Source: Gemmatimonadales bacterium
GTDB taxonomy: Bacteria > Gemmatimonadota > Gemmatimonadetes > Gemmatimonadales > GWC2-71-9
Length of the DNA stretch: 33,069 bases
Direction of reading: 5' to 3'
Assembly (NCBI GenBank): GCA_025929805.1
Contig: JAICPP010000003.1
Coordinates: 1-33,069 of the forward strand
Shown: positions 1 to 33,069 of the stretch, one piece after another
Layout: each line of letters opens with the position of its first letter
Numbering within the stretch: the stretch's first letter is position 1
Notes under the pieces: model-generated
Database searches by the model: none
Told to the model about the DNA's origin: nothing
The model's input: only the letters and a program-made list of their open reading frames with translations
Program-made: the position numbers and the translations under genes

Positions 1-759
1 ATCGACGCCAGCAACGGCAAGACCAAGTGGTACTACCAAACCGTGCCGCATGATGTCTGGGACCTGGACGCGGTCTCACCTCCGGTCGTTCTCAATGTGG
101 GTGGCCGGAAGGTTGTGGCGCACGCCGGCAAGACCGGCTGGCTCTATGTCCTTGATGCGGCTACCGGTAAGCTGGTCCGCAAGAGCGACAACTTCGTTCC
201 GCATGAAAACATCTTCGCGTTGCCGACTGAAAAGGGGACGCGCATGCTGCCGGGCGCCAACGGCGGCGCCGAGTGGTCTCCGATCTCGGTCGACCCCACA
301 CTGGGCTACGCCTACGTGGCCGGCTTGCATCAGCCGATGAACTACATCACCCACAACGCGCCATGGGAAAAGGGGAAGCTGTGGCTCGGGTCCGCGTTTG
401 TGGCCATCCCTGGCGAGGAGCAGTACGGACTCTTCTCCGCCATCAATCTGCGAACCGGCAAGATCGCCTGGCAGAACAAGGTGCCTCAGCCCATGATGGG
501 TGGAGCGCTCTCCACCGCCGGAGGCCTCACGTTTACCGGTGAAGGCAACGGGAACTTCAACGCCTACAGTTCGAAGACGGGGAAACTGCTCTGGCAGTTC
601 AATGGTGGCGCCGGCTGCAACTCGGCACCGATGACGTTCACCCATGGTGGGGAGCAATTCATCGCCGTGGCGTGCGGGGGCAACTTCCAGCTCAGCTACC
701 CGCTGGGCGATGCGGTCCTTGTCTTCGGGCTACCGAAGCGTGCAGCTGCAAGCCAGTAA
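1..759 (+). CDS. PQQ-dependent dehydrogenase (alcohol/methanol dehydrogenase-like beta-propeller), 5'-truncated by window edge
   Basis: Frame is open from base 1 (IDASNGKTKWYYQTVPHDVWDLDAVSP). It contains repeated PQQ beta-propeller W-motifs (LDAATGKLV, INLRTGKIAW, YSSKTGKLLW) and the C-terminal SAPMTF...QFIAVACG pattern. Confidence 0.9.
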   Translation: MDASNGKTKWYYQTVPHDVWDLDAVSPPVVLNVGGRKVVAHAGKTGWLYVLDAATGKLVRKSDNFVPHENIFALPTEKGTRMLPGANGGAEWSPISVDPTLGYAYVAGLHQPMNYITHNAPWEKGKLWLGSAFVAIPGEEQYGLFSAINLRTGKIAWQNKVPQPMMGGALSTAGGLTFTGEGNGNFNAYSSKTGKLLWQFNGGAGCNSAPMTFTHGGEQFIAVACGGNFQLSYPLGDAVLVFGLPKRAAASQ

Positions 760-765
760 ATCGGC

Positions 766-1167
766 ATGGCGGCCACCCGATGGTACTGGACGCCATTAGT
801 CATCGGCGCAGCTCTCAGCGTTGCTGGCTGGAGCCAGCAGCAGCGGGCGCCGGATTGGCTCGCGGTCGACGGGACCGATTGGCGACAGATGGATCCTGCC
901 GTCCGGATGGCCTACGTAGAGGGGTTTCTCGCCGGGGCCGCCGTGGGGCAGGCCGCCAGTGGCGCTCGGGACACGACCGCGGTCAGGGTGGCGCTCGAGA
1001 ACCTGAAGCAGAGCGGGCGGCTGCGTTTCCCCTTCGGGGCCAACGTGTATGCCAGCCGCGTGAGCGATTACTACTGGTGGAAGAACCACCTCCCCCTGCC
1101 TACCTGGTACGCTTTCCTGGAGGTGAATACGACGCTGGGTCGTCGCATATCTGATTCGGTACCTTGA
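766..1167 (+). CDS. Hypothetical exported protein
   Basis: 133-aa ORF 6 nt after the PQQ dehydrogenase stop, with an N-terminal hydrophobic signal-like segment. No family recognised. Confidence 0.7.
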   Translation: MAATRWYWTPLVIGAALSVAGWSQQQRAPDWLAVDGTDWRQMDPAVRMAYVEGFLAGAAVGQAASGARDTTAVRVALENLKQSGRLRFPFGANVYASRVSDYYWWKNHLPLPTWYAFLEVNTTLGRRISDSVP

Positions 1168-1250
1168 CGCATGATGTTGCGGGTGCACGGTTGTCGTTCT
1201 GAAGTCAGGCGGTCGTTGGCGGCCATCCTTACGATGAGGGAGACGCACCT

Positions 1251-2459
1251 ATGAAGCGAGTCGCACTGTTGTGTGTGGGTCTGGCGGTGGGAGCGGCGAG
1301 CGCTGCCGAGGCACAGCTGACGATGCAGATGAGCAACGGCTGGTCTTTCACGTTCTCCGGCAACGTGAACGCGTTCGCGATTTACGAGTCACAGGACGAG
1401 GAAGGCGGCACACTGGGGGCCCCGGGCGGGCTCATCGGTATCGGCGGGAAAGGATTCAGCATCCGCACCGGCCTGCTCCCGGCGTTCGCGGTATTCGATG
1501 CCAAAGGGAAAGAAGGGAACACCGACCTCGGCGTGCACTTCGGGTTTGCGCCTCAGATTCAGTGCGGTGGCCAGGCGCACGACTGTTTTGGCGCCAACAT
1601 CGACATGAGGCAGGTGTACCTCACCCTCGGCGGCACCTGGGGCCAGATTCTGGCCGGCCGCGAGATCGGGCTCTTCAACCGGCAGAACATCCTGACCGAC
1701 CAGACTTTGTTCGGTGTCGGCGCCACCGGCGGCATCAACGGCGGCGGAACGACGCTCGGGCGCATCGGGTTCGGCTATATCTACCCTAATTTCGTTGCGC
1801 AGTTGACCTACTCCACGCCTGCCGGAAGACCGGGACAGCTCTCGATCGGTGTGTTTCAACCGGCATCGCTCGCCAGCGACGCCGGAGTGGCGTACGACGA
1901 GACGCAGATTCCTCGACTTGAGGCGGAAGGAACGTACAAGACGGGTGATGTCATGGTGTGGGTGAATGGCACAGTACAGAACGCCAAGAACACAGCGCTG
2001 GATGAATCCAAGACTGCGGCAGGCGCAGGCGGCGGTTTCCGTTTCGGCCGGACCACATTCTCCCTTACGGGCTCTGGCTATTGGGGCAAGGGCATTGGAA
2101 CGACACTGCAGTTCAATGGAGTCAACTCGGGGACTGGCGGCGTGCTTGATGGCCTCGGAGTCGGGGCAGATGGTGAGCTGCGTGATTCGTACGGGTTCAT
2201 CGGGCAGGTGACCTTCACCCCGGCCAACAGCAAGCTGACGGTCGCCGGCAGCTACGGCTCGAGTTACCTCCAGGCCACCGACGGTGAACCGGATTTCAAG
2301 ACCGAGAACACGCTGATTTCCGGCGGTATTTACTACCAGGCCACCAAGTCACTCAAGGTCGTCGGCGAGGGCAACTTCGCCTGGACCAAGGAGTCAGTCG
2401 CTGATCCGGAGAAGAACCAGACCTTCGCCCCGGCGTTCGGGTTCATGCTGTTCTTCTAA
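1251..2459 (+). CDS. Gram-negative outer-membrane porin
   Basis: SD-like GAGGGGAG, signal peptide ending AEA, alternating amphipathic beta-strands, porin-like RQVYLTLGGTWGQILAGR motif and C-terminal Phe. Confidence 0.85.
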   Translation: MKRVALLCVGLAVGAASAAEAQLTMQMSNGWSFTFSGNVNAFAIYESQDEEGGTLGAPGGLIGIGGKGFSIRTGLLPAFAVFDAKGKEGNTDLGVHFGFAPQIQCGGQAHDCFGANIDMRQVYLTLGGTWGQILAGREIGLFNRQNILTDQTLFGVGATGGINGGGTTLGRIGFGYIYPNFVAQLTYSTPAGRPGQLSIGVFQPASLASDAGVAYDETQIPRLEAEGTYKTGDVMVWVNGTVQNAKNTALDESKTAAGAGGGFRFGRTTFSLTGSGYWGKGIGTTLQFNGVNSGTGGVLDGLGVGADGELRDSYGFIGQVTFTPANSKLTVAGSYGSSYLQATDGEPDFKTENTLISGGIYYQATKSLKVVGEGNFAWTKESVADPEKNQTFAPAFGFMLFF

Positions 2460-2481
2460 CCATAGGAGACCAGGTCATTTG

Positions 2482-2515
2482 ACAGCGGCCCCCCTCGGGG
2501 GCCGCTGTTCTTTTT
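2482..2515 (+). terminator. Rho-independent terminator after porin
   Basis: Stem ACAGCGGCCCC/GGGGCCGCTGT followed by TCTTTTT. Confidence 0.9.
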
Positions 2516-2569
2516 CGGACTAGTGACCTCGTTACATTACCGCCACCTCAACCACCGTGGAGCGGCTCG

Positions 2570-2983
2570 ATGTTTTACCGTCTGGTACTGGGTGGCACCC
2601 TCCTCCTCTCGGCTTGTGCTCAGCGATACTCCGCGCCCGCCAACATTCAAACTTCAGCGGCCCCTGAGGAAGTGTTCGCCTGCATCAGGCGCCAAATGCC
2701 GACCCTCGGATACAAGCAAACCTCCATCGACGTGGACGAGCGTCGGGTCAGCGGGACCAAACTCGACCTGGAGTCCCGCAGGCCAGACACCCAATTCCGC
2801 CGCATGCTTAACCGACTGGAGGTCGAAGTAGCGCCGGAGGCCAATGGGCAGACCAGCATCGCGGTGGAGGCCCGCACGTTCGCCGAATACACCACTCAGC
2901 GTGGCCCCACGGAAGTGGAAGAGAAGCCCTCGGAGGAAGTGAAGAACGCTTCGCGTCAGCTGCTGGAGCGCTGTCGCGGGTAG
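2570..2983 (+). CDS. Hypothetical lipoprotein
   Basis: GGAG SD, hydrophobic leader with lipobox LSAC, 137 aa. Confidence 0.75.
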   Translation: MFYRLVLGGTLLLSACAQRYSAPANIQTSAAPEEVFACIRRQMPTLGYKQTSIDVDERRVSGTKLDLESRRPDTQFRRMLNRLEVEVAPEANGQTSIAVEARTFAEYTTQRGPTEVEEKPSEEVKNASRQLLERCRG

Positions 2984-3058
2984 CTCGGGGCAAGCCGCCC
3001 CTGCTAGCTTCCAGCTCAGCGTGGTCGCGAGCTTGCGACACCCCCTAAGGAGAGTGCG

Positions 3059-4078
3059 GTGGCTGTTCCGTTGGTCCAACTGACGCGGTTCGCTCCGGAT
3101 TCCGGCCTGGCGGACACCAAGCCGGTGCCCGGAGGGCCTCCCCGCAAGCCCAGCTGGCTGAAGGTGAAGGCTCCCGGTGGGCCTAATTACACCCAGCTGA
3201 AGACGCTGATGCGGGAGCTGGAGCTTCACACCGTCTGCGAAGAAGCCCGTTGTCCGAACGTAGGCGAGTGCTGGGAGCACAAGGCAGCCACCTTCATGAT
3301 TCTGGGCGACGTGTGCACCCGCAACTGCACCTACTGCGCGGTAGCCCACGGCACTCCCAAGGCATTCGATCCACTGGAACCGGTCCGACTGGCCGAAGCG
3401 GTGGCTCGTATGGGCCTGCAGCACGTCGTGATCACCTCCGTCGACCGGGACGACCTGCCCAACGGCGGCGCCGAGGCGTTTGCCGGCTGCATCAGAGAGA
3501 TTCGGCAGCGACTTCCGGAGAGCTCGGTCGAGGTGCTGATCCCTGATTTCAAAGGGTCTGAGCGCGCCCTCGCAATCGTGATGGAGGAGCGGCCCGACAT
3601 CCTCAACCACAACCTGGAAACAGCGGAGCGATTGTACCCACTGGCCCGTCCCGGCGGACGTTACCGGCGGGCACTCGAGCTGCTCGCCAACGCTCGGAGA
3701 ATGGTGCCGGGCGGTTTGACCAAGTCCGGTGTCATTCTGGGTATGGGTGAGGAGTGGGACGAGGTGATCGTCTGCCTGCGGGATCTACGACGCAGCGATG
3801 TCAACGTCCTGACCTTGGGCCAGTACCTGCGCCCCTCGGCCAGACACATGCCCGTCGCCCGCTACTACACCCCGGAGGAGTTCGCCGAGCTTCGAGAAAT
3901 CGGGCTCGCCATGGGCTTCTCTCATGTGCAATCGAGTCCCCTTACCCGCTCTTCCTACCACGCCTGGGAGCAAGTGACCTCCGCGCGAGCGGAGGTCATC
4001 CCGAGTCCTTCCCTCGAGCGTCGCGAGGGGAAGGCGAGAGACCTCCCAGTACACCGGCGGAGCAGCACCAGTGGCTGA
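3059..4078 (+). CDS. lipA: Lipoyl synthase (radical SAM)
   Basis: CEEARCPNVGEC (CX4CX5C), CTRNCTYC (CX3CX2C) and RSSY motifs, with an AAGGAG SD. The C-terminus is extended through a palindromic element. Confidence 0.97.
   Translation: MAVPLVQLTRFAPDSGLADTKPVPGGPPRKPSWLKVKAPGGPNYTQLKTLMRELELHTVCEEARCPNVGECWEHKAATFMILGDVCTRNCTYCAVAHGTPKAFDPLEPVRLAEAVARMGLQHVVITSVDRDDLPNGGAEAFAGCIREIRQRLPESSVEVLIPDFKGSERALAIVMEERPDILNHNLETAERLYPLARPGGRYRRALELLANARRMVPGGLTKSGVILGMGEEWDEVIVCLRDLRRSDVNVLTLGQYLRPSARHMPVARYYTPEEFAELREIGLAMGFSHVQSSPLTRSSYHAWEQVTSARAEVIPSPSLERREGKARDLPVHRRSSTSG
3975..4046. repeat. REP-like palindromic element within lipA 3' end
   Basis: TGACCTCCGC-GCGA-GCGGAGGTCA perfect hairpin (3975-3998), CCTTCCCTCG/CGAGGGGAAGG stem, and GACCTCC repeated at 4040-4046. 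Confidence 0.65.
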
Positions 4079-5102
4079 ATCCACCGCCGCTCGACCCAAA
4101 GCCAAGCCCAAAGGTTTGGATCCAGCCCGGGCCGAGCAGTACCGTCAGTGGCTACGGCAGATGCTCCTGATCCGCCGGTTCGAAGAAAAGGCCGGCGAGG
4201 CGTACAGCCTGGGTAAGATCGGCGGGTTCTGCCACCTCTACATCGGCCAGGAAGCGGTGGCAGTGGGTAGCCTGGGGGCGCTTGACCCGGACGATTACAT
4301 CACCTGCTCTTACCGGGAGCATGGCCATGCCCTGGCCCGTGGCATTTCCGCGCGAGCAGTCATGGCCGAGCTGTTCGGGAAGGCAACCGGCTGCTCCGGC
4401 GGGAAGGGCGGCTCGATGCATCTATTCGATGCTTCCCTGGGATTCCTCGGCGGGCATGCGATTGTGGGGGCGCACATACCCATCGCGACCGGTATGGCCT
4501 TCGCAATCAAGTACCGCAACACTAGTCAGGTTGCGGTCTGCTACTTCGGTGAAGCCGCGGTGAACAACGGCGCCTTTCACGAGGCGTTGAACATGGCGGC
4601 GCTGTGGAAGCTTCCAGTCATTTATCTGTGCGAGAACAACCGCTATGGCATGGGAACGGCGTTGGAGCGCGCCAGCGCCCTCTACGACATCTCGGAGCGA
4701 GCCTGCTCCTACGATATGGCGAATGAAGTCGTGGACGGACAAGAAGTCCTGACCATGAATGCCGCCATGGAGCGAGCTGTCCAGCGCGCGCGCACCGAGA
4801 AGCTTCCGACCCTGCTGGAAGTCAGAACCTATCGCTTCATGGGCCACTCCATGTCGGATCCGATCCATGGTCATTATCGGACCCGGGAAGAGGTAGAAGA
4901 TCAGCGCAAGCGCGACCCGATCGCGGTCTGGTCTCAACGCCTGATCGCGGACGGGCTGATGGATGAGGCCGCCGTGCGAAGCATGGACAAGGATGTCATG
5001 GAAGAAGTGGAAGACGCGTATCAGTACGCGGATGAGTCACCCGAGCCGGAACTGGATCAGTTGTACACGGATGTGTACGCGGAGGAAGAACGTAAAGAGT
5101 AA
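4071..5102 (+). CDS. pdhA: Pyruvate dehydrogenase E1 alpha subunit
   Basis: IGGFCHLYIGQEA, GKGGSMH, TPP motif GEAAVNNG...ENN, and TYRFMGHSMSDP. Confidence 0.96.
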   Translation: MAESTAARPKAKPKGLDPARAEQYRQWLRQMLLIRRFEEKAGEAYSLGKIGGFCHLYIGQEAVAVGSLGALDPDDYITCSYREHGHALARGISARAVMAELFGKATGCSGGKGGSMHLFDASLGFLGGHAIVGAHIPIATGMAFAIKYRNTSQVAVCYFGEAAVNNGAFHEALNMAALWKLPVIYLCENNRYGMGTALERASALYDISERACSYDMANEVVDGQEVLTMNAAMERAVQRARTEKLPTLLEVRTYRFMGHSMSDPIHGHYRTREEVEDQRKRDPIAVWSQRLIADGLMDEAAVRSMDKDVMEEVEDAYQYADESPEPELDQLYTDVYAEEERKE

Positions 5103-5161
5103 ACGGTGAACAGTAAACGGGCCCGTCGTCACCCGTTCACCGTTTACTGTTGACTGTTCAC
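5092..5161. repeat. Heptamer periodic inverted repeat (GTRAACR family) at pdhA/pdhB junction
   Basis: Left arm GTAAAGA GTAAACG GTGAACA GTAAACG; right arm CGTTCAC CGTTTAC TGTTGAC TGTTCAC. Confidence 0.85.
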
Positions 5162-5174
5162 GTCTTACTTGTCT

Positions 5175-6155
5175 ATGCCAACTCTGACCTACCGTGACGC
5201 GCTCAATCAGGCGCTCCGCGAGGAGATGCAGCGGGACGATACTGTCTTCCTCATGGGGGAAGAGGTCGGGGTTTACCAGGGCGCCTACAAGGTCAGTCGG
5301 GGATTGCTCGATGAGTTCGGACCCATGCGGGTTGTGGATACCCCGATCACCGAACTGGGGTTTGCCGGAGTAGGGGTGGGCGCAGCCATGGTGGGATTGC
5401 GCCCGGTGATTGAGTTCATGACCTGGAACTTTGCTTTGCTCGCCGTGGACCAGCTGGTGAACTCCGCGGCCAAAATGCGTTACATGTCGAACGGTCAGGT
5501 AGGGGTGCCAGCCGTTTTCCGCGGACCGGGAGGCGCTGCGCTACAGCTCGCGGCCCAGCACTCCCAGGCGTTTGAAAGCTGGTACGCTCACATCCCCGGC
5601 CTCAAAGTGGTCACGCCGGCCACACCCGCCGATGCCAAGGGCCTGCTCAAGAGCGCCATTCGGGACGACAACCCGGTCGTCTTCATCGAAGGCGAGATGC
5701 TATACAACACCAAAGGCGAAGTTCCTGATGGAGAGCACGTCGTTCCGCTGGGCCGGGCCGACATAAAGAGAGAAGGCGCTGATGTTACCCTGGTCTGCCA
5801 CTCCAAGACGGTGAGCGTAGCGCTCAAGGCAGCCGAGCAGCTGGCCAGCAATGGCGTCAACCCGGAGGTCGTGGATCTCCGCACCATCCGTCCGCTCGAC
5901 GTGGATGCAATCCTCAACTCGGTGGCCAAGACCCATCGCTGCGTGGTGGTGGAGGAAGGCTGGCCGTTCGCCGGAATCGGCGCGCAGGTAGTAGATCACA
6001 TTCAACGAGAGGCGTTCGACGAACTGGATGCGCCGGTTCTAAGGGTTACCGGAGCCGACGTGCCGATGCCGTACAACAAGCAGCTGGAGCGGGCAGCCAA
6101 GGCTGACCCGGAAAAGATCGTCGCCGCCGTGAATCAGGTACTGTATCGGGAGTGA
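5175..6155 (+). CDS. pdhB: Pyruvate dehydrogenase E1 beta subunit
   Basis: GEEVGVYQGAYKVS, DTPITE, EFMTWNF and AAQHSQ motifs. ATG at 5175 (alternative TTG at 5169). Confidence 0.96.
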   Translation: MPTLTYRDALNQALREEMQRDDTVFLMGEEVGVYQGAYKVSRGLLDEFGPMRVVDTPITELGFAGVGVGAAMVGLRPVIEFMTWNFALLAVDQLVNSAAKMRYMSNGQVGVPAVFRGPGGAALQLAAQHSQAFESWYAHIPGLKVVTPATPADAKGLLKSAIRDDNPVVFIEGEMLYNTKGEVPDGEHVVPLGRADIKREGADVTLVCHSKTVSVALKAAEQLASNGVNPEVVDLRTIRPLDVDAILNSVAKTHRCVVVEEGWPFAGIGAQVVDHIQREAFDELDAPVLRVTGADVPMPYNKQLERAAKADPEKIVAAVNQVLYRE

Positions 6156-6242
6156 GTCGCGAGTCTCGAGTCGTGAGTCACAACAGAGCCATTCTTCTCC
6201 AGCCTATGACTCGTGACCCATGACTCGCGACATGTGACTTAA
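6152..6242. repeat. Heptamer periodic inverted repeat (NNGAGTC family) at pdhB/pdhC junction
   Basis: Left arm GTGAGTC GCGAGTC TCGAGTC GTGAGTC; right arm GACTCGT GACCCAT GACTCGC GACATGT GACTTAA. Confidence 0.85.
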
Positions 6243-6253
6243 CGAAAGGACGT

Positions 6254-7573
6254 ATGGCTACCAAAGTCGTCATGGAAGCCCTCTCGCCCACCATGGAAGA
6301 AGGCCGCCTGGTCGAATGGAAAAAGCAGGAAGGCGAGGCGGTAGCGGTGGGGGACGTGCTGGCCGAAGTGGAGACCGACAAGGCCGTCATGGAGCTGGTG
6401 GCGCGCGCCGGCGGGACGCTGCTGAAGCACATCGTCGAGGCCGGTTCGACGGTGCCCGTCTCCGAGCCGGTCGCGGTCATAGGAGAGCCGGGAGAGGACG
6501 GCGCGGAGGATGGAAAGCGGGGCGGCGGGGCAGCGGGGACGTCCGAAAGGGCCGAGCAACAGGCGACTCAGCCCGCACCAGGGCACAACCAGCCAGCCTC
6601 GATGCCGCCGGCCCCGCCGGCTCGGGCCGCGACCGAGAGCAGACCCTTGACACCTCGGTCCACCGGGGGTCGAGCAAAAGCATCACCGCTCGCACGGCGG
6701 ATAGCAGCCGAGCGGGGGCTTGATCTCAGTATGGTAGCGGGATCGGGACCCGAGGGAAGAGTGGTGGCCCGGGATCTCGAGCATGCTGCCGAGCCGGTCT
6801 CGACGCGTCCGAGCTTCGCGCCTGCGCCGCCTGCGCGTCCTCTGCGTACTTCAGCCGACCAGGCCTATACCGATGTTCCGCTGACCCAGATCCGCAAGAC
6901 CATCGCAAAGCGGCTCGCTCAGTCGCTGGGACCCATTCCCACGTTCTATCTCACCACTGAGGTGGACATGGAGCGGGTCTGGGAGGCACGAGAGGCGATG
7001 CTGCGGAGTCTGCCCCAGCAAGGAGGCGACGAGGCACCGGGGCAGGAGAGCAAGGTTTCCTTCAATGACATCATCATCAAGGCCGTAGCGATGGCGCTTC
7101 GGAAGCACCCTTCCTGCAACGCCTGGTGGCAGGACGACCACATCCGGTACTGGAATGAGGTGCATGTGAGCATGGCCGTTGCCGTGGAAGAGGGCCTGAT
7201 CACTCCAGTGATCCGGAACACCGACCAGAAAGGGCTGCGTGAGATCGCGGCGGAGACACAGGACCTGGCAAGCCGGGCTCGAGAGCGGCGCCTTCGTCCG
7301 GAGGAGTACACCGGCGGAACCTTTTCGGTCTCCAATCTAGGCATGCTCGACATCGACGAGTTCACCGCCGTCATCAACCCGCCCGAGGCCGGTATTCTGG
7401 CGGTGGGCCGCATCGCTCAGAAGCCGGTCGTTCACGAGGAGGCCATTGCCTTGCGGCGCCGGCTGCGGCTTACCATGTCCTGTGATCACCGGGTAATCGA
7501 CGGGGCGACTGGAGCCCAGTTCCTCAAGACCCTGAAGCAAATGCTGGAAAATCCGTTGGCGCTTGTTTGGTGA
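6254..7573 (+). CDS. pdhC: Dihydrolipoamide acetyltransferase (PDH E2), single lipoyl domain
   Basis: Lipoyl motif ETDKA, E3-binding ASPLARRIA...GSGPEGRV and catalytic DHRVIDG. AAAGGA SD. Confidence 0.96.
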   Translation: MATKVVMEALSPTMEEGRLVEWKKQEGEAVAVGDVLAEVETDKAVMELVARAGGTLLKHIVEAGSTVPVSEPVAVIGEPGEDGAEDGKRGGGAAGTSERAEQQATQPAPGHNQPASMPPAPPARAATESRPLTPRSTGGRAKASPLARRIAAERGLDLSMVAGSGPEGRVVARDLEHAAEPVSTRPSFAPAPPARPLRTSADQAYTDVPLTQIRKTIAKRLAQSLGPIPTFYLTTEVDMERVWEAREAMLRSLPQQGGDEAPGQESKVSFNDIIIKAVAMALRKHPSCNAWWQDDHIRYWNEVHVSMAVAVEEGLITPVIRNTDQKGLREIAAETQDLASRARERRLRPEEYTGGTFSVSNLGMLDIDEFTAVINPPEAGILAVGRIAQKPVVHEEAIALRRRLRLTMSCDHRVIDGATGAQFLKTLKQMLENPLALVW

Positions 7574-7575
7574 CA

Positions 7576-7649
7576 GCGTGAACGGGGTAAACAGTGAATG
7601 GGACGGCTGCCTTGCCGCCCCGTTTACCGTTCACCGTTACCGTTCACGC
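7576..7649. repeat. Heptamer periodic inverted repeat (GTRAACR family) at pdhC/lpdA junction
   Basis: Left arm GTGAACG gg GTAAACA GTGAATG; right arm CGTTTAC CGTTCAC CGTTAC CGTTCAC. Confidence 0.85.
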
Positions 7650-7672
7650 TTTTCCACAATCACGAGGAAGAC

Positions 7673-9070
7673 GTGGCCAATCAGTTTGATGTCATCATCG
7701 TAGGCGGGGGGCCAGCGGGCTATGTGTGTGCCATTCGCGCCGCACAGCTTGGACTCGCCACCGCCGTCGTCGAGCGAGACAAGCTCGGCGGTGTGTGCGT
7801 CAACATCGGCTGTATTCCAACCAAGGCTCTCCTCCACAGTGCATACATAGCAAACCTGGTGAGCCATGACGCCAAGGAGCTGGGCGTGGAGGTCGGGAGC
7901 GTGAAGACCGACTACGGTGTCGCCATGCGGCGCTCCCGAAAGGTCTCGGAGCAGAACTCCAAGGGCGTCGAATTCCTGATGAAGAAGCACAAGGTCACGG
8001 TTATCAAGGGAACCGGAGTCCTGGGGCGTAACCGGATGGTTCGGGTTGCCACGGATGAGTATCAGGCGCGGAAAGCCGTGATCATCGCGACCGGTTCGCG
8101 AGTAAAGGGAATACCCCAGATCGGGCTGGAGATCGATAAGAACGCCGTCATCAGCTCGGACGAGGCGCTGTTTCTCGAGAAGCCACCCGCGTCGCTGGCT
8201 ATCATCGGCGCTGGCGCTGTGGGGTGTGAATTCGCCGATATCTTCAACGCCTTTGGCAGCAAGGTAACGCTGATCGAGGTGCTGCCCAGGATACTGCCGA
8301 TCGAGGATGCCGAAGCTTCCGAGGCCTTGAGCAAGAGCTATAAGAAACGGGGCATTACAGTCCTGGCCGGTGTGAAAGTCAAACAGGCGAAAGTCGGCAA
8401 GGAAAAGGTCACCCTCACCATCGATAACAGCGGCAAGAACGAGACGATCGAAGCCGAAAAGGTTCTGATGGCAGCGGGGCGAGCGGTAAACACCGAGGAT
8501 CTGGGCCTAAAGGAAGCCGGTATCCAGCTCACCGACCGCGGCTTCATCAAGGTGAACCTCGACACTCTGGAAACCACGGCCTCGGGGATCTACGCCATTG
8601 GTGATGTCGCCGGTCCTCCGATGCTGGCCCACAAGGGGAGCCGTGAGGGAGTCGTGGTAGCCGAGCGAATCGCCGGCCATCGGCCCCAGCCCATCAAGTA
8701 TGACAACGTGCCGAGTGTCACGTACTGTCATCCCGAGGTCGCGAGTATCGGGGTCACCGAGGATCAGGCCAAGGAACGGAAGCTGGATTATCAAGTAGGA
8801 CGCTTCCCTTTCAGCGCCAATGGTCGGGCACGAACCGCCGGAGAGACGGAGGGATTCGTCAAGATCATTCGAGACAAGAAGTACGGCGAGATCCTGGGAG
8901 CGCACATCGTAGGGAGCCACGCCTCGGAGATCATTCACGAGTTGGCGGTTGCTCGGCAGAACGAGTACACGGTGGAGGAGGTTGACCTGGCTATTCACGC
9001 CCACCCCACGCTTTCTGAGGCGATTGCCGAGGCCGCTTTGGACTCAATGGGACAGGTGATTCATATCTAG
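7673..9070 (+). CDS. lpdA: Dihydrolipoyl dehydrogenase (E3)
   Basis: GGGPAG FAD motif, GGVCVNIGCIP redox disulfide, GAGAVG NAD motif and HAHPTLSE. GTG start at 7673 after GAGGA SD. Confidence 0.96.
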   Translation: MANQFDVIIVGGGPAGYVCAIRAAQLGLATAVVERDKLGGVCVNIGCIPTKALLHSAYIANLVSHDAKELGVEVGSVKTDYGVAMRRSRKVSEQNSKGVEFLMKKHKVTVIKGTGVLGRNRMVRVATDEYQARKAVIIATGSRVKGIPQIGLEIDKNAVISSDEALFLEKPPASLAIIGAGAVGCEFADIFNAFGSKVTLIEVLPRILPIEDAEASEALSKSYKKRGITVLAGVKVKQAKVGKEKVTLTIDNSGKNETIEAEKVLMAAGRAVNTEDLGLKEAGIQLTDRGFIKVNLDTLETTASGIYAIGDVAGPPMLAHKGSREGVVVAERIAGHRPQPIKYDNVPSVTYCHPEVASIGVTEDQAKERKLDYQVGRFPFSANGRARTAGETEGFVKIIRDKKYGEILGAHIVGSHASEIIHELAVARQNEYTVEEVDLAIHAHPTLSEAIAEAALDSMGQVIHI

Positions 9071-9130
9071 GGACCGGGACCAGGGGCCGGCGACCAGGGT
9101 AGAGGTGAGATGTAGAGGGGAGATCGGTGA
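9070..9130. repeat. Short-period tandem repeats after lpdA (GGACCRG units, then AGAGGTG/AGATG-like units) with no mirrored arm
   Basis: GGACCG GGACCAG GGGCCGG CGACCAG followed by GTAGAG GTGAGAT GTAGAG GGGAGAT. Confidence 0.55.
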
Positions 9131-9547
9131 ATGATTGCGAGTGGCCAAATCAGGAGTCCCATAGAGTTTGTGGCAGTGGTGGTTTCCTGCGCGACATCCG
9201 CGGGACTGCTGGTGATCACCGCCACAGTCGTGGGCGTCGACGCGCTGCGCACCGACAGCGGCCCTGCCGATCTCAACCTCTCATTTTACCTCCTGGTGGG
9301 AGGAACCCTCTTCGGCATCCTCCTGGCGGCCTATGCGGCCTGGCACCTGCTCGCGCCGGTGGACTCGACGTATCGGCGCGGCGGGCTCGCCATCGTGAGC
9401 GCCTTCGCCACCACGGCAATCATGTTGATCTGCATTCCCATCCATCAGCTCCTCGGCCGGACCGGTCTTCTGGTCCTCCTCTGCCTTTCCGGGGTGACCA
9501 CCCTGGCCCTGGCCCGCCTTGCTCGCCGGCTGGGTGGGAGCCCATGA
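9131..9547 (+). CDS. Hypothetical integral membrane protein (about 4 TM helices)
   Basis: Four hydrophobic segments. The stop overlaps the lipB ATG (ATGA). Start uncertain. Confidence 0.7.
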   Translation: MIASGQIRSPIEFVAVVVSCATSAGLLVITATVVGVDALRTDSGPADLNLSFYLLVGGTLFGILLAAYAAWHLLAPVDSTYRRGGLAIVSAFATTAIMLICIPIHQLLGRTGLLVLLCLSGVTTLALARLARRLGGSP

Positions 9548-10239
9548 GCCACCTGCTGTCGGTGCGGGACCTGGGACGCCAGCCATATGGCCGGGTTCTC
9601 GAGCTGCAGCGCCGTCTGGCCCGCCTTCGGGCTGAAGGCGCCCTGACAGAGGATATCCTCCTCCTGGTCGAGCATGATCCGGTCGTGACCCTGGGACGAG
9701 GCGCGCGACCTCAGAGTCTGCCGATTCCGCCAGCAGAGCTCGAGCGACGGGGCGTGGAGGTATGCGAGGTTGAGCGGGGAGGAGACGTCACCTTCCATGG
9801 GCCCGGTCAGCTGGTTGGCTATCCGGTGTTGGACCTGAGAAAACATCGACAGGATCTGCACTGGTATCTGAGGGCACTCGAGGAGGCGCTCATTCAGGGG
9901 CTGAATGCCCTGGGACTGGGCGCAGGCAGGAATCCCGGACTCACTGGGGTATGGACCAGGGGACGCAAGATCGGGAGCATCGGGATTCACGTGAAGCAGT
10001 GGGTTACCTACCATGGGTTTGCGTTGAACGTGAATACCGACCTCTCCTATTTCGATCTGATTGTTCCCTGTGGTATCAAAGACGTTACCATGACCAGTGT
10101 GGCCCTCGAGCTCGGGCGCGTCGACGCCGCCTCGCTCTGGGCCGAGACCCGGGATGCGATTGTAGATGGAATGGGGGCAGCATTCGATCTGAGCCCTGCC
10201 CCGGTTGCCTTTGGGAGGCCAATCGGTTTTTCTCCCTAA
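9544..10239 (+). CDS. lipB: Octanoyltransferase LipB
   Basis: LLVEHDPVVTLG, ERGGDVTFHGPGQLVGYP, KIGSIGI, HGFALN and IVPCGI. ATG at 9544 after GGGAG. Confidence 0.95.
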   Translation: MSHLLSVRDLGRQPYGRVLELQRRLARLRAEGALTEDILLLVEHDPVVTLGRGARPQSLPIPPAELERRGVEVCEVERGGDVTFHGPGQLVGYPVLDLRKHRQDLHWYLRALEEALIQGLNALGLGAGRNPGLTGVWTRGRKIGSIGIHVKQWVTYHGFALNVNTDLSYFDLIVPCGIKDVTMTSVALELGRVDAASLWAETRDAIVDGMGAAFDLSPAPVAFGRPIGFSP

Positions 10240-10240
10240 C

Positions 10241-10792
10241 ATGGCTGACTCGACCCGCCGGCCCTCCCCGGAAACCCAGGCTGATCAGAGGATCAGGGAA
10301 ATACTCCGGGCGGCCGACAGTTGGTCCCGCGAAGCACCCCGTGCACTCATGCCCCCTATCCGCGCCGTCTGTATCCGGCTGGCCGAGATGGTCGCGGATC
10401 AGCGGCACTACCTGGCACCACTCCCGGAACCCCAGGAAACCGAACGACGCACCGTCTTGACTCTGGTCGCCGACCGGCTGCGGTCCAAACCGGTTATCGA
10501 GGGGGTGGAACAGCACCTGAAGGAATTGGAGGAGCTTGAGCTGCGCTCGACCGGCTCATGGGCAGTGGTCGCCTCGGCTCAGACCGAGTGGATCACCACT
10601 GCCATCAGGTATCTGGAAGGCTGTGCCGCCCGGCTTCCTGCCGGTGACCGCCCAGATCCCTATTGGGCCGATGACGTGGTCGCCGGGATTATTGCCTCGG
10701 TGCGGGCCCTCATCGGGGTGGACGAGTTGCACGCACGAACCGAGGCCCGCTATTCCGGTCCGGTAAAGCGAGCCTCACCCGAGGAAGAGTAA
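10241..10792 (+). CDS. Hypothetical alpha-helical protein
   Basis: ATG 1 nt after the lipB stop, with plausible globular composition. The 3' end overlaps the convergent peptidase by 43 nt. Confidence 0.6.
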   Translation: MADSTRRPSPETQADQRIREILRAADSWSREAPRALMPPIRAVCIRLAEMVADQRHYLAPLPEPQETERRTVLTLVADRLRSKPVIEGVEQHLKELEELELRSTGSWAVVASAQTEWITTAIRYLEGCAARLPAGDRPDPYWADDVVAGIIASVRALIGVDELHARTEARYSGPVKRASPEEE

Positions 10793-12168
10793 GCGCGCGC
10801 CGAACCGCCTTTCTCCGCAAACAACCGGAAGAATCGGCTGAAGATCTCGACTCCACTCCAGAGCTGAGCCAGATCCAGCTTTTCGTTGGGGGAGTGGAGA
10901 CCGTCATCCGGCAGTCCGATCCCGGTAAGAATGACCGGCGCTCCTGCCAGACCCAGCTCCGGCACGATCGGAATCGACCCGCCCGCCCGCACCTGAACAG
11001 CTTTGCGCCCAGTCACCGACTCGAACGCCTCATCCAACACCTCGAATGCCGGCGTGCTGACGTCAACTTGGACCGGATCGCCGCCATGCAACAGGTTTAC
11101 CTCTACGTCCGCCCACTTGGGCGCAGCCTGAGCCACCGCCCGTTTGAGCGCCCTTCCCACTTCCTGAACCTGGTTGCCGGGCACCAATCGCAAGCTCACT
11201 TTGGCGGTGGCCTGAGCGGGAATGACCGTCTTGGCTCCCTCGCCCACAAACCCACCCCTGATCCCATGAATCTCGAAGGTGGGCAACGCCCAGACTCGCT
11301 CGAAGACAGTCCGGTCCTGGAGCCCGGTGAGCACCTTCCCTGTCACCTCGCTTCGGATGAACCCCTCGCGGTCGAATGGCAGCCGCTTCCACGTATCCAA
11401 CTCGGCTTGGGTAGGTGGCTCGACTGCCTCGTAGAGCCCGGGAATCCGGATCTCACCCGTCTCCGATTTCAGGGCACAGAGTATCCGAGCCAGGGTCTCG
11501 ATGGCGTTGGGAGCCACTCCGCCGTAGGTCCCGGAGTGCAGATCCCGCTGGAGGGTACGCACCGAAATCTCGGCATAGCACAGTCCCCGTAGCGCGGTAT
11601 AGACGGCCGGCACCCCCGGCGCGTAGTACGACATGTCACAGACCAGGGCCGCGTCGGCCCGGGTACGTTCAGGCTCTCGCTTGAGCAGCTCGTAGATCAC
11701 CGTGCCGCCACACTCTTCCTCGCCCTCGAAGATGAAATGCACGTTCAGCGGCGGCCGTCCCCCACGATCGAGCACGGCCTGGTAGGCCTTGAGCAGGCAG
11801 AAGACCTGACCTTTGTCGTCCGACGCGCCGCGGGCGTAGAGCTTGCCGTCTCGGACAGTCGGACTGAAGGGAGGCGAGATCCATTCATCCAGCGGATCAG
11901 GCGGCTGGACGTCATAGTGGCCGTAAATCAGAAGAGTGGGTTTTCCAGGAACCTGCGGCCCTTCGCCCCAGACCACCGGATGGCCAGGCCCTTCGAGCAT
12001 ATCTACCGTGGGACACCCCAGCTGATGCAGATGATCCCTGAGCCACTCCGCCGCCCGCCGGCAATCGGCAGCATGGGCGGGCAATGCGCTCACACTGGGA
12101 ATTGCCAGGAACTCGGACAGCTCCCGGATCTGGCGGTCCTGCCCCGATTCTCTCAACGTCGAGTTCAT
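10750..12168 (-). CDS. M20 family dipeptidase
   Basis: YGHYDVQP, ARGASDDKGQ, EGEEE, DLHSG and HSPNEK motifs. Confidence 0.93.
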   Translation of the reverse strand: MNSTLRESGQDRQIRELSEFLAIPSVSALPAHAADCRRAAEWLRDHLHQLGCPTVDMLEGPGHPVVWGEGPQVPGKPTLLIYGHYDVQPPDPLDEWISPPFSPTVRDGKLYARGASDDKGQVFCLLKAYQAVLDRGGRPPLNVHFIFEGEEECGGTVIYELLKREPERTRADAALVCDMSYYAPGVPAVYTALRGLCYAEISVRTLQRDLHSGTYGGVAPNAIETLARILCALKSETGEIRIPGLYEAVEPPTQAELDTWKRLPFDREGFIRSEVTGKVLTGLQDRTVFERVWALPTFEIHGIRGGFVGEGAKTVIPAQATAKVSLRLVPGNQVQEVGRALKRAVAQAAPKWADVEVNLLHGGDPVQVDVSTPAFEVLDEAFESVTGRKAVQVRAGGSIPIVPELGLAGAPVILTGIGLPDDGLHSPNEKLDLAQLWSGVEIFSRFFRLFAEKGGSARAYSSSGEARFTGPE

Positions 12169-12184
12169 ACCTGAGCCTCACAAG

Positions 12185-13258
12185 TCATTCCGAGCGCTCG
12201 TTCACTGCCCGCTCGAGCCGAACGAACGCGCTGTCTCCCTGCGCTCCCGCCATGAGTGTCTCGAGCGCGCTCACGCTTTGCCGGATGTCCCCCCCGTGCT
12301 GCTGGTGCCAGCGTTCGAACAGGTCGAGCCGAGTCCGGTATATTCTGGCCCCGATCAGCTGCGCGTTGTTTATGGGCCGCTCGGTAAGCCGGCTGACGCG
12401 GTAAGTTCGGAGCCACCGGCCGACCGGTCCTTCCAGCTGGCTTCGGGCCCAGGCCGCTGCCTGCCGGCGGCCCTCCTCCAGAGCGGCAGAGTCGGGCTTT
12501 GTGACGTAGAGCGTCTCCAGTCGGGCAACCAGCGCGGCATAGTAGTCCGCCAACACCGTTTCGTCGTGCCACCGGTCGGCAGCCTGCCGGGCCCGCACGG
12601 TATCACCTCGAGCTCGGAAGAACGCCTCGGCTGAGCGGTACCCCACCAGCTGCGCGAAGCTCTCATTGAATGGAGTCGCGCTTTTCACATACAAAGTGTT
12701 GTGCGCGATCTCGTGGAACACGGTCGCTGCGAGCTCCACCGAATCCCGGGTGAGCGCCGTGGAGAGCAATGGGTCGTTGAACCAACCCAGAGTGGAGAAG
12801 GCCCCCGAGGGACGCAGATAGGTGTCATACCCGCGGGCGGCAAACCGGGCAGCTTCCCGTCGTGCGGCCTCGAGGTCAAAAAATCCCTTGTAAGGAATTT
12901 TTCCTACTATCGGATACTTCCAGGTGTGGGGACAGATGCAATCTTTCGGCGCGGCCTGAAGCACCAGCAGCAGGGTATCCCGGCCGACATCGGCGTAAGC
13001 CGTATACGTCTCTTTTGCTTCGAGCCCCAGCTGGGCCGCAAAGTCCCGGGCTGCCAGCACCAGCTCCAGGGAGCGTCGGACGTTTGGTTTGACCGAGCTG
13101 TCTCGAACCAATCGAGAGATCGGTTGGCGTGACTTGAGAATGCGGGTTTCTTCAAACCCCGCGCGCGTGATGTAGCGGACATCATCGCTGGCCAGGTAGG
13201 CAGTGCCGTATCCGGCAAAGATCGCAGCCACGAGGGCGAGGAAAATCATGCGCTTCAA
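12185..13258 (-). CDS. Putative exported zinc aminopeptidase (Aminopep-type)
   Basis: N-terminal anchor, W.YPIVG.IPYKGFF, AFSTLGWFNDPLLS, and HEIAH...FNESFA zinc motif. Confidence 0.88.
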   Translation of the reverse strand: MKRMIFLALVAAIFAGYGTAYLASDDVRYITRAGFEETRILKSRQPISRLVRDSSVKPNVRRSLELVLAARDFAAQLGLEAKETYTAYADVGRDTLLLVLQAAPKDCICPHTWKYPIVGKIPYKGFFDLEAARREAARFAARGYDTYLRPSGAFSTLGWFNDPLLSTALTRDSVELAATVFHEIAHNTLYVKSATPFNESFAQLVGYRSAEAFFRARGDTVRARQAADRWHDETVLADYYAALVARLETLYVTKPDSAALEEGRRQAAAWARSQLEGPVGRWLRTYRVSRLTERPINNAQLIGARIYRTRLDLFERWHQQHGGDIRQSVSALETLMAGAQGDSAFVRLERAVNERSE

Positions 13259-14919
13259 CGAATCCGAACGAGGGCAATCCGCGGCACGATGGACCTGGGC
13301 AGCTGCCCACCGCTGGCATTGGTCAGCCTGAGATCTACCGCTGCCGCGCCCGGGGCTTGCACCACTCGCACGTGCCGGCCGGATCCCGCTCGCAGGGTTC
13401 CGTTGTGACCGTAGTTAGTCCCGTCGGTGCTGTCCGGAGCCAAGGGGAATGCCATCCCGTTCGCTTCAGCGGCGAGTCGAAAGTTCCAGCTCTTGTATCT
13501 GAGGCGGCTACCCGGAGCGGAGAACCCCGGGAGATCATCGAGATAGTTCGCCAGCTGCCATTCGCCTACCAAAATAGAAAAGTCTACACCAGTCCGAGCG
13601 GTCACATTGACACTGCCGAGCTGACTGGTAGCCACCAGGGCGCGGGTCAGGTCGGTCCCCATGATCGTGTCGGTGGCAAAGTGGTCCGCCAGCCAGCGCA
13701 CGAAGAGCCAGTTCGCGCCTCGCTCCTCCAGCTTTCCAGTGGAATTTCCCGGCTCGATCAGGAAGAAATCTTCCGGGGATGCCAGATACTCAAACGCGTT
13801 CAACAGGTCGCCCTGTCCCAGAAATTCTGCCGCACAGGACGGCGAGCTGGGACATTCCGAATCCGGAATCTGGCGGCCGCCCAGCTCCTCAGCGAAGTGA
13901 GAGAGTCCTTCGTTCAACCAGGTATCCTCCGCGGGACTATTCCGGATCAGGACGTGCTGGTTGAAACTGATCATGTGCTGCAGCTCATGAATGAAGGTCG
14001 CGGGTAGCCGGCTGTTCGCCTCGTCCTTGGAGATGGTGCACGCCGAGTTGTTGGGGTCGGGAACCAGACCGTAGAAGACCTCGGCTTCATTGGATCCGGG
14101 GTTCTCGCTCGATCGCGGGAGCAGATCCGCGCCGAAGAAATACCCCAGGATTACCCGTCCGGTGCTGTTGCAGTCGGGACTGAGCGCGTTGACCAGTTGA
14201 GTCAGGAGGACAATGATCACCCCATTCGCGTCGACATCGGACTCCTCACCAAAGGCCGCTGCATCGATCGGATAGAGATACTGATCGAAGAGCACTCGTA
14301 CCCGGTCCAGATCGGTGTCGGTGTAACCGCCGACCGGCGCAGCATTGTCCACGAAGATCGCGACCCGTTGTCCAACCGATCGGGCGGTCGCCGTACTCTG
14401 CACAAACTCGGTGCACTCCGAGGACGAGCACACGTCGAACGACCGCTGCTCCCCCACGACCGGCGGGGGAGCGCCGGCTACTTCGATCCGCCCGCGGCTG
14501 AACAGGGCATGAGAGACCTCGCCGGCCAGGGCTCGCTCGCGCGCCCGGAGCAGACTATGGAACCGCTGGGGAGGTAGCGGCTTCCGAAAGGCCGACAGGA
14601 TGGGCGAGGGCAAGGGGGATGCCGCGGCCAGGGGGGCCGACACGCCACTCAAGAGGTAGGGTGAGGACACCCCGGCGGGAGTCTCCTGACCGGCGGTAGC
14701 CAGCGGAACGTAGAGATGCTCCGCACCGGCTGATCCTGCTGCGGGCAGCCGAACACAGGCCCCCGCAAAAGGGTCCAGAATCTGATGCTGGCCCACCGCG
14801 AGCGCCCGGGTGCTCGCCTCTGAGCACTCCAGCGACCCCGTACCGGGACCGGTGCTGTCACTGCAGCCAGCCAGGGTGAGACCCGCCAGAGTGGTAATGA
14901 AGGCGCGCTTGCGTCGCAC
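13255..14919 (-). CDS. Lipoprotein zinc metallopeptidase (M30-like)
   Basis: GTG start at 14919 after GGAG, lipobox LAGC, SDVDANG..GYF...SNEAE, HELQH zinc motif and WLNEGLSH. Confidence 0.82.
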
Positions 14920-15006
14920 TTGCTGAACTCCACCGTTGCGGAAGCAGGGAAAACGAACACGGAAGAACCGCGTGGTAGACAGCAAAATAAGGTGCCGCAA
15001 CAGCTT

Positions 15007-15035
15007 TTGACAATCTTCCGGCCTGCCGGTACTTT
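15007..15035 (+). promoter_or_regulatory. Sigma70-type promoter for hisIE(-dnaE...) operon
   Basis: TTGACA (15007-15012), 17-nt spacer, TACTTT (15030-15035). Confidence 0.7.
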
Positions 15036-15042
15036 CTCATCC

Positions 15043-15708
15043 GTGTCCGAGAACAATCGGCTGTCGGCGGTCAAGTTCGGTGCTGACGGACTGGTGCCGG
15101 TCGTGACCCAGGAGAGCCGTTCCGGCGACATTCTGATGCTCGCCTACGCCAATCGAGACGCGCTCGACCGCACGCTCTCCACCGGTTTTGCTCACTACTA
15201 CAGCAGATCCCGCGGCACCTTGTGGCAGAAAGGGGAGACGTCGGGGCAGACTCAGCGGGTGACCGAGATCCGACTGGACTGCGACGGCGACGCCGTTCTC
15301 TATCGGGTGGAGCAGGAGGGGCCTGCCTGCCATACCGGCACGAGGACTTGCTTCTCGACCGTAATCGAGCGGACCGGCGGTCTGGCGGACGGCCGGTCGA
15401 TGGAAGAGGATCCGGGCGGCCATCTGCTCAGCCGCCTGGCGCGTACGATTGCGGCACGGGCCCAAGAACGACCGGAAGGATCGTACACGGCGAAGCTGCT
15501 GGCCAGCGGGGTGCCCCGGATCTCGCAAAAAGTTGGCGAAGAGGCGGTCGAGACCGTCGTGGCGGCAAATACGCAGAGTGACGAGCGTCTCGCCTGCGAA
15601 TCAGCCGACCTCATCTATCACTGGTTGGTGCTCCTGCATGCACGTCGCGTCTCACTGGATGCAGTGTGGGAGGAGCTTGAAAAGCGGGGAGAAAAGCGTG
15701 AGCGGTGA
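15043..15708 (+). CDS. hisIE: Bifunctional phosphoribosyl-AMP cyclohydrolase / phosphoribosyl-ATP pyrophosphatase
   Basis: [45 protein letters not shown] and [11 protein letters not shown] start at 15043 is inferred. Confidence 0.95.
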
Positions 15709-15783
15709 ACGTGAACGGTAAACGGGATCTTGCACCGAGGTCGATCTCTCCTCCCGTTCACCGCCAACCCTCACCGTTTACGC
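15696..15783. repeat. Heptamer periodic inverted repeat (GTRAACR family) at hisIE/dnaE junction
   Basis: Left arm GTGAGCG GTGAAC GTGAACG GTAAACG; right arm CGTTCAC CGCCAAC CCTCAC CGTTTAC. Confidence 0.8.
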
Positions 15784-15799
15784 ATTGATATAAAGGGAT

Positions 15800-18700
15800 A
15801 TGTCCTTCGTCCACCTCCATACCCATAGCGAATACTCCCTGCTCGACGGGGCCAATCGAATACCCGAGCTCGTAGCCCATGTCAAAAAGCTCGGCATGGA
15901 TGGTCTCGCTGTTACCGATCACGGAAACATGCACGCCGCCTGGGACTTCTACGAAGAAGCCAGGCGGCAGCAGATCCGCCCGATCCTGGGCTTCGAAGCT
16001 TATCTGGCGTTTGGCTCACGCAGTCTTCGGGAAAAGCCGCAATGGGCGCCGGCACCCTACAGCCACCTGGTCCTGCTGGCTCGCAATCAGGAAGGATACA
16101 AGAACCTGGTCCGTCTTACCTCGATCGGGTTCATCGAGGGATTTTACCGGCGCCCCAGGATCGACAAGGACGTGCTGGCGGAGCACTCCGGCGGCCTGAT
16201 CTGTCTCGCCGCCTGCCTGTCCGGCGAGGTGGCGCTCTACCTGCGTCTAGGAAAGTTCGAGGAGGCGCGCAAGAGCGCTGAGTGGTTCAGCCGAACGTTC
16301 GGCAGCGACGGCTTCTGGCTGGAGATCCAGCAGCACGGCATTGCAGAAGAGCGGCAGGTCACCGAAGGCATGCTGCGCCTGGGCCACGAGCTTGGCATCG
16401 GAGTAGTCGCCACCAACGATGCCCACTACCTGCGGCGGGAGGATGCCGAAGCGCACGACGTGTTGTTGGCCATCGGCACTGCCAGTGATCTGGATGACCC
16501 CAAGCGGTTCCGCTTCCTGGGGCAGGAGTCCTACGTAAAATCCGAAGCGGAGATGCGGGCACTCTTCCCCGCAAATCCCGAGACTCTGAGCAACACCGTC
16601 AGGGTTGCCGACCTGTGCGAGTTCGATTTCGAGAAACGGTACTTCCTTCCGGTATTTCCTCGCCCGGAGTCGTTCGCGAGCGACGAGGAGCTGCTCTCGC
16701 ATCTCGCCACCAGTGGGGCGGAGCAACGCTATGGTTCGCCTCTTCCCGCCGCCGTGCGGGAACGCCTCATGTACGAGCTCGAGGTGATCGAACGGGCAGG
16801 GTACGCCGGCTACTTCCTCATCGTCCAGGATTTCATCGCGGCCGCGCGGGAGCGCGGCATACCGGTGGGCCCCGGCCGCGGCTCGGTCGCGGGCTCGCTG
16901 GTGGCGTACGCGTTGGGGATCACCAATGTATGCCCCTTGAAGTTCGACCTGCTGTTCGAGCGGTTTCTGAATCCAGAGCGGGTCTCCATGCCCGACATCG
17001 ACGTGGATTTCTGTTTCGAACGGCGAGGCGAGGTCATCGACTACGTCCGGGAACGTTATGGCCGCGAGAGCGTGGGCCAGATCGTCACCTTCGGCACGAT
17101 GAAGGCGCGCGCCGCGGTGAAGGACGTCGCCCGGGTTCTCCGGATCCCTCCCGGAGAGGCAGACAGAATCACCAAGCTCATCCCATCCGGACCGGCATAC
17201 AGCCTCACCATCAGGGACGCCGAGAAGAAGATCGACGAGCTGCGTGATCTGGTAAAGGCGAATCCGGTGTATGGACGCCTGGTCGACCTGAGCTCGCGCA
17301 TCGAGGGAATCTCCCGGCACATGTCGGTGCACGCGGCTGGAGTCGTCATCGCGCCAGGACCGTTGTGGGAGTACGTGCCGGTATGCACCGCGCCCACCAA
17401 AGGCGCGGGAGCCCCCACCGAGGGAGAAGAGTCCATCATCACCCAGTACGAGATGGGTGCCCTGGAAAAAGTCGGCATGCTCAAGATGGACATGCTCGGG
17501 CTCAAGACGCTTACGGTCATCCATGACGCCGTGAATATGATTGCCGTCCGGCATGGATCTGCGCCCTCCATGGATGACATCGCGTTGGACGATCCCGCGG
17601 TGTACGAGCTGTTGCGGCAAGGAAGAACCGCCGGGGTATTCCAGTTCGAATCCCCTCTCGCCACCGACACGCTGCGGGCTATGAAGTGCGACCGGTTCGA
17701 CGACCTGGTGGCCAGTAACGCACTCTTGCGTCCGGGACCGCTCGACGCAGGCATGCACACCGTCTTCATCCGCAGAAAGCTGGGGCAGGAGAAGGTCACC
17801 TATCCCCATCCATCGCTCAGGGATATCCTGGAGCCCACCTACGGCGTCATCACCTATCAGGAACAGGTGATGCGCATCGCTAACGTGCTCGCGGGATTCA
17901 GCCTGGCAGAAGCGGATGTTCTGCGGAAAGCGGTAGGCAAGAAGGACGCGGAGCTGATTCGAAAGGAGCTGGGGAAGTTCTGCGAGCGGGCCCGGGCACT
18001 GGGCCATCCGGGAAAGCTGGTGGACGATCTCGCCGCCCAGATCGAGACCTTTGGTCGCTACGGTTTCAACAAGTCCCACTCGGTTGCCTACTCGATCCTG
18101 TCCTATCAGACCGCTTGGCTCAAGGCGCACCGTCCTGCCGAGTTCATGGCGGCGCTCCTCTCCTCGGAGATCGGTAATACCGATAAGGTCGTACAATACA
18201 TCAATGAAGCCCGCGAGCTGGGCCTCGAGATCCTGCCGCCCGACGTGAACGAGTCCGGATTCAAGTTCACGGTGATCGGGGAGCACAGGATCCGGTTCGG
18301 GCTGGGCGCCATCCGCAATGTGGGTGAGGGAGCCATTGCTTCGATCATCGCCGGCCGGGAAACGGCGCCCTACCGTACCATTGCACAGCTGGTGGAGCAG
18401 ATCGATCTCCGGCTCTGCAACAAGCGGGTGCTTGAATCTCTGGTGGCGGCAGGCGCCTGCGATTCTCTCGGCGGCCATCGCAAGCAGCTGATCGAAGCGC
18501 TGGAACCGGCCTTGGCCGAAGCACAGCTCATCCAGGCGGAACGCGAAGCGGGACAGGGATCGCTGTTCGGAGACGGCGGGACGAGCGGAAGCGGCGGACA
18601 AAGCGGAACGGTTCCGGCCGCTCATTCCGCTCCCTCCGCTTCTTCCGCCTTGCCCGACATTCCAGCATGGACCGAGGCCGAGCGGCTGGCCAAAGAGAAG

Positions 18701-19324
18701 GAGGTGCTCGGCTTCTTCATCTCGGGCCATCCCCTGGAGCGCTTCCGAGCGGAAGTCGAGCTCTTTGGCACCCGGACCACGGCAACACTGGGGGCATGGG
18801 GCGAGCAGCAGGTGAGCGTCGCCGCTGTCGTTACCGGGGTCAAACGTCAGATCTCCAAGAAGACTGGCAAGGAGTACGCCCGCCTCGTTCTGGAAGACTT
18901 CCACGGCACGGCGGAGGCCATCGTCTTTCCTGAGGCATGGGCCAAGCTCAACCAGATCATCCGGCCTGATTCGGCTCTACTGCTGACCGGCGGATACAGC
19001 GACCGCGATCGCGGCGACGATCAGGCGCCGTTCATCGTGGAGAATGCCGGGCCGCTCGAGGAGCTCAAATCATCCGGGGCCCTGGCGTTGAGCCTGCGCT
19101 GGAAAGCGCCGTCGGCGCCCGAGCCCGCCGCGCTCAAGGAGGTTGTGGCGTTGTGTTCGGCCCATCCCGGCCCGACGCCACTCTATATTGAGTGGAGCGA
19201 CGGCAACGGGGAGGCGGTTCGTCTCCGATCCCGGCGCGTCCGCGTCGCGGCGGAAGACGACCTCATTCGGGCCCTCAGGAATGTGCTGGGCGCCGAGTCC
19301 GTCCACTACGTCAAGGCGGGATGA
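15800..19324 (+). CDS. dnaE: DNA polymerase III alpha subunit
   Basis: PHP HLHTHSEYSLLDG, GRGSVAGS, ERVSMPDIDVDF, YGFNKSHS, clamp motif QGSLF and OB fold. Confidence 0.98.
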   Translation: MSFVHLHTHSEYSLLDGANRIPELVAHVKKLGMDGLAVTDHGNMHAAWDFYEEARRQQIRPILGFEAYLAFGSRSLREKPQWAPAPYSHLVLLARNQEGYKNLVRLTSIGFIEGFYRRPRIDKDVLAEHSGGLICLAACLSGEVALYLRLGKFEEARKSAEWFSRTFGSDGFWLEIQQHGIAEERQVTEGMLRLGHELGIGVVATNDAHYLRREDAEAHDVLLAIGTASDLDDPKRFRFLGQESYVKSEAEMRALFPANPETLSNTVRVADLCEFDFEKRYFLPVFPRPESFASDEELLSHLATSGAEQRYGSPLPAAVRERLMYELEVIERAGYAGYFLIVQDFIAAARERGIPVGPGRGSVAGSLVAYALGITNVCPLKFDLLFERFLNPERVSMPDIDVDFCFERRGEVIDYVRERYGRESVGQIVTFGTMKARAAVKDVARVLRIPPGEADRITKLIPSGPAYSLTIRDAEKKIDELRDLVKANPVYGRLVDLSSRIEGISRHMSVHAAGVVIAPGPLWEYVPVCTAPTKGAGAPTEGEESIITQYEMGALEKVGMLKMDMLGLKTLTVIHDAVNMIAVRHGSAPSMDDIALDDPAVYELLRQGRTAGVFQFESPLATDTLRAMKCDRFDDLVASNALLRPGPLDAGMHTVFIRRKLGQEKVTYPHPSLRDILEPTYGVITYQEQVMRIANVLAGFSLAEADVLRKAVGKKDAELIRKELGKFCERARALGHPGKLVDDLAAQIETFGRYGFNKSHSVAYSILSYQTAWLKAHRPAEFMAALLSSEIGNTDKVVQYINEARELGLEILPPDVNESGFKFTVIGEHRIRFGLGAIRNVGEGAIASIIAGRETAPYRTIAQLVEQIDLRLCNKRVLESLVAAGACDSLGGHRKQLIEALEPALAEAQLIQAEREAGQGSLFGDGGTSGSGGQSGTVPAAHSAPSASSALPDIPAWTEAERLAKEKEVLGFFISGHPLERFRAEVELFGTRTTATLGAWGEQQVSVAAVVTGVKRQISKKTGKEYARLVLEDFHGTAEAIVFPEAWAKLNQIIRPDSALLLTGGYSDRDRGDDQAPFIVENAGPLEELKSSGALALSLRWKAPSAPEPAALKEVVALCSAHPGPTPLYIEWSDGNGEAVRLRSRRVRVAAEDDLIRALRNVLGAESVHYVKAG
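18575..18649. repeat. In-frame nonamer periodic inverted repeat inside dnaE linker
   Basis: Left arm GGCGGGACG AGCGGAAGC GGCGGACAA AGCGGAACG; right arm CCGGCCGCT CATTCCGCT CCCTCCGCT TCTTCCGCC. Confidence 0.75.
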
Positions 19325-20292
19325 CCCCGATGGCTTCGGCCTACACCCTGGAGTTCGAGAAACCACTGCTGGAGCTGGAGCGACAGATCGATGATTTGAA
19401 ACGGATCGGGAGTGAACGCCAGATCGACATCGATGGTGAGCTGGAGGGACTCACCAACAAGCTGGAATCACTTCGAGCAGAGATCTACCGAAATCTGACC
19501 CCCTTCCAACGGGTCATGGTTGCCCGACATCCCCGCCGCCCGTACACGCTCGATTATCTGAGCACCATCTTCACCGATTTCATCGAACTGCACGGGGACC
19601 GGCTCTACATGGACGACCCCGCGATCGTGGGCGGTTGGGCCCGGCTGGGTGGGGTTTCGGTCATGGTCTTGGGGCATCAGAAAGGGAGGGACACCAAGGA
19701 GAATCTGAAGCGGAACTTCGGTATGCCGCACCCGGAGGGATACCGAAAGGCACTTCGCCTCATGAAGCTCGCGGCCAAGTTCGGTGCTCCGGTCATCACG
19801 CTGATCGATACGCCTGGCGCATACCCTGGTCTGGGTGCGGAAGAGCGGGGACAATCCGAGGCGTTGGCCAGGAACATCCTCGAAATGTCGTGTCTTCCTA
19901 CGTCCGTCATCGCTGTAGTCATCGGGGAGGGTGGTTCGGGTGGCGCACTCGCGCTGGGCGTGGCGGACCGGGTGTTGATGCTGGAGAACTCGGTCTACTC
20001 GGTGATCTCCCCCGAAGGCTGCGCGGCCATTCTCTGGAAAGACGCCACCCAACGGGAACGTGCCGCCGAGGCGCTCCGAATCACCGCCGAGGATCTCCTG
20101 CGATTCAAGGTCATCGACGAGATCATCAAGGAGCCCGTCGGAGGAGCCCACGTGGATCCCGACACTGCCGGAGAAGCCTTGCGGGAGGCGCTGATCCGCC
20201 ACCTCACCGAGCTGCGCAAGATCAAGCCCGAGAAACTGGTGCGACGCCGGGCCGAGAAATATGCCGCGATAGGCGCGTTCACCGAGGCATGA
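19321..20292 (+). CDS. accA: Acetyl-CoA carboxylase carboxyltransferase alpha
   Basis: LEFEKP, ARHPRRPYTLDY, RNFGMPHPEGYRKA, GEGGSGGAL and YSVISPEGC. ATGA overlap with dnaE (alternative ATG at 19330). Confidence 0.97.
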   Translation: MTPMASAYTLEFEKPLLELERQIDDLKRIGSERQIDIDGELEGLTNKLESLRAEIYRNLTPFQRVMVARHPRRPYTLDYLSTIFTDFIELHGDRLYMDDPAIVGGWARLGGVSVMVLGHQKGRDTKENLKRNFGMPHPEGYRKALRLMKLAAKFGAPVITLIDTPGAYPGLGAEERGQSEALARNILEMSCLPTSVIAVVIGEGGSGGALALGVADRVLMLENSVYSVISPEGCAAILWKDATQRERAAEALRITAEDLLRFKVIDEIIKEPVGGAHVDPDTAGEALREALIRHLTELRKIKPEKLVRRRAEKYAAIGAFTEA

Positions 20293-21212
20293 TGAGCCAA
20301 ACAGTCGAAGTCCGGTTCAAGGGAACCCGCAAGGCCTACTTCCTCTGGGAAGATGAGACCGACCCCATTCGGGTGAAGGATGCCGTAGTAGTAGAGGTCG
20401 AGCGTGGGCGTGACCTCGGGCGGGTGACGGCGGTGGGGGACGTTGCCTCGAAGAAGTGCGGCGGTTGCACCAGCTGCGCCGTTGGGGAGACCACCGAGGA
20501 GCCGGCCACGCTCAAGCCGGTTATCCGGCGTGCCACCGCCGAGGACCTCAAGGTTCATCAGGAGATCAGACTGTCGGAGGAAGAGGTGCGGCAAAAGGTG
20601 ATCCAGCGGGTGCGAGCGCACGAGCTGTTGATGAAGGTGAGCGACACCGAGTGGCAGTGGGACCGGAACAAGTTGACGATCTACTTTACCGCCGACAAAC
20701 GGGTCGATTTCCGTGCCCTGGTGAGGGACTTGGCGTCGCTCTTCCGCACCCGGATCGAGCTGCGGCAGATCGGGGTCCGCGACGAGGCTGCCCGCCTGTC
20801 CGGGGTAGGGCGCTGCGGCAGGGAGTACTGCTGCTCCACCTGGCTCAAGGAGCTTTCCCCGGTCAACCTCGGGCTGGCCAAGGACCAGCACCTCTCGCTG
20901 AACCCCTCCCAGATCTCCGGCGGCTGCGGCAGACTGCTCTGCTGCCTCAAATACGAGCACGATTTCTACGTCACCACCCGTAAGCGCTTTCCAAAGGAAG
21001 GAAAGACGCTCAAGACGGCGGCCGGCGCGGAGAAGGTGATTGCGGTCGATATTTTTCGGGAGCGGGTTTTCCTCCGCAGCGACGAGCACGGCTCCCGAAT
21101 CATTCCCCTCGCCCAACTGCGAGAAGAGATGGATCGCCTCGGCGAAGTGTTCCCCGTCAGTGAGTCACGCGCTCAGCGAGCCAGCACGAAGCACCCCGAG
21201 GCACCAAGCTGA
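20289..21212 (+). CDS. ricT: PSP1-domain protein (RicT/YaaT-like)
   Basis: KLTIYFTADKRVDFRALVRDLA, RIELRQIGVRDEA, GRCGREYCC and ISGGCGRLLCCLKYE. ATGA overlap with accA. Confidence 0.9.
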   Translation: MMSQTVEVRFKGTRKAYFLWEDETDPIRVKDAVVVEVERGRDLGRVTAVGDVASKKCGGCTSCAVGETTEEPATLKPVIRRATAEDLKVHQEIRLSEEEVRQKVIQRVRAHELLMKVSDTEWQWDRNKLTIYFTADKRVDFRALVRDLASLFRTRIELRQIGVRDEAARLSGVGRCGREYCCSTWLKELSPVNLGLAKDQHLSLNPSQISGGCGRLLCCLKYEHDFYVTTRKRFPKEGKTLKTAAGAEKVIAVDIFRERVFLRSDEHGSRIIPLAQLREEMDRLGEVFPVSESRAQRASTKHPEAPS

Positions 21213-21218
21213 AGCGGC

Positions 21219-21374
21219 CGCGGACAAACGCAGATGACGTAGATTCACTCATTTGATAGAGCACAACAGAGTGGTTGAAGGAGTACCCCGCCCGTCGTCT
21301 TCATCACCCTGCAAAGCAGTGTTCATCCGGGTTCGGGAACCCGCGAAGCGGGTGTGCTCCGTTGATCTGCGGTT
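21219..21374 (+). other. Candidate structured RNA/leader upstream of metG
   Basis: Nested complementary segments CGCAGAT/ATCTGCG, GAGCACA/TGTGCTC, TGAAGG/TCTTCA, CTGC/GCAG and CGGGTTC/GAACCCG. Confidence 0.4.
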
Positions 21375-21410
21375 AGACTACAGGGGATTCGTTATCTCAG
21401 GGAGAGCTGA

Positions 21411-22925
21411 TTGCCCAAGTTTTATCTGACAACCGCGATCGATTACTCCAACGGCGATCCGCACCTGGGACACGCCCTGGAAAAGGTCGGCGCCGATGCC
21501 ATTGCGCGGTATCGGCGGCTGCGGGGTGATCGGGTCCACTTCCTGATGGGAATGGACGAGCATAGCCAGTCGGTGCTCCAGGCAGCGGCCCGCGCTGGCA
21601 TGCAGCCCAACGAGTGGGTAGATCGGATGGCCGACCGGTTCCAGGAGTTCTGGCAACGCCTGGAGTGTACGAACGATGACTGGATCCGTACCACCGAGCC
21701 GCGCCATGCCGCCGCGGTTACCGAGCTGCTACGGCGGATTCAGCGGCTCCATCCCGACGACCTGTACGTCGCGGAATACGAGGGTCTTTACTGCACCGGC
21801 TGTGAGGAATTCAAGCAGGAAAGTCAGATCGTAAACGGGCACTGCATCGAGCACCCCACCCTGGAGCTCATTCCCACCCGCGAGCGCAACCACTTCTTCC
21901 GGCTCAGTGGTTATCGCGATCGCGTGCTCGAGCTGATTAGGGCGGGCCAGTTCAGGGTCGATCCCGCAATCCGCCGCAATGAGGTCTTGCGGCTGCTCGA
22001 GAGCGGGTTGCAGGACATTTCGGTCTCTCGACTCCGGCAGCCCTGGGGAATTCCCTTCCCCGGCGACCCTGAGCAGACGGTCTATGTCTGGTTCGATGCG
22101 TTGATCAATTACCTCTCGGCGACGGGGTTTCCCGGGTCGGGCTTTGAACGTCTCTGGCCCACTGACCTGCATGTGATCGGAAAGGGGATTACCCGTTTTC
22201 ACTGCGTGGTCTGGCCGGCCATGCTGCTCAGCGCCGGGCTCGAGCTACCGCGGCAGGTGTGGGCGCACGGCTACGTGCAATGGGAAGGCGCCAAGATGTC
22301 GAAGACCAGTGGCACCGCCGTGACTCTCGACGAGGCCATCGACCGTCACGGGCCCGATTCACTCAGGTATTTCCTGCTCCGCGAGGTTGGCTTCGAGGCC
22401 GATGGCAACTTTACCTGGGAACGATTCGACGAGCGCTACACATCGGATCTCGCCGACGGGCTGGGGAATCTGGTCTCCAGAACGCTGGCGATGCTCACCA
22501 AGTACCGGGATGGGATAGTGCCGCCCGCTTCCGCCATCACCGAGCTGGATCGTACGGGGCTGCAGGCGCTCGCCCAATACACTCGCGCAATGGACGCTCT
22601 CGACCTTCGCGCCGGGGCCGAAGCCGCATGGGAACTAGTGTCGTCCGCCAATCTCTACGTGCAACAGACTGCACCCTGGGCCCTGGCAAAAGCAGGTAGA
22701 TCCGACGAGCTGGATCAATCGCTGGCCGCCTTGGCCCGCGTGCTGGGGCGGCTGGCGATTTTAACCAGCCCATTCATTCCAGGGAAGGCTCAGGCCATCT
22801 GGCACATGCTGGGGATGGAGGGAACGGTGGCCGCGGTGCAGTGGGAGTCGGCGGAGCAAACTCCGGTAACAGGCCGGAGAGTTCGCCGGTCCGACGTCCT
22901 GTTTCCCAAGCCCGCGAGCGTGTAG
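21411..22925 (+). CDS. metG: Methionyl-tRNA synthetase (short form lacking C-terminal dimerisation domain)
   Basis: FYLTTAIDY..HLGH, GMDEH, zinc knuckle YCTGCE...C.EH, YVWFDAL.NY and KMSKT. TTG start after GGAG. Confidence 0.96.
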   Translation: MPKFYLTTAIDYSNGDPHLGHALEKVGADAIARYRRLRGDRVHFLMGMDEHSQSVLQAAARAGMQPNEWVDRMADRFQEFWQRLECTNDDWIRTTEPRHAAAVTELLRRIQRLHPDDLYVAEYEGLYCTGCEEFKQESQIVNGHCIEHPTLELIPTRERNHFFRLSGYRDRVLELIRAGQFRVDPAIRRNEVLRLLESGLQDISVSRLRQPWGIPFPGDPEQTVYVWFDALINYLSATGFPGSGFERLWPTDLHVIGKGITRFHCVVWPAMLLSAGLELPRQVWAHGYVQWEGAKMSKTSGTAVTLDEAIDRHGPDSLRYFLLREVGFEADGNFTWERFDERYTSDLADGLGNLVSRTLAMLTKYRDGIVPPASAITELDRTGLQALAQYTRAMDALDLRAGAEAAWELVSSANLYVQQTAPWALAKAGRSDELDQSLAALARVLGRLAILTSPFIPGKAQAIWHMLGMEGTVAAVQWESAEQTPVTGRRVRRSDVLFPKPASV

Positions 22926-23105
22926 AAGTTACCGGATATTCTTGCGAAACTATTTGACAGTGAAAGAGTTATCACTCAATTGACCTCTTGACAATCCTTA
23001 TCGCCGTGAGCCACCTTAGCTTTGAAGGGCGAGCAGACCGGCAGAGGCAGAACCGCCGATCAGCTGCCGGAGGTTTTGAGGAACGTCAGGTACGAGGTGC
23101 GTGTC

Positions 23106-24029
23106 ATGGCCAAACGCCGTTGGACTCTGGTTCTTGTCCCCCACGGGTCGGAGCCCTCGCGTATTGTCGAGGTCTCCTACGGCGTGCTGCGCCTCGCTGC
23201 CCTGGTGGTCGGGGGGATTGTGGTTTTAGCCCTCATGGCGGGTTATGCCACCATCTCTCATACGACTGACCTGTCGCGCGCCGCTCGCTTGCAGGAGGAG
23301 AATGCCTCACTGGCCCGGGAGATCGGCGATTTGCACGGACGGCTGGTCAGCCTGGCCGACACCCTCAGCACCATTTCCCAACGCGATGCCCGGATCCGGG
23401 TCCTAGCGAACCTCGAACCGATCGATCCCCAGGTCCAAGCGGCCGGCATCGGTGGCCCGGGCACGTCTGAGTTGAGCCTGACCGGCCTTACCGGATTGCC
23501 CCGGCGTACCGCTGAAGTGCGGGTCGACCTCAGCGCCTTGATTCGGCGAGCCAACCTGCTGGCCTCGTCGTTCAAGGAAGCCGCCGACAGTCTGGCGCTG
23601 CACAGCGCCAGGCTTGCCGCTACCCCGTCGATCATGCCGACTCAGGGCTGGCTCACCAGCGCGTTCTCGTCCATGCGCTCCCATCCGATTTTGCACATGG
23701 CGCGACCGCACGAAGGGATCGACGTTACCGCACCCATGGGCAGCCCGATTGAGGCGCCTGCCGCAGGGGTGGTCAGCGACGCCGGTTGGGAGAACGGTTA
23801 CGGCAATACCATCACGATCAATCACGGGTTCGGTATCGTGACCAAGTTCGCCCATGCCTCCAAGCTCCTGGTCAAGACCGGCCAGCGGGTCTCGCGGGGA
23901 CAGAAAATCGCCCTGGTGGGCAACTCCGGTCTCGCCACCGGACCACACCTGCATTACGAGGTGCACGTGAACGGCCGGCCGGTGAATCCGTTGAAGTACG
24001 TGTTGCCGGAGGGGGTTGTGACGGATTAG
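23106..24029 (+). CDS. M23 family metallo-endopeptidase with N-terminal TM and coiled coil
   Basis: HEGID (HxxxD), GYGN, and TGPHLHYEV (HxH). ATG at 23106 after GAGGTG. Confidence 0.93.
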   Translation: MAKRRWTLVLVPHGSEPSRIVEVSYGVLRLAALVVGGIVVLALMAGYATISHTTDLSRAARLQEENASLAREIGDLHGRLVSLADTLSTISQRDARIRVLANLEPIDPQVQAAGIGGPGTSELSLTGLTGLPRRTAEVRVDLSALIRRANLLASSFKEAADSLALHSARLAATPSIMPTQGWLTSAFSSMRSHPILHMARPHEGIDVTAPMGSPIEAPAAGVVSDAGWENGYGNTITINHGFGIVTKFAHASKLLVKTGQRVSRGQKIALVGNSGLATGPHLHYEVHVNGRPVNPLKYVLPEGVVTD

Positions 24030-24076
24030 GACGGGAAGGACGGAAGCAGAGAGGCTCCGAAGAGAATCCAGAACTA

Positions 24077-24110
24077 AAGCTCCGAGACCAACTGGTCACG
24101 GAGCTTTTTT
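24077..24110. terminator. Probable bidirectional intrinsic terminator between M23 peptidase and lemA
   Basis: AAAGCTCCG-A-GACCA-AC-TGGTC-A-CGGAGCTTTTTT. Confidence 0.8.
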
Positions 24111-24142
24111 CGTACCTCCTTCCCGTCTTTTCTCGTCTCTTC

Positions 24143-24712
24143 TCAAAACGTCACCTTGGGTGCCTCAGCGGCCCCGGGAGCTGCCTCGAAGTACTCACGG
24201 GGTTTCCCCATGCCAAAGACCTTGGCCGTCAGATTATAGGGGAATCGCCGGATATACGCGTTGTATTCGCCCACTGAGGTGTTGTAGTCCTGGCGCGCGA
24301 CGGAGATCCGGTTCTCAGTGCCCTCCAGTTGATCCTGCAGCTGGCGAAAGTTGGCGCTGGACTGGAGCTGGGGATAATTCTCGGCGATTGCCAGCAGGCG
24401 TCCCAGGCCCTGGGTCAGCTGCTGATTGGCAGCAGCCATTTCAGGTACGTTGCCGGACTGCACCGCGCCACCGAGCCGCGCCCTGGCGTTGGCGATCGAA
24501 ATGAAGACGGTGTCCTCCTGCTTGGTGACCCCCTTCACGGTATTCACAAGGTTGGGAATCAGGTCTGCCCGGCGTTGCAGCTGGGTCTGGATCTGGCCCT
24601 GGGCCTGATTCACCCGCTCGTCCATCGTCTGGATCGTGTTATAGCCGCAGCCGGCAAGGAGGACAGCAACCGCAAGGAGCGGCAGATGCTTGCTTGGGGG
24701 ACGCTTCATCAC
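24143..24712 (-). CDS. lemA: LemA family (lipo)protein
   Basis: LAGCGYNTIQ, QRRADLIPNLV, ENYPQLQS, LEGTENRISVAR and YN...RFP. Confidence 0.93.
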   Translation of the reverse strand: MMKRPPSKHLPLLAVAVLLAGCGYNTIQTMDERVNQAQGQIQTQLQRRADLIPNLVNTVKGVTKQEDTVFISIANARARLGGAVQSGNVPEMAAANQQLTQGLGRLLAIAENYPQLQSSANFRQLQDQLEGTENRISVARQDYNTSVGEYNAYIRRFPYNLTAKVFGMGKPREYFEAAPGAAEAPKVTF

Positions 24713-24723
24713 TGATCTCCGAG

Positions 24724-25428
24724 CTAGAGTTGATCCACGAACCGAGCCGTCTGCTCCACTGCGTTCATGTAGTTCTCGAATTCAGGCGCGGCACACCGCC
24801 ACTCGCGTTCAGAGCGATGGCGTACGACATGTAAGAGATATTCTGGCTCGAACCCGACGAGGGCCGCTGCGGCACCGGCAAGCTCGAGAGCGTCCGGCGG
24901 AACCGGTTTCCCGGCCACGGTGAGGACGCCCCGGAGCAACACCAGGATGGTGGCCGCGCTCTGCAGTCCCAGCGAACCGAGCGCCGCCGGATCTGGAGCA
25001 TACGTGGCATACCCCTGGCGCAAGCGAAGCAGCTTACCTCGAAACTCCCCCTCGAGAGCTTTTCGGAGATCATCCCGGTCCACCTGGACACCCTGCAACG
25101 GGTCCACGCCCCGCAGTACCTGGTAGGAGAGCCGCATATCGGTGATCTCCACCGGAAACGCGTCACTCGCGCGATTCCATTCAGAGTGGCTCAGCACCAG
25201 CGGCGGCTCGGGAGTTTTCTTGCGCCAGCCGGTAAAGGCGCGGCTGAGTGACCGGAGTACGGGTGGCGTCAGTTGCTCTACAACCAGCATCAGGTTGATA
25301 TCCGAGCGCCCGGGGATGAAATCGCCCCGAGCCGCCGAGCCGTAGAGCACGGCGCTGTACCCGTTGCCGAGCACCTGGTCGGCTTCGGCAAGGAAGGGAT
25401 CCACCACCCGGGATACCGTAGCCCGCAT
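24724..25428 (-). CDS. Nucleotidyltransferase-fold (Pol beta-like) hypothetical protein
   Basis: VLYGSAARGDF...SDINL motif followed by a helical C-terminal domain. ATG overlaps the TPM gene stop. Confidence 0.75.
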   Translation of the reverse strand: MRATVSRVVDPFLAEADQVLGNGYSAVLYGSAARGDFIPGRSDINLMLVVEQLTPPVLRSLSRAFTGWRKKTPEPPLVLSHSEWNRASDAFPVEITDMRLSYQVLRGVDPLQGVQVDRDDLRKALEGEFRGKLLRLRQGYATYAPDPAALGSLGLQSAATILVLLRGVLTVAGKPVPPDALELAGAAAALVGFEPEYLLHVVRHRSEREWRCAAPEFENYMNAVEQTARFVDQL

Positions 25429-26282
25429 CAGAACCTTCCCCCTGCACCACCACCGCTGAATCCTCCCCCGCCGCCGAACCCGCCGAATCCTCCACCACCG
25501 CCTCCGAATCCACCGCCACCTCCCCAGCCACCACCGATCCATGGCCCTCCCCAATATACCCGCCCTCTGCGGCGGCGACGGCCACCCATTGCGCCTGACA
25601 TCATGAGCATGAACAAGATGAGAAAGAGGAGGGGCAACAGGTTACCGACGGTGGAGCTGCCGCCTTCGGCATCTACCGGCGGCTGATACGCCGTGAGAGC
25701 GGAGTCCGTGACACCGTACCCCTTTGCAATGACACTGGACAGTGCCCGCACGCCGAGCAACAGCCCGTCTCCATATTGCCCTTCCGACAAGTGGGGCCGC
25801 ATCAGATCACGGATCTGACCCGCGGTTGCGTCGGTGACAATGCCTTCCAGGCCCTGTCCCACTTCAATCCGGATGTGCCCGGAGTTGGGATCCCCCTCTC
25901 GGCGTGGCACCAGCAGCAGCACCACTCCAGCATTGCGGCGGGGATCTCCGATTTCCGCCTGGGCCCCCACGCCCCATTTGCGTCCAATAGCCAACGCGAC
26001 CTGCGCGGCGTCGTACTCGCCGATGGTCGGCAGAATCACCACTGCGATCTCGGCACCGGTCACGCCCTGCAGCCGGCGGATGAGATCTTCCATGTTGCCG
26101 GCTGATGATGGGTCCAGCACTGAGGCGAGATCGTTGACGTAGCCAGTCGGCCGTGCGGGAATCAGGCTGTCGATCCCCGCACGCTGAGCCCACACGCTCG
26201 CAGGAACCACTGCCGGGGCAACCGCTCCGCTAAGTTGAAGCAGTGCCAGGAGAGCGGTAGCTTTGGCTCGTGTCTCCCTCAA
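25428..26282 (-). CDS. TPM domain protein (YgcG-like) with Gly-rich C-terminus
   Basis: GYVNDLA.VL, EIAVV, WGVG, RIEVGQGLEG and C-terminal GGGGFSGGGAGGRF. Start uncertain (TTG at 26282 or 26315). Confidence 0.88.
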   Translation of the reverse strand: MRETRAKATALLALLQLSGAVAPAVVPASVWAQRAGIDSLIPARPTGYVNDLASVLDPSSAGNMEDLIRRLQGVTGAEIAVVILPTIGEYDAAQVALAIGRKWGVGAQAEIGDPRRNAGVVLLLVPRREGDPNSGHIRIEVGQGLEGIVTDATAGQIRDLMRPHLSEGQYGDGLLLGVRALSSVIAKGYGVTDSALTAYQPPVDAEGGSSTVGNLLPLLFLILFMLMMSGAMGGRRRRRGRVYWGGPWIGGGWGGGGGFGGGGGGFGGFGGGGGFSGGGAGGRF

Positions 26283-26320
26283 TCGGTCTCCTGCTGCTGA
26301 CCCCTTCGTCAACATTCAAA

Positions 26321-27055
26321 GTGGTATGCGTTGTCGGACTGGTCGCGGCACTGGCCGGGTGCCGGAGCGAGCGCAGCGTGGCCGTGCGGGTCTCGATACC
26401 CAACGATGACGGGATGGAGACGCCGGCCTCTGGTGTGGGCGTCGTCGCGCTGCCGTACGACCGCGACAGTGTGCTGACCAGCCTCGAAGCCCGAGCTCCC
26501 ACTCCTCGCCCGCCGACTGGGCCCTTGGACAGCTTGTTCGCTCGGTTCCGCGGACCCTTTACGACCTACACCAAGCTCTCGTATGCGGCCTCCGGCCTGC
26601 GCGATTCGCTCAATGCACTCCGGCGAGCACTCGACACCGCGGCACCCGATTCTCCGGTGCGCGGGTCATTCGCCGCCGCCATGCAGCGGCTGAACGACTC
26701 ACTCCGCGCGACTGAGACCCGGCTAGAGAGCGCCCGGGTGCAGCTGGACCGCGCACGGAGCGCATTTGTGCAGCAGAGTGAAAGTCTGCGCGCCGCCATT
26801 CGGCAATGGGAAGATAGCACCTACCGAGGATACGACAGCATCGTCGAACAGCTTACCCGGGGCCGCGAGGCATCGACGGATACGACCGGGGAGGCGGGGT
26901 GGGCCCACTTCAAGGTGGGTCGTGGGGACTGGTGGCTCTATGCCCGGGCCTGGGACACCAGCGATCCCAATGCCGAGTGGTACTGGAACGTTCCCGTGAG
27001 TGACGACACCGTACTCTTGTCGAGCCGCACCGGCCGACGCCGGCCGAGGTACTGA
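26321..27055 (+). CDS. Hypothetical lipoprotein with central coiled coil
   Basis: Lipobox LAGC, heptad helical middle and Trp-rich beta C-terminus. Start uncertain. Confidence 0.7.
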   Translation: MVCVVGLVAALAGCRSERSVAVRVSIPNDDGMETPASGVGVVALPYDRDSVLTSLEARAPTPRPPTGPLDSLFARFRGPFTTYTKLSYAASGLRDSLNALRRALDTAAPDSPVRGSFAAAMQRLNDSLRATETRLESARVQLDRARSAFVQQSESLRAAIRQWEDSTYRGYDSIVEQLTRGREASTDTTGEAGWAHFKVGRGDWWLYARAWDTSDPNAEWYWNVPVSDDTVLLSSRTGRRRPRY

Positions 27056-27694
27056 ATGGTTGAGTTGAGATTTTGGGTCTGGGGTGCGATGACTCTGGTT
27101 CCGTTGACGCTTTCCGCCCAGTCCACCGCACCGCTGGAGACCAGGAGCAAGGGCTCGCCTCAAGCTCCGGTGACTGTATACGAGATGTCGGATTTTCAGT
27201 GTCCCTACTGCAGGGAGTTTGCCCTTCAGACCTTCCCGCAATTGGAGCGGGACTACATTCGCCCCGGAAAGGTTCGATGGGTTTTTATCAACTTTCCTTT
27301 AACCAGCATCCATCAGCACGCTTCCGCTGCGGCCGAACTGGCACTGTGTGCCGGAGAGCAGCGCCGTTTCTGGCCGGTGCATGATCTGCTGTTTCAGCAT
27401 CAGGAGACCTGGGCGCCGTTGAAGGAGGCAGGGCCCTTCTTCGTGTCGTTGGCCGACTCGGCCCGGCTGTCCAAGCCAACGCTCCTCGCCTGTCTCGAGT
27501 CCCCCGAGACCAGAAAGCGAGTCCGAGCTGACGCCGAAGGTGCCGCCCGCTCCGGGGCCTCCAGCACGCCCACGTTTTACATCGAGGGTGGTCTCCTGGA
27601 GGGGGCTCAGCCGATCACCGTATTTCGGCAGGTGCTGGACTCGGTGTATGCGTCGAAGAAGGGGACCGGTGCGCGGGGACCGGGAACCAGGTAA
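27056..27694 (+). CDS. DsbA-like thioredoxin-fold protein
   Basis: KGSPQAPVTVYEMSDFQCPYC, FPL..H, STPTF (cis-Pro loop) and GAQP. Confidence 0.9.
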   Translation: MVELRFWVWGAMTLVPLTLSAQSTAPLETRSKGSPQAPVTVYEMSDFQCPYCREFALQTFPQLERDYIRPGKVRWVFINFPLTSIHQHASAAAELALCAGEQRRFWPVHDLLFQHQETWAPLKEAGPFFVSLADSARLSKPTLLACLESPETRKRVRADAEGAARSGASSTPTFYIEGGLLEGAQPITVFRQVLDSVYASKKGTGARGPGTR

Positions 27695-27742
27695 TGTCGA
27701 CACGCCCGTCCCGGTCCCTGGTTCCCGGCTCCTGGTCCGCAC
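27662..27742. repeat. Heptamer periodic inverted repeat (GGRACCR family) between convergent dsbA-like and CPBP genes
   Basis: Left arm GGGACCG GTGCGCG GGGACCG GGAACCA; right arm CGGTCCC TGGTTCC CGGCTCC TGGTCCG. Confidence 0.8.
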
Positions 27743-27749
27743 TCACAGG

Positions 27750-28502
27750 CTAACGAATTGCCAGAATCACATCATACAACGCATGAGTCCAGGCAGTAAT
27801 GCCGAACCCTCGCGAGAGGTACAAGCCACTAAAAAGCAGGCCAGCTACCGTCCGGAAGGTGAACGAGGTGAGTGCCAGAGATTCACCATAGGGACCGATG
27901 TAATGAAAAGCAGAGAAGACGAGGGCACCGAGCACGATCGCTAAGAGATCGGCCGTCAACCGCGTCCAGCGGAAAAGTCGGGTGGCCAACAGGGCCAGAC
28001 CGGAGACCAGCAGTACCCGGAACAGAAGCTCCTCGTAGATACCGGCACCCAGTGAGATCATGAGTTGGGCGGGGAGGCTCAGCTCAACGGCAAGGCGAGG
28101 GATACCCTCGACCGCAGTCGCCACCAACACCAGCGTCGGCAGCAGCAGCACCGTGAGCGCACTCGCCACGAATCCGAAGGCCAGCGCGTATGCAACGGTC
28201 TCACCGGCCATCAGGGCCAAGTAGCGAGGCCGTATACCTCCACGGCGCCGGATGTCTCGCCCCACGAGTGAGGCTCCTCCCCCCACCAACAACAGCCCGA
28301 AAACCGTCAATCCATCCCGACCACCGAGCCCGACGAAGAGGCTCTTCAGCAGCACGTCGGCTCCGTTTCGCACTCCTGCCGCCTCGGCATCGGATAGAAG
28401 GAACGCGAGTGCTTCGTACAGAATGAGCAGAGGAAAGGCGAAGCTCAGGCTGTACCGAGGTTCCCTGGTCTCAGTCCAATAGCTCGATCGTGTCAGACTC
28501 AC
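27750..28502 (-). CDS. CPBP (Abi/CAAX-type) intramembrane metalloprotease
   Basis: GIYEELLFR (EExxxR), FSAFH (FxxxH), HALYD and multiple TM helices. GTG start inferred. Confidence 0.9.
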   Translation of the reverse strand: MSLTRSSYWTETREPRYSLSFAFPLLILYEALAFLLSDAEAAGVRNGADVLLKSLFVGLGGRDGLTVFGLLLVGGGASLVGRDIRRRGGIRPRYLALMAGETVAYALAFGFVASALTVLLLPTLVLVATAVEGIPRLAVELSLPAQLMISLGAGIYEELLFRVLLVSGLALLATRLFRWTRLTADLLAIVLGALVFSAFHYIGPYGESLALTSFTFRTVAGLLFSGLYLSRGFGITAWTHALYDVILAIR

Positions 28503-28530
28503 GGGGATCGCGGACCTCTCGCCATCGCCC

Positions 28531-28558
28531 AAAGAAAAGGGGCCGCTTCCGCGGCCCC
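28531..28558 (-). terminator. Intrinsic terminator (minus strand)
   Basis: Minus strand GGGGCCGC-GGAA-GCGGCCCC followed by TTTTCTTT. Confidence 0.9.
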
Positions 28559-28601
28559 CCCAGGTTCATAGTGTCGCCTGGGTCTCAGCTTGCAGCTCGT
28601 G

Positions 28602-28637
28602 CTAACGGCCGCAGGCGACCCTTGACTCTGTAGACAA
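28602..28637 (-). CDS. Putative 11-aa small peptide MSTESRVACGR
   Basis: TTG start 7 nt after GGAGG, directly after a 13-nt anti-SD-complementary tract. TAG stop. Confidence 0.5.
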   Translation of the reverse strand: MSTESRVACGR

Positions 28638-28683
28638 TGGATCACCTCCTCGGTTGCAGGTGGAACAGGTAATGCGCCCAATA

Positions 28684-28713
28684 AGTGTACTCGGAGGCCA
28701 TACTCAGGATCAA
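28684..28713 (-). promoter_or_regulatory. Sigma70-type promoter for small transcript
   Basis: Minus strand TTGATC (28713-28708), 18-nt spacer, TACACT (28689-28684). Confidence 0.55.
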
Positions 28714-28752
28714 CCCTCTTCCATTGGAGTAGATACCCCGCAACATTGGGCC

Positions 28753-30105
28753 ATGCCTTCCACTTCGCGGTTCTATCGGATTGCAATTCGGATGGGAACC
28801 GCGATTGCTCCCGTGGTGGGCTGGTTCAATCCAAAGATCCGAACGGGCACGCGGCTGCGGCGCGACGCCGGCGAACGTCTGTTGGAGTGGGCTCGGTGGA
28901 ACCGCGATCCTGCCCGGCCATTGGTGTGGTTTCACGCCTCATCTGTGGGGGAGGGCTTGCAGGCTCAAGCCGTGCTTCTCGCCCTCCGCCGAATCCGCGC
29001 CGATTGCCAGATCGTCTACACCCACTTCAGCCCCTCCGCCGTGGACCTGGCCCGGCGCATCGAGTCCGACGTCTCCGACTGTCTACCCTACGATCTCCCC
29101 CAGCCGGTCGAACGGCTGCTTGCTGTTCTGGAGCCGGATCTCGTGGTATTTGCCAAGCTGGATGTCTGGCCCGAGCTGTCCACCAGAGCGGCAACCAGCA
29201 GTGCGCAAGTGGCGATCGTGGCCGCCACGGTGAGTCCCGGAAGCAGCCGACTCCGTTGGCCGGTCCGGCAGCTACTCCAGCCAGGATATCGTGCGGTCGC
29301 GGCCGCCGCGGTGATCTCGCCGGAGGATGGACAACGCCTCGTCCGTCTGGGGGTAGATCGTGATCGGATTCATGTCTTGGGCGATCCCCGCTTCGACAGC
29401 GTGGCCGACCGGGTGCGCAGCGTGAGTCCAGACGAGCCACTGCTTCGCTTCGGGAGTGGCGCGCCCACTCTGGTGGCGGGATCCACCTGGCCGGCGGACG
29501 AAAACGTCCTTCTACCGGCCTTTACTCGCCTGCGGCAGCAACGGCCGGATGCCCGTTTGATCGTGGTGCCTCACGAGCCGACAGGAGAGCACCTGAACGG
29601 ACTGGAGCAGAGCGCCCGCGCTGCAGGCCTGCCCTCGCCGGTTCGCCTGAGTGCTGCCGAAGGCCCGGTCCCATTCCTGGTGGTCGATCGGGTGGGAGTC
29701 CTGGCCGTACTCTACGGCGCCGGGACAATAGCCTATGTCGGAGGTGGTTATGGAGCGGCGGGCCTGCATTCGGTTCTGGAACCCGCCGCGTGGGCGCTCC
29801 CAGTGACATTCGGCCCCCGATGGCAAAACAGCCGTGATGCTGCACTGTTATTGGAGGCGGGTGCGGCGGTTGCGTTGCCCGATTCTGGTGCCGAAAGTGC
29901 GCCAGAGGCACTCCGCGAATTGTGGGCGGCGTGGCTTGCCGATGAAGCCAGCCGAAAGAGCCAAGGACATCGGGGGCGAGAAGTGGTGGATCAGGGGACG
30001 GGAGCCTCGGAGCGGAGCGCCGCCATGCTGGCCCGGCTTATTTCAGGACGACGCCCTCGTAGGTCACCGCCCGCGGCACAATCAACCCGGCCGTCAATGC
30101 GGTGA
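28753..30105 (+). CDS. waaA: 3-deoxy-D-manno-octulosonic acid (Kdo) transferase
   Basis: VWFHASSVGE, LPYD, GDPRFD, VAGSTW, IVVPHE and GGG...HSVLEPA...FGP. ATG at 28753. Confidence 0.92.
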   Translation: MPSTSRFYRIAIRMGTAIAPVVGWFNPKIRTGTRLRRDAGERLLEWARWNRDPARPLVWFHASSVGEGLQAQAVLLALRRIRADCQIVYTHFSPSAVDLARRIESDVSDCLPYDLPQPVERLLAVLEPDLVVFAKLDVWPELSTRAATSSAQVAIVAATVSPGSSRLRWPVRQLLQPGYRAVAAAAVISPEDGQRLVRLGVDRDRIHVLGDPRFDSVADRVRSVSPDEPLLRFGSGAPTLVAGSTWPADENVLLPAFTRLRQQRPDARLIVVPHEPTGEHLNGLEQSARAAGLPSPVRLSAAEGPVPFLVVDRVGVLAVLYGAGTIAYVGGGYGAAGLHSVLEPAAWALPVTFGPRWQNSRDAALLLEAGAAVALPDSGAESAPEALRELWAAWLADEASRKSQGHRGREVVDQGTGASERSAAMLARLISGRRPRRSPPAAQSTRPSMR

Positions 30106-30421
30106 CGAGAACGTCGGTCCAGCGGCTCCGCACCTTGATCTTGAGGTTGGCGATGCCGCTACCACCGGCGAGTTGAGCCGCGAGAGCCTTCCGCAGGGAG
30201 GGATCCTTGATCCTGAGCAATCCCCAGAACGTGTACATGGCCCGGGAGGTCACCCGAAACCGGCTTCCCTCCACCGGCTGACCCACCCTGCTGGCGAGCG
30301 TAACCGGCACGCCCAGCGTGGTGGCATCAAAGGTTTGGGCGCAGCCCTGGAGTGAGCCCAGCAGCAGGACGGTCGGCAGAGAGACGAACGCGAGTGCCGA
30401 CCGGATTCGCCAGAGTCTCAC
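30038..30421 (-). CDS. Hypothetical small lipoprotein
   Basis: Lipobox LQGC, FWGL motif and C-terminal LTAGLIVPR..YEG. Start overlaps the upstream gene stop. Confidence 0.7.
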   Translation of the reverse strand: MRLWRIRSALAFVSLPTVLLLGSLQGCAQTFDATTLGVPVTLASRVGQPVEGSRFRVTSRAMYTFWGLLRIKDPSLRKALAAQLAGGSGIANLKIKVRSRWTDVLVTALTAGLIVPRAVTYEGVVLK

Positions 30422-31095
30422 AGTCCTGGAATCCGAAACGCGTAATGCGCCCCGAGGCCGAATACACCTGGATCGCCCCCGTCGATAAAGACGCGATCGT
30501 ACGCGGCGTGCGCCCCGAGCCCGCTCAGCAGGTTGAGCTCCACGCCGGCGCTCACGCCGAAGTTGGTTTCCGTGTCGGAAAGCCCGCCACCTGACAAGCG
30601 GACAATGTCGAGTCGCGGTGCGATCCAGGGGTGAATGGCCAGCGCGGGATTGGGTATGGTGAGCGCGAACCCGAGCCCCACCGGAAAGCGGAGCTCGCTC
30701 TCATCGCCCGGCAGGATGCCTATATCCGGCTTGGAATAGCCGATTCCACCCTGCAGGGTGACCGAGAGAGGAATGAGCGGCCCGCCAAAGACCTTGTAGT
30801 TGAGGGTGGCGCCAACTGACACATGATTGTCGCCCGGTCCATCGGGGTTGAAGGTCGACAGGATGGCGGTTGCCCCGAACGGTCCGAATCCTGCGCGACC
30901 GCTGACCGCCAACGCGGTGCCCTTGCCGGCGTCCTCATTGGGAAAGCCGATGTCGCCATAGACGGCGATGCCGCTCGGGATGCCGCTGTTGTATATGGGA
31001 ATACCGCGGACTTGAGCCTCTGCTATCTGATCGCGAGCCACCAGGCATGCCATCAAGCCTGCGAGCACGATTCCTCTCTGCGCGCGTTGTCTCAT
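30418..31095 (-). CDS. Putative outer-membrane beta-barrel protein
   Basis: Signal peptide (AEA-Q), Gly/aromatic alternating strands and aromatic C-terminal strand. GGAG SD. Confidence 0.7.
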   Translation of the reverse strand: MRQRAQRGIVLAGLMACLVARDQIAEAQVRGIPIYNSGIPSGIAVYGDIGFPNEDAGKGTALAVSGRAGFGPFGATAILSTFNPDGPGDNHVSVGATLNYKVFGGPLIPLSVTLQGGIGYSKPDIGILPGDESELRFPVGLGFALTIPNPALAIHPWIAPRLDIVRLSGGGLSDTETNFGVSAGVELNLLSGLGAHAAYDRVFIDGGDPGVFGLGAHYAFRIPGL

Positions 31096-31202
31096 CGCTC
31101 GTCTCCAATAAGGTCGGGGAGTCGCCGATAGGGCCTGCGGCGCGCCAGAAGGTACTCGTGGGCTTCGAACGAAGTCAACCGAAGGTGTAGCACGGCGGCA
31201 AG

Positions 31203-31234
31203 AAAAACGCCCGTCCGCAACCGCGAACGGGCGT
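31203..31234 (-). terminator. Probable intrinsic terminator ending atp transcript
   Basis: ACGCCCGT/ACGGGCGT stem with an A-run on the left (U-tract on minus strand). Confidence 0.7.
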
Positions 31235-31254
31235 AGCAGTAATACGAGCCGGCG

Positions 31255-31875
31255 TTACCGAACGTAGGTCAAGCCGACACCCACACCTTCGAGGTCGCCG
31301 ATTCCTCCGCTCACTCGTACGGACCAGTCCTGGCTGAAGCGCATATCGACACCGAGACCGAGGGCAAACCCCACGTCGTCACCGCCGGCGGCACCGAGGA
31401 CGGGAACGATTACGGGGTGAGCATACGGCGTGAAGGTCGTACGGGATCCCTCGAGCTCGAATCGCCGGCCGAGCGAGATGCCAACCGGCAGGTAGATCGC
31501 ATCGTCACCGTCGCCCAGGTTGATCCCTGCTCCCACAGTCAGGGCGCCGTCGAGCGGGAAGCTCTCGCTGTAACTCAGTACCCGAGTGCGGAAGTTTCCC
31601 CCCAGCAGGAGGCGAGTGTCCCCCTCACCCTCCGGATTGGCAAAGCCCGCCCGGAAACCGAAATCATTGCTGGCGCGGCCGTAGCTATAGAACCCTTCAA
31701 GGGCGAAGTCTACTCCGCTACCCGGGTCGGAAAATGCGGCGCCAAACTCGTGATTGGTGAACGCGCGATACGGCGCCTTGAACATCGGCGTGCCGGTCTC
31801 TTGCGCTGCCGAGTCAGTCGCAGACAGAGCGACGACCGCTGCCACCAAGAGCCCACCGTAGAAACTACGACGCAT
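31255..31875 (-). CDS. Putative outer-membrane beta-barrel protein
   Basis: ATG at 31875 after AAGGAG, overlapping atpC. Signal peptide, amphipathic strands, ends GVGLTYVR. Confidence 0.7.
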   Translation of the reverse strand: MRRSFYGGLLVAAVVALSATDSAAQETGTPMFKAPYRAFTNHEFGAAFSDPGSGVDFALEGFYSYGRASNDFGFRAGFANPEGEGDTRLLLGGNFRTRVLSYSESFPLDGALTVGAGINLGDGDDAIYLPVGISLGRRFELEGSRTTFTPYAHPVIVPVLGAAGGDDVGFALGLGVDMRFSQDWSVRVSGGIGDLEGVGVGLTYVR

Positions 31876-32124
31876 GCGACTCTCCTTCGACATGTTCGGT
31901 GACCACACGCACCCTGTTTTCGACCACCTGGAGAAATCCGCCGCGGATGGAGAAGCGACTGACGGCGTCTGCCCGGCGAACCGTCAGCGTACCCTCGCCC
32001 AGCAGCGTCATGAACGGTGCGTGGTTCGGCAGAATGCCGACCTGGCCGTCAAAAGCAGGCGCGACCACCGCGTCCGCTTCACCGTCGAACATAGACGCCT
32101 CCGGAGAGATCACCGTGACCTGCA

Positions 32125-32125
<1 letters not shown>
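31865..32125 (-). CDS. atpC: ATP synthase F1 epsilon subunit (short form)
   Basis: VISPE, GQVGILPNHAP and GGFLQV. Directly downstream of atpD. Confidence 0.95.

Positions 32126-33069
<944 letters not shown>

Follow-up and report, generated by a model that had tools for sequence, protein, structure and literature searches.

Periodic inverted repeats at gene ends in a Gemmatimonadales genome and their probable relationship to S23p cassettes

Introduction

The periodic hairpins found between genes in the 33,069-nt stretch analysed here (contig JAICPP010000003.1, the window) are probably gene-less members of a family of palindromic insertion elements, the family to which the arms of S23p cassettes belong. 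Membership of an intervening-sequence (IVS)/S23p-type cassette family is the most likely reading, since every S23p locus of this genome is enclosed by inverted arrays built of the same unit types. A full-length cassette would consist of an array, rich in purines, of 3-5 tandem units 7-9 nt long, then the S23p gene and a reverse-complement array, and would occupy the gap from the stop codon of one protein gene to the ribosome-binding site of its downstream neighbour, a design that is, by analogy, that of the Coxiella 23S rRNA IVS. The architecture and polarity of the elements, their position at the stop codon, their presence or absence and the turnover of their unit types (dialects), and the S23p bracket are directly established.

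Results

Hairpins in the window

The elements were checked by direct reading, repeat search, TRF and folding against shuffles. Six are two-armed periodic hairpins, each arm being made of 3-5 degenerate tandem units (Table 1). The preliminary description had counted at least seven such elements; the six at 5092, 6150, 7576, 15696, 24030 and 27661 stand, while no mirrored arm follows the GGGACCN array of 9070-9099 within 500 nt, and the only RGCGGR-type array found in the window, at 6512-6542, is within the E2 coding region and is not an intergenic hairpin. The PSP1/MetRS spacer (21205-21345) is not a hairpin on folding (z 0.04).

Table 1. Periodic elements of the window (positions in the 33,069-nt stretch)
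Location	Feature	Position	Strand	Unit	Left arm	Spacer	Right arm	dG	z
E1-alpha/E1-beta (PDH)	Periodic hairpin	5092..5168	.	GTRAACN	5092-5121, GTRAACN x4	5122-5131	5132-5168, NGTTYAC x5	-31.5	-4.08
E1-beta/E2	Periodic hairpin	6150..6239	.	GAGTCNN	6150-6180, GAGTCNN x4		6207-6239, NNGACTC x4	-41.3	-5.33
E2/E3	Periodic hairpin	7576..7656	.	GTRAACN	7576-7602, GTRAACN x3-4		7619-7650, then TTTTCC 7651-7656	-46.2	-6.76
Directly 3' of E3 stop TAG 9068-9070	Solo purine-rich array	9070..9099	+	GGGACCN x4
HisIE/DnaE	Periodic hairpin	15696..15783	.	GTGAACN	15696-15727, GTGAACN x4		15752-15783	-41.1	-5.10
M23 peptidase/LemA (convergent)	Periodic hairpin	24030..24145	.	GACGGGAAG-type	24030-24053, GACGGGAAG-type		24115-24145, overlapping LemA stop	-50	-4.07
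DsbA-like/Rce1-like (convergent)	Periodic hairpin	27661..27738	.	GGGACCN	27661-27691, GGGACCN		27710-27738	-46.5	-2.15

The left arm of each of the six hairpins is rich in purines and either abuts or includes the stop codon of the gene before it. The stops of E1-alpha (TAA, 5100-5102) and HisIE (TGA, 15706-15708) lie inside the left arm and that of E1-beta (TGA, 6153-6155) within its first unit. The arm begins 3 nt downstream of the E2 stop (TGA, 7571-7573) and 1 nt past that of the M23 peptidase (TAG, 24027-24029), and at 27661 it is mostly within the 3' end of the DsbA-like ORF, which stops at 27692-27694 (TAA). The repeat search pairs the arms of the 5092-5168 element in three registers (I2, I6, I8), and TRF gives period 7 and 3.7 copies for the 6150 element. 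The fold at 27661-27738 is equalled by 5 of 200 shuffles. Spacers at the seven window sites are 10-60 nt; there is no PF05635 match on the window contig (C150), and no window element matches an Rfam family.

Census of the host genome

The host is a soil bacterium, represented by a Gemmatimonadales MAG of 3.14 Mb, 85% complete. A scan for mirrored arms of period 7, 8 or 9, as suggested in the preliminary description, finds 189 elements (119 of period 7, 57 of period 8 and 13 of period 9), far above decoys: 320 arrays have a reverse-complement partner at a score of at least 0.8, against 66 for complement, 17 for reverse and 40 for direct partners. The purine arm comes first in 144 elements and second in 2, with 43 ambiguous. 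The stop codon of the incoming gene is a median of 1 nt from the arm and is overlapped in 75/162 cases, gene 3' ends being within 10 nt of the arm in 104/162, and starts are a median of 32 nt away. The reported position of purine-rich left arms at the upstream stop is thus borne out both in the window and across the genome.

Arms have a mode of 4-5 units, the numbers on left and right being uncorrelated (rho 0.07), and the spacer has a median of 32 nt; the mean fold over the whole genome is -55 kcal/mol over 111 nt. There are 33 unit clusters, 17 with two or more members, the commonest dialects being GTGAACA (35 of the 189), GAGTCGC (23) and AAGCGGGG (21). The GTGAAC design is also present in Acidobacteriota, Bacteroidota, Chloroflexota and Proteobacteria. 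Among 108 spacers of at least 25 nt there is not one similar pair, nor any likeness to cassette interiors beyond the arm repeats. By crude gene calls, an element is present at 36/404 convergent, 90/1735 co-directional and 15/385 divergent junctions. The strand bias foreseen in the preliminary description does not appear genome-wide, where the sense and antisense folds are favoured in 48 and 42 of 90 cases (p 0.53); the E2/E3 element alone shows a sense bias together with a U-tract.

S23p cassettes

A PF05635/TIGR02436 search of the host genome returned 7 PF05635 rows representing 6 loci, 3 intact, 2 broken and 1 a fragment. These form a decay series, from three intact genes through one with a stop and one frameshifted to a fragment in a 177-nt spacer. 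The protein matches TIGR02436 (2e-34) and PDB 2GSC (1.8e-21); S23p is a four-helix bundle, homologous to the pentameric XCC0516 and resembling the Avd of DGRs. Each of the six loci has inverted arrays on either side, no more than about 220 nt away, their types being GAGTCNN, GTAAGCGG, GTGAACA plus GTGAAAA, GCGGTAA, GTGAACN and GACGGGAAG, which are common dialects of the window and genome. The 6150 element has the dialect of the cassette on contig C128 and the 24030 element that of the decayed cassette on C271; for GGGACCN, used at two window sites, there is no cassette in this 85%-complete genome. Array partners are no more than 160 nt apart except where they bracket S23p; of the 7 array pairs 160-1500 nt apart, 5 do so. 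Gene-less copies outnumber gene-bearing ones by about 30:1.

Of 41 genomes of the order, 37 contain PF05635, and 21/30 S23p loci in the order are bracketed, compared with 0/54 control windows shifted by 1 kb. In Pyrinomonadaceae, Saprospiraceae, Chloroflexia, Desulfobacteraceae and Cellvibrionaceae the count is 10/13. A detectable bracket is absent from the other 9/30 loci in the order and 3/13 in these other lineages. The single S23p genes of Xanthomonas, Luteimonas and Rhodanobacter (Xanthomonadales) are bracketed by GGGAATN arrays at the accB/accC junction in 4/4 cases, and in Moorena STRR-like arrays, judged by eye, bracket 5/6 loci. The arm dialect follows the subfamily of the S23p gene: GT[GA]A[AG]-type arms accompany 37/53 C191-type genes and 2/21 loci when the best PF05635 locus per genome is taken, a contrast whose significance a Fisher test overstates because kin are not independent. 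In genomes of other phyla rich in GTGAAC hairpins, GTGAAC arms are found at 0/13 S23p loci.

Orthologous junctions

Each of the three PDH junctions is either filled or empty (4-15 nt) among 80 relatives, and the repeat unit varies by species. The swaps of unit that the preliminary description proposed to look for are seen, but the cargo gene is not: it is present at these junctions in 0/80 relatives, where the longest spacer is 264 nt and non-periodic. The suggestion that the hairpins are empty sites of a cassette-like, putatively mobile system with a small four-helix-bundle cargo is supported by the bracketed S23p loci, in this genome as in relatives and other phyla; the lack of cargo at the PDH junctions and of any similarity among the 108 spacers tells against it.

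Units often extend the final codons of the upstream gene. E1-beta ends in GGGAGTGA/TAG, followed by GAGTCNN or GGGTCTA arrays, and E2 in TGGTAA, followed by GGTAAAC, GGTGAGA or GGTAAGC arrays. The E2/E3 element has an orthologue in 10 relatives (11 species), with an identity of 0.75 against 0.42 at 4-fold sites, so that the dialect outlasts synonymous-site saturation; empty alleles of this junction are mini-hairpins, AGCGT-AA-ACGC plus a T-run. In population DNA covering 19.9 kb, 3 of 4 indel rows fall in the 7576-7656 element. Its sense fold is the more stable in 36/53 relatives, and its conserved G.U pairs hold only in sense RNA, while compensatory change is seen in 0/24 pairs. Contigs from RNA libraries span both arms of elements, that at 4922-5162 spanning those of the 5092 element, and end at the 3' foot, at positions 5162 and 7641, beyond which a DNA contig extends; these ends are a weak hint, as they come from one study and from contigs only.

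Comparison with known systems

The REP, BIME and REPIN sequences of Proteobacteria are abundant intergenic imperfect palindromes at gene ends, which are transcribed and fold into hairpins. Their abundance, palindromic form and position at gene ends are shared by the elements described here. REPs are, however, copies of one conserved sequence and not tandem units, and are tied to a Y1 (RAYT) transposase. The elements do not fit a REP/REPIN-RAYT system, as the spacers are unrelated and the single PF01797 Y1 transposase (C109:19234-19572) has no flanking periodic arrays. For a MITE or other cut-and-paste miniature element, which would give near-identical copies with terminal inverted repeats and target-site duplications, the pertinent observation is that no two of the 108 spacers are alike. 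The elements are in general not intrinsic terminators. The earlier statement that they lack U-tracts applies to most, TTTT being within 12 nt downstream of only 14/189, but not to the 7576-7650 element, which runs into TTTTCC (7651-7656), nor to 24030-24145, which encloses a canonical terminator hairpin at 24076-24107 followed by T6 (inner hairpin 24076-24111).

The Coxiella burnetii IVS, inserted in helix 45 of 23S rRNA, has a 28-bp terminal stem whose 5' arm carries 3-4 tandem GACAGAT units, the number varying between strains; a decaying S23p four-helix-bundle ORF occupies the loop, RNase III cuts mid-stem and excises the sequence, and the element has been termed selfish (Warrier et al. 2016, PMC4990558). 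Terminal inverted repeats in a long stem (window folds -31 to -50 kcal/mol) and tandem heptamer-type units in its arms are common to both, and the S23p ORF in the loop, absent at the seven window sites, is present at the 6 other host loci. Unlike the IVS, which is found in helix 25 or 45 of 23S rRNA, these elements occupy the gaps separating protein genes, and most of them carry no gene. No IVS is present in the 23S genes of 4 relatives, which measure 2948-2958 nt against a 2925-position model, so that the term is used here as an analogy of design, not of location.

In Xanthomonas campestris and X. axonopodis, GGGAATC heptamers, mostly in about four units, form 70-75 inverted pairs per genome, in which the G-rich member is on the coding strand and either overlaps the stop codon or is no more than 50 nt from it; they are transcribed, have no known function, and differ in length and sequence among close species (Rehm et al. 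2015, PMC4692102). Two convergent arrays of about four units close together, with the purine- or G-rich array at the stop, are found in both cases. Xanthomonas has one unit type, as far as that account goes, whereas the present genome has no fewer than 17 recurring dialects, with periods of 7, 8 and 9, and the account, in the portion consulted, stresses G-quadruplexes and makes no link to S23p (PMC4692102). The cyanobacterial STRR and Beggiatoaceae TAACTGA repeats are likewise heptamer arrays between genes, scattered patchily across phyla and overlapping upstream stops; as here, their forward reading gives stop codons in all three frames (MacGregor 2015, PMC4679880). These heptamers are, unlike the present elements, described there as direct repeats, TAACTGA occurring in 169 sets, one of them indirect, mostly just upstream of starts (PMC4679880). 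To call the hairpins an undescribed system was therefore an overstatement, with paired heptamers (PMC4692102) and an S23p-bearing IVS with heptamers (PMC4990558) in print, although no paper was found that joins the two.

Discussion

Any account of the spread of the elements and of their effects is provisional. The elements would be co-transcribed with the operon and fold into hairpins of -30 to -50 kcal/mol; such a hairpin would loop the insert out, keeping the stop near the following start and so making the insert tolerable. Replication slippage would alter the arms. The stems are presumably uncut by canonical RNase III in this lineage, since its gene was not found: searches for RNase III families gave no match in the host genome or in any of 46 genomes of its class. 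The elements would be selfish or near-neutral and not a host 'code', with single copies, such as that at E2/E3, perhaps recruited to terminate transcription in part or to protect a 3' end. Because the spacers resemble neither one another nor cassette interiors, the landing of S23p in pre-existing hairpins fits as well as descent from cassettes.

Some of these observations would also be expected if the hairpins were home-grown simple-sequence structures, arising in place by replication slippage of a short seed at the gene end and by template switching between the arms of a small hairpin already there, unrelated to S23p, whose genes would only insert preferentially into the loops. The uniqueness of every spacer, the uncorrelated unit numbers of the two arms, the units that run on from the final codons of the preceding gene, the mini-hairpins with a T-run among 'empty' E2/E3 alleles and the clustering of indels in arms are all consistent with this, and slippage is a published idea for the heptamer excess (Mrazek 2007, cited in PMC4692102). 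It is nevertheless a rather unlikely origin, given that a few dialects dominate many unrelated loci, that the GTGAAC design recurs in other phyla, that the dialect outlasts synonymous-site saturation, and that neither the purine-first polarity (144:2) nor the link between S23p subfamily and dialect is expected from local slippage alone. Formation of G-quadruplexes by simple-sequence repeats, as proposed for the GGGNATC repeats of Xanthomonas and Nostoc, would suit the modal 4-5 units per arm, which match the four G-tracts needed, and the GGG runs of some dialects (AAGCGGGG, GGGACCN, GACGGGAAG), and GGGAATC does form G4 in vitro (PMC4692102). Since G-runs are missing from GTGAACN and GAGTCNC, the most frequent dialects of this genome, and the partner arm would compete by pairing, this explanation is very improbable.

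Selection by the host for RNA elements, whether intercistronic mRNA stabilisers, partial terminators or processing sites, could tune operon expression. REP sequences in enterobacteria tune expression within operons. The E2/E3 element, orthologous in 11 species and followed by a T-run, with its sense-only G.U pairs and stabler sense fold, is weakly suggestive of such a role, akin to the RNA processing or stability code proposed in the preliminary description, as are the RNA contigs ending at the 3' foot and the enrichment at convergent junctions, subject to the crude gene calls. For the elements as a whole, however, this seems improbable: the genome shows no difference between sense and antisense folds, few T-runs and no Rfam match, many relatives have an empty spacer at the corresponding junction, compensatory change was not seen in the 24 pairs, and the search of the class for RNase III gave no match.

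Kinship of the window hairpins with the arms of S23p cassettes, the preferred reading, would leave room for a more particular origin of the arms, although it is to be given a low probability. The arms may have been 'written' and not copied, by a machinery with pentameric, Avd-like S23p that extends both 3' ends with purine-rich tandem units where the DNA is nicked or broken beside the stop codon. One 7-9-nt unit would be added per S23p subunit, matching the modal 4-5 units, and after fill-in and joining the top strand would read purine array, local spacer, pyrimidine array. A writing step would explain the purine-first polarity on both strands, the locus-unique spacers and the uncorrelated arm lengths, as well as the imperfect mirroring, the small set of genome-wide dialects, and the way in which these follow the S23p subfamily and outlast synonymous-site saturation. 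If true, bacteria would possess a repeat-addition system akin to telomerase, by which hairpins are seeded across operons, and the excess of heptamer repeats long noticed in their genomes would also be explained.

Hairpins at the gene junctions of the window

The genome that holds the window's contig, C150, is 3.14 Mb in 352 contigs with 63% G+C, and the relatives of its PDH E2 protein are Gemmatimonadales or other Gemmatimonadota MAGs throughout. The genes of the window are housekeeping genes, encoding LipA, the PDH subunits E1-alpha, E1-beta, E2 and E3, a LipB-like protein, HisIE and DnaE; PSP1, MetRS, an M23 peptidase, LemA, a TPM protein, a DsbA-like protein and an Rce1-like protein are also encoded. 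At least seven two-armed periodic elements had been claimed here in the preliminary description; six are confirmed, and three of the claims failed. No partner arm was found for the array at 9070-9099, the spacer between PSP1 and MetRS is no hairpin by folding (z 0.04), and no intergenic element of the RGCGGR type was found in the window. In all six confirmed elements the left arm is purine-rich, is made of 3-5 degenerate units of 7-9 nt and abuts or includes the stop codon of the gene upstream, with a spacer of 10-60 nt and then a mirrored pyrimidine-rich arm following it. Fold energies range from -31 to -50 kcal/mol, with z-scores of -4.1 to -6.8 in five of the elements and of -2.2 in that at 27661-27738. 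An Rfam scan of the whole window matched no family.

Two-armed periodic elements confirmed in the window
Feature	Position (nt)	Basis
Two-armed element 1	5092-5168	junction reading, repeat finders, folding
Two-armed element	6150-6239	junction reading, repeat finders, folding
Two-armed element 3	7576-7650	junction reading, repeat finders, folding
Two-armed element 5	15696-15783	junction reading, repeat finders, folding
Two-armed element	24030-24145	junction reading, repeat finders, folding
Two-armed element	27661-27738	junction reading, repeat finders, folding

There are other repeats and structures in the window. A canonical intrinsic terminator at 24076-24111 (15-bp stem with 1 mismatch, 2-nt loop, T6) is located within the spacer of a GACGGGAAG-type element that has convergent genes on either side. 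At 9099-9124 a 13-nt tandem, GTAGAGGKGAGAT twice, follows a solo GGGACCN array, and 3' of this tandem, between E3 and the LipB-like domain, is a hydrophobic ORF of 138 codons (9131-9547); in the long ORF at 9127-10239, the LipB match starts only at residue 155. A GCGGGGC-type array of period 8 lies within the coding region for the E2 linker (6512-6542), as it does in relatives (locus L004, 4525-4720; locus L008, 4667-4863), where such arrays scored as pyrimidine-first false positives. Between LemA and TPM, tandem repeats of 18 and 30 nt of the TCCACCACCGCC type, in a minus-strand coding region (25461-25536), probably represent a Gly-rich protein repeat. The hairpins can also mislead gene callers and start-codon calls. 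The longest E3 ORF, for example, begins at an ATG within element 3 (7598-7684), yet its Pfam match begins at residue 30, which is why the true E3 start is probably downstream of the hairpin.

Abundance and design across the genome

The array detector, set to three units with a self-match of 70% or more and periods of 7-9, sought a partner no more than 160 nt away. At a score of at least 0.8, a reverse-complement partner was present for 320 arrays, against 66 for complement, 17 for reverse and 40 for direct decoys. Mirrored arms of period 7, 8 or 9 occur genome-wide, with partnered arrays far above decoys and 189 elements after merging (119 of period 7, 57 of period 8, 13 of period 9). The periodic hairpins are a real and abundant feature of this genome, and as just three of the six window elements pass the filter, 189 is an undercount and the true number is higher. 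When partners were sought at 400-1000 nt there was a slight excess, 13 against 3-5 for the decoys.

The purine arm is first in 144 of the 189 elements, second in 2, both of which look like false positives, and ambiguous in 43. An inverted repeat is the same on both strands, so a gene entering from either side meets the purine arm first. In gene calls from a crude home-made codon model, which missed HisIE, PSP1 and LipB in the window and makes the junction-type counts approximate, the median distance between the stop codon of the incoming gene and the arm is 1 nt, with an overlap in 75 of 162 cases and a distance within 10 nt in 104 of 162, and the median for start codons is 32 nt. Arms most often have 4-5 units, the left and right counts are uncorrelated (rho 0.07) and the median spacer is 32 nt. 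The two arms of an element pair better with each other than with arms swapped within the same dialect, or repeat-unit type, in all three families compared (p 2e-5, 0.008 and 5e-7). Clustering the units of the 189 elements gives 33 groups, of which 17 recur; GTGAACA (35), GAGTCGC (23) and AAGCGGGG (21) are the largest. At C71:7780-7918 there is a nested element, in which GTGAACA/AAGTGAA outer arms surround a GCGGTGA-type array that is present on just one side.

S23p genes between the arrays

A PF05635 profile search of the genome gave 7 rows representing 6 loci of the S23p family. Three of the genes, on contigs C128, C20 and C191, are intact; a fourth has an internal stop, a fifth is split by a frameshift and the last is a fragment. 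The proteins are TIGR02436 four-helix bundles matching PDB 2GSC. Each of the six loci is flanked by inverted periodic arrays, the purine arm being the upstream one, and the flanking units (GAGTCNN, GTAAGCGG, nested GTGAAAA and GTGAACA, GCGGTAA, GTGAACN, GACGGGAAG) are common dialects of the genome and the window. Five of the seven array pairs that are 160-1500 nt apart enclose S23p. The cassette on contig C128 lies between mutM and a secG-like gene, in the same orientation as both, and its left arm begins at the mutM stop; that on contig C191 has two nested dialects, GTGAAAA outside and GTGAACA inside. Synteny of the mutM/S23p/secG junction is conserved in none of 16 family-level relatives. 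S23p remnants were sought within the gene-less spacers, where the only matches were arm repeats of a nested element.

The family is present in 37 of 41 genomes of the order, where, taking the best locus per genome, 21 of 30 S23p loci are bracketed; of 54 control windows displaced by 1 kb, none is. Five genomes from other lineages have arrays on both sides of 10 of their 13 loci. Xanthomonas arboricola, X. euroxanthea, Luteimonas and Rhodanobacter each have a single S23p gene in the accB/accC junction, in all four cases between GGGAATN and NATTCCC arrays, and 5 of 6 Moorena loci are bracketed, as judged by eye, by STRR-like heptamers. For the C191-type gene, the 80 closest relatives among the matches listed are all from Gemmatimonadota, and arrays bracket 53 of the 69 that have sufficient flanking sequence. 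Units of the GT[GA]A[AG] type flank 37 of these 53 genes against 2 of 21 in a mixed set, which indicates that S23p subfamily and arm dialect travel together.

An exact search for the GTGAAC-type hairpin found at least 119 stretches, the matches listed including ones from Acidobacteriota (up to 8 loci in one MAG), Saprospiraceae, Chloroflexota, Betaproteobacteria, Gammaproteobacteria (Cellvibrionaceae) and Desulfobacteraceae; other dialects are found alongside them. The seventh base of the unit differs by lineage, being C in Acidobacteriota, G or A in Gemmatimonadota and A or T in Saprospiraceae. Arrays of four GGGAATC units also cross phyla, occurring, among the matches listed, in Xanthomonadales, cyanobacteria, Gemmatimonadaceae, Thermoanaerobaculia, Elusimicrobia and one Thermoplasmata MAG.

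Some of these features have been described separately. Rehm et al. 2015 give the Xanthomonas GGGAATC arrays about four units and an unknown function, with 70-75 convergent pairs per genome at stop codons (PMC4692102). In the 23S rRNA intervening sequence (IVS) of Coxiella, as described by Warrier et al. 2016, the terminal stem is 28 bp long, the number of tandem GACAGAT units varies, the S23p ORF is decaying and RNase III excises the element; a pentameric toroid structure of the Xanthomonas protein is cited there (PMC4990558). PF05635 resembles the Avd protein of DGRs (PMC10053308). A literature search of partial coverage found no paper linking heptamer-array hairpins at operon junctions with S23p genes, nothing relevant on tandem GTGAAC strings, and only the Coxiella paper for S23p, TIGR02436 or IVS together with heptamers. 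A link between paired heptamer arrays and IVS/S23p elements is supported, and is not in print as far as these searches reach.

Orthologous junctions in relatives

The order E1a-E1b-E2-E3 is conserved at 65 of 80 fetched loci. It had been suggested that the window elements are empty sites with small genes in the spacer elsewhere. All three PDH junctions are polymorphic for empty and filled states and for repeat unit, but none of the relatives' spacers contains a gene. The junctions have spacers of 4-15 nt in some species and periodic hairpins of 75-165 nt in others, and the repeat unit at one junction varies between species, which demonstrates turnover. The 603 kb of relatives' DNA carries 83 elements, present in 44 of the 80 loci. 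The purine arm is first in 55 and second in 3, of which two are coding false positives and the third, in locus L054, is real.

The E2/E3 element is orthologous across 11 species. Its identity is 0.75, that of four-fold sites in the adjacent gene is 0.42, and the element is ahead in every one of the 55 species pairs; its loop alone has an identity of 0.50. Since arms that share a dialect but are otherwise unrelated already reach about 0.73, the identity of the element reflects persistence of the dialect and not constraint on each site. A covariation test found 0 of 24 pairs compensatory, and the element has conserved G.U pairs, which are valid in the sense RNA only.

A second, sequence-conserved element is present at the E1a/E1b and E2/E3 junctions of loci L017, L022, L025, L027, L029, L030 and L034. 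It resembles a REP or MITE and is a palindrome of roughly 90 nt that opens with GTCACCCTGAGCG and closes with CGCTCAGGGTGAC.

Transcription, RNase III and mobility

At 90 co-directional junctions of the host genome the sense fold is the more stable in 48 and the antisense in 42 (p 0.53), and TTTT follows 14 of the 189 elements. In the relatives' PDH spacers the sense fold is favoured, 64 against 44 (p 0.006), a signal that comes almost wholly from E2/E3 (36 against 17). Metatranscriptome contigs from two runs of one study reach across elements 1 and 3, arms included, and end at the 3' foot, where a DNA contig continues; these are Logan contigs with partial coverage of the window that can show neither transcript ends nor strand, so that their ending at hairpin feet is only a weak hint. 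Of four indel rows within 19.9 kb in two DNA runs, three lie in element 3, a clustering compatible with slippage.

The IVS is known to be excised by RNase III, but these hairpins are unlikely to be, since searches of the host's class found no RNase III. Of 46 genomes of the class, almost all of them 97% complete or better and three assembled as single contigs, none matched TIGR02191, whereas 14 of 15 from the phylum's other classes did; none of 21 relatives matched PF14622, and neither PF14622 nor PF00636 gave a match in the host genome. Loss of RNase III was considered as a permissive cause of the abundance. However, three other genomes of the class without RNase III have 0-2 weak elements per 120-140 kb, no richer than RNase III-bearing classes (1 element in 381 kb), and such loss is therefore not sufficient. 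Candidates for a mobilizing enzyme within the genome also fail: the only RVT_1 match is a truncated ORF of group II-intron type (C32:1-1470) and not a dedicated reverse transcriptase, and the sole Y1 transposase is not flanked by arrays.

The 108 spacers of at least 25 nt that were compared are all unrelated. As the spacers are unique, the dialects shared and the purine arm first, the arms may have been added at a site instead of being copied, although the odds of this are low. In the most likely reading of how the elements work, they would be co-transcribed, the stem looping the insert out and so keeping the stop and the next start close, and the arms would be altered by slippage. Most copies are probably selfish or neutral passengers, of which single ones, such as that at E2/E3, may have been co-opted.

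Significance

The hairpins occupy operon junctions, and they lengthen or rewrite the final codons of housekeeping genes. They also break short-read assemblies; in a public DNA run, a chimeric contig joins element 5 (15711) to element 1 (5133) via GTAAAC repeats.

Three puzzles are separate in print: the excess of heptamers in many bacteria, the origin of rRNA intervening sequences, and the function of S23p, a very widespread four-helix-bundle family related to Avd of diversity-generating retroelements. The heptamer excess, the intervening sequences and the S23p family appear to be aspects of a single element. Three intact cassettes that differ in dialect, and about 190 gene-less copies of matching dialects, make this genome a compact test bed, and should S23p recognise its own arms, what it does would be directly testable.

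Follow-up and report, generated by a model that had tools for sequence, protein, structure and literature searches.

A candidate rre-type small mRNA gene with an extended Shine-Dalgarno sequence in Gemmatimonadota

Introduction

What kind of gene places a promoter-like element, a 13-nt Shine-Dalgarno (SD) sequence, a reading frame of 11 codons and a terminator side by side? A locus on the minus strand of the window, the 33,069-nt stretch of Gemmatimonadales contig JAICPP010000003.1 analysed here, raises this question. The original prediction took the locus for a novel system: an RNA that binds ribosomes, possibly as a 30S sponge, a micropeptide gene, or a toxin-like mRNA. Our analysis suggests that the locus is a gene in its own right, encoding a small structured mRNA of the rre type, a reading to which we give a probability of about three in four. 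Such RNAs were published in 2016, and one subgroup was described as an sRNA in 2008 and is now Rfam family RF01867, so the claim of a novel system is not supported. What appears to be new, judged from sequence, is their occurrence in Gemmatimonadota.

The name rre stands for ribosome-regulated expression, and its founding members, rreB and rreR, are small mRNAs of Alphaproteobacteria (Hahn et al. 2016, RNA Biol 14:1353; PMC5711450). Co-sedimentation with 30S subunits, weak translation of a 14-codon frame and start-codon-dependent decay were shown for rreB, and its 5′ extension is needed for predominant localisation to ribosomes (17c vs 14c) (PMC5711450). [quoted passage not shown] The extended SD and non-AUG start lower its translation rather than raise it (PMC5711450). 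Overexpressing rreB 20-fold had no effect on growth, ribosomes far outnumber the RNA, and the authors judged ribosome recruitment not to be its main function (PMC5711450). Within their respective clades, the peptides RreB and RreR are conserved (PMC5711450). In the literature that we searched, rre follow-up consisted only of three citing papers from one laboratory.

The related CC2171 sRNA was reportedly validated by Northern blot in Caulobacter by Landt and colleagues in 2008. It has also been validated by Northern blot in Methylorubrum (bioRxiv 10.1101/2022.01.24.477521). Our literature search returned reports of rre and CC2171 RNAs only from Alphaproteobacteria and none for Gemmatimonadota, although the supplementary alignments of PMC5711450 may list more taxa.

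Anatomy of the locus

The promoter-like hexamers with their 18-nt spacer, the 13-nt SD and the 11-codon frame of the original prediction are all present (Table 1). A sigma-70 consensus scan of the window did not call the element's promoter (0 sites), because it has only 8 of 12 consensus matches. Its position is backed by better hexamers, CTTGC-N17/18-TAnAAT, at the equivalent site in relatives. The element's terminator was likewise not listed by a terminator consensus scan.

Table 1. Features of the element and their positions in the window
Feature	Position	Strand	Remarks
-35-like hexamer TTGATC	28713-28708	-	read from sequence; CTTGC kept at equivalent columns of genus alignment A1
-10-like hexamer TACACT	28689-28684	-	18-nt spacer after -35; TAnAAT in matching columns of relatives
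Predicted transcript, ~145-147 nt	28531..28677	-	start placed 7 nt after -10 hexamer; end at terminator U tract
Leader motif CCACCU (includes CACCT, 28662-28658)	28658..28663	-	putative upstream partner for the AGGUG of the SD
Extended SD AGGAGGTGATCCA (as RNA AGGAGGUGAUCCA)	28650-28638	-	13 nt complementary to the 16S 3′ tail
sORF, 11 codons	28602..28637	-	UUG start (28637-28635), TAG stop (28604-28602); peptide MSTESRVACGR
Internal 16S-tail mimic (anti-SD box) GGGUCGCCU	28613..28621	-	predicted to pair with AGGUGAUCC (28647-28639); with UUG:CAA, hairpin H1
Hairpin H2	28592..28612	-	stop codon at loop edge
5′ strand of the originally predicted stem, GTCGCCTG (as RNA GUCGCCUG)	28619-28612	-	predicted partner of CAGGCGAC in P1
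Anti-mimic CAGGCGAC	28573..28580	-	with GUCGCCUG would form P1, mutually exclusive with H1 and H3
Hairpin H3, CCCAGG/CCUGGG	28559..28582	-	only in the H1 ("closed") fold
Intrinsic terminator GGGGCCGC-GGAA-GCGGCCCC	28558-28539	-	8-bp G+C stem, then U tract TTTTCTTT at 28538-28531

The 16S genes in four same-genus genomes terminate in ...CTGCGGCTGGATCACCTCCTTTCT, so the SD is a perfect Watson-Crick complement of the tail over 13 nt, with one G-U pair upstream. This bears out the claim that complementarity extends beyond a normal SD up to the start codon. The duplex of 13-14 pairs has a predicted energy of -26.4 kcal/mol. The 13-mer occurs once in the 3.14-Mb assembly (reversed control, 0) and ties as the genome's longest tail complement; the other of the two 13-nt sites is embedded in long open frames, and no start codon follows it. 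As in rre genes, complementarity runs up to a non-AUG start: the SD directly abuts the TTG, which is followed by TCT ACA GAG TCA AGG GTC GCC TGC GGC CGT and TAG. Open frames of 95 and 97 aa across the element were rejected, as indels of 1-3 nt in relatives break them.

Conservation and distribution

The element is found by BLAST in 20 of 24 same-genus genomes, and conservation in relatives, proposed as a check on the original prediction, is well supported. The block 28676-28530 is 81-93% identical in these genomes, and in most of them the alignment ends at the block edges. Across the phylum (Gemmatimonadota by record titles), the core motif with at most one mismatch occurs in 157 of 401 genomes, always in single copy (reversed control, 0). 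In the sets searched, 47 of the 121 genomes of the order with a record titled Planctomycetaceae also carry rre-type elements.

Promoter-like hexamers and terminator are positionally conserved across the genus, and the neighbouring genes vary. Complementarity to the 16S tail measures 12-14 nt in genus copies and reaches 16-17 nt in 8 of 77 other Gemmatimonadota elements. The start codon is UUG in 104 and GUG in 11 of 115 unique elements and never AUG, counts to be read with the collecting pattern, which allowed only G or T there. The counts for the UCU second codon and the 3′ part of the SD are circular, since the loci were chosen by a pattern containing both. The leader motif CCACCU is missing in four genus loci with a replaced leader. 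The element comes in a compact form (11 codons, about 145 nt) and a long form (14-25 codons, about 200 nt), and the window copy is its most compact version at about 145 nt.

As a separate observation, in some relatives a mobile element inserts at GGAGGTGATCCATTG; no integrase lies beside these insertions within the 0.9-1.7 kb examined.

Relation to rre and CC2171 RNAs

A pattern scan retrieved Bradyrhizobium rreB (MSCLKRCHLAGIAR), which adjoins a tRNA as published, Dinoroseobacter rreR (locus L135) and 12 Gemmatimonadota-titled records. The retrieved loci have in common a super-SD abutting GUG or UUG, UCU as second codon and, close to where the sORF ends, a GAUCGCC-like box; all also have an enclosing helix and a terminator. 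The likeness to rreB is close in design. The stand-alone rreB RNA of 165 nt has its own promoter and terminator (PMC5711450), as the predicted RNA of about 145 nt from the window would have, and in both the SD extends through the spacer to a non-AUG start followed by UCU. Both have very short frames (14 and 11 codons) ending ...A.G.R, a GAUCGCC-type box near the frame's end that can pair with the SD, an enclosing helix, and predicted open bases only 5′ of the SD or at its start. With rreR of the Rhodobacterales the window shares the ribosome-binding-site architecture and the UCU second codon, but rreR has 18 codons and encodes an unrelated peptide (PMC5711450).

There are also differences. [quoted passage not shown] In the window, pairing covers 13 nt with one additional G-U and is broken by the UUG, and the 5′ extension that rreB needs for its ribosome localisation is missing. 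Hahn et al. set their search at 16 or more contiguous nt complementary to the 16S 3′ end (PMC5711450), and the window, at 13 nt, falls short of this length. Beyond the constrained motifs, no sequence likeness is detectable between the window and rreB, which belong to different phyla. The features shared with the alphaproteobacterial genes could stem from convergence, imposed by the need to pair with one and the same 16S tail, and not from descent.

RF01867 (CC2171) is the only Rfam family with any likeness to the element: its consensus begins GAAAGGAGGUGAUCCAGUGUCU, followed by an enclosing multi-branch helix and a terminator. The Rfam entry describes an sRNA of unknown function, without mention of an sORF. 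At the gathering score, the family covers super-SD elements of Caulobacter, Brevundimonas and Methylobacterium, and matches none of three Gemmatimonadota loci; rreR and rreB are likewise unmatched. The whole window has no Rfam match at the gathering score. The check for an already described family was answered in part: the window matches RF01867 below threshold (24.6 bits, E=0.003; cut-off 75), as do 4 of 20 distant loci (28.6-34 bits). Sub-threshold matches to ftsZ-DE (plus strand), BjrC68 and PVX_3 were set aside, as they rest on the terminator hairpin only.

Predicted folds

The internal mimic GGGUCGCCU can, in predicted folds, either mask the SD and start codon (H1) or pair with the downstream anti-mimic (P1), and the two folds are nearly isoenergetic. 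This arrangement, like the kept frame and stop position treated below, is newly described here. H1 is part of the minimum free energy (MFE) fold of the window RNA at -63.1 kcal/mol, against -62.4 kcal/mol with P1 enforced, and also appears in the RNAalifold consensus of 37 genus sequences. Over these 37 sequences, the H1-vs-P1 energy difference averages 1.8 kcal/mol (sd 3.0). P1 forms in constrained folding once the SD is held unpaired. The box matching the mimic in relatives and in rreB is GAUCGCC.

The upstream CACCT, originally proposed as a mask for the SD, is present, and folds without H1 do pair the leader motif with the SD. This CCACCU:SD helix 1 is 93% paired with one-sided variation, its fifth pair being broken in 12 of 37 sequences. 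Averaged over 72 elements, the probability of being unpaired is 0.59-0.78 at positions -5 to -1, 0.09-0.33 over GGAGGUG and 0.20-0.28 at the start codon. As in rre RNAs, the predicted folds hold SD and start codon in a hairpin with an open 5′ seed. One MFE fold, computed on a stretch extending beyond the terminator, paired the SD with the U tract; it was set aside as a product of the chosen ends.

All H1 mimic columns are invariant, so the genus offers no covariation test for H1, and P1 is invariant or varies on one side. Both helices are without covariation support in the genus for this reason, and the switch rests on energy predictions. H2 has compensatory changes at two pairs, 94/106 (CG 23, UA 6, UG 5) and 96/104. 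The enclosing helix of the long form, the counterpart of P1, has compensatory changes at 8/8 pairs and is 90.6% paired, vs 18-49% when slid. H3 varies at one pair (A-U 20, G-U 16) with no two-sided change. The predicted stem enclosing the stop codon and two mini-hairpins stands as to its strands, but only one internal hairpin has covariation support. The GNRA-capped terminator is present in the window; in relatives the stem is kept (99% of cells paired) but the loops vary and the GNRA loop is not conserved.

Independence from the downstream gene

In the window genus, a CPBP gene (identity from Pfam) starts 1-31 nt after the terminator, leaving no room for a promoter of its own, and at 26 of the 36 other genus loci it lies downstream of the element on the same strand. 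On this evidence the element could act in cis as a 5′ leader of the CPBP (Rce1-like) membrane protease gene, an attenuator that depends on ribosomes and in which translation of the 11 codons would set terminator read-through. Its sORF and terminator are arranged much as in leader-peptide attenuators. We consider this explanation unlikely. Ten of the 36 genus loci keep the RNA without CPBP; L015, where a convergent gene comes next, is one example. Outside the genus, 27 of 28 loci have other downstream neighbours and one (L051) has CPBP, by neighbour calls that rest on tblastn and a few frames read by eye, as shadow frames made ORF clustering noisy in this G+C-rich DNA. The sets of neighbours vary from family to family. 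Genomic context is likewise not conserved among the rre genes of Alphaproteobacteria (PMC5711450). Leader attenuators have a fixed downstream gene and a competing antiterminator; here the gene varies and no constrained fold contains an antiterminator. Holding either the SD or the complete sORF open leaves the predicted terminator in place or makes it longer, and the stop codon precedes the terminator stem by about 45 nt.

The differing neighbours and the ten genus loci without CPBP point to a stand-alone gene and not a CPBP leader. A local leader role within the genus is conceivable, given the 1-31 nt spacing.

Conservation of the reading frame

The reading frame of the element is probably translated. 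The stop stands at codon 12 in 38 of 38 unique genus copies, all of 11 codons, and is TAG in 25, TGA in 12 and TAA in one. Of 61 long-form elements, 59 have the GAUCGCC-type box in the same frame (offsets 32, 35 and 38). A kept box frame together with a stop fixed in place by three different stop codons argues that the frame is read.

One might expect from this that MSTESRVACGR is itself the functional product, the long SD merely serving its expression. The start and second codons are conserved, and the clade-wise conservation of RreB and RreR would fit a micropeptide gene as well. We find this explanation quite unlikely. The first ten codons are invariant including their wobble bases, apart from one synonymous and two replacement substitutions (the latter E to A and R to G), where flanking proteins are only 59-71% identical. 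Such nucleotide invariance indicates that RNA-level constraints dominate. Across the phylum the peptides differ widely in sequence and in length (11-25 residues), and the conserved box is read in different frames by subfamily: GAU CGC in the long form vs G GUC GCC or G AUC GCC in the window type and rreB. An SD and start codon of this kind also lowered translation in rreB instead of raising it (PMC5711450).

RNA-level invariance could also mean that the RNA is not translated at all, and titrates or protects the 16S tail as a 30S sponge, a hibernation-like factor or a base-pairing sRNA, with an incidental frame. The strength of the predicted tail duplex and the co-sedimentation of rreB with 30S (PMC5711450) agree with this. 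It is nevertheless very unlikely in our view, as frame and stop conservation would be left unexplained and relatives have no conserved single-stranded seed outside the SD (the H3 loop varies). The originally suggested 30S sponge is further disfavoured by the rreB authors' own judgement and by the unchanged growth under 20-fold overexpression of that ribosome-bound RNA (PMC5711450). A type I toxin-like mRNA, to which a small structured mRNA with a predicted masked SD might be likened, has next to no probability: such toxins are hydrophobic, membrane-active peptides with an antisense RNA, whereas this hydrophilic peptide of 11 mostly polar or charged residues has no hydrophobic stretch, the gene is single-copy and vertically conserved across the phylum, and a promoter and terminator scan of both strands gave no antisense partner.

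Proposed mechanism

As a small structured rre-type mRNA, the element could work as follows. A sigma-70-like promoter would give a transcript of about 145 nt ending at the intrinsic terminator. The extended SD would dock this RNA on 30S subunits by pairing with nearly the whole single-stranded 16S 3′ tail. As long as the RNA is free, the mimic would mask the UUG together with the 3′ half of the SD, and the bases just 5′ of the SD would be open as a toehold. Once the SD is engaged, the mimic would re-pair with the anti-mimic, making the RNA a two-state switch. The over-long SD and non-AUG start would keep translation of the 11-codon frame low, and the lifetime of the RNA is probably also set by ribosome engagement.

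Engineered mRNAs with over-long SD duplexes are said to be translated less and to hold the ribosome at the start (Komarova and colleagues, in 2002). These constructs were artificial, unlike a conserved natural gene with self-masking, and they offer a rationale for docking over translating. The anatomy, conservation, neighbour independence, frame and stop conservation and predicted folds come from the present analysis. The 30S binding, weak translation and ribosome-dependent decay, which are experimental results in rreB, would carry over to the window by analogy (PMC5711450). Two of the options in the original prediction, ribosome-binding RNA and micropeptide gene, are both compatible with the rre kind.

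Wider meaning

A second phylum, and by appearances also a third, maintains the rre design in single copy. Its core is invariant, its frame is preserved and its self-masking box is conserved, which argues that the docking-and-masking mechanism itself is under strong selection. The compact and long forms provide comparative material to separate RNA from peptide constraints, and cultured Gemmatimonas may serve as a second experimental system; a record titled Gemmatimonas has a long-form copy (L149).

It is tempting to speculate, though we regard it as rather doubtful, that rre-type RNAs form a class of bistable RNAs spanning several phyla and sensing the state of the small ribosomal subunit. SD, mimic and anti-mimic would then be a switch that is flipped by a free, mature 16S tail, and the RNA would be committed to decay once its mini-frame is translated. 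Such an RNA could meter or time free 30S subunits, or else guard the 3′ end of 16S rRNA. On the same speculation, invariance of the gene core would explain the use of GGAGGTGATCCATTG as a mobile-element insertion site.

Public RNA libraries

Among 17 listed sequencing runs, nine are on record as RNA libraries, each with only small word shares. Contigs from four soil RNA runs of four studies cover parts of the flanking genes, and none of them spans 28531-28677 of this organism, a result that counts neither for nor against an RNA from the window. One contig of run X6, 271 nt long, matches the 33-nt SD core (28630-28662) alone and runs on into unlike sequence, so it belongs to the element of a relative.

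Structure and conservation of the element

The element in the window is, by its design, a predicted small mRNA of the type represented by rreB and rreR of Alphaproteobacteria, although it falls outside two strict membership criteria (16 nt of complementarity and the Rfam cut-off). It occupies a 220-nt gap separating two divergent genes, and every sequence feature that the original prediction had placed on the minus strand was read there at the same coordinates. The predicted promoter and terminator are both present in the sequence, although neither was called by a consensus scan.

Features of the element and other genes of the window
Feature	Position	Strand	Remarks
-35-like hexamer TTGATC	28713-28708	minus	sequence read
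-10-like hexamer TACACT	28689-28684	minus	18 nt after TTGATC
CCACCU in leader of ~27 nt	28663-28658	minus	sequence read
Extended SD AGGAGGUGAUCCA	28650-28638	minus	sequence read
Start UUG	28637-28635	minus	first of 11 codons (MSTESRVACGR)
Stop UAG	28604-28602	minus	after UUG and ten codons
GUCGCCUG	28619-28612	minus	complement of CAGGCGAC
CAGGCGAC	28580-28573	minus	with GUCGCCUG encloses hairpin
Terminator GGGGCCGC-GGAA-GCGGCCCC and UUUUCUUU	28558-28531	minus	sequence read
CPBP/Rce1-like membrane protease ORF	27750-28532	same as element	downstream; PF02517
Kdo transferase gene	real start near 28753	opposite to element	upstream; PF04413; start placed there because relatives' alignments begin at ORF residue 33-34
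ORF of 295 aa	25428-26315	minus	hydrophobic segment, then long glycine-rich C-terminal tail (GGGWGGGGGFGGGGGGFGGFGGGGGFSGGGAGGRF)

In four same-genus genomes, the 16S genes have CUGCGGCUGGAUCACCUCCUUUCU at their end, so the extended Shine-Dalgarno (SD) sequence is, as predicted, a perfect 13-nt complement of the 16S 3′ tail, lengthened upstream by a single G-U pair. Only one copy of the 13-mer is present in the 3.14-Mb assembly. A whole-genome scan for tail-complementary stretches found two of 13 nt, two of 12 nt and 15 of 11 nt, so that the element's SD ties for longest; the second 13-nt site lies inside long open frames with no start codon after it.

The element is conserved in related genomes, a check proposed along with the original prediction. 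A BLASTN search of 40 relatives with 28480-28760 found matches in 20 of the 24 same-genus genomes at 81-93% identity, mostly over query positions ~85-235 only, which is the RNA itself. Genus alignments (20 and 37 copies) contain an invariant 41-nt core from GGAGG to CUGCGG and keep the position of the promoter hexamers (CTTGC-N17/18-TAnAAT). The terminator stem is also kept and its loop varies; the predicted GNRA cap is present in the window as GGAA but is not kept in relatives. One of the two mini-hairpins predicted inside the stem has covariation support, while the other does not.

The motif AGGAGGTGATCCANTGTCT, with at most one mismatch allowed, was present in 157 of the 401 genomes sampled across the phylum Gemmatimonadota, a lower bound that misses more diverged copies and includes the unpublished genomes G003 and G089. 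It is always single copy, and its reversed control gave no matches in the 401 genomes. By family, it was found in 78/166 (f1), 22/93 (f2), 2/7 (f4), 23/30 (f6), 30/70 (f7) and 1/13 (f10) genomes, and in 0/21 from six other families. The phylum name comes from titles of public genomes matched in a separate pattern scan (described below), which include Gemmatimonadales, Gemmatimonadaceae, Gemmatimonas and Longimicrobiales.

We gathered 115 unique elements, 38 from the window genus and 77 from elsewhere in the phylum. The start directly after the extended SD is UUG in 104 and GUG in 11, the only two codons that the gathering pattern permitted. Genus elements have 12-14 nt of tail complementarity and the others have 11-17 nt (16-17 nt in 8 of the 77). 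The small open reading frames (sORFs) span 11-25 codons in distinct types: MSTESRVACG[R/C/H/L] in the window genus (11 codons), MS.D...ARIAGSR (14 codons), MSS.......[R/W]ASDR[R/L]..G. (19-22 codons), and a few further forms. Loci L202 and L203 have a long, 20-codon, Cys-containing form.

Relatives' larger version of the element, the long form (~200 nt), has a near-invariant box GGGCAAGCGAUCGCC within a long enclosing helix, P1. Compensatory changes occur at 8/8 pairs of this helix, which is 90.6% paired, versus 18-49% with the partner slid; none of 500 shuffles scored above its covariation value of 0.555. Within the box, GAUCGCC(U) nearly duplicates the 16S tail GAUCACCU and is able to pair with the element's GGUGAUC. 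The corresponding box is GGGUCGCCU in the window genus and GGGAUCGCC in rreB.

A 271-nt contig from soil metatranscriptome run X6 matches only window 28630-28662 (33 nt of leader and SD core). Since it runs on into a different sORF with a AAGGAUCGCC box, it represents a relative's element, and it attests presence in an RNA library only.

Independence from the neighboring genes

The small RNA is probably an independent gene. Of the 36 other genus loci, 26 have a CPBP protease gene after it (partial in one of these) and 10 lack that gene, one of which spans just ~470 nt downstream. At 28 loci in other genera or families, CPBP is downstream of the element once, and upstream on the other strand once. 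Other families have other conserved neighbors, such as an upstream HExxH membrane peptidase and a convergent downstream thioredoxin-like gene, both identified by eye from reading frames rather than with Pfam. Because CPBP is missing at 10 genus loci and the neighbors vary by family, the element is most likely not a CPBP leader but a gene of its own. A caveat applies within this genus: CPBP starts 1-31 nt past the element's U tract (window 28502-28538; loci L003-L021), leaving no space for a separate promoter, so transcription of CPBP probably comes from terminator read-through or begins inside the element.

Relationship to rre mRNAs

Published results on rreB of Bradyrhizobium (Hahn et al. 2016; PMC5711450) describe a 165-nt mRNA encoding 14 residues, in which 17 nt, including the first base of the GUG start, complement the 16S 3′ end. 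The RNA co-sediments with 30S subunits, and its translation is weak owing to the long SD and GUG start. Changing GUG to UAG stabilizes it about fourfold, and 20-fold overexpression has no effect on growth. Within the complementary region, the five 5′ bases alone are predicted to be single-stranded. Analogues occur in four alphaproteobacterial orders, including rreR with 18 codons, and the authors call the function still elusive (PMC5711450). The main texts of the literature searched held no report of rre-type genes in Gemmatimonadota and no functional follow-up of rre genes.

An Rfam scan had also been proposed for the element. It gave no match at the gathering score; at loose thresholds the sole meaningful likeness was to RF01867, "caulobacter sRNA CC2171" (24.6 bits against a cut-off of 75, E=0.003). 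The same weak match appeared in 4 of 20 distant loci. The RF01867 consensus begins with GAAAGGAGGUGAUCCAGUGUCU, followed by an enclosing helix and terminator.

A pattern scan of public genomes found at least 120 stretches. Among the 80 matches listed, 12 have Gemmatimonadota titles, 64 are alphaproteobacterial or "proteobacterium", one is titled only "bacterium", and three are singles: Planctomycetaceae, Saprospiraceae and Lachnospiraceae, the last two resembling ordinary coding sequence. The Bradyrhizobium loci among them read MSCLKRCHLAGIAR and adjoin a tRNA, in agreement with the published description of rreB; one locus from Dinoroseobacter is of the rreR type. At the gathering score, RF01867 matched 3 of 12 loci, the Caulobacter, Brevundimonas and Methylobacterium elements (91-120 bits); rreB, rreR and all three Gemmatimonadota loci tested gave no match. 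Because RF01867 covers so few, the rre kind comprises several sequence families of one design, with the Gemmatimonadota as a further set. The window element differs from rreB in lacking the 5′ extension of the complement that mattered for ribosome localization; its 13 nt fall below the authors' 16-nt search criterion, and its likeness to CC2171 falls below the Rfam cut-off. The design common to both phyla may reflect common descent or convergence on the same 16S tail.

Probable translation of the frame

The box keeps one frame with respect to the start codon in 59 of the 61 long-form elements (offset 32, 35 or 38 nt), so length differences are multiples of three. The remaining two are off by one base, one of them with an N and a T6 run. 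All 38 genus copies have a stop at codon 12 (TAG 25, TGA 12, TAA 1), and none has UGG. Since loci were chosen without regard to frame or stop, these patterns genuinely support translation. In the genus, the first ten codons are nucleotide-invariant except for three changes, two of them replacements and one synonymous, whereas the flanking proteins are just 59-71% identical. The variable codons 10-11 coincide with covarying stem positions of H2, the hairpin near the stop codon, and the reading frame of the box differs between subfamilies. RNA-level constraints therefore dominate, and the act of translation seems more important than the peptide sequence.

Folding and a proposed switch

In the RNAalifold consensus of 37 genus copies, AGGUGAUCC is paired with GGGUCGCCU, and UUG with CAA. 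The resulting predicted hairpin, H1, hides the start codon together with the SD's 3′ half, and is followed by H2, H3 (CCCAGG/CCUGGG) and the terminator. Folded freely as 148 nt, the window RNA adopts H1 at -63.1 kcal/mol. Enforcing P1, here the originally predicted stem GUCGCCUG/CAGGCGAC, excludes H1 and H3 and gives -62.4 kcal/mol; with the 13-nt SD kept unpaired, P1 forms at -54.8 kcal/mol. The SD:16S-tail duplex is predicted at -26.4 kcal/mol. The mean difference between the two folds in the 37 genus sequences is 1.8 kcal/mol (sd 3.0, range -5.6 to 8.0).

Predicted unpaired probabilities for 72 phylum elements are high immediately 5′ of the SD (0.59-0.78), so that this flank is mostly open, and low at GGAGGUG (0.09-0.33) and at the start codon (0.20-0.28), which are mostly paired. 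This agrees with the rreB structure described by Hahn et al. Given these folds, their near-equal energies and the open 5′ flank, we propose that SD, 16S-tail mimic and anti-mimic could form a three-part switch, which a 30S subunit would open starting at the 5′ toehold. For the window form, H1 and the switch are predictions from energies, both arms being invariant in the genus. By analogy with rreB, the window RNA would bind 30S subunits, be weakly translated, and decay in a similar way.

Related elements and insertions

One copy of AGGAGGTGATCCNKTG was found in each of 47 genomes, including the unpublished genome G530, among 121 from the order of G424 (a record titled Planctomycetaceae; loci L087 and L242-L257); the reversed control gave none in the 121. 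At 13 of 16 loci read, a "gacggctgg" leader and a 10-22-codon sORF (often ..DC.KGLH.) precede hairpins and a terminator; the other three lie inside long open frames and resemble chance coding matches. This suggests that a third phylum also has rre-like mini-mRNAs.

Foreign DNA with "ctgaacca"-type repeats takes the place of the native leader in four species of the window genus (L237 and L010/L240 in G006; L238 and L016 in G017; L006/L239 in G008; L031 in G112). No integrase was found beside the insertions within the 0.9-1.7 kb examined. G006 and G017 each have two copies of GGAGGTGATCCATTG on separate contigs: one stands with the native promoter and leader on a contig that continues into unlike sequence, and the other with an intact sORF and 3′ domain. 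The duplicated 15 nt resemble the att core of a mobile element that has inserted here. The native promoter and the SD are ~2.7 kb apart in G008, with a PKD-repeat-like ORF in the interval.
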